Part shown: positions 1 through 64,000 of the stretch, in pieces
Position numbering within the stretch: the first letter of the stretch is position 1
How the letters are laid out: each line of letters starts with the position of its first letter
Program-made: the position numbers and the translations under genes
Assembly: GCA_030167865.1 (NCBI GenBank)
Contig: JALAGF010001205.1
Span: 62,001-126,000, forward strand
Reading direction: 5' to 3'
Source of the DNA: Craspedostauros australis
Lineage: Eukaryota
Length of the DNA stretch: 64,000 nt
The notes under the pieces: generated by a model
The model's database searches: none
What the model saw: only the letters and a program-made list of their open reading frames with translations
What the model was told of the DNA's origin: nothing

Positions 1-157
1 CGGTGTCGTTGTTGCCGATATCCTTGTTGCTGGTTTCAGTTGTCTGCTTTAATGGACCACCACCAGCAGCTCCGTCATCGACCTTGGCATCCACAGGGTC
101 GTCGCTCTTCGTCGCTTCCTCCTTGCTGTTGCTGCCGTTCTCTGAGTCGGTGTTCAT
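1..157 (-). CDS. 5' end of a gene running off the window start (acidic, disordered N-terminus); product unknown
   Basis: ATG at 157-155 opens an uninterrupted frame MNTDSENGSNSKEEATKSDDPVDAKVDDGAAGGGPLKQTTETSNKDIGNNDT to the window edge. It is divergent from the INTS2-like gene. The + ORF 3..185 is its antisense shadow. Confidence 0.55.
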   Translation of the reverse strand, partial: MNTDSENGSNSKEEATKSDDPVDAKVDDGAAGGGPLKQTTETSNKDIGNNDT

Positions 158-390
158 GATGACAACAGTTGATCGCTTGCCCTGAATCTCACTCCCGTGG
201 ACCAGTCAATCGATCGATCTTCTGACTTTTCGATGATCAACCCTGCACACTTTTGCACTCCAACAGAGTCGTGCGAACAATCGTATTGTAACTCTGACTT
301 TGGTCTTTCTGACCCTTGCTCACTTGTTCACTCTTACGACCCTCTTTGTTGTCTCTTGGAACAAGTCTGTTCAGTTCAGTTCGATTGAAC

Positions 391-410
391 TGGATTGGAT
401 TGGATTGGAT
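391..410. repeat. (TGGAT)4 pentanucleotide microsatellite
   Basis: Read directly, in the divergent spacer between the first two genes. Confidence 0.8.
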
Positions 411-889
411 GGAACTGCGTGTGGCTGACCCAAAATGGTCCAACAATCGCGATGGCGACGTCGCCCAAACTTTTGACGAATGATCCCAACAGACATCAAC
501 CTCGCCTATTTCCCTTCGCTCGTGTAAACCCATTATTTTGTTCCTTGTGGCGATGTTTTGGCGAGGGTCGGCCGTCTCGCTATCCTCCATCATTGGCACA
601 CGAACACGATTCGATCTCGTTTCCGCGATATTTCGTTCGCATGGATCGACACTATCAGGTCGTCGTAGTCGATAAATGACTCGCACGAACACAACCCACA
701 ACCCCAAGATTCGCAAAAAGACATCACCACAGAACTGCCCAAAGACAGCTCGTGTTTTTTCGTCTGCTTCTGCGAAGATACGCTGCACCATGGCGACCAC
801 AACAACGGTTCTGTTTGGGATCGTCGGAAAGCAACATCCATCACATCAACACAGCGGAGAGGAGACAACCGAGGGATGGATTCTCGTTC

Positions 890-3800
890 ATGGACGACAT
901 CCTGGATGAGAATGTACCGATAACGCGGCGTGATCTGCTCTCCTCTATACACAATACACGTATCAACACGTACCAACACGCATCAACACGCATCGACATG
1001 CCTTCCGAACGCAAGAGCGAGATCGGGGAGGGCAGCGAGGCCACAGCCACCACATCCAGCCTGACGCTGCACGACTACTTGTCGCTGGGTGAGGTGCATC
1101 GTGGCTTGCAGGACTCCAACCACAAGGAGTCGGAGGAGATACAGAGGCTTCCATACCTCCTTCGACTCCTGTCCGCGACGCGATCGCACGACAGCGCCAC
1201 GAACGAGAACACGCACGACGGCAAGCAGCTGCTGCGGGACACTGTGGAGTCGTTGGAACAGGTCGCGGCGACGCATTCCGAGGCCGAAGCCGTGGAGGTG
1301 GTGGCATGTTACCTGGCGCCGCACGTCACGAAGAGGATATCTCGGTTACCGCGCGTCAAAGGCAAGACCAGCAAGGACAGCGCCGTTTGGTACGCATCGC
1401 AGCTCAAGGATGCTGCCAAGAATCCCGTATCGTCATCGAAGGACGCCTCGAAGGGCAAGAGCAAGCGGCAGAGGTTGGAGCAGGACGGTGGTGGCGGTGG
1501 TAGTGGTGGTGGTGGTAGTGGTGGCAGCCATGGCAAGGTTCAGTCGCATTCTACGGACGCAGGAAAGCAACCGTCGGCGGGGTCCAACGCAGGAGACAAC
1601 GACCATGGCGACTACAACGATAACGACAATGATCATGACAATGACGATGATTACGACGCATCATCGACGGGTGGTGAAAGCGATGGCGAGAATCAAGATT
1701 CGACCAACGCCGACGAGAAGGGTGCCGGATCACAAGCGGACAAAGGCAAGAGCCGCGCTCAAAAGGCATCCGCCAAGCGCAAGAGGCGTCGCTCAGAGTC
1801 CAGGACGGACAGCGGCGAAGCACAGGATTCCAAGGAGTCCATCGTCATCAAGACGCTGTCGGACCTGGCGAGCTTGGTGGCCAGTGCTCTCGCAAACGCA
1901 GACTCGATCAGCGCCCACAAGGATGGATCGTACTCGATCACGATGGAGGACTCCGTGCTTGCTGAATCATCCTCGGCTGATGCGGGCGACGGCACGGATG
2001 CTGCGTTCACCATTTCTTCGCTTCTGCATCATGCGCCCATCTTGCGGTCACGACACGTCGCTGTACGTTGCACAATCCTTCGCCAACAGAAGAATCTACT
2101 TGATGAGTGCGGTCTCGCGCGTGAACGACTGCTCATGTTATCGATATTTCATTCTGGGATTTTGAAGGAGGAGTCAATCTCTGTGGTTCACGTGTGTGTC
2201 ATATGCCATGTGCCATCCAGACTCTCACCGACCAATTTCTATTCTATTCAACGTCATCTCGTTGGATCATTCTTCCCAAATGCCTCCCCTCTCTCGCCGT
2301 TTCTCACCATATGTACATGCATCCGAAAAGATGGCGTTGTGCCGCACAGAGCTGCCTCAGATAGACCAGCTGCTCATGCAGATCGTCTCCAATTCGCCCA
2401 TTTCTATCAGTGGCATCATCTGCGGGTGCTTGGATGCGCATGCGCAGGCCAAACGTCTTCATGAAACAACGATCATGACCACCTCCAGCAACGCTCTGCG
2501 AACTATTGCCTCATTGTCGCCAACCGCCTGTTCCATGGTCCAGAATGCCGTCAACCAAACGAACGGGCGCGCCCTCCTTGCCCTGAGGCTGGAACTCTCC
2601 GCCATGAATGGCAATGCTGTCAATGTCGCAACCGCAGCCATTCACAATCTATCCAACCGTCACGACGGACAGCCCAGCAATGCGGTTGAATCAAACGATC
2701 CGTCGCCACCTGACAATCCCGAGGATCAGGATCAAGCTGTGTCAACAACTGACACCAGTGAACCGTCCATTCACAAAACACTCAGCGACAGCTCAGCTCT
2801 CGTCAAGTCCCTTCTCGCGTTGCTGCTGCAGGCGATTGCCGATGGCGTCGGGGATGGAGCGGAGATCAAAGCATCGCGCGGCGAGTTGTCGCTCCTGCTT
2901 CGAGGGTTTGGGTTGTTGCTGGTGCACGTGGGGAGCCAGCCGCTGCACGCACACAGCAGCAGCAGCAGCAACAACCGTGCGAATTACGCACCACCAATGG
3001 TTGGAATCGACTTCCTTCTCAAATTCCAAGGAATCATCGCCCACTTGACCAAATTGAACTGCGAGGCGACGCGGCTCATCGAGTTGGTGCTTGCTTGTGC
3101 CTCTCTCGCCTTTGCCGCCACCTTCTCAGCGGATTTGAAAACCAGCACCGAGAACGCCACGAGGATCATGGATGATGCATTGCAGCAACTTCACACCAAA
3201 TCGCGAGCATTGTGGATGCATTCAACTGGTGCACGATTTCTCTATTTCGGCCTGTTCCACACCAAGTACCCAGACATCAGCTTACTGGTTTTCAGGCGGT
3301 TGGTGAAAATACTGATCCCCCAACACAACGTCAGCAACACAGACGCGATGTTCGAATTATGGAAATCTGATTTCCCATCGCTGCGTCAAAATGTTGAGCA
3401 AGCAGGGCAAGATGATACCGACGGAAGTCTCCATGACTGTCTCGCATTGCAGCTGTCAATTGCACGGCGGGAACTCGAACAGCCTGCGAATGGGCAAACA
3501 GAGATGCATCAGCGTGTCTCCCCCGTGCTGAAGCATCTTCTATCATCTGCCATGACCATCGACATGTCACAAGCCGAAAAGGAATGGTTCCAACCAACGT
3601 TCGGCAGAGAAGTCACATCCTTCACTATTGAGGCAACCAACGCCCTGTTCAACGAAGAAGCGACCAAGGTCCCCATGGTGCTTCCGTTGGATGTGGACAC
3701 CTACTGGTATCACATGAATCCCTGCCAAGCCAAATCAGCCACGACGAAGGCAATGCAGATCGAGACATGCCATGCGTTGTTGCAGCTGCTCCATGCACTG

Positions 3801-5090
3801 CTGGTCCTTCGCAACCAACCGCGCTCACCATTCGCCATCGAACCTCACATGCTTCCCATCAACAGCATCGTGAACGCGTGCAAGTCGTTGCGAGGTTGCG
3901 ACGAATGGGCAATCCTCGCTGACGAAGTCTTAGGCCTCCTCGCGTCTATCTGTCCACATTCGGTGCAGCAGTATGATCGGTGGGAGCTCCTGACGCAGCA
4001 GACGTACTTTGATGCTGCTGCTGAGCTCCCGGGGGAGTTGTTGACGGCCAAGCATCTCGCATCAGCACTCAAGACTTCGCTGTCGGATGATCACGCCAGT
4101 GATATTTCCGATTCGCAACTTGAATGCATGTTCCTGAGATGCCGCATGGCTCAATCCGATCAGGCCGTGTGCGAAGCGCTCGCGAAAGTCTTCTTGGAGT
4201 ACCCGCGATCGTCTCTGCGTCACTACTCGTACTCGTTGCTGGTGAAAGATCCCATCGTGCTGCTCAAATGCTCCACCCGTATTTGGCGCCGATCCGGATT
4301 GCGCAGGCTGTGCGTGAGGGTGCTCATGATGCTCTGCGAAACGAACGAGACGCTGACGCTGCAAAAGTCGCCTTCACTCACGATCGCGCAGGAAATGATC
4401 GCCGCCAGGGATGACTTGCTGGTCCGGTGCCTGATCATCCTTCTCAGCGTTCCGCGTGACGATGGGCCTCCTATTCGATGCTCCCTGACACAGAGCTTCA
4501 TCCGATCGAAGATTGCGCAAAGACCCGGCATCGTGGCGGTCCTCGTCAAACAGGGGATGCAAGAAGACTGCGTGGATTGGATCGTCGCGCACGTGCCGGA
4601 ATCAATGCATGATCATCACGACCTAAGGATGCTGCTGTCGGATCAGAGCTCCTTGACGCCCGTTGAGAAGTTGGTTGCTGGAGATGCGGTGATGCGGATC
4701 GCCGTCGCTCACGGCGATGCCGATGACAAAGAGTCTGGCGCGCTGTGCTACGCCGCACTGTCGCAGCTGATCCAGTGCTTCTTCCTCATCCTGGGTCCCA
4801 TCGGCGTACCAGTCAACGCTCTGATTCGCGACGAAGGCGAGGATGTCACCCAAATCGCTCGCAAGGCAGCATTCCGAATCCTCCGTGCACTCCTCAAGGT
4901 GAGAGGTCCCCGCAAGCAGTTTCGCGCCGAGTGTGGCGGGCTCCTCAACAGGCTCTCGACGATGTGCAAGAGCGAGAACTTGTCCATGGGTCTTGGCGGT
5001 GCAGTGGCGGGAAGGCGCAAGATGCTCATCCGAGATCTGCACGAGGCGATCAGCCGGGCGGCATCCGCGTTGGGCCTCGTGCTTGCCTGA
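890..5090 (+). CDS. INTS2: Integrator complex subunit 2-like protein, 2 exons (890-2062, 2331-5090), ~1310 aa
   Basis: Intron 2063-2330 (GTACGT...AAAAG) joins RHVA|MALCRTELP in frame. Segments resembling INTS2 as I recall it: EIQRLPYLLRL; HVAMALC...LLMQIVSNSP; DPIVLLKCSTRIWRRSGL; MIAARDDLLVRCLI; IAQRPGIVAVLVKQG...IVAHVPESMH. The start codon is uncertain. Confidence 0.7.
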
Positions 5091-5543
5091 TCCGTGATAC
5101 TCGTACGCATGATAGAACATTTTGCGAGCACTCGGCCATGGCCTCTTCGACCATATAACCTCTCGTGATGTATGGTAGACTTGTGTCTAAGAGTTCAGTA
5201 TGATATCTACGAGTAGTTATGCCGTGTGCTTCTACTCCTATGCACTTTCGGTTTCCGCCATCATGTGTCCGCAGTCGTATTTGCCCAAGGGATGGGATAG
5301 CAGTGCGCAGCCGCTCTGTAGCGAGCATTCCAGATCTCGATCGTTCGTGTTGCATGGAGCTATTCAATGACTTCGAGCAACATGATAATGATTGAAGCAG
5401 ACACGGCAGAACTATTGAAACGAAACGCAAAAGTACTAGCGAGATGTTGGAACCCGTATCCTTTCTCTCTGTCTCTCTACTCGTCTCTTGTTCCGTAGTG
5501 GTAGTGGCAGTGAGTAGTAAAGTACTCTGGAGAGGAGAGGAGA

Positions 5544-8500
5544 CTACTTCATGTCGACAGTTCCGTACATGATGGCTCGGTCCAAGATTCGGACACGCAG
5601 CGCGATTGCGGACACCGATGCTTCATCCAAAGCCTTCCAGTGGCTTGGCAGACAGTTCTGAACGTGGCCAATGATGGGCTTGATCCAGTCTTCCGAGATG
5701 ACGTCCTCAAGCAGCACGACGCATCTCATGAGGCTCCAAGCACCGTTTGCGTCTTGCACCTCCTTCCTCCACTTGACGGCAATGTCTTCACGCCATTCTC
5801 CAGTCGGTGAGATGTCCACCGATCCGATGGGCAACGCTGCCTCAATGGCGAGAATGGCCGCCTTCATTGTGGCGAGGATCTTCTGCTCGGGTGTGGCATT
5901 GCCTTCGACGCGAGCAATCCGAGCGAAGTTTGGCAGAGGCGCTTTGCCACGTGCCCGAACACGAGCGCGCAGGTACTTCCTGGCCTCCATCTGTGAGAGC
6001 TCGGGTGGCAGTCCGTCGCGGGACGCCTTCCTCTCCTTCATCATCTCGGCTTGTACCTGCAAGTTGTTCTCGTTGGGTTCCACCAATCGAGTACCGTTGA
6101 CCCATTCATCAAACCGGCTGCTCCACCCTTCGTACCGCACACGGTACCGAATGTTCTTGGTGGAATCTTCCTCCTTCGCCACCCCGATGACCGTAGCGTT
6201 CCACAGCATCTCGCCGCAGGTGGACTCCACCAGCACTTGCTCGTTCTCTTCGAACAGCTCATCCTCCTCCTCTTCTTCCTCTTCCTCCTCATTCTCGTCT
6301 TCTTCATCGCCTTCCTCTTCTTCTTCCTGCTCCTCATCACCATCACCATCATTCTCGCCGTCACCGTCATCGCCACCGGAATCCGCGTCCATTGCATCAG
6401 TCGATTTCGCCTCAGAAGGAGCGACGGCGCCTTCGATTTCCATCGCGATATCCTCGCTGTGCGTAAGCAACGCCTTCGTGTCGTACTTGCGCTTAAGCAG
6501 CTTAGTTGACCAAGTCCCGTCGCGGATCAACTGGTACGATGGCCTGTACAACCTTTTCAGCTCGTCCACCAACGGGTCATGCCCGAGCGCGATCATGACG
6601 CTGGCGATGGATTCGGGATCCGAATACTTGTGCCATTCGTTGCATCTCTTGCCGTCGTCGTTCTCGATGCAAACAAAAAGCGAATCTGGGTCGGAGTTGA
6701 ACTTCCAGTATGATCGATCCAACGCATCCCGACCGATCTCCAGCGTCCGCGCGCACAATTTGGCCGCGTCCTGTTCTGCGCGCTCGGCGCTACGTCGCTG
6801 ATGTTGCTGAATGAGCTTGATCTTTCTGGCATTGTGACAGGCGATGGCACAACACTCGTGACCCGACAGAGACCCGGTGACAAACGGGAGGTTGGCTTCG
6901 TACCGAAAAAGAAGCTCATCTTGGAACCCGTTCGAATTTCGCGGGACGAACTGAAGACTTTCGCCCTCCTTGATCTGCTCGAACAGCTCGTCGTCCTTCT
7001 CGTCGCAGAAGAGATCGCCGTCAATCCGGATGGAAAGCTTCAAGATCTTCTTCCTCCGCTTGTTGGAGAACGACACCTGACCCTCGATTTCCTTCGAAAT
7101 GTCGGCGACCAGGTTGGTCCGTCTTGACCTCGAGGAGAACACGACGAGTTCGTCCCATTCCTTTTGGTTGGGGACGCGAACGAGGTTCGATCCCAGGGCC
7201 GTATCTGACAGACCGCAAAAGTCGCATGTCGTACCTCTGCACCGGGACGACGCAAAGCTCAATCCGACGTGCTTTGATGCCAACGATGATTCCACGACCT
7301 GCGACACCGTGTCCTGTTCGAACGATGCCACCGTGGATCGCAGTTGGTTCTTGATGCAGAAGGCTGAGAATCCATCCTCGCGAGCCTTTTGCCGCTTGGA
7401 CTTTTCTTTCAGCGCTGCTGTTCGAACTGCTCGACGTTCATCCTCTTCGCTCATCTTCGTTTCTGCTTGCACATGCGCAATCCCGCCCTTTTCGGTGGCC
7501 TTTTCGTAGTACGTACTGTCGACCACTTCGACCGCGTTCTCGGACAGTGTCATTGTGGGACCATTCTCCGCAGTTGAAGTTGGAGGCTTCTTCTCATCCT
7601 TCGTTTCGGGCTCTGCAACAGCGCCCTTGGGGATGCTCTTTCTGCGTTCCTGCTGTGGCTTCTCGCCCTTGCCTGGTTTTCCGCTATCCCCATTTACAGC
7701 ATCAATATCCATCTTGTCTCCGGATGGGCTGCTGCTGTTGCTGCTGCTGTCAGTGGCATCGTCTGCGGATTCCTTCTTTTCCCCCTCGTTCGCTGCTTCG
7801 TCCGATGTTTTGCCGTCAGAAGATTTTGTCTCTTCCTCTTTCTTCACTTCCTCGGCCTCATCGGCGAATTCTTCACCAGGGATCGGCGACACGATACTGG
7901 CAATGTCGATCGTTTTCGATTGGCTGGCGTTCCACTTTGATAGCTTTTCAGCAGACGCGCTTTCCATCTCCGTGGCAATGTTCTGAATGACGTCGCTCGA
8001 TGAGCACTTCATCGCGAGCAGGATGAGCAAGCGGATCCATTCCGACGCGTGCATCTCCGTGGGGTTGACGAGAAGAAGGGTGCTGGCTGCGGCGATCGAG
8101 TCTCGGAAGACCGAGCTCGTCAGCGCGACTTGGGCGGCAGCGTCCGACACCTTGGGATTGAGGATATGTGGGACCAGACCGCTTCGTAGGCCGCGATCCA
8201 CCCCGACACCGTACCCGCTGCTCTCTGCCACAGCTTCCAGGCATTGGATTGGAGGGACGGGTTTGCCAGACTTTTGAAGCATCTCGTCGATACGTTTCAC
8301 GGGCCAAAACTCGGTCACGTTGCACTGCGTCGCTTCGACTTCGTAGAGAAGAGATGGGGTTCCGCTTCCGGATTCTTGGTAATGCAAGAAGCAGCGCTTG
8401 ATACAGAAGTCATTCTTGACATCCTCTTCATCGTCTTTCTTGATTGCCAGTCCGACCCGAGGATCCAGGTCACCCCACCACCGTCCTTGCACGCAGCGCG

Positions 8501-11500
8501 GGCAATGCCAGTCACCCTGCGGGATATCTTCCAACGGTGGATCCAGTCTCTGGACATTGAAGTTGCCTTCGCAGCCATCACAGAGAAGGACGGTGGACTC
8601 GAGATCGCTTTCGTGCGGCTCGACGCACAGGTCATCATCCAGTTGATCCATCTGCACTCGCGAGGAGTCCGGCGCGAGTACCCAATCCAGCAGAAGACGT
8701 TCGAAGATTCGAACCATCTCACCACCTGCGCTGATGATCATCGGACCGGCATTGGCGTACGTGTGGCAGTTGGCTTCGATGAGACGTATGTTGCGGCCAA
8801 ATTCCAGCACCACATTTTCCACGAAACGGTGCTTCTCATCCTCAGAGTCGAACAGCTCGGCTTCCTTCGCTGCCTTCTTGAGCTGGACGCCGACCTCGCG
8901 CATGCACATGGGTCTCAGCAACATGTCGTAGTAGCCCGGATTGCTCTGCGGGTCCACGGGGTAGATGAACGGTTCGGCTGCCACTGTCTGGCACAACGAT
9001 CGCAGCACGGCCATGCAACGGCGAATAAGTTCGGGCGCGGTTGGGATGTCCTCGCAAAAATCGTCGTACTCGGTGGACTTTCCGATTTTCTTGGGTCCCG
9101 CGTCCTTGGGGTCTACATCGGGCTTCGTGACATCCATTGCATCGTCAGGTTTGTCGTCGTCGTCGTCGTCGTCGGTGGCTGACGTACTCTCCTTTGATTC
9201 CGATTCTGATTTTCCCTTCTCGTCGCCAGTGTTTTCAGCTTTCATTTCCTTCTTCTCCGTGCCTGGCTCTGTCTCCGTAGTATCCATGTTCTTCTTCTTC
9301 TTCTTGTCCTTTCCTTTCGCTTTTTCTGCGGTATAGTCCTCGATGTCAGCGCTGCCGCCATTAGCGGTCTCCGTCACGTCCTCCATCTTCACATCTCCAT
9401 CCTTGTCTTTGTTCGCCGATTTGCTATCATCCTTCTTCTCTTCCCCATTGATCTCGCCTTCCTTGCTCTTGGCTTCGTCGCTGTTCTTCTTCCCATTGCC
9501 TGACTTGTGCTGCTGATCCGCTTCGTCGTCATCGTCGTCGTCATCGTCGATGTCCTCGCCTGCCTCCCTGAGCTCCTGTCGCTTCATCTCTGCTTTCAGC
9601 TTCAGCGCGTCGGCCATGTAGTTTTCACGGACGCGCTTGAACTCCTTGAATGACCTGCCCGTGAGGACAAGGGACTGCAACTGTCCCATCCGGTACCTGT
9701 GATGACCCTTGGGCGAATCGACTTCGATCTCTTCGTTGGGGGATGTCTTGGCATTGTCCAGATCGATGACCGAACCGATCGTCTTTCTGGAATAGACCTC
9801 GCCAGTGGCATTGTCGAGCAGCTTGAGTATCCGTGCTTTCGATGACTTCGCAACGGATGCTTCGGAACCGCTCGCTCCTTCCAACGACTTCAGTATGTTC
9901 TTGACTTCTTTGATGTAAGCAGCGTTTTTTTCGCTGGAGTCGCTGAGGTCGCTGACTTGTTGAAGTCTCTGTAACGACGACTTCAGCAGTCGTTTCAGAG
10001 CAGCAGTGCTTCTGCCGATTTTTGGAAGCCTGGCATGGTGCAGGTAGAACGTCCAATCGCATGGATTGCACGACGGAGCCGAAGGCGTGCGAAGCACCAC
10101 GGTGATGGCCATGTTGTATGATTTGTTGTCCCCGTTCTCAGCCGTGCAAGCACCGCCGTCCCCTGGCTTCTTTGGTCCTTCTCTTGCTTCTGCTTCTGTT
10201 TCCGCTGCTGTTTGTTTCGCTTTCTTGGCTTGCTCCTTCGCGTCTTCCTTCGCTGCTTCTTTTTGCTTGTCGTTTGCAGCATCTTTTTGTTCCTTGTCTT
10301 CCTTATCATCGATGTTTTTGTGCTTCTCTTGCAGCTGATGTTGTTGCTCTTCCCCGAGTGCCTGCCGGAGGACGGCGACCGAGAATTCTTCGACCCTTCG
10401 TATTCTTCGCGCCTCCTTGGAATTGGGATGGCCCGCACTTCTGTACCCACGTAGCAAATGCGCCTGCTCCTGCCTGGTGTAGCCCAGCTCTCCGAGGGCA
10501 TCGGCAAGGAAGGCGAGGCGCGCAATCTCCTGCCATGTGTTCTCGTCAACAGGAAGTAGCATCTCGGCCTGAGATGGCTTGTCTTGCGTATCCTCTTCTT
10601 CTTCCTCCTCCGCATCATCCTCGTCCCCTTCCTTCTTCTTGGCTCCATCGACTTCGTTGAAAAATGCCGCGCCAAATTCTTTTTGCAATGCCGGACTGAG
10701 AGCGATGAGGCTGGCAAAGAGCGTCCTCGTCACTCCCGACGCGAGCGGTCTGCACAAAGCGACGGCAAGATCTGTTGCGCATGAAATTGCCTTCGTCTTG
10801 GACATTGCCGACGACTTGTCATCAACACCGCTGAGGACGTCCAGCATGGACTGGAGGGAATCGAGGCTGGGCAACGCGGAGATGTATTCACGTTCCTTGA
10901 AGAAGTTCCCGAACGTCGTGATGAGATCCCAAATTCGTAAGATGTCCTCGTTGTAAGTCTTGGAGAGTGGCGGTAGATCCCCAGCGAAGGATGGACCTCG
11001 TGACTTGATCTTCAATTCAGATGTGTTGTAGCCAGCCATGAGCTCTGCGGACTTTCGCCGTCGATTGAATTCCTTGGAGAGACTCTTTGCCAGCAGCGCC
11101 ACGACCTTCTCACGTTGGAAACACGCCTCGCGAAACAGACGTTCATCGACTTGCACCTTGAGCCTGTGCATGCGCTCCTCAGCTCGTGCTCGCTTCTTCT
11201 GATCCTCTTCCTCCATGCGCTGCCGCTTGCGTTCGTCGCGCTCGTTTTCTCGTCGTTTGCGCTTTAGTTCGCGTTCGCGTTCTTGGTCCGCCTTCGCCTT
11301 GGCCTCCTTGATGGCCTTGAGCTGACGTTCACGCTCCCGTTCCTGCTTCAGCTTGGCCTCGTGGATGAAGGTGCGATTGACTGCCGCTGCGCCACTTATC
11401 CTCGCGGCCTGGAACACGTACGTTCCGCAATACTCGCTACCAGGGAGACCTTCCACAAGCGCATCCACATCCTCGTGGAAAAACGTGTCGTTGCGTTCCA

Positions 11501-13680
11501 GCAGATCGGTCGCAGCAACAACCTTCCTCTTGTTGCCCGTGCTTCCCATCTTCGTTTTCTCCTTGCGAACAGCAATCCCCAGCCATGTGGTTTGGTGTGA
11601 TCTACTGACATCCGAATCGATGAATGGGTTGCACAGGTACGGGCTGACGAGGCTTTGTCGTTTCGCCGCAAGGCCTAACGTCACTTCCCGACCCGCACAC
11701 TCGAGCTCACGAAGCTCGGCTTTCAGTTTCTCCACCTGCTCTCTCAGTGCCTTCTCCTTGGACGCGTCAGAACCATTCTCTCCCTTTCCGGCATCTCCCG
11801 AACCATCCTCCGTTGACTTGACGGATGAATTGTCGTCTGCTTGGAAGGACTTTCGGCGGCCACGTTCGCGGTTCAAGTGGAATGCATCCACCTTGTCCTT
11901 GGCATCGGCAAGGCTTTGGGCTCGCGACGCTTGCAAAGCATCCATGGCCATTGACACCATGACATCGTCCACGAGTCCCAGATACAGGAGCATGTTGCTC
12001 CACGCCTGTATGGGCGTGCCGCCAATCACGGACGTCACCTTCTTGCCATTTAGCTGCTGTAATCGGACGCTGCCGTGTTCATCCGTCTCATCCCCGGCGC
12101 CTATCGCGACACGCATGCATGGGGTTGAACGAAACGCAAGGTGGGGTCCGACATTTTCCAGCAGGGTAAGGCATGGCAAAGCATGGTAGATCACAGCAGA
12201 GAAGGGAGGCGTTAGTTGCGCTTATGCGTGCAGGTGCACAAAGTGCATACGTGGATGCGAAATAGGAGCAGGCTGGCGGAGCACGCGTGGCGAATGAAAA
12301 TAGCGCATTTCAAAGGGAAGCAACCAAGCAAGCAGAAATGATATCGATGCGGAACAAATGCAAGATGCTACAGCACAGGAGTATCATACTCGAAGCAGTA
12401 TGTGCGGATATGGTACAAGCACGCAGAATAGTAAACTCACCTGGCATTACCAAGCTGATGTCCGGATCGGGCAAAGTCGCTTGCTCTTGCGATCCGTCGT
12501 CGTACTGGATGACGATCTGCATGGATTTGGCAGTGGCGCTGCTGCTCTTTTTCTTGTCGCTGTCGGAAGTTTTGAGGATGGAGACGATCGCGCCATAAAA
12601 GTATTGATCCTTCTCGAATCGCGTCTTGACTCTCATTCCGACAGTTGGCAGTCGCTTCGATGGTTTGCTGGATGATGCTGCTGCTGATGATGACGACGAC
12701 GTTGGTGTGGGAGCCAGCGCGACGGTGTCCACGGTTCCCGCGGTCATGATGGGTGATGAATCCACGAAGGGATTGTACGGGAATTCCACGCTATCCTCGC
12801 TGGCGTCCACGCCAGGTCCCCACATGATTCGGAAGATCGGACCGGTCGGTATGTTCGGTGCCTTGTCCCCGAATATCGTCTTGTTGGACTGGCTGATGCG
12901 GGTGCCGTCCAGGATGGTGCATCGCACCTTGATGTTGCGGCCATGCGCCGGACAGAATTCTATCCGGTCGCAGGAAAAGCCGACGGGGTAAAGCGCGTTG
13001 GAGGTTGAGAACTTGGCTTTATCGTCTGGCTCTAGCTGCAGCTGTCCCATGGATCGCACTTTGAAGGTGTCTTTGATGTTGAGCGGTAGGCGAGTCACCT
13101 TTTGCGTGAGTGCCTGCCGCGCTTTGACAGCGGATTCCACACGACCCTTCGACACGCGGATGAAGTGCATGTCTGTCCCGCTTGAAGTGGCTGAGGCCGG
13201 CTTTGGCTTCTTTTTGACAGCCTTTTTCTTCGCCTTGAATGTGCTGCTGCCTGATTTTGAAGATGATGATGAGGAAGCCGCGGATGATTTGGACACAGTT
13301 CCGTTGGACCGTGGCATATCAGCTTTGGCGGACGCCGTTTTCTTCGACTTTTTGGCAGGTCCGGATTTGGAGGATGACGCAACTGAATTGGCCATTGCGT
13401 CGTCCTCGTCCTCGTCATCAATCGCTTCCGCAACACTGACAACATCTTCTGCATCGTCGTCGTCGTCGTCGTCGCCGGTACTGTCTATTCCGCCTATGCT
13501 GTGACCATTGGCAATTTCAATATCATCATCCTCATCCCCGTCGTCGTCCACCACAGTGGCCACGACGTCGGCAATATCAGCAACGTCTGCTTCGCTCATC
13601 GCACTGTCGTCGGCGTCAGAATCCATCGGTTCCGAAACGACCTCCATGATATCACCATCGTCTCCTGCGATACTGGGCAT
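5544..13680 (-). CDS. Large BAZ/MBD9-like chromatin protein (FYRN, Tudor, FYRC, coiled coil, DDT, bromodomain, PHD, WHIM, Tudor-knot), 2 exons (13680-12441, 12100-5544), ~2598 aa
   Basis: Intron 12440-12101 (GTGAGT...GATAG) joins MPG|AGDET in frame. FYRN: LYPVGFSCDR...VRCTILDG. Tudor: VGMRVKTRF..YFYGAIV..IVIQYDDG. FYRC: TPIQAW...LVEGLPGSEYCGTYVF. DDT: ILRIWDLITTFG. Bromodomain: AEPFIYPVDP..PGYYDMLLRPM. PHD: LLCDGC..LDPPLEDIPQGDWHCPRC. WHIM: IGRDALDRSYWKF. Tudor-knot: YRVRYEGWSSRFDEWV. Confidence 0.8.
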
Positions 13681-14814
13681 TATGTGTATGCGGCGTGTAG
13701 TATATTCAATGCAGCGCAGTGCAGTGCAGTGCAGTCCTCTCTGCGATCAACCAGACAGACTGGAACGGATGCCTTGGATTTCAGTTGTGCGAATGTACAG
13801 TATGGATGACACCTTTCGTTCCAAGTTCCAAAATTGTATTAGATAATATGTAGAAGCACAGAGTATGGTCGCGGAGCGGCAGGATAGGAATGGAGATCGT
13901 ATTGGGTGCGGGTGAGCAAAGTGTTTGATTGGCGAGTCGGACAGGGGGGCGATAGAACGGAACGAGCGGACTTGCATGCTTAATCTGGTAGAGTAGAGCA
14001 ATTCCTAGGCGGTCCATGCGGTTTCACAATACAGTCCCATCATGATGTGGTTTCGGATTCAGATTGCTGCTGGATATAGGCTGAGACCACCCAATAGGGA
14101 TAGGTATGCGCTTATATCCATTAAATGATGAGATGGAGGAAGAAGATGCGGCGGCGGAAAGTTTAGGGTGGACTCTACTCTGCGGATTGTGTGTAGAGCG
14201 GTCGTACCACAGAGTATATAGCATGGTAGAATAACAAAAACGGGTTCATTCATTTTGCTTGCGCGCGGACTACGGTTCATCGTCGTCGCAGCCCACTTGT
14301 GATTGTGGATAATGAGGAGAACCTACCGTGGTTGTTTGGAGTGTGGACCTTATCGCGCGGCGCTTACTTGCTGGGTAGTTGGATCAGGTGTTGTTCTGGT
14401 TGTTCGCTATGGCGTTGTGTCGTGTCGTCTTCAATGCCCGATGGATTGTTTGCCTACTTGCATTCCCGCTGTATCGCATGCACGAGTATCACAGACGACT
14501 GCGGGTTCCTTCGTGCAACGCAGAGTGTGTACCTGTGGGAGGAGTACGAATGGTAAAATGTGACCGTGCCAATGCAGTGCCTTGGTGCTCGCAGAATCAT
14601 CCGATGGGCTTCACGCTGAGGATTGGTAGAGCAATGGTGGCAATGGTGTTGCGGTCGCTGCCGTTGGAACGGGTGTTGGCTGGTCGCTTTTGGATTTTGC
14701 GGGACGCTGTCTGAACCGCGCGGAAATTGATGGAAGTTGCCGCTTCTGCTGTCGCTGTCCCCGCCATCCGGCGGCTGCGATTGGAAGGCAGATCGAGGAT
14801 GGTGGCGTCGACGT

Positions 14815-14910
14815 CAACCACGACAACCGCAGCAACAGCCACGGGAACAACAACAACCACCGCAACAACCACCACAACAACAACAACCACCACAACAACC
14901 ACAACAAACA
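14815..14910. repeat. Imperfect (CAA/CCA)n trinucleotide tract
   Basis: Read directly. It produces poly-T, poly-Q, poly-N and poly-V shadow ORFs across the reading frames. Confidence 0.8.
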
Positions 14911-15589
14911 GCACACACAGAGGTGGTCCCATGATCAAACAGGTTCGACTCGTCAAAAGGAGAAGAACCTCAATCTCGCACCAACCAGCACCAACCAGCA
15001 CCAACCACCTCCTGCAGACGCACACAGACACACACAGAGACAGAGATAACACCACTGGGTGACCGTTGCAACGAGGCGATACGGATTTCAGGCAATTTTA
15101 GGGTGATTTATCTCAGTATCTACCTACGGCGTATCACCTCACGGACAGCTTTATACCTCCAATGCGCGAAATTGAAACCGTCATTGGATTTTGCTTGACC
15201 CTAGCTGCTCGAAACGGATTCAATTGGACGTCATTCCGATGTTCGCTTTAGTCGTTTTGGTCAAAACGGTCGAAGATCCCTTTTGTTGCTCGCATGAATC
15301 ACAACCAGCCAACCACAACCACTCCTCACTTTTCTGTGCCGGTTTGGGGCATCACCAACCAACCTTCTTCTCCCTCTCCCTGGCTCTCTGTCCGCACGGA
15401 GCATCTCCAACTCCCCAGCATCGTCCCTTCGGCATTGATCCAGGAGCAATCGTGCGGAGAGAAGCAGGTGGTGCTTGCACATCAGATCAGATCAGAGCCA
15501 AGGACAGCAGAATACGAGTAGAGTCCTACAAGTACGCTCCACTCGCAAGCCGAAGACATACCATACTCTCAAGAGAGCAGAGGAGTACG

Positions 15590-18496
15590 ATGTCATTCCG
15601 AGGCACAGGCAAGCGACCGCCCAAGGGGTACGTCCCCGGCTTGGGCCGTGGCGCGGCAGGGTTCACGACGCAATCCGATCTTGGAAGCATGATGCCAGCG
15701 GCGGGTGCCGCGGGCGGCTCGCAAGGTGGCAGCCGTGCGGCCGAGGCCAGGGCCGCCAAGATGCAAGCGCAGAAGATGCAGAATCAGGGACCTGCTGGCG
15801 CCGCGCCCAAGGGATACGTGGCAGGTGCTGGTCGCGGTGCCAGCTCCTTCGGAGGTGGTGGAATCGAAGCCCTCAACAGCGTGCAGCAACGTCGTGCGGC
15901 CGGCGATAATCGGGACAGCGCTCCAGCGGCCACGACGGTGACGAGCGCCGCGCCGGGACAGTACGACGATGACGACAACGAAGCCGACATGGTGTGGGCG
16001 GCCGTCGATGAACGAATGAGCAAGAAGAGGAAGCGTCAGCAGGAGGCCGGTGCCACGAGCAGCGAGGACGCTGGGAAGGATGCCAGAGCGAAGATCGGCG
16101 CCCAGTTCCGAGAGCTCAAGGAAGGCCTGTCGAGCGTCACCGAAGATCAGTGGGCCAGCATCCCGGACGTCGGCGATTACAGCCTGCGGTACAAGCAGAA
16201 GCAAAAGGAGGACGTCTTCACGCCTCTCAGCGATACCATCCTGGAGCAGCGCTCCAGCATCAATCTCGACGCTTCGTCCGGCGCCCTCAAGTCGGTCTCG
16301 TCCACCGCAGCCGCCTCCGAGGCCGTTACCAACATGTCCGGTTTGGGTGCGGCGCGTGAGACGGTGCTGGGAATGAGCCTCGATAAGATGTCAGATACCA
16401 TGGGCGGCCAGACCGTCGTGGATCCGCAGGGGTACCTCACCAGCCTCTCTAGCTCCAAAATCGCCAGCACGGCGGAGGTCGGCGACATCAACAAGGCCAG
16501 GCTGTTGCTCAAGTCCGTGCGTGACACAAATCCAAAGCATGCACCGGGTTGGATCGCATCGGCGCGTGTCGAGGAGGCTGCCGGGAAGACGCTGCAGGCG
16601 AGGAAGGTCATACAGCAGGGTTGCAACGTGTGTCCCGACAGCGAGGATGTGTGGCTGGAGGCCGCGCGATTGCATCCGCAGGAGGTGGCAAAGTCCATCC
16701 TCGCCACAGGAGCGCGCAGAATCCCAACTTCCGTCAAGATCTTCCTCAAGGCTGCCGATCTGGAAAGCAACGAGACGTCCAAGAAGGCCGTGTTACGCAA
16801 GGCGCTGGAGGCCAATCCAACCTCCATCACGCTGTGGAAAGCAGCCATCGATCTTGAGGATGCCGAGAATGCCAAAATATTGCTGTCGGTTGCCGTCGAC
16901 AAGGTGCCCCATTCCGTCGAGATGTGGTTGGCGCTCGCCCGTCTCGAAAGCTACGAGAACGCGCGCAAGGTGCTCAACAAGGCACGCCGTGCCTTGCCTG
17001 GCGATCGAGCAGTTTGGATCGCCGCGGCCAAGCTCGAGGAATCTCAGAATCACAACGACATGGTCGACAAGGTGGTGGACAGAGCCATGCAGTCCCTTGC
17101 CAAGCGTGACACTGTGGTCACCAGGGCGCAGTGGCTGCAAGAAGCAGAGGCGGCGGAGTCGTCGGGCGCACCCATCACGAGCGGTGCTATCGTCAAGCAT
17201 TCCATCGGCATGGGCGTGGAAGAGGAAGATCGTTTCCGCACGTGGGCCGACGATGCCAAGGCGTCGCTGTCGCGCGGGGCGATCGTCACGGCTCGGGCCA
17301 TCCTGACGCACGCGCTGAGCATACTGCCACGCAAGCATTCGCTGTGGATGCAGGCCGTCGATCTGGAACGTAAGCACGGCACGGCGGAGACCCTCGATGA
17401 CATCCTGGCAGCCGCCAGCGAACGATTGCCAAGCATCGAGATCTTCTGGCTGCTGCGCGCCAAGGAGCAATGGGTCAACGGCAACGTCGACAAGGCGAGA
17501 GATATTCTGACGAAGGCCTTCGCCGTCAATCCCAATTCTGAGTCTGTCTGGCTCGCGGCCGCCAAGCTGGAGTGGGAGACCGGCGAGACAGAACGCGCCA
17601 GGGTGCTGCTATCCCGTGCCAGAGATCACGCGCCAACCAACCGCGTGTACATGAAGTCTGCCCTGTTGGAACGCGAGAACAAGAAATTCAAGGCCGCGCT
17701 GAAGCTCATCCATCAGGGGATCTCGGAGTATCCCAAATTCCCGAAGCTCTACATGATGGGTGCGCAGATCTGGTCGGAGGACATGCCCAAGGACAAGAAG
17801 AGCCTGGAGCATGCCCGCAAGATACTCGAGGTCGGCCTGCAGGAATGTCCCAAGAATCATGTTCTGTGGATCCTGACCAGCAAACTGGAAGCAAAGGCGC
17901 ACACGTTCGATTCCCGCAACAATGGCAGCAGCAAGGCCGGAACGAGCGTCACCAAGGCACGGTCGTTGCTGGAGCTCGCTCGATTGAAGAATTCCAAGGT
18001 CCCCGAGCTGTGGTTGGAGGCCGTCCGATTGGAACGGCGCACCGGCAATTCGAAGCTCGCCGAATCCGTCATGGCACGAGCCCTGCAGGAGTGCCCCAAG
18101 GCAGGAATCCTCCTGGCCGAGAACATCGCCATGGCACCGCGCGTGGAGCAGAAATCCAAATCCGTCGACGCCATCAAACGCAGCCCCGAGGATCCGCTCG
18201 TCATCACGGCCGTGGCGTCGCTGTTCGTCACGGAACGCAAGTACTCCAAGGCGCGCAAGTGGTTCGAACGTGCCGTGACGCTCAATCCCGACCTCGGAGA
18301 TGCCTGGGCGCGGTACTACAACTTCGAGCGCGACAACGGCAGCGACGATCAGGTTGAGGCAGTGAAGACGCGATGTGCTGCGGCGGAACCCAAGCACGGT
18401 GAGGTCTGGGCGAGCACTATGAAGCAGATGAAGAACCGACAGAAATCCATGGCGGAAGGTTTGGAGCTCGTGGCCAAGACCATGCGGGAAGCGTGA
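15590..18496 (+). CDS. PRPF6: Pre-mRNA splicing factor PRP6 (U5-102K), intronless, ~968 aa
   Basis: N-terminal PPKGYVPGLGRGAAGFTTQSDLG, VDPQGYLTSL, GDINKARLLLKSVRDTNPKHAPGWIASARVEE, a HAT/TPR repeat array, and C-terminal NPDLGDAWA...AAEPKHGEVW. Confidence 0.95.
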   Translation: MSFRGTGKRPPKGYVPGLGRGAAGFTTQSDLGSMMPAAGAAGGSQGGSRAAEARAAKMQAQKMQNQGPAGAAPKGYVAGAGRGASSFGGGGIEALNSVQQRRAAGDNRDSAPAATTVTSAAPGQYDDDDNEADMVWAAVDERMSKKRKRQQEAGATSSEDAGKDARAKIGAQFRELKEGLSSVTEDQWASIPDVGDYSLRYKQKQKEDVFTPLSDTILEQRSSINLDASSGALKSVSSTAAASEAVTNMSGLGAARETVLGMSLDKMSDTMGGQTVVDPQGYLTSLSSSKIASTAEVGDINKARLLLKSVRDTNPKHAPGWIASARVEEAAGKTLQARKVIQQGCNVCPDSEDVWLEAARLHPQEVAKSILATGARRIPTSVKIFLKAADLESNETSKKAVLRKALEANPTSITLWKAAIDLEDAENAKILLSVAVDKVPHSVEMWLALARLESYENARKVLNKARRALPGDRAVWIAAAKLEESQNHNDMVDKVVDRAMQSLAKRDTVVTRAQWLQEAEAAESSGAPITSGAIVKHSIGMGVEEEDRFRTWADDAKASLSRGAIVTARAILTHALSILPRKHSLWMQAVDLERKHGTAETLDDILAAASERLPSIEIFWLLRAKEQWVNGNVDKARDILTKAFAVNPNSESVWLAAAKLEWETGETERARVLLSRARDHAPTNRVYMKSALLERENKKFKAALKLIHQGISEYPKFPKLYMMGAQIWSEDMPKDKKSLEHARKILEVGLQECPKNHVLWILTSKLEAKAHTFDSRNNGSSKAGTSVTKARSLLELARLKNSKVPELWLEAVRLERRTGNSKLAESVMARALQECPKAGILLAENIAMAPRVEQKSKSVDAIKRSPEDPLVITAVASLFVTERKYSKARKWFERAVTLNPDLGDAWARYYNFERDNGSDDQVEAVKTRCAAAEPKHGEVWASTMKQMKNRQKSMAEGLELVAKTMREA

Positions 18497-18793
18497 TGTG
18501 TGTTGTATGTGGGCTTGGTGCGGATAAAGGCGCACAAGACCAGCATTGTTGTGGAACATTCTGCTCGTACGTACTCTAGCACACTTTTTCTAGAATTTAC
18601 AGCGTGACCATGGCACATGTGTGGAGCATTTGCACAAGGATCCGCACGGATCGCAGCACGAGTACGTAAGATGGCACTCCCATCTAGTATACTCGTACCA
18701 GGACTGTTCCACGAGCATGCTAAAGCGCAACACCCTAATCTGAAGATGCTGTACTATCCACTCGTTCCATGAAGGCTTGCAGACCTGCATTCT

Positions 18794-20242
18794 TCAAGCC
18801 ACCGACACCTTGGATCCCAACGGTAGTCGCGTCGAAGTCTGCTGAGCGGTCCTGCTGTCAATGTCATTGTCCTTCAACGTCTGCATCTCCGTGCTGGAGG
18901 CATCGTCCATTGATTCGGAATTACCGTCCTCCAGCTTCTTGCGACGTTGCTTGATGTCTTCCCATTCCACGCGCAGGAGGTTCCATATGGCACGGCGAAA
19001 GACCTCGAGGAATTGCGTGGTGAGGAGGAAGTTGTTGTGTTGGTTGACGAAAATGCCGGCGTACTTGAGCAACCAGCTGAATCGCAGGACCGTGTCGGAA
19101 CACAGGATGAGCAAGGACAGCATGAAGCCGAACCGCAGGCGCGGGCGCATGAGGACCTGCTGCCATGAAGGCGCCGTCACGGCGGGCGAGTCCAGTGGCA
19201 GCGCACCTCCCGTGCAGGCCACCTGGACCAAGGCCGTGGGGCTTTGCAGCATGCCCCAATCCATGACGATGTCCCAGTACAAAGCGTAGGAGGCGTTGAC
19301 GACAAGGAGGATGATGAGGTAGTTGTTGAGGGTGTTTGCGCGAGCCGGATCCAAGGTCTGCTGGTAGGCCGAGAAGCAGATGGGGAAGATGCTGGTGCAG
19401 TACTTCCACGTGTTGGCAAGGTGCTGGTACCGCTTGGGATCGTTCTTTATCCGACCGACTGTGAACATGATGAGGCATTGCCGCGCCCGGATGCAGTAGG
19501 GAATTGCTGCGAACGCGGACGGGATGAGGATGTTGTGTGCCGCTGGCGGAACCGGATCCGGGTAATGAGATGCCATGTGAATGAGCATGCCCCAATCGAA
19601 GAAGACCTTGGAGAGGGAGCACATGCCATCAGCGTAGAATACATCGATGAAGGGGATGGGACGCGGTCCCTTGGGATCGGAGGAAAAGCAGGAGCAGCGC
19701 GGGTTGACGAGCTCGTACGAGCGCCTGAGGACGACCATGGCCGCTCGGCGAAGCCAACGGTTGGCCGGCACCGGCAGGATGATGTAGACGAGCACGACGG
19801 CGTAGAATGTGAAGACGGCGCCGATCGATCCACGTCCGAACCGGTCAATCCAGATGTTGGTCGTGACGTGCAGGATGAAGAGCAGGAGCGCCGAGAAGAG
19901 GATGAGCCTCTTCCACGTGATGGCTCCCCACGATCGTTCATCTTGCGCTGCCTCGGCCGCAGGGAACTCGTCATCGTCGTCATCTGCGACCTCCTTGTCC
20001 GACCCTGAACCGGTGGTGGAATGTTCCATCCTTTGCAGCAGCTGCTGCTTGAGCTCCTGCTTCTCCTTCATGAGGTCGTAGTTGAGCACGTAGCAGTAGT
20101 TGATCCTGAAGAGGCGGAAGAAGAAGATGTTCATCCCCCAAAGGCCGATGCTGACGATGAGCACCGTCGGCGATCTCAGCATCGCCTGGGCTGGGCCCCG
20201 GCCCTCCCCGAATATCGGCCCGACCTCCTGCGTGGAAGACAT
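18794..20242 (-). CDS. EXS family membrane protein (ERD1/XPR1/SYG1), without SPX domain, 482 aa
   Basis: Motifs FIDVFYADGMCSLSKVFFD, PYCIRARQC, HLANTWKY, YALYWDIVMDWG, LRFSW and EVFRRAIWNLLRVEWE, plus multiple hydrophobic helices. Confidence 0.9.
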   Translation of the reverse strand: MSSTQEVGPIFGEGRGPAQAMLRSPTVLIVSIGLWGMNIFFFRLFRINYCYVLNYDLMKEKQELKQQLLQRMEHSTTGSGSDKEVADDDDDEFPAAEAAQDERSWGAITWKRLILFSALLLFILHVTTNIWIDRFGRGSIGAVFTFYAVVLVYIILPVPANRWLRRAAMVVLRRSYELVNPRCSCFSSDPKGPRPIPFIDVFYADGMCSLSKVFFDWGMLIHMASHYPDPVPPAAHNILIPSAFAAIPYCIRARQCLIMFTVGRIKNDPKRYQHLANTWKYCTSIFPICFSAYQQTLDPARANTLNNYLIILLVVNASYALYWDIVMDWGMLQSPTALVQVACTGGALPLDSPAVTAPSWQQVLMRPRLRFGFMLSLLILCSDTVLRFSWLLKYAGIFVNQHNNFLLTTQFLEVFRRAIWNLLRVEWEDIKQRRKKLEDGNSESMDDASSTEMQTLKDNDIDSRTAQQTSTRLPLGSKVSVA

Positions 20243-21501
20243 GGTGGTGGGTGACCAATGGAACGAGCTACGACTGTGGCGTGCGGGTATGTAGGTGGTA
20301 GGTCATCAATGACCGTCTCCCAACTTCCCAGCTCTTTCGTCTTCTAGAGTATGTATCGGTACGAGTATCCCAATCACAACTTCAGTCCATCCGAAGCTTG
20401 GGGTCAGATGCTCTTGATGGTGATGCCAATGGTGATGTCTGGCAGAGTTCTGTGCCTCTATCGTTGTTGACGATGATGATGCGTTTGCCGATGATGGCGG
20501 TTGGTCTTTTTCCGCACACAGTCTCGATCCGTTTGGTTGGTCGATTGGTCGGTTGGTCGGTTGGGTGGAATGGAGGCAATGACGAAAAGACCAACAAAGA
20601 CCCACAACGCACAACGCACAAGAAGAAGAAGAAGAAGCAGCGAACGACAAAAGTCGAGCGAATTTCTGATCTGTATCACGAGTGTACGGGACTTGAAACA
20701 TAGTTAGTCGTTCTGCTCAGTGCATGAAATAATATACCAGTTCTATGGTGTCTCGGGGAAATTAATTGCAAGTACAGTGAATGGGGTCCACAAGGGTACA
20801 AAAGAAACGGCATTCATACTTAACCTTGGAAGGGAACGTGAAGAACGAGACAGAATAAAGTGTTCAGCCGTCTGCAATAAGAAACACCGGGACAGGAACA
20901 AAAAATAGTAGCAAAGTCATGGACAGCGAGTCAACCGCGAGCATACTGCCTCTCTGCGTCCCATCGTCGCTTTTCGCGTGTGGTTGATTGTTTCCTTGAT
21001 TTCTTGCTTGCTTGTTTACTTGTGTGGTGTTGGAGTGCGCTGTGCCTCTCTCGCCGCTGCCTGGCGCGATCGCTCTCTTGATGCCAACACAGGAAGCAGT
21101 CTCTCCCCCCTCGTCCTGTTGGTGTGTCTCTGTTTGTATCTGCCTCCTCTCTCTCTCTCTCTTTCTCTCTCGCACTGTTCCAACAACGACGGCACAAATC
21201 AGACCGAAGCGAACGAGAAATACAATCCATCCCCAACCATCTTCGTTTTCGCCTCCATCCACCTTCATCTCCGTTCATCTCCTCTCCTCTGCGTTGCACT
21301 GCTCTGGTTGATTCCACCTGGATCTATTGAACCCGTTGCATTAGGCTTTGCGAGCATCCCTCCATCTGCTGCGATAATCAATCCGAGACCGAGTATTGTT
21401 TGCGGTACGGACCAAGATCGAAACCTCGCCTGAACTCTCGCTCCAGTCCCAACCCCAGCTTCAACTCCCAGCTCCAACTCCCAGTCGAAATCGAAGCCAA
21501 C

Positions 21502-23867
21502 ATGAAGCGAAAGATAGTGAATGGCGTTCAGAGCGCAAGCAGCGGCGCTTCCGTGGTGTCGACCGACGAAGCTGGATCGGCAAGAGCTAATGCGAGCACC
21601 AGCGCGAACGGGAGCAAGAGCAAAGGCAAGAACGACCAATCCAGGGCGGATTACGTTCCGGACGAGTTCGTGCAGGCCTGCTTTTCCAACGTCTTGGGAG
21701 GCTGCATCGGGGGCAACGACCGCAAGATGGCGCGAGGTCAGACCTTCTGGATGAACGACAGCGATGGCGGCAGTTCTTCCTCCAGAGGCGGTGCGTCCAA
21801 CGAGACGGACGAGACAACGCACAAGGCGGACGTCGCGCTGGCCCAGGAGCTCAACCAGCTCTCCGTCAGCGAGCGACAGGATGTCTACGAGGACGTGCAC
21901 GGCATCTCGAATCGTTGCAAGGACGAGACGCCCGAATTGCTGCGCACCTCCATGCGGGGCGTGGAGACGGAGCTGCGCAAGGTGCCCACCACGGACGAGC
22001 GGAAGAAGGTCTACATCAAGGCCCTTTTCATCCGCCCCAGCTACTTCAAGTCGCACCTCTTCATCCTGCCCTTCCTGCGCGCCAACGAGTTCGATACCAA
22101 GCTCACAGCGCAGAGGATCCTCGACCATCTGCTCTTCCGCCATGAGCTCATGGGCTGGGACGGAGTCGTCGCCACCTACCTGCGCTACGATGAGCATCTC
22201 ACGCCAGGAGCCAAGCGTTACGTGCAGACGGGCCGTCTCCAGATTCTGCCCAAGCCTGATCGATCCGGACGCCCCATCATCCTCGCCTTCCCGAAGGTCC
22301 AGGCGCCCAACTACGACTACGTCGACGGCATCCTCGGTTACTGGTGGTTCTTCGACGCCATGCGCCAGCTCTTTGACACGCGCAAAGGCATCGTCATGGT
22401 GCTCTACGATTCCGGCATCCGCTTCCGTTCGGCGCAGCAAGAGGAGCTCGTCAAGAAGTACTACTTCAATGTTGATGGTCTCAAGGCCGCCACGCGCTTC
22501 CTGGCCAGCACGGCAATCTACATCTCCGCCTTTCACTGCTGTTTCGACAATCCCAAGCTGGCTGTCCCCATGGCGACCTTCCAGGCCGTCATCGGTCGGC
22601 GCGGTCGTGTGCGGTACCGCAACCATTGCGGTAAGTACTGCGCCTATCGCTGCTGCTGCTGCTATTGCTTCTGCTGCATTGTAACATACCCTTTCATCTC
22701 ATTGCTCACTTGACTCGCCAATCCTTTCCCATCGCAATCCCTTCATTGTTCTCTGCCAATACATGTGCGCACATTACACATCATGCAGCCTCGCCGATGG
22801 AAAGCATGTACACGCTCATGACGTTCGGCCTCGATATGAAGAACTTCCCGGTTGACGATGACGGCAACGTTCTGTTGGACAACTTCCTCAAGTGGCTGGA
22901 CCAACGTCGTCAGTCCGAAGCGGCGGAGCGTGAGTCCGACTCTCGCATCATCGAGCTGTCCGCGGAAGAAGTCCTGGCCAGCAAGAGCAAAAAGAAGGCC
23001 AAGAAGCAAACCGCGAAACCAGAACCTGCGCGCATCTGCCGCTACCCCAAGGCCAGAGACGTGCTGCTGGGCCGCGGACGGCCATTCCAGGAGCATCCCG
23101 GCAATCAAGAGCTCGCGGTCATCGTCGACGGGTACTGGGGCGCCTACCAGGAGTGCAACTGGAAGGAGAAGATGGAGCTCACCATCCAGATCGTGGAGCA
23201 GGTCAAGGGCAATGGCTTCCGATTCCTCAGAAAGCACGAACGACCTGCCGACGAGGAGGAGGGATTCCATTGGATCGAAGTCAACGACTCGAAGGCACGC
23301 GAGAAAGTCAGCCACGCATTCCGCAACAACACCGTCCAGCGCAAGGATGCCAAGAGCAAGGACGCTAAACGCTTGCCCACGATGCAATCTCCAGATGCGT
23401 CGCTGAATGATGAAATGGATCAGTTATCCCCACTGCCACAACAGCAGCAGCAGTCTCGCCAAATGAATGAGGCAGCAAATATCATCCCCACGCTGTCACC
23501 ATCACAATCAGGTCGTGTCACGCCCGTCATGTTGCAGTCGCCCTCCATCCAAACTGCCGAGGCACAAACACAGCATTTCATGGCAACGACCAGAGGGAAG
23601 AATGCTGCAGAAATTTCGCCGCCGTTGTCACCCACACGAGGATCATCGCCGTCATGTTCTTCGCAGAATCTTTCCACGACGAACGTGATCCTTGAAGATC
23701 AGGTGCAGACGATTTCGTACATGGATCAGGTGAATCTGAACCTGAACTCTGTCGACCTCATGACACCGAACGCATTCGCGATGACGACACGTCCCGATCC
23801 TCGCATGAGCATCGTGTCAGTGCAGGATTTGGATGCGTTGGATATCCTCAACGACGACGTTGAGTAA
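21502..23867 (+). CDS. CRAL-TRIO-like plus DUF6824 domain protein (diatom-expanded family), 2 exons (21502-22630, 22789-23867), ~735 aa
   Basis: Intron 22631-22788 (GTAAGT...TGCAG) is in frame. Family motifs: LAQELNQLSVSERQDVYEDVHG, FLRANEFD, QILPKPDRSGRPII, RVRYRNHC.SPMESMYTLMTFG. DUF6824: DVLLGRGRPFQEHPGN...RFLRK...WIEVNDSKAREKVSHAFRN. Confidence 0.85.
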
Positions 23868-24283
23868 AGCGGTTGGGCAAACCTCCCTCTATCTGTACGC
23901 ATGGGCAGGCAGCATACACGATAGACTGCTCTGTCCACTACACTCTCATCGCTACTCATATCTCAATACAATATACTGCAATACTATAGGCGGCATACTC
24001 GTACATACATACATGCATACACCAATAATACTCGCACAACGATTGTGACAACAGTACAGTACTCCGCTCTAAACCTGCGCTTGACGCCGTGCACATCGTT
24101 TCGTTTGGTCTGACCACCACGTTGACGCATCAGCTCGTCACACAAACCGTTTGTCATCAATGTATCTGCCCTACGAGAACTCTACTCAAGTGCAAGCCCT
24201 GTTCACCGGCTATTTCTATTGTGCACGCACCAGGGTAGCACATTCATGTAGGTACCGCCGTGCCAAAAAAAAAAACAGATCGC

Positions 24284-26643
24284 TCATCCTAGCGACTGCA
24301 ACAGCGTGCTGCCGTTGATGATCTTCGTCGTGACGGTGACAATGTGATACGGAAACGTTGGATGGCGCGACAGGAACCGCAACGCCGAGATCTCCATGTA
24401 GGACACGCCGCCCAAGTACATGACGATCATGGTCGGTTTCTTGGAGCTCGTGCTGACTACGCTCTTGGCAAAACTGCGCAGGTTGCCCACGGCGCCGCGC
24501 TTCATGGAGGTGCCCAGATCTTCCGGCGGCATGTGCTGCGTGATATCGATCAGACGGCCCTGCAACTCCTTGACTACCTCATCCTTGCCGAACCAACCGC
24601 GGATGGCGGTTTGCACGAGGCGCACTGTCAGCGGTGCGTATCCGCTGCTAACGTAGGCAATGTCGTCTGGTTCAACGGTGTCCACCTCGGCGTTGATGAG
24701 GGTGAGCGATTTGCGCAGCGTGTTGAAGGAGCTGGAGGTGTCGACCCAGATGGTCTCACGTCGTCGGATCAGCCCCACCTTTTCAAGGTCGTTGAGGACG
24801 AACATGAATTCGTACCCGTACACCTGGACGATCTGGTTGCGGATGGTGTCGTAGCGACCGGATTTGATGCCGCCCGCGCACAACGACTGCAGGCAGAGTA
24901 ACCGCAGGACTTGGTAGGGGTTGCATTGCGCCGCGATCCAATCCTCCAGTATGTCGTAGCAGGTTTCTCCTTCGATCATGGATCTCTCCGTCTGCCACTG
25001 CTCGCGGAACGACGGTTCCTCGGTGTGCTCCTTGACCAGTTCGGCCAGGTGGATGTGGTTGGTGAGGCTGCGCAAATTCTGAGTGAAGATTGGGATCTGC
25101 TTGACGAACTGGTGGATCTCGGTGAGGTCCTTCTTGGTTTCCTTGTTGGTGAAGTTGGCATGCGATTCCCGCAGCGCCAACGCCTGGCTCTGGAGGAAGG
25201 AGCCGAACTTCTCTACGTGCTGGTCCCTCACTTCGGCGTAGAGGGAGTCGCTGCCCGTGACGCTGAGCATGATGGTGTTTTCTTCCGGCCTTCGCTTCTC
25301 TTCGTGCTTGGTCTCCTCGTCCTCTGGGTTGATGGTATGCAGTGTTGTTTGAATGAAACTTTGAGAGAGCATTTGCGATTCATTTTGGATGACAGTGACA
25401 TGCGGTTGTGTAAAGGGAAGATGTGAACCGATGGTCAGTACTCGTACTTGCTTGCCTTCCTGCAGTCAATGGAGTTTGCGACTCACAAGGCAACACTGTC
25501 TGGAAGTAGAATCCACAACGGCGATGGCAACAATAACGGCGACGGCAACAATAACGATAACAGACGCAGATGCAGTTGCACTCACCCACAATCAATTCCA
25601 ACCACCTCATCCAACAGGCCTTCGTAAGTGAGCGGCGACACCATCGGCGTGACCATGTCCACCTTTCGATCGATCATCATCATGACGGCGACGTCCCCGT
25701 CCTTGACCGGACCGCTGCGTTCCGCATCCATCTCATCTTCCGATGCCAAGTGCTCGTCCACCGATTGGTTCATGAATTTGCGCAGAACCTCTTCGGACAG
25801 ATTCCCGATGGATTGAATGCGCTGCACTTTGCCGACGACGTCTTGCAGTTTCAATATGGAACGGGCGATGACGGAAATGAGCGTGGACGGTGTGCCCTCC
25901 ACCTCATCCTTGAGCGCGGCGTCGTATTCCATGCTGATGACGTCGGTTTCGATGGGGAAGAGATCCAGCTGCAGACTCGTGATGGTGACGTTGGGTGCAG
26001 ACGTGAGGCCCATGTCGGACAGCATCTTGACGACGAGCGCCGTGGTCTGCGGAATGTAGACGATGCGATGATGGGCCTGCTTCTTCCACACGCGGATCTT
26101 GTTGGCCACGATCTGCGTCTGGTGGATATCCCAGGGGCGCAGGAAGTAGGTGACGACGTCGATGTGATCCTTCTCATCGCCCACCTCCTCCAAGGACACT
26201 TCGGCACCCTCCATCGTCGCGCGCGTGTTGGTCTTGATGCTGCGCGAGGACGTGGCCATGTGGGCGGTCGACAGCAAGCGCGTGCCCGCGATGATGCCCT
26301 GCAAGGCCTTGGGCAGCGGGAAGTAGGTGTGCGGATCCCAGTTCTTCTTCTTGTTGCTGCCCTTGAAGGTGCGCGTGTGCGGGTCGTTCAAGACCTGCCG
26401 CATGATCAGCGTGCGCAGGGAGTCGCCGCCGAACATCAGCAGCTGGCGGAAGTTGCGTCCGCTGCCTGCGGGGTTGGACTGCAGCAGCGTGAAGAGCTCC
26501 TCCTGGTTGTCCAGTCGCAGTGCCGCGGGCAGGCTTGGCAGCGGGTTGGAGGGGGTGGGCGGTGGGAGGATCACGTCGGCATCAGAAAAGGCGGGCCGTT
26601 GCTGCGTTGATGCGGCAGACGCTGCTGCGGCCATCGTCGCCAT
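24284..26643 (-). CDS. VPS33: Vacuolar protein sorting 33 (Sec1/Munc18 family), 2 exons (26643-25586, 25358-24284), ~710 aa
   Basis: Intron 25585-25359 (GTGAGT...TCAAAG) gives GIDCG|FIQ. Motifs: LDLFPIETDVISMEY, IDRKVDMVTPMVSPLTYEGLLDE, LYAEVRD, SLTNHIHLAE, DDIAYVSSGYAPLTVRLVQ, YLGGVSYMEISALRFL, TTKIING. Confidence 0.92.
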
Positions 26644-27170
26644 GCTTTCGGTCCTGTTGTCGCGTTATCTACGGTGTTATCTGCGGCAATAGCTGCGGTG
26701 ATAGCCGGGAGTGGCAATGCCAATGGAAGTGAGGGAAGAAGAGACGCGGCTGTCGACTGTGAGCACCTCGTGTGAATGGTATTAGTGGTGGTATCTTCCT
26801 TGAATGTTGTTGGTTCGTTGTGTCGTGCTTCGCCCTTCGTTTGTTGCGAGGCGCGCGAAAAACGAGGACGAGAAAGGCGAAAACGACACAAAACCAAAAA
26901 ACGAATGATTTTTCGGAGGATCTCCGATTCAACTGATCACGAATCCAAACGAAGGCAATGTTGAATGCACGGAAGCACACCGAGAGACCAAGCGGAGACA
27001 CGCACGTCCACACCGATCGTGAAAGCAGCTACTCTATTTCCAACAATCTATGCGCACATACATGTAGTACACTCATGATCGTGGGTTCTTCCTTTGAGAT
27101 CGTGCGATATAATTATCGAGAGTATAATGCCTTGCAATCATACTGGATTTATCTTGTCGACTGTCTCTCT

Positions 27171-28193
27171 CTAGAACAAATCATCGTCCTTCACCGCTGT
27201 CTTCGACGACGTCGGTATGCCTTCGTTGGTGCCTCCTGATTGCTTGTTCTCCTCGATGGTTCCCTTCGGATACAGCAGCTGTTGACGCAGCTTGTCGTCC
27301 AGCATCTCCGGATGCGCGTACAGCACCACGTCCTTCGCGACAAAGTTGGCAAACGGACGCGTGCCCTTGTACGGCGTGATGTCTGTTGCTGGATCAAACA
27401 CCACCTCCTTCTTCCACCCAAACACGCTGCGGGTCGTCGCCTTGATCATGTAGTGGTTGCACGAATTTGCTTTGGCTGTGGCCGCGGCATCATCATCGTC
27501 AGCAGCTGCAGCACTGCGACTGTCTGCTGATACCAACGGCTCCACATCGTCGGCGGACACCTTGGTCGACGTCATCGGCATCCCCTCGACATTGACCTTC
27601 CCATCATCATCATCGCTCTCGTCCTCTCCTTTCCCATCATAATGGCATTGCCGCACGGGAATCTCCTCCATATTCAGGATATAAGGACCGAAGACGAAGT
27701 GCAACGCGCAGGTCGATCCCGTCGCACCCACGAACGCCACGCTGCCCATGCCCACTTGCTTGGCGCTGGGTAGGTCTCCGTTCTTCAACGCCATCGCGAT
27801 GGGAAGACCGACGATGCTCACCACGCACGATGTGATGCTGACGATCTTCAATCGCGTGATCAGATCGCCAATGCGGCTTTGGTAGATGATGGGCCAATCG
27901 AATGGCGGCGGTGGTACCTCTTCTTCTGTTGTCACCGATGCAGCGTCGTCCTTGATTTCGGCGTCGTTGCTGTCGGTTGGAGCGTCCTTGGCGAGGTCAT
28001 CAGCCTCAGTCGCCTTGCTGGAAGCCTCCGTCGTGCTGGCGCGCCAACATTGGACATGGTGGACAGCGTTGGCTGGCTGCGAGAATAGGCCAGACTGCGC
28101 ACTCTTCGGGATGCTTGGACATCGTCCAATGGAGCGTACCGCCACACGGCTCGATCTGGCCAAGGTGATCAATCTGCCTCCAAACGTCAACAT
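27171..28193 (-). CDS. TMEM70/TMEM186-family mitochondrial inner-membrane protein (ATP synthase assembly factor-like), 340 aa
   Basis: Arg/Ser-rich presequence-like N-terminus. IIYQSRIGDLITRLKIVSITSC is followed by two TM helices, then STCALHFVFGPYI, IKATTRSVFG and RPFANF, consistent with the TMEM70 pattern. Confidence 0.7.
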   Translation of the reverse strand: MLTFGGRLITLARSSRVAVRSIGRCPSIPKSAQSGLFSQPANAVHHVQCWRASTTEASSKATEADDLAKDAPTDSNDAEIKDDAASVTTEEEVPPPPFDWPIIYQSRIGDLITRLKIVSITSCVVSIVGLPIAMALKNGDLPSAKQVGMGSVAFVGATGSTCALHFVFGPYILNMEEIPVRQCHYDGKGEDESDDDDGKVNVEGMPMTSTKVSADDVEPLVSADSRSAAAADDDDAAATAKANSCNHYMIKATTRSVFGWKKEVVFDPATDITPYKGTRPFANFVAKDVVLYAHPEMLDDKLRQQLLYPKGTIEENKQSGGTNEGIPTSSKTAVKDDDLF

Positions 28194-28654
28194 GATGGTG
28201 ATTTTGTGTGGTTGCGGTGGTCGATGCCAACCACGACGGAGCTTCTTGGTGAGTTTGTTCGAGATGGATCAGAAATCGTGAAGCTAATCAATACGAGCTA
28301 ATTTGGATCGGAACTTTGCACCACTTTTTCACGTCAAAAATGCGTTCGTAATTTGCCATTATTCTATTTAGATAGGCTAGGCAAGGCATTGTACGGCCTA
28401 GAGCATAGATCGTCGACTTCATGAACTCGGATAACAGCATTTGGACTTCATGGATTGCGCTGTATCTCCAACAATTGTACTCGCACATCAGAAGCTTGCT
28501 GGAGGAGTATCGACGTGTGTTATCACTCTAAACCTCCACGTCGGTGGATGAAATTGCAACACCCCCGTCATGGGCAATGTGGCTGATGGTGCTTCCTTCA
28601 TCCATTCGAACATCCCATCCATCCAACCAACGAAGAAGATGAGAAGATTCCGCC

Positions 28655-30010
28655 CTATAGCTCTGCCTCGTCGTGTGCGCTTTCAGTACTGTCTTCACTG
28701 TGGCTGGCCGTCTTGGTATGCCGGCTTTTCATCACTTCGACATTGCCATCTTCATCAATACGAACGATCTGTCCCTGACATGTTGGTTCCATGGCCCTGC
28801 AAACGGAGTTTCCCTCCCCGTATTCGTACTCGCCGTGGCAATATTCGTTCCCATTCGCGCGGAACCAACGGCTCAGAGATGAGTCCAGCGCCAAGAATTG
28901 ACCGCCGCACAAGATCTGAACATCGTCGTTGGGCGTGTGGCCCACGGCCAATTTGGAAACTCCCAATTCGGACAGCAGTTTCCGCAAGGTTTGGCAATCC
29001 CCCTCCGGCGGATGGTTGCCACGATACGTGACCAAATCGTATGTGACCTGACCCACCAGATCATCCTGGAACGCCCGCATTTTCGTTTGATGGAGGCTGG
29101 AAGCAATGTTTGCTGCGGCATCCGACTTCGAGGACATCACTTGCTCCACGACATTCGTCACGACTTCCATTGGACGGATGCCGCCATGCGCGAATACGGT
29201 GTTGCGTTCGACGTGCAGGATGGGACGCTGCTCCAACCAATCGCCCAATTCGGTGCCCGATCGGAAGGATGCTATGTAGTTGGATTGGTATGCTGCGAGT
29301 CGCTCCGCAACGACAGCACGAAGCTCGGGATCCGGAATGAATTCGAGGATGGACCTTTTGCCGGTTTCTGGATGCAACGTGGGTGTCATGATGTACGCGT
29401 TGTGATGATTCCGTGCGTACGCTTGCATCGTGGCGTTGAAGACGGCCTCGAGGACCATGCGGTCGGCGGAATCCGTGTCGTCCACGTAATTGACGTATTC
29501 CAACGGGTGCAGCGAAGCGTACGCCAAATCCATGAACCGATGATGATCCCATTCCTCACGGTCGCCATTGCGATCCAGCAGCAATTCCAATTCATGGTTG
29601 CCCATCAAGGCCGTGACGTAGGTGGGAAAGACTACCGTCAAATTCTTGACAAATTCAAGGGTCTGCTTGCACTGTGGGCCCTTGTCGACGTAGTCACCAA
29701 GGAAGACGATCGTGCTGGTTGGATCTGCCCAGGTCCATTGCGACGAGGCTGTTGGTGCAATGTCCAGGTTTTCCACCAACCCAGTTCGCGCCACCCAATG
29801 CTTAGCGCAATCTGCGTCGCCATGAAGATCACCAATGACGTATGTTGAATGTCGATGATGCTGCTTCCCGTTGCTCAGTTTGCGGTGACGATGCTGCTCA
29901 TCAACGCCATCAACGCCATCACCATCCGTATGCAACTTGGCGCTTGCATCTGCGATGCCAACAATGGCAGAGAGGCATTGTGAGACGAAGAACAGCCCGA
30001 TTGGCTTCAT
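28655..30010 (-). CDS. Shewanella-like (SLP) calcineurin-type metallophosphoesterase with signal peptide, 451 aa
   Basis: GDLHG, GDYVDKG, GNHE, HGG, VGHT and LDSSLSR motifs; hydrophobic N-terminal signal MKPIGLFFVSQCLSAIVGIADA; C-terminus ...HDEAEL. Confidence 0.85.
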   Translation of the reverse strand: MKPIGLFFVSQCLSAIVGIADASAKLHTDGDGVDGVDEQHRHRKLSNGKQHHRHSTYVIGDLHGDADCAKHWVARTGLVENLDIAPTASSQWTWADPTSTIVFLGDYVDKGPQCKQTLEFVKNLTVVFPTYVTALMGNHELELLLDRNGDREEWDHHRFMDLAYASLHPLEYVNYVDDTDSADRMVLEAVFNATMQAYARNHHNAYIMTPTLHPETGKRSILEFIPDPELRAVVAERLAAYQSNYIASFRSGTELGDWLEQRPILHVERNTVFAHGGIRPMEVVTNVVEQVMSSKSDAAANIASSLHQTKMRAFQDDLVGQVTYDLVTYRGNHPPEGDCQTLRKLLSELGVSKLAVGHTPNDDVQILCGGQFLALDSSLSRWFRANGNEYCHGEYEYGEGNSVCRAMEPTCQGQIVRIDEDGNVEVMKSRHTKTASHSEDSTESAHDEAEL

Positions 30011-30658
30011 AACTGTGTGTTGGTGGGTGAAGAGCGCCTTGCTCGATGTCTACTTCCACTGTTCGAAGCCCATCGACTTGGGCACATCCAGAGTTTGTGG
30101 GTGGTGCCAATGACACCACCAACTTTGGAGGCGAGGAAACACACGAAAAAATGAGAGTTCGAAGTCCAAAATGCAGCGCCGCCAAATTGCATCGATTCAG
30201 TCAAAAAAGATGATTTACCACATGGTTTCTGCGTTTATCGAGACTTTAGTCAGAAACGACAACAACAGTTTCATCTTGATCAATTCCCAATCGTGCATCA
30301 AAGCAAAATGAACCAGCAGAATAGGATAAAATAAGCATATGTGTAATTGCCGTAGATCCTTGATAGCTAAACGAAACCAAACAAGACGAACGTCATGCAC
30401 ATGAAGCTGCGGCACCGTACGACTATCTTGGACAGGCCTGTTTCGACCGCACAAACGTGGGGATGAATAGGATTGAGAGCCACGTCTTCTTCTGCCTTCT
30501 CGCTACGATCACCACGCACTATCTCTCCTCTCACTTCTCTCGCATCCCGTTACATCTCTCGTCATAATCCCATTCTCCACCATAGGAGCATGTTCCTCTG
30601 TGCTCAAATACCCTCATGACTATAGTTACGACGTTGCGACTGTCGCAACATTTTCCGT

Positions 30659-32221
30659 CTATTTGAGTTTCTCCAGCAGATCTTCCCACGTGTTTACACC
30701 CTCGAACAACCGGTCCAGGTTGACATTGCAAAATTCACGCTTTTCGTATGCAACACGATGAAACGCGGAGCGATGCGCCGCTTCGCCATTGGGAGAAGAA
30801 TACCATGCCGGCATCCACTCTTCCTCGACTGCAAGTGACATGGCCAACAGCTCTGCCAACTCCTCGTCGGGTGGGCAATCCAATGGGAGATCCGCCATGG
30901 TCTTGTTCAGAACCCGTCCATGATGATCCGCTAGCTCGCCAACCACCTTCAATCGCCGCTTCTTCGTCTGCATGGCCTGGCTGATCACACCGCGTTGCGC
31001 GGCAGCGAACACGATGCCATTGTAAGCATACCACGCCATCTTGCGAACGTTCTTCGGCTTGTTTTCCGTCTGTTGTCGCAAGTGCCCGCACGACTTTGGA
31101 GCGTCTTGGATGAAGTCGCACAAGAGCTGCTGCGAGATGTGACGGTCATCATGGAAGTTCATGATATGGATGGGGAATCCGCCACCGTCTCGCCACGCCG
31201 AGATTACGCCGTCCATGAACATGTACGAAGATGCGACGGTGGTGGTGTTGCGTTGCCCGTTATGAGGGGGCGTTGAGCTCTCGTTCATCCATTCCCGAAT
31301 CGATGTCCACGTGTGAGCATGTCCTGTGCCACCATCCTTGGGCCAAAGAGACGAGCTGCGCTGGCGTTCGGTATCCTGTCCCATGAATTGCTTCAGGCTG
31401 CTGAGCATCCATTCGAAGACGCGACGATACGTGACGACAACAGTCACATCCCAGCCTTCCAGAAGATCACGCAAGTTCTCGAAATAAGCCGGCGTCTTGT
31501 ACAGCCCGCTGTGCCTGTACTTGTGCCGACGCGATTCCATCTCCTCGCTGTGTATCAGCGACACGTTCTGGTCTCTTGCTCTGTCGAGGACATTTTTCGC
31601 ATGCGTCAAGCGTGGTGGCACCTTGATGGGCAATGATGGAGACGATGATCCTATCATTGCGGCGGCTGCATGAGTTGGAACGCTGCGGTTGGTTGGCAAC
31701 ACCAACAGCTGCAGCTGCAGCCGCTTCTTGCGCTCCATGTATTCCGAATAGTCATCGATCATGGTGTTCCTTCGGAACATCGCCTTCAACGTGTGCATGC
31801 GCAGGCCCGGGAACGGCGTCCTGATGCATCTACGTCCAGAATGCCAGTATTTGTCTTCGGAGAGGTGCCCATGCTTCATGAGCTCCACCAGATCATCCTG
31901 CAGCGTGGTCGTGGCGGTCTTGGGCGGTCCAAGATGAAGCACCAGCCGAGGCTTCATCGTTGGTACAGACTTGGAATTGGCCGAGAATGTTGGTCGTGGT
32001 TGAATCGCTGCAGCATCGTTGTTGATTAGCGCTTCTTCTGATAATGATGGTCGTGTGGGTATCGACGCGTCATCTTCGTTCACAGCAAGTTCTGTCGTTG
32101 GTCCATCGAATGAAACGTGCTGCTGCGGCACGTTCCTTGAGAGGAGGAGTTGCACCATCAGGAAGGATATTGCAACCAACACCCAAGTCAGCTGCAGTAT
32201 CGCCATCCTTGTGTTCTTCAT
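30659..32221 (-). CDS. Type II membrane P-loop sulfotransferase-like protein, 520 aa
   Basis: N-terminal TM anchor, 5'-PSB-like loop LVLHLGPPKTATTTLQ, SLIHSEE, and 3'-PB-like VVVTYRRVFEWMLSSLKQ. Confidence 0.7.
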   Translation of the reverse strand: MKNTRMAILQLTWVLVAISFLMVQLLLSRNVPQQHVSFDGPTTELAVNEDDASIPTRPSLSEEALINNDAAAIQPRPTFSANSKSVPTMKPRLVLHLGPPKTATTTLQDDLVELMKHGHLSEDKYWHSGRRCIRTPFPGLRMHTLKAMFRRNTMIDDYSEYMERKKRLQLQLLVLPTNRSVPTHAAAAMIGSSSPSLPIKVPPRLTHAKNVLDRARDQNVSLIHSEEMESRRHKYRHSGLYKTPAYFENLRDLLEGWDVTVVVTYRRVFEWMLSSLKQFMGQDTERQRSSSLWPKDGGTGHAHTWTSIREWMNESSTPPHNGQRNTTTVASSYMFMDGVISAWRDGGGFPIHIMNFHDDRHISQQLLCDFIQDAPKSCGHLRQQTENKPKNVRKMAWYAYNGIVFAAAQRGVISQAMQTKKRRLKVVGELADHHGRVLNKTMADLPLDCPPDEELAELLAMSLAVEEEWMPAWYSSPNGEAAHRSAFHRVAYEKREFCNVNLDRLFEGVNTWEDLLEKLK

Positions 32222-32876
32222 CTTGTTTGGTGATGTCGGTGCCCTCCACGATACGAGTAGGTGGAGCGTGGGTGCACGGCTGTTCTTGCTGCGTGCAAAC
32301 GCAGCAAGGCATGCATCATTCCGTGTGGAATCGACGTCTGTTGTCAGGAAGGAAGGTCCGCGCTGCGCTTCGCTGGTGATGGCGTTCGAATGTTGTGAGT
32401 TCCTTGTGTTGCGGGGTTCTCCCCTTTTTGGGTGTGTTGGTTTGGGTGATCTTGTTGGTGAAGATCTGGCTTAGATACGGAGGTGCGGCCAAACGTTCAT
32501 TCAACTCGAATTGAGATGAAGCATCTAAAAGAAGATAGGGAGTCTTGACAATTGATGGGAAGAAGACAAATTGCCGCTGCTCCGACAATCACCAATACTG
32601 TCATCGCGAAGCTAACAAGGAATGCAAGCCTGAACCGGAAGTCATTCTTCGCGCATCCCTCTAACAATAGAGAGATACATACAACTATGATTGCTGCTAT
32701 CTATTATAGATCATTGTTGGATGCCTCACTCTATCATTGGTGCACGGATTGGTAGTTCATAGACTGCTCCTGTTTCGATTTCGTTGTTCGTGTGTGTCTG
32801 GCTGACGTACGTCGTTTCGCGGATGTTGATGTCTTTGAATTTGAGTGGCAGAAAATGCAAAACAGAACAAACGAGC

Positions 32877-32936
32877 GAACGAACGAACGAACGAACGAAC
32901 GAACGAACGAACGAACGAACGAACGAACGAACGAAC
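32877..32936. repeat. Perfect (GAAC)15 tetranucleotide microsatellite
   Basis: 15 exact copies counted, ~335 nt upstream of the IGPS-like ATG. Confidence 0.95.
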
Positions 32937-33270
32937 GAATGAAGAGAGAAAAGTGGCCACCATGGACATCAACGTTGACGGCGGTCTCCAAGGAAAGCCC
33001 CCGTTGCGCGCCGTTGTACGCCAGACACCTCCCACCCACATCAACCCACATGCGACAGAGCGACAGTACCAGCATCAGCAACATCATCATCTTTTCAGTC
33101 CTTCGGTCATTCATTGCTCGACACCCATCCCTTCTCATTCAGAATACCACTAAGCACCAGCATTGTGAGATACGTTCCCCAAGTACTGCCTGCACTCATA
33201 CAAACGAATCGCAACCACTCCAGACAAAGTACCATAGAATACAGCACATCACCATAACCGCACTATTACA

Positions 33271-34383
33271 ATGAGGCTCTCCTTGACATCCACAATGGCC
33301 CTTGCCATGAGCATTGCCTCTTGCGTTCAGACAGTCCATAGTTTTGCTCCACCATCCGCACGACCAATGCCATCAGCAGCGGCAGCAAGCGCAACATCAT
33401 CCTCCACAAGCCTCTTCGCCATCGGTGTCCTGGCCAAAAAGGCCAAGGAGGCGACGTTGCGCCAATACATTTCCGATGGCGTCGAACCCGCCGTCATGGA
33501 GAAGTACGAAGTGATGAAGAAGGCCTTGGCCGACGAGTCCGCACCCATTGATATCACCGACAGCGCCTTCCCGACCCCGCTGCAAGACACGTTGACGCGC
33601 CGCGTCGGCACCATCACACTGATTGCCGAATTCAAGCGCAAAATGGCCACCGGAGACATGATTTCCGACCGCGCCTTCGATCCCGAGCTGCTGTCGGGTG
33701 AGTTTCGGGAATTCGGTGCCTCCGCCATCGCCGTCATGACCGACGAGCGCATGGGAGGTTGCACTCAAAAGGATCTGAAGACAATCGTCGAAGAGCAACG
33801 TCGTGCCCGAATGGAGGTGCCGGGCCCCGTCAGCGTCATCAACAACGATCTCATCATCGACACCTTGCAGATTGCCCAAAGCGCAGCGAACGGTGCCGAG
33901 GCGGCCGTGTTTGATTACGCGTTGCTGGGCGCCGATGAGACTGTGCAATTCCTCAAGGCTGCGCAAGCCTTGGGGTTGGAGTCGATCGTGTCGGTGTCGA
34001 CGAAGGAGGATGCGCAGGCCGCCATCGATCTGGGTGCGCGCATGATCATGGTGACGGGGGTCGCTGATCTGGAGGAGCGCATTGCGGCCATTGAAGGCCT
34101 CACCATCCCGGAAGGCCGCACTGTTACCACCATTGCGAACATCCCGGCTCATGCGGATCAGGGATACGAAGAAATTGAAGAAGTTTGGGCTTGCCGTGAT
34201 CGAGGATACAACGTCGTGTGGGTTAACGATGTGCTGTACAAGGGCGGAGCGGACTCCATCGAACATCCAGGTGCTATCATCAAGAGCATGACATCCAAGA
34301 GCTCCCTGAAGTGGGCATCTCCAATGGTCAAGAGCGGACGCGGCGAAGGAGCGAAGGAATACCTCGGCGATATCCTCATGTAA
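33271..34383 (+). CDS. Plastid-targeted indole-3-glycerol phosphate synthase-like TIM-barrel protein, probably catalytically degenerate, 370 aa
   Basis: Bipartite presequence (...QTVHS-FAPP...). IGPS-like segments: LIAEFKRK, GASAIAVMTDERMGG, DLIIDTLQIAQSAANGAEA, LGLESIVSV...AIDLGARMI. Several catalytic positions are substituted (see findings). Confidence 0.8.
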   Translation: MRLSLTSTMALAMSIASCVQTVHSFAPPSARPMPSAAAASATSSSTSLFAIGVLAKKAKEATLRQYISDGVEPAVMEKYEVMKKALADESAPIDITDSAFPTPLQDTLTRRVGTITLIAEFKRKMATGDMISDRAFDPELLSGEFREFGASAIAVMTDERMGGCTQKDLKTIVEEQRRARMEVPGPVSVINNDLIIDTLQIAQSAANGAEAAVFDYALLGADETVQFLKAAQALGLESIVSVSTKEDAQAAIDLGARMIMVTGVADLEERIAAIEGLTIPEGRTVTTIANIPAHADQGYEEIEEVWACRDRGYNVVWVNDVLYKGGADSIEHPGAIIKSMTSKSSLKWASPMVKSGRGEGAKEYLGDILM

Positions 34384-34525
34384 ACGAGTCGGCTGCCAGA
34401 GAGTCGGACATTTCATACTTTTCTTGAGTATTCGGAGATCAACCAACAGCTAATCCTGCAACCAGCAGCAGTACTAGTAAGAGTCAATCCAGTCGAACTC
34501 AGCTCAACTCAACTCTACCCTATCA

Positions 34526-37500
34526 TTACTGAACTTCGTAGTTCGGGTGCACGGCAAGGACAGTCTTGAGTTCCTCCTTTTTGTTCTTGGGCGGATCACC
34601 AACCGTGACGAGGATACGATCGACATTGATCAAACGACGAATCACAAGGTTCACCTTCTTCTTCATCTCCTCCCTCAATTCTTCGGAATCGCCAAACATG
34701 TCCTCGCACTGGCCGACGTACCAATCCAGCATCTGCTTCCATGTCATATGTTCCGGTGCTCCGGCTTCATCTGTCGACTTGTCTCCCTCTTCTCCATCCA
34801 ACGCAGTGGTCTCCAGTGCCCGCAGATGCCCCGCAATTGCATTGGCGATGGTTTCGTACTCTTCGAATGAGATCTTGGTCTTTTTCTTCTTCTTTTTCTT
34901 CTTCGTCGGTTTCGGCCGTACTTCCGCGTTGGGAACTTCACGACCATCGTCGTTGTTTGCGCCAGGCTCCTGTTCTGGGCTGTATTCGCCAGGTCGTGAT
35001 GCTGCCATCGCGGACTGTGGTTGCGTTTCCATGCCCTGAACAGCATTGTTCGTGTTGGTTTGTGAATCGTCGTTGTTGTCATCGCCGTCGTCGTCATCGT
35101 CATCATTTGCATTCGAACCATTGTTCAATTCCTCTTCTTCCTCCTCATCTTCCACCTCCACGTCCGATGTCTCCACCTGGATGATGCTGGTCTTGAGCAA
35201 TCGAAACGCCTCCCGCACGTAGGCTGGCTGAATTTCATCCGCGCAATACAGACGCGCCAGCGCCTCGGACAACCGCACCATGCTTTCGAGCTGACGCACC
35301 GTGATGCGGTAGGCGGATCTGGATCGACCCAGAGTGTCGCCTTGACGCAGCTTGCGGTAACAGTCCACCATCATTTTTTGGCTTTCGGGTGTGAGGCGTG
35401 GATTCAACGTTCTGGCGAAGCGAATATACCGACGCATCTGATCTCGCGTGAAGGGAGTCCGCACCGCCGTGTTCTCGCATCTATGAACGTTCAAGATGTG
35501 CGTGGCGACTTGCCGATCCGAATCGGGGTTGCATTCATCGAGGACGACGAAAAAGAGATCAAACCGACTCAGGATGGGTGCCGAAAGGGCGATGTTGGAC
35601 TTCAGCGTTTTGGTCCGATCGTACCGTCCGTATATTGGATTGGCTGCGGCGAGAATGGATGCCCGGGCATTCAGAGTGGCCTGGATGCCCGCCTTCGTGA
35701 TACTGATGGTCTGCTGTTCCATGGCCTCGTGAATTGCAACTTGATCTGTTGGATCCATCTTGTCGAATTCATCGATGCAGCAGATACCGTTATCGGCAAG
35801 CATGAGTGCGCCAGCCTCAATGCAGTACTCACCGGTGTCCTGATCTCGTTGAACGGCCGCTGTCAAACCAGCCGCCGACGATGCCTTGCCGGATGTATAG
35901 ACCGTGCGGTTAGGAAGGAAGGCGTGAACGTATTTCAAGAACTGAGATTTGGCCGTTGATGGATCGCCGACGACGCATACGTTGATGTCGCCTCGCAGCT
36001 TGATGCCATCGCTGGTTTGTTTGTGGACACCGCCCAGCAGCATCAGCAGAATTCCCCTCTTCACTTCCTTATGCCCGAACGTGTTGGGTGCGATCGATTC
36101 CACCATCTGATGATTGCATTTCGTCGTTGATTGAGTCATGAGATGAAATAGGAAATGAAATGAAAGGAAGTACAACAGGAGTTTGTCAGCGTTAATGACA
36201 TGCGACGAGCTGACAAAGTATCCGCACTGCCGAGAGCGTCACGATTCTCGATGGACATGTCATCAGGTCCTGTTCCATGCACTCGTACATCTGCAGGCCA
36301 ACAGGGAGCTCACCTGATCGTACAACCGTGGGCTGGCCCGCATGGCGCGGATCTCGGCACGCTGCGCCTCCGTGAATTCCATCGCCACTTCATCCGACGT
36401 TGGCTCGTGATTTTCCACCGTGGCTGCCTTGCCAAATAAGAATGACGCCGTCACTTGTTCGTTGTTGTTGGCTTGCTGCGCCGATTCGGCCGGCAGCACG
36501 GAGCATGCCACAAAGCACAGCCGATAGGTCAGCTCGCGCACACCCAATGCCGCCAGTCCGCGCACGCCCCCGCCACCCCCAGCAGCGGCATCGCTGGGAC
36601 GGACCCGACTTTTGGAGGCCTGCGCGGCTTCCCCAGCACGCGCCAATGCCGATCCGTCGGGTATGACGACGAGACTTCCCGTGAAGATGCATTTATCACC
36701 GGCCTTGGCGCGTTCCACCATCTCATTGCGAATGATGATGTCCATCGATCGGGGCATGGAGCCGGGAGGTATCTGGTTGGAATTCTCCTGCACGCGCAGC
36801 TTCTGCCAATCCACGAATTCGCTCTGCCGGATCTCCAACGTGAATGCCATCGGCGACGTGTTCTTGCATCGTGGATTGCGACAGATAGTGGGTCGGGTGT
36901 AGTGGAACTGCTGTGGTATGCTGGGTGCAACGAGTCCGCATTTGTTGCACCGGAATGTTCCGGCCAGGAGTTCTGGCTTGACGTCAGATGTTCGTGTGAC
37001 CGTGCCGTTGACAGCTGACAGTGCCCCCACCACATCGGTGCGCAGCGTTCGGACAGATGACTCCTTTGGAAGGTTATGCACAGCGACGAAGAACGTCGGA
37101 GGCAGCGTTGATGCATTCGTCGTTTCTCTCAATTGTGGGTGCATGTCGAAGATGAAGCTTTGCACTGCTCTGCGCAGGAAGGGCTCGAAACGAATGAATT
37201 CCCCTTTGATGGCATCTGCCAGTTCTGGATCATGCCTGACAACATGTTCGAAGTTGAGCAGCAATGTGCTTGAGAAACCAGAGAGGCCATCCCCGCCTGC
37301 TCCGTCCTCCTGCGTATCACCAGATCTCCGACTCATGTGCAGCCTCGCTATTCTGTCTGCCTGCTCGGAATATGGGTGGATGTAAGAAACTTGCCGTTGC
37401 ATTCTGCTCTCATTATCATCGTCGCCGTCGTCCTCCTGCGTTTGATCAATCTCATCTCCTTGCACTTCCTGTCGGCTGTTCCAAAAAAGATTACGTCGTA

Positions 37501-38063
37501 TTTGGTTATGGTCGTAATCATGGTCACGGTCACGGCATTTACCCATGTGAATGTTGAAGGTTGAAGATTGCGATTCAGAAGATGACGAATGGCAAGGTTA
37601 GTATGATCCAGTACTCGCCATGCACGAAAGGGCGGGTGGACAGCCCAACCCTCGTAATCACATTATGATCCACAAGCACAGTCCATCTGCATGTCCATTC
37701 ACGAATCTAGTCATCCAAGTAACACTCCAACTCAGTTCGACTCACATCAGCTCACCCCAGATCAAGCCCATCACACAATGAAAGCACTCACTAATCCACA
37801 AGGAATTGCAAAAAGGCTTGCCGCACCAATTCCCCACTCTCATCCACAATTGTGAATTCCGCCACACCATCCGCCGCAGCGCCCATGATTGCGGCATCGC
37901 CATCCATGTTGCGTCCTCGTGCCGTCGTGGCTGCGGTTGCTTCTTCCGTATTCATTGCGGCGACTTCAGCTGCCGTGGCCTCATTCGTTAAATTGTCGTC
38001 GCCGCCACCATCGTGGTGGGGCGGCAACTCTGGCGGTGGCATATCCTCGTCTCCGTACTCCAT
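34526..38063 (-). CDS. MCM6: DNA replication licensing factor MCM6, 3 exons (38063-37792, 37475-36314, 36106-34526), ~1004 aa
   Basis: Introns 37791-37476 and 36313-36107 are both GT-AG and in frame. Zn finger CNKC...CRNPRC, FVDWQKLRVQE..IPPGSMPRS, GVRELTYRLCF, Walker A GDPSTAKSQFL, IDEFDKM, SRFD, AYRITVRQLESMVRLSEA, and C-terminal VHPNY. Confidence 0.95.
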
Positions 38064-38471
38064 GATACAGCTGTTCGTTCGAGTATGAATGTGGGATGAA
38101 GGCGGTGTGGATGTGGCATGGAGTTTGTGGCCTGGGAACTCTCTCTGTCGTTGTTGGTGCCCAATGTGATTGTTGCGCGATTCTACTGTCGGCAGTCGCA
38201 ACTACGAGAAGGAGAATCCTGCGCGGTCGGGAACGCAAGCTAGTTACACGGAAGGGGGTTGATGCAAGCCTGTACGATCTATCCCCCAATTATGGCAGTG
38301 TTGCTCGAGCTGATTGCTGCCTCCTTGGTTTGGTTGCTTCTGGATTGTCATTTGTGTCATTCTTTGTGTGTGTTGCTTCGAATGGCGCCTGTTCGTGACC
38401 GTTGTTTGTGGTTTTGCACGATACTGCAAACCACGCACCTTCGACCAATTCGATTGATTTTGAAAGTTGAC

Positions 38472-38499
38472 GCGCCAAAAAAGGACAATTTGGCGCCAA
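38472..38499. promoter_or_regulatory. Paired E2F-type sites upstream of MCM6
   Basis: GCGCCAAA (38472-38479, TTTGGCGC on the - strand) and TTTGGCGC (38489-38496, overlapping the palindrome TTGGCGCCAA), ~410-430 nt upstream of the MCM6 ATG. Both match the TTTSSCGC consensus. Confidence 0.5.
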
Positions 38500-39699
38500 T
38501 CCGGTCGTGCTTTGTGAATCCCGAATGCCAGGAAATCGAGGAAGTTCGATGTGTGCAAATGCGACTCACATGATGACCTTTGTTGCCAACAACACGATCA
38601 GATCGTGGTCCAAACAGATCCAACCAGAATTGCTGCCTGAGATGGATGCATTTACCAGAGTACGTTCCGTTCAAGTGTCCAACGTGACGAATACGCCTCA
38701 TGTAAGGTAGTATTGATTGTGAGTGAGTGGATTCAAACGCTTTGGAAAGCACGCAAAGGTGTGAGAACCAAGTTGAGTCACACCATTTCTAGACTCGTAT
38801 ATGTAGAATGCTCAGGCGATCGATACTGTTCTCCGAACATCCAAAACAAACGACGAACGCGGTACTGCAACCAAACAGCTTGAGCAGCGACGCGGTTGGA
38901 TACCGCACGTTTGCCGATGTTCAGTTTGCTTCTTTTTGTTCGTCGTGTTGCGTCTCTCTGTGGACGGAAATGCCACACAGCCTTGTTGCGAGCATCTCAC
39001 ATTCCAAACACCGATTCACGATACGCGTACGCAGCCCACCATCATCGGGCCGCAAACGACTGCGCGCACTATTCTGCACAAGCGCCTGCTGCCTCAAATA
39101 CGATTCAGCAACATTCCAAGCCCCTCTCTGCGCCTCTTTTCGAACTCACACACAACAAAGCAAACGCAAAGGGGTGCTTGTTGACTGGTCGTTCTGAATC
39201 CCGAGTAGCGCCACAAAACGGGATTTCGGTGACGACAACACCCACGATACCACAACGGCACACACGACAAGAGGCTTTGCGTTCTGGTATTACCCCAGCT
39301 CGCCTCTGTGATCGATACATACTGTACCAAGGGCAACGCGAGGGGAGACATCGGGACCTTGCAAAAGCCAGGACAGCGTCGGCAAAGCACTACGTGTGCC
39401 GTGAAGAAGATCTCAGTGCACGGTCAAACGTGAGGCACGGCATAAGGAGCAGTGACCCAGGCATTGGGAGGATCCGGCAAGCGCAAACTCAACCACAACA
39501 AAAGGAGAAACGCACGTATCAGGATTCAGGCAAATCTTTTCGAAAGATATTCAAGAGCTTGCTCGTGCAATCACAGACCGAGCATCCTTGCAGCCAACTT
39601 CTCCAAAACGCACAAGCGCCCCCCTCGACGAGAATTGAGAGGATCGGCCATCCTCCATCCATCCGCCCGACCATCCCCCCACCCAATCACCTGTCCATC

Positions 39700-41504
39700 A
39701 TGCAGTTCCAGTACAACTCAGACTACCCGGGCGTTTCTGGTTCCCATGCCCCAGCTGGCACTCCTGCACTATCCTTGGCGTCCAGTCCCAGGGACTTCCC
39801 CTCAGCGCAACCCATACCCTGTGCCAGAATCACCACCCGAATATTCCACCCCAGCCGCAACCAAGTGGCGACGGTCCAGAACGTGCTCGTTCGCACCATG
39901 GTCAATCCGCAGATGCAGCGACGTGGTTCCAACTCCTCCATGAGCAGCAACGGATCCTTCTCTTCCTCATCCTCCTCCGATCTCAGCATGAACATGGAGG
40001 ACCCGAACGCGGGCGGAGGTGCGTCCGATGGATCGCAACCAATCGAGAATGCCTACTGGATACAAAGGACCATCCGCGAAGCCATCTACGGACGCGTTCT
40101 GTTCGCGGTGGTGCTGAAGAAACGACCGCGTGCCGTCAGCGCCACGGATGGTGTTGAATGGGAGGTCACTAACGATCATTGCGCCGTCAAAGAAATGTCG
40201 TGGCAGCACATCCGCAAAGAGCGCGATCGGTTGGCGGAGGATCCCATCAAGGAGGTCTCAGCCATGCAGTATCTCAAGAAGTGGTTCCACGACAACACGC
40301 GTCCCAAACGATCCCCCACCATCTCGCGCGAGGAAAATGCCACGCTCAACAACAACCTCACGCAATCGTTTCACGCCATGAAAATCACGAACATCATGAT
40401 GCCGCTGGATCTTCTGTCGGATGAGCGCAATCTGTACAGCATCATGCCATACTGCGATGGCGGGGAGCTGTTTGAAAGGTTGGATATGAACGAACGGTTC
40501 TCTGAAGGCGAAGCACGGTATTGGATGGATCAAGTATTGAATGTGAGTACTTTGCCATGATCTGCTGGCCGTAGGGTTGTGTTGATATGAAGCAGCCTAC
40601 GTGTTCACATTCTATTCTTTGTGATAACAAGGGTAAAGCTTGTGGCGCTGTCGCAAGTTGTCGCCAACACGAACAACCTGGTAGACGCAACGACTCACCT
40701 ATTGTTTGACTGTATCACACGCTGTGATGGCATTGCGATCTCAACAACATGGGCGGCACTCACGATGCTGGCAATGCATTGGGGAACGAATGGTTTGGCG
40801 TTCATGCAAATTCAAACGCAAACGCGATTTCCGTGCGCACATACGCATACCGATGCGCACACCCATACTTGTACGCATATGCATGACACCAGGGCCTGGA
40901 AACGTTGCAACACAGCGGCATATGTCATCGTGACATGAGTTTGGAGAATTTGCTCGTCCACCAGGACAGAGCGCTCATCATTGACATGGGTATGTGCCTG
41001 CTGGTGCCGTACCAAGACGCCACAGCGGGAATCGCAGCGTCATTGCAAAGCACGAATATCAGCGGCACGGGATCCCCCGTCGCGCCAGGCAGCGCACCCG
41101 TATCTGGCCGAGGACGACCTCGGCACCTCATCCAACCGCAGGGCACTTGCGGTAAGTGGATTTACATGTCACCGGAGATTTACTCCAACGGTGCGCCCTT
41201 CGATGCCTACGCCGTGGATATGTGGGCCGCCGGCGTCATCCTGTTCTTGATGTTAACTGGATTCCCTCCGTGGGAACGCGCCTGTCAGACCGATGAACGT
41301 TTCAAATACATGACGGCCGGGTACCTCGTGCAGATGCTGACGGAATGGGAGGTCGGTCTGAGCAGCGATGCGATGGATCTGTTGCAAAGGATGCTGTTCT
41401 TAGATCCCAAGGACAGGCTGAGCTTGGATCAGGTTCGTGCGCATCCCTGGATGGTCAATGGTCCCAGACAGGCACCGCAGCCAACACCGGGCATCCAAGG
41501 ATAG
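39700..41504 (+). CDS. Ser/Thr protein kinase (CAMK-like fold, HRDMSLEN type), 2 exons (39700-40542, 40893-41504), ~484 aa
   Basis: Intron 40543-40892 (GTGAGT...ACCAG) gives VLN|GLETLQH. Motifs: AIYGRV, CAVKEM, EDPIKEV, PYCDGGELF, HRDMSLEN, IIDMG, CGKWIYMSPE, DMWAAGVILF, DPKDRL. Confidence 0.9.
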
Positions 41505-42147
41505 TACAATAGCACTCTTAGTATCATAGGCACACGTTATGATAGTGTGATCGTTCCATTATTCTACTCTCAATCAAACTGTTGGTTGTGCGCTTCATGC
41601 ATGTTTGTGTGCGCGTGCGCGTGCTTGTTGGCATCTGCACGTTTTGCAACATGGGCATTGAACTTGACGAGGGACAGGATGGGAACAAAAGTAAAATCCA
41701 TGCTTGCTGACGAGAAGCTCCGATCTGGAGCGGTGCCGGGGCGGTGCTCGACTGCTCGTGCCATGCTCGACAGAATCAGATGCAAGTGACCGCCGAGTTG
41801 CATTGCGGGTGGTTGGTGACTTTGTTGCTTCTTGTGCATTGTTCATTAGTTTGTTTCTTATTGGTTTGTGGTACTTTTGTATTTTATGCATGTCGGTACT
41901 ATTCATCCGGAATGGCGGAAGGGTGCATGGAGGTTCGCGGAGAGCCTGTTGTATGACTGTGTGTATGACTGTGTGTACGGATGTGACTGTTGCTGTGCTG
42001 TCATTCTTTGACAGCAATAGCAGCAGCAGAAGCGACAATGGGTAATGCAAATCTTTCACAGAGCTGCAATGATATAGGAATGGATGTGAAGAATGTGGAT
42101 CCATGCAATGGTGTGCCAGCGTTGAAGGCCGCACCGTACTGGCTTGA

Positions 42148-44454
42148 TCAATTGTAGGGATACAACGCCCGTTGGACAGCTTCGTAGTGATCCTTCGGGA
42201 TGCTTTCTTCGACATTTCCTTGGACGATCTTCCAGTTGGATGAGTCGAGACAGATCCAGTCGGTGGAATCGAAGACTTGCACGCTGTCCGTCTCCGAGGC
42301 CAACGACTTATCGTGTGAGCTTGCCTTCCCCAGAAGGGAGGTAGGCGCAGTTGGGAATGGCGACATTGGAGGTGGTGTATCTCTGCCATTGACATCCTCT
42401 TCTTCTTGCCGTGCTTCTTCCGGAGCCAACGCTGCACGAGTAGCGATGTTCGCTGCCTTCCCACCGCTTGGGATTTGGCGTGCCAGAGATGCAGCCTTTT
42501 CATGCACGTCCGGGAGTGCCACCATCGATGCACCATCGAGACCCTTCTCTGAGATGTCTTCTTCAATCTCATCCTCGGTGTTGGGCTCCTCGTCTTCGTC
42601 CGGGGCTTCGAGCTCAGATGTTGAGATGATATCGTCATCCCATTCTGATCCCTGCCCGCTTGTGTCTTCTCCCGTCATGGAATCAAGCGTGTCGTCCTCG
42701 CCTTCAGATTCGTATCCCAGATCCGACGAAGTGATCAATGTTCTGGCCTGGATGAATGGGCCCGTTGGCGACGCTGGCCGTTGCTCGAGGCAAAGCTCTG
42801 CTTGGGGCACCGACTGCAGCTCCGACTGTGGCTGCGTTTGCGTAGTTGTCTGTTCCTGTGGTTGTATCTGCGGCTGAATGTGACGTCTGAGGACATCGTT
42901 GGCGTACTCGATAAAGAATTTGAAATCAGAGTCTTCGTCGTCCTCCCCGATCTTCATTGCGGCGTTGTCAAAGCGAAAGAATGAATGCGCAATGAATGTG
43001 CAATTGGGTTTTGAAACAAGGCAAATAGCGCAGATGAGAACAAGATGAAGGTGAGTTGGGGAATAAAGGATGTCGGGCGGTATGAAGGATCAGCGTCATC
43101 GTTATCACCATTATCATCATCAACAACAACAACAACAACAACAACAACAACGACAAAGTAATCAACTTACATCGGTCGTTGCACCAGCCTTCATCATGTT
43201 GCTGAGCTCTTCCGAAATGATCTGATTGCTTACATTGATCTCCGGTAGCTTGACCTCGGTTGTGTCTTGGTGCAGGGCCTCGCTGACGCCCTCCTTGCGA
43301 AGCTTCGTCCATGCCTCCCGCATGCGTTCCAACTGACGGTCAGAGGAAGAGCACTCTTCACGCATGGCTTTCTCCAGCGACTGGTACTCCTCCGTGTGGT
43401 GCGACAGCTTGGGGCCAGCTGGTGCGGATGTTGCGTTCGGCTCGTCGTTGATGATGAGCATCATGCCCTTGGGAGTGGTGGCGATTGTGTTGGTATTGCT
43501 GTGGATGAAACCGTTGCCGTCTTCCATGAGAGCGTAGAGTCTGTTCCAACGATCGAAGTCGATGAACGCTTGTGCGGCGGCATCCATGTCACCTTGGTCA
43601 ATGATCGTGGAAATGTCATCCATGGCACCACGCACGATAGCGTTGCCGCGTGTCATGAGCGCGAACAGCAATGGCAGGGAGGATTGGTCCTCCGTACTAG
43701 TGGATTTGTCTTGAGTGGCATCGTCATTTCTTGGTGCTGTTGTCGTCGTCATGGTCGAAGGCATCTTTGCCAGGGATGTGAGTGCTGTCTTCTGGGCCGT
43801 GACCTTCTCCTCCTCTGCCTCCTCTTGTCCCTCTTCTGGGCCTTGCGCATCGTCTTGATCCTGCTGCTGCTGTGGTTCTTGCTTCAGGTCAGAATCCAAT
43901 CCTGATTCTGGCTGTTGTTCTGGTTCTGGTTCCTTCCAGTCTTGAGCTTGCCAGCCTTCTTGTGGAATGGTATTGGTATTGGTATTGGTATTGGTGTTGA
44001 CGTTGCCGTCAACGTCGGCCATGGTGTTAGCGAAGGCGAATCCATCGGTAAGGGCATCCAGCTCGTCGGCTGGAAACAGTGGAACATCTTCCATCACGTC
44101 CTGACTATCACCATCCGACGGCGCAGAGGGCGCACACATGAGATTTCCATCGAGGCGGTTGTCGTTCGTGGCACTTGGACTCACGTCGTCGTACGGCGTG
44201 GGAGACGACGTATCGGATGAGGTGTGGAGCCCGCTGACGGAGGTGAAGGAGCCGGACCGGACCGAGGTTGCTGACATGGCGTTGGTCTTGCTGCGGTGCT
44301 GGCCTTCGCGCATCAGCGAACGGAACGCGGCTGGATCACCGGTGAGATGGCCGGATCCTGCGCTCGCATCAAGCACATTGTACTTTTTGGAATGGTGCTC
44401 GGAGGCGCCGCGCGGGGTGTGCTCCACAGCGTGGGTGGATGTGCAGTTTCCCAT
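42148..44454 (-). CDS. Putatively N-acylated (MGNCTS) acidic protein with a split, degenerate hemerythrin-like helical domain, 2 exons (44454-43171, 42951-42148), ~695 aa
   Basis: Intron 43170-42952 (GTAAGT...TGAAG) joins ATTD|IGED in frame. Helical segments: LLFALMTRGNAIVRGAMDDI...WNRLYALMEDG...PKGMMLII, FKFFIEYANDVLRRH, VQVFD...NWKIVQGNVEESIPKDHYEAVQRAL. The domain call is tentative. Confidence 0.65.
43121..43150. repeat. (CAA)10 microsatellite inside an intron
   Basis: Read directly; reads (TTG)10 on the transcribed strand near the 5' end of intron 43170-42952. Confidence 0.9.
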
Positions 44455-45521
44455 CTTGCTTGTGTGCTGTCGTTGCTTGTATTTGTGATCCCGTGTTTGC
44501 GGAGTGTATGGAAGGGATGGTGATGTGCGAGCACGAGAAGGTGTGAACAAATCTGGCGATAGACCGATTTGTGGTTTAAAGGGTGGGTTGGTGTTGACAC
44601 TGTTCCGCACGAGCACGAGTGGGGCCGTTCTGATCCTGGCTGAAGTCGTTACCTGTCGCTGCGACCAACGAGCTCTGACAAACGCTCAGAAATCCACGGC
44701 ATCGCACTCCTTCTGTTTGGAATCGACAACAACAGTAGGTCGCACAGCACCGGTGCAGCAACAGCGACGTACCTGTTTCTCCCATCAAGGTCGCCACGGA
44801 GAGAGAGGTAGGCGTCAAAGAACCAGATCCGCAAAACCAGAACCGCGACCCCCCACTGACGTGAGAAACAAACCCCTCGCGTTGCCATCACCACGAAAAC
44901 AGAGGGAGGTTCATCAGTGTGGCGGTTCTCCTATCGATTCTTTCGCACTTCAACCACACGAAGAAGAGGGGAGTCCGTCCCATGGCTCCTTTTGCTCCCA
45001 CGCAACCTCGTGAAAGGGCGCCAGCGCGAGTGAAGAGTGCTTCGCACCCCACAGGAACAATCCCACCGCGTTGCTACCCATCATGTCCCTGTCGTTGCCG
45101 TTTCTCCTCGATCGTGGTTGACAAAAACCAAAAATGGGAACGACAAATCGTATCTTTTCTGAACGAACGCGAACGTATGTCTCGATAATGTCGTATGCGA
45201 CAGGCAGCCGTCCGTCCGTGCGGCGCACGTTTGGATGCAAACACACAACATCTCCAGGTTTGAGAATCCATTTCCAACCACAATCATGATCGCTGGCGGC
45301 TGCTGCGAACACGTGTGCACGTTCGCACACAAGGCAGAACGACGAGACCACGCGAATCCACAGCTCTCGTGGATCTTTCGTTGACATCGTCACACAAACA
45401 CAAACAGAGCACTCCTGAGGATTCGTTGCTATTCGTAACACCCAGAGATCCCATTTGACGAGCATCCATCCCTCCATCCAGCAGGACAACAGGACAACAA
45501 GGCAAACAAGCAAATCGAAAG

Positions 45522-47949
45522 ATGGCAGGTGACGGCAAGAAAGGAGGCGCAGAAGCGAAGCCAGCACGAGAATGGACACCCGAATTGCAGGCCGACTTTG
45601 ATCGAATCCTGAGCGTGGGCGAGGAATGCATCTCGGCCGATTCGCTGAAGAAGCTGCTGCTGGCCAAAGGACGCGGGTCGGAGAACCAGCACGGCATCAA
45701 CTTGTACGATGGATTCGAACCCAGCGGCCGCATGCACATCGCGCAGGGCGTCTTCAAGGCCGTCAACGTCAACAAGTGCACTGCGGAGGGCAGCAACACC
45801 ACCTTCATCTTCTGGGTGGCCGATTGGTTCGCGCTCATGAACGACAAGATGGGCGGCGATCTGGACAAGATCAAGACGGTCGGTCTCTACCTCATGGAGG
45901 TCTGGAAGGCGGCCGGCATGAACCTCTCGCACGTCGTCTTCAAGTGGAGCTCAGAGGAGATCACCAACAATGCGGACGCCTACTGGCCCAAGATGCTCGA
46001 CATCGCGCGTCGGTTCAACATCACGCGCATCAAGAAGTGCTGCCAGATCATGGGGCGGTTGGAGGGATCCCTCACCGCGGCGCAGATCCTCTACCCCATC
46101 ATGCAGTGCACCGACGTCTTCTTCCTCAGGGCGGACATCTGCCAGCTGGGTGTCGACCAGCGCAAGGTCAACATGCTGGCCCGTGACTACTGCGATGCTG
46201 CCAAGCAAAAGAACAAGCCCGTCATCCTCAGCCATCACATGCTCTACGGGCTCAAGGCGGGTCAGGAGAAGATGTCCAAGTCCGATCCTGATTCCGCCGT
46301 CTTCATGGAGGACTCGGCGGAAGATGTGGAGCGCAAGATCATGAATGCCTACTGCCCCACCGAGCCTCAGAAGAAGACGGAGGACAAGGCCGCCGCGGGC
46401 GATGCCGGCAAGGAGTCCATGCACCTCACGGAGGACACGCTCAAGAATCCATGCTTGGATTACATCGAGAACATCATCTTTGCCCCGCCAGGTGCCACCT
46501 TCACTATCGGGGACACCACCTACACTGAATACGCGACCGTCAAGGAGAAGTTCATCGCAGGCGATATTCCGGAGGAGGACCTGAAGCGTGCTTTGATCCG
46601 GGAGCTCAACGTGTTGCTGGCACCAGTGCGCGATCACTTCACCAACGACGAGAATGCGAAGAATCTGCTTGCGCTCGTGCAGAAGTACAAGAAGGAAGCC
46701 ATGCCGAAGGACAAGGCCATCCAGCGCCTGAATTTGGTCGCCCTGAACAAGGTGCAAGCGCAGAGCCATGTTGTCTTCGCACCCTTGCCATCCTCCAATC
46801 AAACCCTGCAGGATGCCGTGGAGACGCTCAAGTTGCTGCACGAATCCAACGACAAGCCATGCGTCCTCTACCTGTCGGACTGGTCCGCCATTGTGCGCAA
46901 CGCCTGCGGGTCGGAACCAAAGCACATCAACGCATCCTACTCCATCTTCCTCAGCGCATTGAAGGCCCTCGATCCAGCTAAGATGGAGAATGTCGCGATC
47001 CTGAAGCAAAGCGAAGCCATCCTGGCCGATCCCTCCAATTACTGGATCAGCGTCATCAACGTCGGCAGACACTTCATGCTCAACGACGTCATGGGTTCCG
47101 CAATGAAGGATTCCGACAACGCCGGCATCGTCGTGGCGCGCTTGATGCAGGTCGCCGACGCGGCTGGATTGGAAGCCTCCAGCATCGCCATGATCGAAGG
47201 CGATGAGACCACGGTCATGCAGGATCTCATCACCAAGTTCTTTGATGCCAAATTGACAGGCGTGACCAAGCCGGAAATTTCTGTCGTCCAAGCCACCTCC
47301 CTCGTCTTGCAGCAGAGAGAATCGGAGGCCCACAAGCAGGACAATGATGAGTACTTTCTTCTGGATGATCCCAAGGTACGTTTGCGTTTGCTCTTATTTT
47401 TGTTTGGCCGTGTGCACGTGTGCGTGCTGTTGAGCTAGCTATCCGTACCGCATTGGTTTAGATCCGTGTCATACGCACATCTCACCCTCTGCGATTCTCA
47501 CAAACGCGCTTTTACCTTTTCATTTCCATCCGATGTAAACCAATCCAATTCAATGTTTTATTCGTCATCCATGTCCCATCCAATGCAACGCACAGGCCCA
47601 CGGCAAGTCCAAACTCAAAAAGGCCTTCTGCGAACCAGGCAACATTGGATTCTGCCCACCCATCACCCTGGCCTCCACCTTCTTCTTTGACTTGGCCAAA
47701 TCCGAGATGAAGATTTCACGTTCCGAAGCGGATGGAGGGGAAATCGTGTTCCGCACCAAGGCCGAGATCGAGGCCGCATTCGCCAATGAATCGGTGCATC
47801 CAGGTGATCTGAAGGCCGCCGTGATGGGACTGATGGTGGAGACCATCACCAAGATATCGACCGCCATCAAGGCCGAACCAGACCTGGTCAAGGCATCGAA
47901 GGCAATGAAGACGTTGCACAAGAATTTGATGAAGCGCAAGAAGAAATAG
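45522..47949 (+). CDS. TyrRS: Tyrosyl-tRNA synthetase, cytosolic double-length (pseudo-dimer) type, 2 exons (45522-47375, 47596-47949), ~735 aa
   Basis: YDGFEPSGRMHIAQG, ADWFALMNDK, YPIMQCTDVFFL..DICQLGVDQRKVNMLAR, KMSKSDPDSA. A degenerate second half follows (LSDWSA, NYWISVINVGR, KLKKAFCEPGN, VHPGDLK). Intron 47376-47595 (GTACGT...CACAG) is in frame. Confidence 0.93.
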
Positions 47950-48073
47950 AGCGGAGCGGACGGAGTTCGCTCTGCTCTTATCTACCACATTGACTGTTCG
48001 AGTATGTACCGAATCATACTAGAGTATTGTATTGCGCTGTATCACACAGTATTCTACACTATTATACGTTCTA

Positions 48074-49486
48074 CTATCTCTGTTGCTCATTGCCCTTGTT
48101 GTTGTTATTGCTTTCCAGCCATTTCTGATGCCGTTTCGTGGCGACATGATTGCGATAGCTGGCCGCACCTTTCGCTGTGGTTTGTGGATAGTACGAACCG
48201 CCACACCCGCACTTAACTTTGGCTGGTGTGTAACCATTGGCCATTACACGCCGTCCACCGGCCTTGTGAATCTGTCCCGCCATGGCACTGGTCGGTATCT
48301 GCTTCACATCAGGAGTTGCTGTTGCTGTTGTTGCCGCTGTCGTCGTCGTCGTCGTTGGGTATGTATTAAGTGCGGTGGTGGTGAAGTCGTTGCGATTGGC
48401 GACGGGATACTGCGGTGCTGCCGCGACGGCGGGTGGCGGGGGCAAGGGCGTCGGTACGATCGGCGTGACGGATGACGGAAAACCCAGTGTGAGGTGCCTG
48501 TAATCTGATAGCTGCGGATACTGTGCGACACCGACAGGTGCCGGAGATTGCATGGGCAGTTGCAGACGATTGTTGGCGAGGAGAGTGCGGTTGATATGCA
48601 TGCTGGCGGTGTTGATGTCGTTGAAGTAGTTGTTGCGGCTGTTGCGAATGGCTCGGAGATGGGCTTCGAATTCCCGGACGAGGTAGAAGTACTTCTCCTT
48701 GGAACCTTCCTGACGTAGAATGGCGTACCGCGTCCGCGCCAGAGCAGCGTTGACCTCAGCTCCGATACCGTGCTTGTTCTTGAGACCGGCCTTGGTGAGG
48801 ATCTCCATGTCCGGGCAGTTGTTGGTGGGAAGGATGGATGCCGTCTTGCCGCAAAAGACGTGAAGGGAGATGTCTTCCGAAAAGCTGACGACCGTGGGAG
48901 CCACGACGAGCGTTGCGGCATCCTGCTCCACCGGCAGGAACCGCAGCATGGGTCTGTTGTGCTGCGGGCCCACGCCGCAAATTCGACACCGATGTATGGG
49001 CTGCTCCAGCTGCTGTTGCTGCTGCGATATCGCGTCCTGTTCGGCCACTGCTTGTGCGGCCTCTTCCGCCGCTGCCGCGATTTCGTCGCTGTCGTCGACG
49101 TCGTTTTCTGGCGGTGTATCATTGAGACTGTCGGAGAGGCTAGGGTTGGTGATGGCGCTGTTGATGGCGCTGTTGATCGTGCTGTTGATGTTGCTGAGTG
49201 TGCTGATGTTTCCATTGATGTTACCGAGAGCGATGTTGTTGATACCATTGATGTTACTGATATTGCCGATTCCATTGATGGTGTTGATGGTGTTGATGCC
49301 GCTGATGGTGTTGATGTTACCGAGTGCACTGATGTTGCCGTTCATTCCGTTGATGGTGTTGATGCCATTCATTGCGTTGAGACCACTCATTCCGTGAATG
49401 TTGCTGATAGTATTGATGCTTGTGCTATTGCTGCTGGTGCTGTCACTGTTCCCACTTGCCTGCAGGTCTGTCCCAGGGTTGCTCAT
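48074..49486 (-). CDS. Uncharacterised protein with Asn/Ile-rich repeat N-terminus, central Cys/His zinc-binding-like motif and C-terminal C2H2-like finger, 470 aa
   Basis: Long ORF with an ordered central domain CRICG...LHVFCGKTA and C-terminal KCGCGGSY...YRNHVATKRHQKW. Confidence 0.75.
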   Translation of the reverse strand: MSNPGTDLQASGNSDSTSSNSTSINTISNIHGMSGLNAMNGINTINGMNGNISALGNINTISGINTINTINGIGNISNINGINNIALGNINGNISTLSNINSTINSAINSAITNPSLSDSLNDTPPENDVDDSDEIAAAAEEAAQAVAEQDAISQQQQQLEQPIHRCRICGVGPQHNRPMLRFLPVEQDAATLVVAPTVVSFSEDISLHVFCGKTASILPTNNCPDMEILTKAGLKNKHGIGAEVNAALARTRYAILRQEGSKEKYFYLVREFEAHLRAIRNSRNNYFNDINTASMHINRTLLANNRLQLPMQSPAPVGVAQYPQLSDYRHLTLGFPSSVTPIVPTPLPPPPAVAAAPQYPVANRNDFTTTALNTYPTTTTTTAATTATATPDVKQIPTSAMAGQIHKAGGRRVMANGYTPAKVKCGCGGSYYPQTTAKGAASYRNHVATKRHQKWLESNNNNKGNEQQR

Positions 49487-51249
49487 TGTCTTCTCGTGTG
49501 GCTTGCTGTGTTGTGTTGCCTTGCGTTGAGTGAAGATAATATATGCGGGCGTTCACTCGCTTTGCAGAACGCCGCTCTGTTGCTCTTGGCTTGACGCAAT
49601 TGCGCTGTACAGCCGTGAGCACAAGGTTGAGGATGGACACGACCGTCGGCGGCAGTTGTGACGATACCGTTGCTGGAGTTGCAGTGAACCACACGGCACG
49701 ATGGAGCACAATACGATTGGCCTCTTTGGCTTGGCACGTTTGATGGGTTGGTCGTCCGTTCCACAGAAACGAATGATCCTCCGTGATTGCCCACGCGCTT
49801 CAGTCTTGTATGGTACGAGTGTGGTGCGTGCGGCGCAAGTGCGAGCATAGAATGAATGTGCTCGTGTGGTACGACTATTCTGGTGCTCTGTGATTCGGTT
49901 CCGTTCGCTGATTTGCTTCAGTGTCCTTCCGCCTCGCAGTATAAGAATCTGAGATGCTGTGTCATGTGGAGTGATGCGTTGCAGTATGGCCTTGCCTTGT
50001 GTTGCCCCTTGTGCTGCCCCTTGTGTTGCGCTGTGCCAAATCACGTCACTGTTCTGATTTCCCTCGCTCTTTTGGATGATGATGCTTGTCTCCCCCTTTG
50101 CCTTGCCTTGTCGTTGTTGGTGTTGTTCCGGTTGTTCTCGCCGCTGCGGAATGAGCCTCGTCACGCAGTGTTGCCGTCGTCGTGACGGTCGTCGTCGGAA
50201 GTGGCGCGGTTGATGTTCTCTTGTGCGAAGAGCGTGTTGGCCATTTTTCGAACGAAATTCTTTGATGTGTTTGTTCTTTGTCCGAGAATTGTCGTGGCGC
50301 TGTTGCTGCTATGTCTCGTTTGTCGATGCTTTGTGGTTCAAGCAAAATTATTCAACCTCCCGAGGGATGGTACAGCACAGATGTGGTGACAAACAAGGTC
50401 GCACAGACCACGAGGACGATCTACAGCAGCAATTGAAGAAGGCAGCGATCCCTAACATCTGAGTCACCTGAAGCTTGATAGAGCGCATGATACGTAGTGC
50501 TTCATGCAATACCATACTGTCCATCTCAAGCCTACATACAGCCACTTAAACTTGGAGCACTATGAACATAGTACCATGCAACATTCATGGCACGCATGTG
50601 GACCATCCTGTCTATAGGTTCAACGATAGCATAACGCTCTGTTCCAAAGAGTATTCAAAGCAACGAGCGACGCCGTATCAGCGCCATCCATCAACCGCCA
50701 ATAATACAAGAACCAATCGGAGACAACATCAAACTCCAACCCCATCTCCATCGCGGCTCGTCAGCATCATGAACCGACAAGCACCGACTATCAAAGAGCA
50801 CACAATCCAGGGTGTCGGTAGATTCCCACGTACTATTCCATTCTATGATATTTATATGTTCAACCATTGGAATCAATCGCTCATTGCTTCTGCCGCCACG
50901 CAACGCGAAACGATGAAATTCTGCGCAAGTCTCTACTCTCGCGATTGTTGAATTAATCATCATCTTATCCGTCTGTATAACGCCCGTTCATCAACACAAC
51001 AAGCCAAAATCGCACACAAGACACAATCGCGGCGCAGTATTCGGCCTCCGAAGAGATCGATCCATCGCGCAGATCGGCCACACGAAGCACACTGTCAGCA
51101 ATTGATTCTGTTGCCCATCCCCATTCCCATCACTCGCTCGCTCGACAATCATTTCTCTCTACCAGTAGAGATTCACCGCGCCCGAGAACCAACAATCATA
51201 GCCTCAAACAGATCAATTCCAAGCCCCGACCACATCCGCAACCACCACA

Positions 51250-51774
51250 ATGAAAAAGCGCATCGCCTTCCGCAAACTCGGCCGCACATCGTCCCACAAA
51301 TGGAGCATGATGCGCAACATGGTCTCCTCGTTGATCGAGCACGAGCGCATCGTCACGACCGTGGCCAAGGCCAAGGAGGTGCAGAGCCTCGCGGAGCAGA
51401 TGATCACGCTGGGCAAGAAGCAGAACGATCTGCACAGCCTGCGTCAGGCAGCACGCTTCGTGCGTGGCGACACGACCCTCACCAAGCTCTTCAACGTGCT
51501 GGGTCCGCGGTATCAGCTGCGCGAGGGGGGTTACACGCGCATCATGAAGCTCGCCAAGCCACGACGCGGCGACAATGCGCCCATGGCCGTCATCGAGTAC
51601 GTCGATCGGCCCGGTGAGATCCGCGCCGCGCGTCCGCCGGCCAAGCTGCAGCAGCAACTGCGGGAATCCGGCATCGCGACGGCGTTGCGGGAGGTTGGCA
51701 TCGCAAGTCCAGAGGAGCTGGTGGGCGAAGAAGGTGTGAAGGAAATCAAGGAAGAATTGGAGGCCAGCAAGTGA
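51250..51774 (+). CDS. MRPL17: Bacterial-type ribosomal protein bL17, probably mitochondrial, 174 aa
   Basis: MKKRIAFRKLGRTSSHKWSMMRNMVSSLIEHERIVTTVAKAKE...ITLGK...PRYQLREGGYTRIMK...RRGDNAPMAVIEYVD. Confidence 0.93.
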   Translation: MKKRIAFRKLGRTSSHKWSMMRNMVSSLIEHERIVTTVAKAKEVQSLAEQMITLGKKQNDLHSLRQAARFVRGDTTLTKLFNVLGPRYQLREGGYTRIMKLAKPRRGDNAPMAVIEYVDRPGEIRAARPPAKLQQQLRESGIATALREVGIASPEELVGEEGVKEIKEELEASK

Positions 51775-52473
51775 GCAGGATGTGATGCTCGAGAGAGAGA
51801 GAGAGTCCGTTGGAATACGAAGAATGGCGCACTGATTCCCTGCTAGAATGCGGTGCGATGTTGATTGCACAAGCGTATACTAGCACGTATCTGGAGCACG
51901 AAGCAAGAAAGGAATGGAGTTCAAGAAAGAGGTGAAGGTTGGAAAGGAGAGAAGAGGAGGAAGATAGAGAACAGAATGATGGCTACTATTAAATAATATG
52001 TCGCTCTCTCGGATGGGTCAATCAGGAGCATACTCAAACTCCAGTCATGGAAGAATAGACAACAAGATCAGCAGCTGAAGGCACTTCGCACGAGCAGTTC
52101 AACTTTGACATTTCTATCGCAGTGACCACTGCGTTCTACGAGTATGTGTGCCATCTGAAGACGACGAGTAAATGGACCTTGAGATTCGTTGATCTGAGTT
52201 TCTTGATGGATCGATGTATCGCTTGGTTGGTGCCTTGCGTGCGACGCTGAGTGCTGATGCAGCAACGCAGCCTCCAAATTCCCCCTGGCCACCACGCAAA
52301 CGGAACTCCATGCCACAAAAGGATCTGGCTCTCTTTCCCAATTCTATCCAGTCTCCTTTCCAACCACCGCACTGAATGTTGAACCGGACGGTCCCAATGG
52401 CTCCTCCCATTGCAATGCAACAGCGATGCTTGAGTACTGGCACTAGTATGCTCCAGAGTATACTACTATCCCA

Positions 52474-52983
52474 TCAACGCCGCATGCCCATCGTCTCCAC
52501 AACTTGCTTCACCAGCACATCCACGACCGTCTTGAACATGTCCGTATCTTCCTGCCGTTCCTTGCGCAACGAAATGGCCAACAACACTTCCAGAAATTCC
52601 GTCCGCTGATGATGCGGCAGCAGCAACTGCGTCAACCGCCGCGCGTACAGACCCAGCATGCCATCTTCGCGTGCGCCCAGCACATTTGTGACTGTGAATT
52701 CCACGCGTTGATCGACGGGGTTGGTCTGTGCATGGCATTGCACGTAGTTCCCCACGCGTCCGCCCTCCATCTGGCTCACGCCCACGACAATGCGATCGCC
52801 GTACAGCTCCACCCAGACGTCGGTTGGGATATCGAAGATGGCGTACGAACGGATCGTGGTCGTGGGCAACGACGCCGGCGATGGGCGGATGTCGAATGTG
52901 GGCGTGGCAGCTGCGGATGTGTTCGTCTTGGAGGCATCGTCCAGATGGGTTGTGGAGAGACTCTCCGTGATGGATTCAGCCAT
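52474..52983 (-). CDS. PSMG3: Proteasome assembly chaperone 3 (PAC3)-like, 169 aa
   Basis: TDVWVELYGDRIVVGVSQ..GRVGNYV, FTVTNVLGARED..LGLYARRL and VLLAISLR match the PAC3 pattern. Confidence 0.75.
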   Translation of the reverse strand: MAESITESLSTTHLDDASKTNTSAAATPTFDIRPSPASLPTTTIRSYAIFDIPTDVWVELYGDRIVVGVSQMEGGRVGNYVQCHAQTNPVDQRVEFTVTNVLGAREDGMLGLYARRLTQLLLPHHQRTEFLEVLLAISLRKERQEDTDMFKTVVDVLVKQVVETMGMRR

Positions 52984-53686
52984 GATGTACGGTGTGTCGT
53001 TGTGTCGTTGGGTCGTTGTGTCGTTGTGTCGTTGAGTGCGTTGGGAGAGTCAAATGAGGTCGTATGTGAGGCAGGATGATAGTACTCGTACGACTACGCT
53101 GAGGTCCCCGTGCGTATGTGTCAGGACTCTGGTCGTTGCCAGATGTGGAGGGAGGAGAACGTGAGTGTTGCGTTGTGTTATGCGCTGTGCTGTGTTGCTT
53201 GGTGACTTCTCCTCTTGTTCCGTCCGACCAACGAAGGAGAACAACGACGAAGAGCAACGAAAAAGTGACGATTTCAGAATTATGGTATTGAAAAATATGG
53301 TTGTCTCTTTCCATGTGTTTGAAGGTGCCTTTTTGGGACCAATTTCGACTACTTTTATTACAATAGTAGTAGGAGGTTGAACCAACGAACGAATCTCATT
53401 CGTACTGACGATCACAGCACAAACAAAAAGATGACAACAAACATCACATCACATCACATCAACGCCATCAAACGCTTCAACGGACGGCGACGGAACAGAC
53501 ATCAAGCCTCCCTGTGCAACTTCCAATCCACCATCTTTCGATTGAGCATACACCACCGCACCAATACATCATCCATCATCCATCATCGCCACTGCACCAC
53601 CGCTGTACCAACGCGAACACCCTCAAAGAACAACATCAGATTAGATAGCACAGAGCACGGGCCGACGTGAGCAAAGGGATAGAAAA

Positions 53687-55348
53687 ATGAGCGCACAGTC
53701 GGATACCACCGCGGGTGCATCGGAACATCATGGGAACGATGGCACTCTACCAGCAGCAGCAGCAACAGCAGCAACAGCAGCAACACCAACAGCAAAAGAT
53801 GAGACAGAACCAACCAATGAGGATGGAACAATCACCACGATCGGCGTTCCGAACAACGAAGACAACGAAAACAAGGATGAAAAGGACGACAATTCATCCG
53901 TTCAGGACAATGATGCAAACCAAAACGAGAGGAATGGCAGTGATGACAGCGGCGATAATGATGACAGTGATGACAAGGAAGATATCGTAATTCTCGACGA
54001 TCCACCTGCAAGCACCAGCAACTTCCGAGGTGAACCTCAGCTGAAACGAGCGAGATCAAACACAGACCTGGATGATACCCCAGCACCAGCACTGCCAGAC
54101 GGCGCTTTGGAACATGAAGACGACATTGGACACGTGAATGATGACAACGATGGCAGTGGCAACGATGAGACTCCACAATCTCCTATCGCACGCGGCTACT
54201 CTCTGCAGCTGGATTCAGACAACGCCTCCGATTCCGACGGGCCTCCTGGCGACGACAACAGCACCGAAGGCATCGAATACCCATTCGGAGAATGTCCCAC
54301 ATCCCTCCAGGATGTCGCCACCTTCATCCAATCCGACGCCTGCAACAAGATCCTTATCCTCGCCGGTGCTGGCATGTCCGTCAAATCGGGCATCCCAGAC
54401 TTTCGTTCGGCGAACGGATTGTATGCCACGATGGATGTCGATGTGCTAACGGCCGACGAAGTCGAGAAGGAAGCCATCCGGATGGATCCCACCATCGCGC
54501 TGGACAAACACCTGTTCGTCGAAAATCAATTCCCGTGCTTGGAGTTGAATCGCTCCTTCCTGCTGGGCACGCAGCGGCAGCAATGGAAGGCCACGTTGGC
54601 GCATCGATTCGTCGAACTGCTGCATGCCCGCACCAACAAGCTGGCACGACTGTACACCCAGAATATCGATGGATTGGAAGATCAGTGTACAAAGCTGCCG
54701 CACGACAAGGTCGTCAACGTGCACGGATCCATGGATCGTGCCGACTGCGCCATGTGCGGTGCCGAAGGCGATTTCGAACAATTCTGTGAGCAGGTCAAAC
54801 GCAACATCAAGGACATCTCCACACCCAAAGACGAAGACGCGCCGTTGACGTCGACGCCGATCGCCTGCGCCACATGCGGGTACAACACGATGAAGCCATC
54901 CATCGTGCTGTTCCGATCCAGCCTGCCGCGGCGCTTCTTCGAGCTGGTGCCGCAGGACATCGACGATGTCGATCTGCTCATCGTGGTGGGAACGAGCCTC
55001 ACGGTGGCGCCGGCCAACACGATCGTCTTCCGCGTGCCGTCCACCGCCATGCGCGTCGTGGTCAATCGCGATCCCGTGGGTCGGCATGTCGGGATCCGGT
55101 ACGGCGACGATACGCGGCGCGATTACTTCGCGGGCGGAGACATCGACACGTCCATGCTCGAGCTGATGTGGCATTTGGGTTGGGTCGATGAACTGAAGCC
55201 GCTGTTAACGGGCGATCAGCTGCCGGCGCCCAGCGCGGCGTGCTTATCGTCGTTTTTGGCAGAGAAGGCGGCGGCGTCATCCACCGCTACCGAAGCGACA
55301 GCATCGACCGCGACAACGACGTCAGTGACGACAGCGACTGTTTGTTGA
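53687..55348 (+). CDS. Sirtuin (SIR2 family NAD-dependent deacylase, class I-like) with long acidic N-terminus, 553 aa
   Basis: GAGMSVKSGIPDFRS, YTQNIDGLE, VHGS, Zn ligands CAMC and CATC, KPSIVLF, GTSLTVAPAN, VVVNRD. Confidence 0.92.
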   Translation: MSAQSDTTAGASEHHGNDGTLPAAAATAATAATPTAKDETEPTNEDGTITTIGVPNNEDNENKDEKDDNSSVQDNDANQNERNGSDDSGDNDDSDDKEDIVILDDPPASTSNFRGEPQLKRARSNTDLDDTPAPALPDGALEHEDDIGHVNDDNDGSGNDETPQSPIARGYSLQLDSDNASDSDGPPGDDNSTEGIEYPFGECPTSLQDVATFIQSDACNKILILAGAGMSVKSGIPDFRSANGLYATMDVDVLTADEVEKEAIRMDPTIALDKHLFVENQFPCLELNRSFLLGTQRQQWKATLAHRFVELLHARTNKLARLYTQNIDGLEDQCTKLPHDKVVNVHGSMDRADCAMCGAEGDFEQFCEQVKRNIKDISTPKDEDAPLTSTPIACATCGYNTMKPSIVLFRSSLPRRFFELVPQDIDDVDLLIVVGTSLTVAPANTIVFRVPSTAMRVVVNRDPVGRHVGIRYGDDTRRDYFAGGDIDTSMLELMWHLGWVDELKPLLTGDQLPAPSAACLSSFLAEKAAASSTATEATASTATTTSVTTATVC

Positions 55349-56500
55349 CTGTTGCAAGAATCTATAACGTCATACCCATGCAGCACCATCTGCACCATAC
55401 ACACGGAAACGGATGGATTTCTGACCAAGCAGGGTGGAAGCTACAAAGAGTACTCCGCTCAACCCTACCCGACCCTATTCAACATATAAAGCACCCTACC
55501 ATACATTGCGTTGCAAGAAAAGTGTCAAATCGGCTTGTTGGGAGGAATTTCCGACCAATGCAGCATCTTGGCTGATCTTTGTTCATGGTGGTTTGGCGTT
55601 GTGTGGAGTTGGTCATGGTCTACACTAAGTGTGTGTAGTACTATTTCTGAGCACACAGGGGTCCATTTGTGCTAGTACTTTGATACCAATCCAAAGGTAT
55701 CCTTCTCTTTCAACCCAACCAATCACAACCGTCGTGAACGATGACGATGTTGAAGTCAGAATTGAGAAACCAACACGACCGCATCACCGCGCACTCGCAC
55801 AAAAGCAACGCACCTTTTTGTGTCGACGAACGCAAAACAATCACAATACGTGCCACATCACGCATCAAGGCATCACGTATTGTGCATCACGTCACACATC
55901 CCATCACAAACCCAAACCGCAGCTCAAACCGCTTGTCGACGTATTCCCAAAGGAAGAACGGACTGTTGACACATCCATCTTTGTGGCACGAGGAGGAGCT
56001 TGAAGCATAGCTCGCACGCGAGAGAAAAGGAGCACAGGACAAAGGACAAAGGTCGAAGAAAGAGGCAAAGTAGCGCAGAGGAGCCATACTTTTGCCAACT
56101 CGACACTGGAGGAAGATTTGTCATCGCAAATTGGCGGAACACTCAGTGATACTTGTATTCGTACGAGTGCTTGCAAAGGGAGAGAGAGAAAGACAGAACA
56201 AGATTCGGAATTGAAGCACCCACGGATTCTCACTCTGTCCGGATACAACTTGCAGTTGTTGAAGCAGCATCCAGCTCCACGGAACGCAAAGAGCGAAGTG
56301 AGAACAACGAGGGCCGGAATCAGCAAAGGGCGCTCGCACACATCACAGCAACACAAGGCGCAAACGCAAACAAACACAACAAGGCGGAAAAAGTGAACAG
56401 AAGGCAATTGCCCACAAAGAAACCTTTCCATCCATCGATTAGTCCATTCATTCATCCATTCCGCACAACTCAACAACAACCACAAAAAACAAAAGCAGCC

Positions 56501-59143
56501 ATGAAATTGAGCGTCGGTTTGTTCCTCACGGTGGTCTCCACCAACTGCATCGCATACAACGATGCCTTCACCACAATCCCACGGCAGCACCATTCCGTGC
56601 AATCCTTCGTGCCAATTCGTGCGTCGACCTTGGAAGATGTGGATAAGGTACGGCAAGACAACACAAGACAAGGCAGCCGAGGGAATCACACGCAGCATGA
56701 CATGGCCAATTGGAGGCGCGCTTCATTCGCTCTGTTGTTGTTGCCACGTTGCTCACACTCTATCTGTTTCGCATTTCATCGCCTTTTCCACTCATCCATT
56801 CATTCATCCATTCCTTGAATTTGGTGTCGTATTGCGCGGTACGTCATGCCATGCCACATGATACTCGAACCATGCGATATCATATGATGCCAATATCATG
56901 CCCAGAAACGCATGACGCATGAAGATGGAGACGTGCTGTTCGGAGGTGTGACCACTGGCAGCACCAGTGTTGGACGCAGCAAGCGAACGAGCAACGGGAA
57001 CAACAAAAAGAGGAACAAAGTGCCCATGAATCCATTGGATCGCTCCAACGATCCTCTCATCAATGAGTTGCACACCATCCGCAATGAGGTGGCATCGTGT
57101 CCAGATATTTGGACCACGGTGTCGAAGGCATGCCCCAACAAGAAGGCGTTGCTCGATGAACACTTGTGCGACAAGGTCATCGACGTCACCTTCCAACAGA
57201 TGAATGACATTGTCACAAGGAGCGCCATCGCCTTCACCAAATTGGGCGTCCAACCCGGCACGAACGTCGCCATCCTCGGCGAGAATTCGGCGCGTTGGTT
57301 GATGGCCGATCATGGCATCCAGCGTGCTGGTGCGTCGTCCGCCGTGCGCGGTGCCGATGCTCCCCTTGATGAATTGCGGTACATCTACGAGCATTCCGAC
57401 AGCGCCGGGATCGTCGTGTTGCAAGATCCGCGGTTGCTGCAGAAATTGATCAAGGATGCGCAGGCCAAGGGCATGGGGGGATTGGGTCTGTCCAACCAGG
57501 CTCAGGGCGCCGTGCGTCATGTCGTCCTGATCAACCAAGGCAAGAAGCACACGAAGGAGGATCTCGAGACCATGACGCTTGGCATGGGGGTGAAGGTCCA
57601 CATTTTGGCGGACATGATCGACGGTGTCACCGACGAGGACATGGACTCTGCGCAGCTCCCAACCCTGCAGCACGAGGATCTGGCCACCATCGTCTACACC
57701 TCCGGCACCACGGGCAGCCCGAAGGGCGTCATGCTCACGCACGGCAACATCCTGCACCAGCTCTCGCATCGTCTCAATCCCACCATGCAATACGAGGACG
57801 GAGAGCCAGTCCCCGACGAGACCATGGTCTCCATCCTACCCGTCTGGCACATCACCGAACGCACCTTCGAACTGTGGATGCTGGCACGCGGCTGCCGCGT
57901 CGTCTATTCCTCCATCCGCACCCTGAAGAAGGACATGGCCAAGCACAAGCCAGAATGGATGGTGCTCGTGCCACGCGTTCTGGAAAAGATCGCGTCGGGC
58001 GTGCAAGACAAATTCGCCTCGGGCAGCGCCGTCGTGCAGGCCCTGTCGAGCTTCTTCACCAAGACCGGCAGCCTGCGCGCCAAGCACACCAAGGTGTCGC
58101 AAGGCCTCGTCGTGGGCGACCAGGCGCCCAACCGGCTGCGCCGCATCGTCAGCAAGTCCATCGTGGCGGCATTGGCTCCCCTCAATGCAGTCGGCGACAA
58201 GCTCGTGTGGACCAAGGTGCGCGACGGGTTTGGTGGCAACTTGCGCATGATCATCGCGGGCGGCAGCGCGCTGTCGGGGTCGCTGGAATCCTTTTACGAG
58301 ACGTGCGGATTGACGGTCTCGGTGGGGTACGGGCTGACCGAGTGCTCACCGCTGCTGTCGTTCCGTCGCACCGACGAGAATCTGGTGACGGCAGGATGCG
58401 TCGGCAAACCGACGTTCGATACGGAAGTCAGGGTGGTCGATCCCGAGCGCGCGGTGAGCGATGACGAAGAGCGTCCCGCCCTGCCGGTCGGCGAAGTCGG
58501 TGTTGTGGTGGGACGCGGTCCGCAGGTGATGAAGGGATACTACAAGAATGTCGAAGCCACGAACAAGGCGGTGGATCGGTTCGGATGGTTCGACACGGGT
58601 GATCTGGGTCGCATCAATCCCGTCACGGGCGACCTGATCCTCACGGGTCGCGCCAAGGACACCATCGTCCTGTCGAACGGCGAGAACATCGAGCCGCAGC
58701 CCATCGAGGATGAGATCCTGTCCCAAATCCCCATGATCGACCAGATCATGCTGACGGGGCAGGACGGACGTCGATTGTGCGCCGTTCTGACGTTGAGCCC
58801 AAACGAACTTGCCAGCACGGGGTACGTGTCGCGAGCAGACGTGGATGCACTGCAGCAGGCCAGCGAAACGGTGAATGATCCGAAATGCAGCCAGGAGGAT
58901 TGCGCGGAGAATGCGTCAGTGCTGCAGGCCGCATCTACCAAGCTGCGCGACAATGCGGAGCTGCAGAAGTTCTTGCAGAGCGCCGTGAAGGAAGCCACGC
59001 AGAGCTTCCGCCAGTGGGAGCAGGTGAGTAGCATCTACGTGACGCTGGAGCCGTTCGCCATGGCGAATGGATTGCTGACGCAGAGTTACAAGGTGAAGCG
59101 CGACGCGGTGTTGCAGCGGTACGAAGCCGAGCTGCCGAAGTAG
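56501..59143 (+). CDS. Plastid-targeted long-chain acyl-activating enzyme (acyl-CoA/acyl-ACP synthetase, AAE15-like), 2 exons (56501-56647, 56906-59143), ~794 aa
   Basis: Exon 1 encodes the signal peptide MKLSVGLFLTVVSTNCIAYNDA-FTT. Intron 56648-56905 (GTACGG...CCCAG) is in frame. Motifs: YTSGTTGSPKGVMLTHGN, LPVWHITER, GYGLTE, WFDTGDLG, GRAKDTIVLSNGENIEPQPIE. Confidence 0.9.
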
Positions 59144-59649
59144 AGATGATTGGTTGAGGGCTTGCATCGCACTCTGTGCCTCTCTCTCTGTCTTGAGAGT
59201 GCTCGAGAGTAAAACACTCCTTCTTTGTTCCATCTCGCTGCTTCATTGTGCGGCTCGGTTGGGAATGAGGCGCTTCGGCTTGACAAGATGCGGGTATCAT
59301 TGATGCATCCGCTCTGAAGTACGCGGTTGCACTCGGAGAGTGGGTGGTGGTTTAACGTAATATTTTACATTTCTACTGCGAGTGAAGTATTGTACAAGTA
59401 CGATGTTCAGCAAGTGGGTTATGAATATGATACTCGCACGATACGGTTGCAGCAGAGTCGAGCATTCTATCATCTCCAGGTCTCCAGTTGGGCCGTTGAA
59501 TTGTGTTCGAAGAGTGTGGGCTCAAGAGCAGAGTAGTATTCTGCATGAATGTGATCTGCAGGTCGTACGTGTGGCATCGAACGAACGCAGGACATCCTCC
59601 CCATTCCCAAAATTGATACGACAACGGCAGAGTATAGTAGGTGGACTGC

Positions 59650-60261
59650 TCACTCGCGCATCCGAATAGCTTCATCCGCAATGACGAACTTCTCGGACGC
59701 CGCCGAGATCAAGCCATGATACGTCTGCACGAGATGATCGACCTTGGCCACCATGTCCTGCGTCCTCGTTTGGAAGCCCTCCATGCGCAATCGCAGGGCA
59801 TCCAACCGGCGCTGATCGTCGTGCGTGATATTGGTCGACGTGAGGATCGGCGCCTGCGTGACGGCATCCTCACGTAACGACCCCGACGAGGAGGAGGACG
59901 TGAGCAGCAGATGCAGGATCTTGCGCAGCTCCTCCATGTCGTTGCGCAGGCTGTCGGACGAGGCCAGGACCTCCTGCCGCCGGTACAGCAGGGGCTGCTG
60001 CTGATGCGTGAGGGCCATGCCGGGATCCAGATCCTTCATGAGCTTGTCGGATTCGAGGATGCTGGTGCGCAGCTGCGTTGTGGTCTTGGCTTCGAAGGAC
60101 GATTTGAGGCTGGCCAAACGGTCGGCGACGCTGTTGTTGGCCTTGTCGTTGGGCACGGGCAGCAGTCCGATCTTGGCCTCGACGGCCGACAATCGGCTTT
60201 CGATGGAGGCTTCGCTTGTGGCGGCCGTCGCCGTCGCCATTCCTGTTGCTGAAGATGACAT
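59650..60261 (-). CDS. Dynactin subunit 3 (p22/p24)-like coiled-coil protein, 203 aa
   Basis: IESRLSAVEAKIG, KLMKDLDP, RRQEVLAS and C-terminal VDHLVQTYHGLISAASEKFVIAD follow the DCTN3 pattern and size. Confidence 0.6.
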   Translation of the reverse strand: MSSSATGMATATAATSEASIESRLSAVEAKIGLLPVPNDKANNSVADRLASLKSSFEAKTTTQLRTSILESDKLMKDLDPGMALTHQQQPLLYRRQEVLASSDSLRNDMEELRKILHLLLTSSSSSGSLREDAVTQAPILTSTNITHDDQRRLDALRLRMEGFQTRTQDMVAKVDHLVQTYHGLISAASEKFVIADEAIRMRE

Positions 60262-61493
60262 TGCGAATGTTGGGGTCTTTCAACTGGATTTGAGCAGAGT
60301 CGAGTTGACCAGGGTAGACTTCAGTGGAGTTGGGGAGGTGTTGGCTGTGGTTTGTAGAGTAAGTACAAGTATGCATGACGCTGGCGGGATCCTGTATCAA
60401 CGGCAACAACGGCAACATCACCATGGTCGGATCATTTCGTTGCTGTCATCTCCGTGTTGGATGGAGCCTCTGTCGCCATGTTTTGGGCCTGTTTCGTCAC
60501 TTCGCTTTCCTTCTTGACCAATGTGGTCGAAGTGGTCGTTGATCGTTTCGCTTGTTTCAAATTGTGGTCGCTCGGAGGAGTCGACGAAGGGACAACGGAA
60601 TTGGCCCAACGCCCGCCGTAAATGAGGATTTCCGTTGCGCGCATCTGTGTGACATCGGAGTGTCATTGGGCACGTGAAGGTTCAAGAAGTCCTGTAAGGC
60701 GTGGAGTCGTGTCCCGCCGACAATGAGCGAGTCTTAGAGAGCGTTGATGGCCGCATTCGTGAAGCGTTACATAATGGTTGTTCAATTGTTGACGTTAACG
60801 GACGTTATTGACTATGATGAAGTACGTGTGCCAAGGCGCTTCTCCGTCCACACCGGCTCACTGAATTTGTCACATTGATTGAATGTGGTTGGTGTCGCTA
60901 CGTGGTGCGCCAGGGTGCGTTTGGCGGTTTCCCTCTCGGTTGCGTTGGTGTTCGATTCTTGGACTCGGTTTGTGTGGCGGAAATTTGCGCAAGCACGGTG
61001 ACAACGGAAGTTGGCGTTGGTGGCAAAAACGGCGGTGTGTTGGATGTTGGCAGTGGGAGAACGCAGAGAGAGAGAGAAGCAAGAAGAGGATGAGCGTGGG
61101 TCGGCAAGGAACAGACGAACGAACGCAATCGCGCCAAAGAGCCAAACAAAGAGGCGCGACGCAGTGAGCAACGAATGGAGGGCATCAGCGACGAGCATCA
61201 TCAGCGGCAGAAACAGAAACAGGGAGGAATCACGACGTCTGATACAACAACAGCCGCGATCACACCGCAGCAAAGAGGACAACAACAGAGCATCGCCAGG
61301 TTCAATCGAATCACTGCCCACCAACGGCAACACCGACAACATCGACGTCAACACCAACGTCAACACCAACGTCAACAATTGCGGTAGCATTGAAATCTGA
61401 TTGAGGAATAGCGACATCGCAAACATCACCCAACGCAGAAATAACAGTCAGAAGTGTCAGTACAAACCGAGTGGCACCACAGTCAACATCCGG

Positions 61494-61538
61494 CAGTATC
61501 TACAGCGACAGCATCTACAACGACAGTATCTACAACAA
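61494..61538. repeat. Three tandem imperfect 15-nt units (CAGTATCTACARCRA-like)
   Basis: cagtatctacagcga / cagcatctacaacga / cagtatctacaacaa, upstream of PP2C. Confidence 0.75.
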
Positions 61539-61898
61539 CGGACTCATCTCTTGAAGCAACGCGAAGGGAAGCCCAGAACAGAACTGCGAGCAGCCTCTCC
61601 AGACTTCGATTTCACAACATCCCCCGCATTCCAACAGCAATACCTTCGGCGCCAGCATCAGCACCAGCATCAGCGTTCATCTGTGTCACCCATCGCTGCC
61701 CAAAGTTGCCTGCTTGTGTTTGGGGAAAGCAACACCAGCGCAGTGGAAGCAACCGGAACCGCCCTGTTGTACCCGTAGCCGAATCGACTCCGAAGGTCCG
61801 AAGAGGGCGCTCACAGCATCCATCCAGCGCGAACAAGCACTGCCCACTGCAGCAACAACAGCAACTGCCACAGCAGCACCCACAGAAGCAGCAATAAC

Positions 61899-63754
61899 AT
61901 GGCACCGTTTCGAAGAGGAAGGAGCGCAGCACCGTCAGACGCATCCGAGTCATCATCGTCAGCCGCGACGCCGTCCCCATCCCCACAGAAGGGACGCATG
62001 CAGTCCGCATGGGACAGACGCCAAAGACGGAAGGCGAAGAAGTCAACCTCCTCCTCAGCATCCGAGTCATCAGATTCCAACGCGCCCAAATCGAGACGAA
62101 AAGTCAAGCTTCCGGATGATGAATGCGATCCGTACGATTCCGACCCAGGCGAGTCCTACCGCGATCACTGCATGCGAGTCAAAGGCTTCAACACGAGGAG
62201 CTGCCTCGTCATGCCCAAGTTCCTCAGAGGCGCCAACGCCACCACCAGCAGCAAGGGTGGGGAGAGCGACACGGAGGCCACGACCCCACCATCGCCGCTG
62301 GCATCAGAAGCGGACGATTTCATGGGAAGCACGCCGGCTGCGCTCGCGAGGGACATCACCAGAGTGCGCTACTCGTTGAGAACATCGATCGGGGATGGCT
62401 CCGAGAAGCAGCCGGAGGGGCCCACGGTCATGGAACGCCGCCAGCTGCGGCCCAACAACATTCATATCAACGTCAGTCACTGGAGTGACACGGGCTGCAG
62501 GAATTACATGGAAGACAGGTGAGTGTATGCGTGTGCCACGTGCAACGTGCAATGTACCCATACGTACATACATATCCCGTTTCATATCTCTGCTGCCCAA
62601 GCGAAACCAATGTCAAACCAAGGTCGCTCTGGTTTAATCCCTCGTTGAATCAATCACTTGCTCTACTCTGCGTACTCTGCCCGTCAACGATCATCTCACA
62701 TGAACCATCCATCTACTCTTTTCTCCGCTCCACTCCACTCTGTCGGATTTTCTGCTCCAATCAACCATCACTGCGTCACTACACGATGATGCTACACAAC
62801 GCCATGCGATACCACACAACACCCATTCAACTCGTACACACTATACTCTACGCAGATATTCAATTGAGGACATGGGCGCTGTGCAGGTAGAGATCAGTCC
62901 TGTGGCTGTGCGCAACCCAACGGAGGCCGACGCAGGGGTGGAGGTCACCTTTGGCAACCGCAAGAACAGACGTCTCAAGATGCCGCTCACATGGGTCGGT
63001 GTCTACGATGGTCACGGGGGAGAGAAGGCGAGCCAGTACTGCGCGGACTGGCTGTCATCGTACGTGCGCAACGAGGAGGCGTATCCCTTCGATCTGGGCT
63101 ACGCCATGAAGAATGCATTCAACGCCATTGACGAAGACTTTGTCGCCACCGGCAATCCAGACGGCTCAACGTCGTGCGCCGTCACATTGGTGGGAGGCAG
63201 ACGGATCGTGTGCGCCAACGCGGGAGATTCCAGAGCCATCGTGGTGCGACGGGACGGAACCGTGGTCAGGCTCAGCCGAGATCACAAGCCCGGAATGCCA
63301 GACGAGACGAGGAGAATATCAGACCTGGGCGGTCGCGTCATCTATTGGGGTCGATGGCGCGTCGAGGGATTGCTGGCCGTGTCACGCAGCGTTGGCGATG
63401 CCTCGCTCAAACCCTACGTCACGGCAGAGCCAGAGGTCTGCGAGTACGACATCGGAAAGGATGATTGGTTCCTCATATTATCATCAGATGGTATCTGGGA
63501 TGTCATGGACAACGAAGAGGCGGCGCATGTCGTCATCGCATCATCGTGCGTCATGGAGGACGGCAAGCTGCAGATCGACACCAACCGGTTCAAGTGGGCA
63601 GCCAGAAATCTTTGTGAACATGCCAAGTAAGTCCATCAATCTCTCGCAAGCTATGCGCAACAAACACAGCACTACCCCGCATTTCAACTTGATTCGACTC
63701 ATCTCACACCCCTCGCCTTTCCATTCATTCTTGCGCTACTTCCATCACCCTTCC

Positions 63755-63785
<31 letters not shown>

Positions 63786-63890
63786 CGACAACACAGATCC
63801 TGCGGTTCAACAGACAACTTCTCTGTCATTGTGGTGGACCTCAAGAGCTGCGGTAACCCAGCCGCAAGATCTGGACGATACGAACCATGA
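61899..63890 (+). CDS. PP2C/PPM protein phosphatase, 3 exons (61899-62518, 62856-63626, 63797-63890), ~494 aa
   Basis: GCRNYMEDR, VGVYDGHGG, DGSTSC, ANAGDSRA, LSRDHKP, LAVSRSVGD, LILSSDGIWDV, GSTDNFSVIVVDL. Introns 62519-62855 and 63627-63796 are GT-AG and frame-preserving. Confidence 0.93.
63756..63785. repeat. (CAA)10 microsatellite next to a 3' splice site
   Basis: Read directly; ends 9 nt before the acceptor AG (63795-63796) of PP2C intron 2. Confidence 0.9.
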
Positions 63891-64000
63891 TGCTCGTAGA
63901 GTCGAGGAGAGGAGAGCATTCTCAAGACCTCCCACAAGCACCAGTGCGAGCACGCCAAGCCGTCACCCATACGCTGTCGTCCACGATTTTCATGACCATC

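Follow-up and report, generated by a model that had tools for sequence, protein, structure and literature searches.

How the acceptor is selected, and where the branch point lies, in introns that carry no AG for a long distance upstream of their 3′ end is the question raised by a stretch of 64,000 nucleotides (hereafter the window) of contig JALAGF010001205.1 of Craspedostauros australis. For the introns of this locus, a preliminary description had proposed splicing from a distant branch point, followed by scanning to the first AG, as the rule. We rebuilt the 12 GT-AG introns, all from this one 64-kb locus, from the window sequence (for details see Table 1). The preliminary description included no donor coordinates, and the donor of the BAZ-like gene at 12440 was chosen in this analysis. 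The introns belong to a raphid pennate diatom and are of the ordinary U2 type, with YAG-type acceptors (C at position -3 in 8 of 12, G in none), but their 3′ half is unlike the conventional layout.

Table 1. Introns of the window with their AG-free zones and candidate branch motifs. The distance is that of the motif A from the 3′ end of the intron, the offset is that of the motif from the zone start, and pairing is scored against U2 of yeast/human type. The name hemerythrin-like is that of the preliminary description.
Intron	Position	Strand	Length (nt)	Ends	AG-free zone	Zone length (nt)	Candidate motif	Motif position	Distance (nt)	Offset (nt)	U2 pairing
INTS2-like	2063..2330	+	268	GTACGT..AAG	2221-2328	108	CTCTCAC	2222..2228	103	1	
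INTS2-like, second motif		+					TTCTCAC	2301-2307	24		
BAZ-like	12101..12440	-	340	GTGAGT..TAG	12220-12103	118	AACTAAC	12211..12217	111	3	5/6
DUF6824 gene	22631..22788	+	158	GTAAGT..CAG	22636-22786	151	TGCTCAC	22703..22709	80		
VPS33/Sec1	25359..25585	-	227	GTGAGT..AAG	25440-25361	80	TACTGAC	25434..25440	76	0 (adjoins last AG)	5.5/6
MCM6 intron 1	37476..37791	-	316	GTGAGT..CAG	37613-37478	136	TACTAAC	37597..37603	122	10	6/6
MCM6 intron 2	36107..36313	-	207	GTGAGC..CAG	36209-36109	101	CGCTGAC	36185..36191	79		4.0
MCM6 intron 2, alternative motif							ATCTCAT		32		
Protein kinase	40543..40892	+	350	GTGAGT..CAG	40685-40890	206	GACTCAC	40692..40698	195	7	
Hemerythrin-like gene	42952..43170	-	219	GTAAGT..AAG	43165-42954	212	AACTCAC	43051..43057	100		
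TyrRS	47376..47595	+	220	GTACGT..CAG	47462-47593	132	ATCTCAC	47479..47485	111	17	
AMP-binding (acyl-activating) enzyme, AAE	56648..56905	+	258	GTACGG..CAG	56716-56903	188	TGCTCAC	56750..56756	150		
PP2C intron 1	62519..62855	+	337	GTGAGT..CAG	62623-62853	231	ATCTCAC	62693..62699	157		
PP2C intron 2	63627..63796	+	170	GTAAGT..CAG	63670-63794	125	ATCTCAC	63701..63707	90		

Four junctions are gap-free in orthologue or PDB alignments. The INTS2-like junction (2062/2331) was confirmed by a one-residue step across it in 5 of 14 homologues, while for TyrRS all seven diatom orthologues align to 47375/47378 and restart at 47587, P0002 fitting without a gap. MCM6 intron 1 is likewise fitted by orthologues P0156 and P0142, and intron 2 is crossed by P0124, the alignment of exon 3 to yeast Mcm6 residue 529 beginning at the first exon residue. 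Continuity of Pfam profiles backs four more: the Sec1 profile of the VPS33 gene covers 39-235 in the ORF before the intron and continues at 242-575 in the ORF after it; the Pkinase profile covers 50-109 upstream and 113-152 plus 155-263 downstream, with fitting HRD motif spacing; splicing of PP2C intron 1 brings ..YMEDR next to YSIEDM.., the PP2C profile beginning at position 28 in exon 2; and removal of PP2C intron 2 restores the PP2C C-terminal motif GSTDNFSVIVVDL. The exons of the hemerythrin-like gene are both spanned by a single homologue, P0001, which fits the junction to about 3 residues only; an in-frame GAG 9 nt downstream is a possible alternative acceptor. Reading frame and canonical signals only support the BAZ-like intron (donor phase 1, equal to that of the acceptor), the DUF6824-gene intron and the AAE intron, which adjoins a signal-peptide-like first exon. 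The 12 introns share no sequence, so that the pattern described below was not inherited from a common element.

All 12 lengths reported for the AG-free zones (80-231 nt, mean 149 nt) were reproduced exactly; at least 100 nt is free of AG in 11 introns and at least 80 nt in every one, against 136 of the 7005 AG-to-AG gaps of at least 80 nt window-wide (1.9% of AGs). The zone of the DUF6824 gene is the entire intron past the donor. When each intron interior was shuffled by mononucleotides (5000 trials apiece), between 0 and 2.9% of the trials for an intron gave a zone as long as the observed one (Fisher combined P 4e-20). A test on the positions of AGs within the introns gave P 1.4e-8. Within the zones (1788 nt), AG is found 0 times against 60.7 expected, while GA is found 60 times against the same 60.7; in the 5′ intron parts, the count of AG (54 against 63.7 expected) is near normal, as illustrated by MCM6 intron 1 with 9 AG within its first 178 nt. 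The run before the acceptor averages 19 nt when free of GA but 149 nt when free of AG, and the next such interval upstream, the second, has a mean of 24.9 nt (n=10). The preliminary description had named shuffled introns and intron 5′ halves as the places where similar AG-free runs would argue against it: such runs are rare in the former, and AG is near normal in the latter. The depletion concerns AG specifically and does not extend beyond the 3′ part of the introns.

As to the branch site, every one of the 12 zones contains a CTNAC, where dinucleotide shuffles average 6.9 such zones (P 3e-4), even though its total number in the zones (16 against 12.0 expected, P 0.14) is not above expectation. 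In 7 of 10 informative introns, no more than 22 nt separate the zone start from the first CTNAC, against 1.5 introns after dinucleotide shuffling (P<3e-4); the median position of this first motif in the zone is 15.5 nt against 86 nt in the shuffles. Among 119 other AG-free runs of at least 80 nt in the window, CTNAC is present in 26 (Fisher P 8.5e-8 against the intron zones) and within 22 nt of the start in 8 (Fisher P 3.4e-5). The 11 branch-like motifs of the preliminary description, which comprise all the principal candidates in Table 1 except that of the INTS2-like intron, were found again with positions and distances unchanged. Its count of five introns with the motif about 10 nt from the zone start came down to four among these 11 (BAZ-like, VPS33, MCM6 intron 1 and kinase), and reaches five only with the CTCTCAC of the INTS2-like intron. 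In the DUF6824 and hemerythrin-like genes, the zone begins right at the donor, and the motif follows only after 67 and 108 nt, respectively. Only AACTAAC, TACTGAC and TACTAAC stand out for pairing with U2 of yeast/human type; CGCTGAC is outscored within its own intron, and the eight CTCAC-type heptamers (4-4.5 where listed) pair no better than other heptamers of the same introns. A second motif was seen in the kinase intron (CACTCAC, 130 nt from the 3′ end) and in the TyrRS intron (TTCTCAC, 95 nt).

The pyrimidine content is 71.7% in the 25 nt after the motif and 52.0% in the 25 nt that lead up to the acceptor, which are A-rich (34% A). Every one of the 12 introns shows the excess after the motif (Wilcoxon P 0.0005), in good agreement with the earlier observation that the pyrimidine-rich stretch follows the motif instead of abutting the AG. 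Measured without regard to the motif, pyrimidines make up 65% of the first 80 nt of the zone and 57% of its last 40 nt (P 0.01). For the stretch from the motif to the acceptor, no stabilising RNA structure was predicted (mean z +0.16), the predicted MFE per nt being -0.11 there and -0.23 in the 5′ parts.

These features are probably best explained by a distant branch point combined with a linear search to the first AG, for every intron of the window and possibly as the default of the genome. The branch site would be of CTNAC type, ranging from TACTAAC to NNCTCAC, 76-195 nt (median 107 nt) upstream of the acceptor, followed directly by the pyrimidine-rich tract and then by a G-poor unstructured spacer, A-rich toward its end. 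Step 1 would take place without need for AG, and the first AG past the branch would become the acceptor. With the spliceosome accepting whichever AG it meets first beyond the branch, an AG that arose in the spacer would be a wrong acceptor and be purged by selection; the AG-exclusion zone of 80-231 nt would be what remains, its 5′ edge marking the most upstream branch site used. The interpretation of the preliminary description is supported in part: all the sequence-level predictions of a distant branch point with first-AG search that could be tested on the window sequence hold, and from these we infer the use of CTNAC as the branch, the AG-independent first step, the linear AG search and the rule beyond the 12 introns. 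Should the window be representative, the share of such introns would exceed about 78% at 95%, all 12 being of this kind (0.05^(1/12)). As to the putative unusual system of 3′ splice-site recognition proposed in the preliminary description, none of the U2AF, SF1, SLU7 and PRP18 genes lies within the 64-kb window.

It is very improbable that the gene models are at fault, the true acceptors being other AGs and the zones a product of the choice of acceptors in the preliminary description. The BAZ, DUF6824 and AAE junctions are without homology support and the hemerythrin-like gene has its downstream GAG, but four junctions are fixed exactly by alignment, four further ones are backed by profile continuity, and a zone by definition holds no upstream AG. 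We give equally little credence to composition, repeats or chance, in which case non-coding DNA poor in G and rich in CA/AT, together with microsatellites, would yield AG-free runs unrelated to splicing. The 119 other runs, which lie away from intron ends in coding-antisense and intergenic DNA and in some cases have 6-8 AG expected, indicate that run length alone is no intron marker; AG-free (GTT)n and (AAC)n microsatellites make up part of two zones (the hemerythrin-like intron begins with a (GTT)n run and PP2C intron 2 ends with an (AAC)n run); and the runs without GG that precede the acceptor are long as well (mean 97 nt). The rarity of GG is, however, not specific to the zones, because observed/expected is alike in the 5′ parts (0.58) and the zones (0.61). 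Against composition also stand GA, which has the same base content as AG and is not depleted, the result of the shuffles, and the long run at 12 of 12 acceptors.

Conventional but degenerate branch points 10-50 nt from the acceptor are an unlikely alternative with more in its favour. The zone would then result from selection acting more broadly against competing AGs; with no pyrimidine tract to mark the true AG, the acceptor would be chosen loosely, and the G-poor 3′ half (14.5% G in zones against 25.3% in 5′ parts) would add to the effect. Good CTCAY motifs do exist at conventional distance in two introns (TTCTCAC at -24 in INTS2-like and TCATCTCAT at -32 in MCM6 intron 2), some YTNAY with its A at -50 to -10 is present in 5 of 12, and the CTCAC-type motifs are unremarkable in U2 pairing. 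In the other 7 of 12, however, a loose motif scan found no YTNAY with A at -50 to -10; YTNAY density at this conventional distance is 0.016 per nt, half the 0.034 per nt of the remaining zone, and CTNAC occurs there once in 564 nt. The clustering of CTNAC at the zone start, the pyrimidine tract after it and the return of normal AG frequency just upstream would all be left unexplained. Less probable still is a variant of the distant-branch explanation with several branch points used along the zone of each intron; as the zone would begin at the most upstream of them, typical branch-acceptor distances would fall below the figures of the preliminary description. It agrees with the presence of two CTNAC in 4 of 12 zones, of CTNAT in several more, and with the enrichment of TTCAT, which fits yUnAy, in the introns (20 against 5.2 expected). 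TTCAT is, however, also found upstream of AGs in four introns, where no used branch would lie under the first-AG rule, and the pyrimidine peak comes after the first motif.

The distant branch point with first-AG search has a known counterpart in mammals, under the scanning model of Smith et al. 1989/1993 (as cited in Gooding et al. 2006, Genome Biol 7:R1). The window introns show the hallmarks listed by Gooding et al. 2006 for verified distant branch points: the long AG-free zone, the branch motif and pyrimidine tract at its 5′ end (TACTAAC at -214 within a 220 nt zone in one of their examples), normal AG frequency upstream and, here presumably, use of the first AG downstream. In human, however, an AG-free zone of at least 100 nt was reported for 838 of 67,334 exons, a distant branch point was estimated in 1 in 160 to 1 in 400 introns, and the class was linked to alternative splicing (Gooding et al. 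2006), whereas here it concerns 11 of 12 introns (at least 100 nt), housekeeping genes and short introns of 158-350 nt. In Saccharomyces cerevisiae, the median branch-acceptor distance is 31 nt, only 22 introns exceed 60 nt, and distant-branch introns such as those of COF1 and UBC13 need a distance-shortening stem that hides silent AGs (NAR 2011;39:9759, PMC3239191). The diatom resembles them in its intron-poor genome, some UACUAAC-type motifs and the unusually large distance, but has zero AGs to hide and no predicted structure. Our literature search found no paper describing this intron layout in diatoms. Irimia and Roy 2008 (PLoS Genet 4:e1000148) give the conventional layout, with the branch at about 20-40 nt and the pyrimidine tract abutting the AG, for animals, plants, apicomplexans and Phytophthora, and their figure 6 legend describes the polyT distribution of Thalassiosira pseudonana as 'relatively uniform', fungus-like and unlike Phytophthora, which is the sole published hint that we found of diatom introns without a 3′ pyrimidine tail. 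The window introns share GT-AG termini, GTRAGT donors and the YAG-type acceptor with conventional 3′ splice sites, but differ in their pyrimidine-poor, A-rich last 25 nt, the pyrimidine tract being about 100 nt upstream. In trypanosomatids, the trans-splice acceptor is the first AG that comes after a pyrimidine tract, with the branch further upstream. This likeness, an acceptor at the first AG past an upstream pyrimidine tract, may serve as a lead, the trypanosomatid process being the trans-splicing of polycistronic transcripts. Our results thus suggest that branch points far upstream, a layout rare in animals and yeast, may be routine in this alga.

The 12 introns, spread over 10 of the approximately 21 probable eukaryotic genes that are densely packed in the window, were rebuilt from reading frames, donor motifs and homology. 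All of them carry GT..AG termini, their lengths range from 158 to 350 nt (mean 256), and the donors are GTRAGT-like (GTGAGT in five, GTAAGT in three, GTACGT in two, and GTGAGC and GTACGG in one each). Judged by these termini and donors and by junctions that restore the frame, the introns fit the canonical U2-type GT-AG spliceosomal class. Homology or profile support was obtained for 9 of the 12 junctions. By tblastn with orthologues, the junction was located exactly in the INTS2-like gene (5 of 14 homologues stop at 2062 and restart at 2334, with one residue between), in TyrRS (consistent in 7/7 orthologues) and for both introns of MCM6, where the first residue of exon 3 aligns to yeast Mcm6 residue 529. 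For the hemerythrin-like gene homology fixes the position to about 3 residues, and the junctions in VPS33, the kinase and both PP2C introns are backed by continuity of the Pfam profiles; those of BAZ, DUF6824 and the acyl-activating enzyme (AAE) were placed by frame and canonical signals only.

Within the coding regions of the window, no further convincing intron was detected by a donor scan, by a scan for donor, CTNAC and AG-free run together, or by codon usage. The combined scan, with an AG-free run of at least 70 nt, returned 23 candidates, consisting of the 12 known introns and 11 others; in-frame candidates in SIR2, AAE and the hemerythrin-like gene were contradicted by an open frame or by Pfam coverage. 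A cluster of donor-scan candidates turned out by eye to lie in single-exon genes (bL17m, a small minus-strand gene and SIR2), and codon usage over 29 exons gave no clear internal non-coding island, the low scores being found chiefly at N-termini. On the sense strand, AG-free runs also precede the coding regions of TyrRS and of the INTS2-like gene; they contain 10 and 13 GA, respectively, and 8 AG are expected. They might represent zones of this kind in 5' UTR introns; the scan returned no strong donor with CTNAC for either.

The AG-free zone directly preceding the acceptor is in every rebuilt intron exactly as long as the preliminary description had counted it, that is, 108 (INTS2-like), 118 (BAZ-like), 151 (DUF6824), 80 (VPS33), 136 and 101 (MCM6 introns 1 and 2), 206 (kinase), 212 (hemerythrin-like), 132 (TyrRS), 188 (AAE), and 231 and 125 nt (PP2C introns 1 and 2). 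The zone measures at least 80 nt in all 12 introns, at least 100 nt in 11 and at least 150 nt in 5, whereas in the whole window AG-to-AG gaps of at least 80 nt number 136 out of 7005 (1.9% of AGs). Besides the intron zones there are 119 AG-free runs of at least 80 nt in coding-antisense, coding-sense and intergenic DNA, and long AG-free runs as such are not rare in the window. Similar runs in shuffled introns or in the 5' parts of the introns, which the preliminary description had named as observations that would refute its proposal, were not the outcome: the observed zone was reached in 0-2.9% of 5000 interior shuffles per intron (combined P 4e-20), and AG in the 5' parts (1188 nt) is near normal, at 54 vs 63.7 expected (observed/expected 0.85). 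Given the AG count of each intron, the crowding of AG into the 5' part has a combined P of 1.4e-8, and the first AG-free interval upstream of the acceptor averages 149 nt vs 24.9 nt for the second (n=10; two introns carry no upstream AG). In the pooled zones (1788 nt) AG is absent against 60.7 expected, while GA is found 60 times against 60.7 expected, and this control rules out depletion of purines or of G as the cause of the zones. The depletion is AG-specific. Among the 16 dinucleotides compared, the mean free run before the acceptor is longest for AG (149 nt), followed by GG (97 nt), with GA at 19 nt; GG is under-represented to the same degree in both intron halves. AG-free microsatellites were noted in two zones: the hemerythrin-like intron starts with (GTT)n, and in PP2C intron 2 (AAC)n immediately precedes the acceptor.

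The introns are composed of two compositional halves, a G-rich 5' segment with AG (25% G, 52% pyrimidine) and a G-poor 3' segment (14.5% G), and the boundary between them coincides with the candidate branch motif. Pyrimidines were said to follow this motif rather than to abut the acceptor, and this holds in all 12 introns: pyrimidines make up 71.7% of the 25 nt that follow the motif vs 52.0% of the last 25 nt, and a motif-independent comparison along the zones gave the same direction. With 52% pyrimidine, 23% T and 34% A, the last 25 nt do not resemble a conventional U2AF-type 3' splice site; they are A-rich in 12/12 introns as compared with the rest of the zone (21% A), and position -3 is C in 8 introns, A in 3, T in 1 and G in none. 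The segment between motif and acceptor is only weakly structured (predicted MFE -0.11 kcal per nt vs -0.23 in the 5' parts), and no stabilising stem was detected in it for any of the 12 introns (z from -0.87 to +1.49, mean +0.16, 200 dinucleotide shuffles each). It is free of AG in 12/12 introns, hence there are no silent AGs for structure to mask, and RNA structure bridging the long distance, as in yeast, gave no signal against the shuffles. A common origin from an introner or transposon family was rejected, as the introns share no sequence (all-against-all blastn, word size 7; best match 16 nt, E 0.013).

With respect to the candidate branch heptamers of CTNAC type, all 11 of those listed in the preliminary description were recovered at the same positions and distances, with the A 76-195 nt before the acceptor. 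CTNAC is present in 12/12 zones and in none of the 5' parts. When set against dinucleotide-preserving shuffles of each zone, its total is not enriched (16 vs 12.0, P 0.14) and its spread is even, with all 12 zones occupied vs a mean of 6.9 (P 3e-4). In 7 of the 10 informative introns the first CTNAC lies 22 nt or less from the zone start, vs 1.5 in dinucleotide shuffles, and its median position in the zone is 15.5 nt vs 86. The other 119 long AG-free runs contain CTNAC in 26 cases, 8 of them within 22 nt of the run start. A further element, TTCAT (often TTTCATT or CATTCATTC), was observed in 11 of the 12 introns, with 20 occurrences vs 5.2 expected from mononucleotide shuffles only. Since it is found on both sides of the zone start, it is not simply the branch site; it could act as an intronic enhancer or belong to the pyrimidine tracts.

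Because these introns share the hallmarks of the human distant-branch-point exons (Gooding et al. 2006, Genome Biol 7:R1) and differ from the yeast type, a mechanism of distant branch and first AG is the most likely. The branch site and its pyrimidine tract would be recognised far upstream of the acceptor, the first AG downstream of the branch would become the acceptor, and selection would hold the spacer free of AG; we consider that this is probably how these introns are spliced. The main alternative, that branches are placed conventionally but have degenerate motifs and that AG avoidance has broader causes, we regard as unlikely. Several observations count against the distant branch. Taking yeast/human-type U2 as the reference, only AACTAAC, TACTGAC and TACTAAC stand out in U2 pairing, while the eight CTCAC-type heptamers score like background (4-4.5 where listed) and CGCTGAC, at 4.0, is exceeded within its own intron. 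CTCAY is located at conventional distance in two introns (-24 and -32), the zones of DUF6824 and the hemerythrin-like gene begin at the donor, well before the motif, and microsatellites occupy part of two zones, in which the first-AG model would permit AG-free repeats only. In 7/12 introns there is no YTNAY whose A lies between -50 and -10, and conventional branches explain neither why CTNAC clusters at the edge of the zone nor where the pyrimidine tract is placed.

Our sample consists of 12 introns from one locus; if the window is representative, 12/12 corresponds by arithmetic to more than ~78% of introns at 95%. We tentatively raise the possibility, on which we are more reserved, that distant-branch splicing is constitutive in this diatom, perhaps also across raphid pennates or diatoms in general: the branch site would be recognised jointly with the pyrimidine tract, at a distance of about 100 nt or more from the acceptor, the first step would not depend on AG, and the search for the acceptor would extend over a long, unstructured and A-rich spacer devoid of AG. 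If true, this would imply that U2AF35-type AG recognition and second-step factors are used differently.

The window as a whole (64 kb) has a G+C content of 54.7% with TA markedly depleted. Pfam recognised a BAZ-like chromatin protein (bromodomain, PHD, WSD, MSL3-chromo and FYRN), PRP6, an EXS protein, a DUF6824 protein, VPS33/Sec1, a metallophosphoesterase, IGPS, MCM6, a protein kinase, a double-length TyrRS, SIR2, an AMP-binding enzyme, dynactin p22 and PP2C. Pfam scans gave no FYRC domain linking both BAZ exons, no match for INTS2-like exon 1, and neither a hemerythrin nor an INTS2 domain in the window's own exons; the name INTS2 rests only on the homologous protein P0252, with a weak, below-cutoff Pfam match (E 2e-4), and a word-index search gave a single relative of hemerythrin-like exon 1. 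None of 9 single-exon proteins looked up has an exact match in the protein collection, and neither Rfam at gathering threshold nor ARAGORN gave a match anywhere in the window. The closest relative of TyrRS exon 1, with 81% identity, is a transcriptome record labelled with the taxid (265584) of Stauroneis constricta, a raphid pennate diatom, followed at 66-74% by Bacillariaceae, Cylindrotheca, Nitzschia, Pseudo-nitzschia and Chaetoceros. In this two-exon TyrRS of ~734 residues the class I catalytic profile matches the first half only and the second half retains a KLKKAFCEPGN-type motif; the diatom relatives listed are likewise all of 600-900 residues. Pseudo-dimeric TyrRS is known in trypanosomatids. 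The tri-snRNP splicing factor PRP6 (PRP1_N and HAT/TPR repeats by Pfam) is encoded in a single exon, the open frame of which extends beyond the conserved N-terminal domain by ~200 codons on the 5' side, and the true start is therefore probably internal. To judge by codon usage, the kinase ORF scores as non-coding over its initial ~240 codons and the PP2C ORF over its initial ~120, with the true starts, or additional 5' introns, located elsewhere. In the 1.5 kb that separate dynactin p22 (-) from PP2C (+), the minus strand carries very long AG-free runs (273, 101 and 81 nt); this stretch may be the 5' UTR or a UTR intron of p22, or merely T/C/G-rich promoter DNA; an ORF therein does not look coding.

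Coordinates of features observed in the window
Feature	Position	Strand	Remark
AG-free run upstream of INTS2-like coding region	380-490	+	sense strand
INTS2-like exon 1, frame	893-2062		
INTS2-like exon 2, opening ATG	2331	+	directly after acceptor
PRP6	15176-18493	+	probable true start 15590 or 15689
TTCAT example	36160-36140	-	
Kinase ORF, beginning	38884-39607	+	non-coding score
(GTT)n	43150-43120	-	hemerythrin-like intron
AG-free run upstream of TyrRS coding region	45055-45201	+	sense strand
TyrRS	45522-47940	+	
TTCAT example	47520-47530	+	
Donor-scan candidates	50.9-53.8 kb		rejected
TTCAT example	56770-56800	+	
Interval between dynactin p22 and PP2C, both strands	60280-61778		
ORF in this interval	60812-61447	-	does not look coding
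PP2C ORF, beginning	61779-62136	+	non-coding score
(AAC)n	63757-63790	+	PP2C intron 2

How the 3' splice site is found after the choice of the branch is still debated between linear scanning, diffusion within a distance limit and help from RNA structure, and yeast and mammals appear to differ in this respect. A lineage with a branch-like signal ~80-200 nt from the acceptor in nearly every intron, and with a spacer cleanly devoid of both AG and structure, would lend itself naturally to testing the 3' splice site search and would inform the use of U2AF, SF1 and second-step factors beyond animals and fungi. Gene finders that expect a pyrimidine tract beside the AG may mis-annotate diatom genes, and the AG-exclusion rule would offer a simple predictor for acceptors and branch sites. 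Among the INTS2-like homologues, several of ~900 residues (P0242, P0243 and P0264) begin at the methionine that opens exon 2, and others of 1215-1429 residues span exon 1 too; the shorter ones could be gene models without the first exon, a possible trace of such mis-annotation.

In the openly licensed literature we found no description of branch points, lariats or AG exclusion zones for diatoms or other stramenopile algae. As to introns, the Phatr3 paper reports just their number and a mean length of 142 bp, and a figure legend of Irimia and Roy (2008) describes a uniform polyT distribution in T. pseudonana, like that of fungi, and the usual 3' polyT tail in Phytophthora; the former agrees with the absent 3' pyrimidine tract in our introns, yet is not the same finding. 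The hallmarks given by Gooding et al. (2006) for verified distant branch points are a long AG exclusion zone that has the branch site and the pyrimidine tract at the 5' end, together with an ordinary AG frequency upstream, and the 12 diatom introns, known here from sequence alone, match them feature by feature: a zone of at least 100 nt is found in 11/12 introns, as compared with 838 of 67,334 exons in the human set of that paper, and a pyrimidine tract adjoins the candidate distant branch site. In contrast, the distant-branch introns of yeast, as described in PMC3239191, need a stem that brings branch and acceptor closer together and hides silent AGs, neither of which is seen in the diatom introns. 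The distant-branch mode is the exception in animals, where it is rare and regulated, and in yeast, where it depends on structure; what would be new in this diatom is the distant-branch-point architecture as the default, not the exception.
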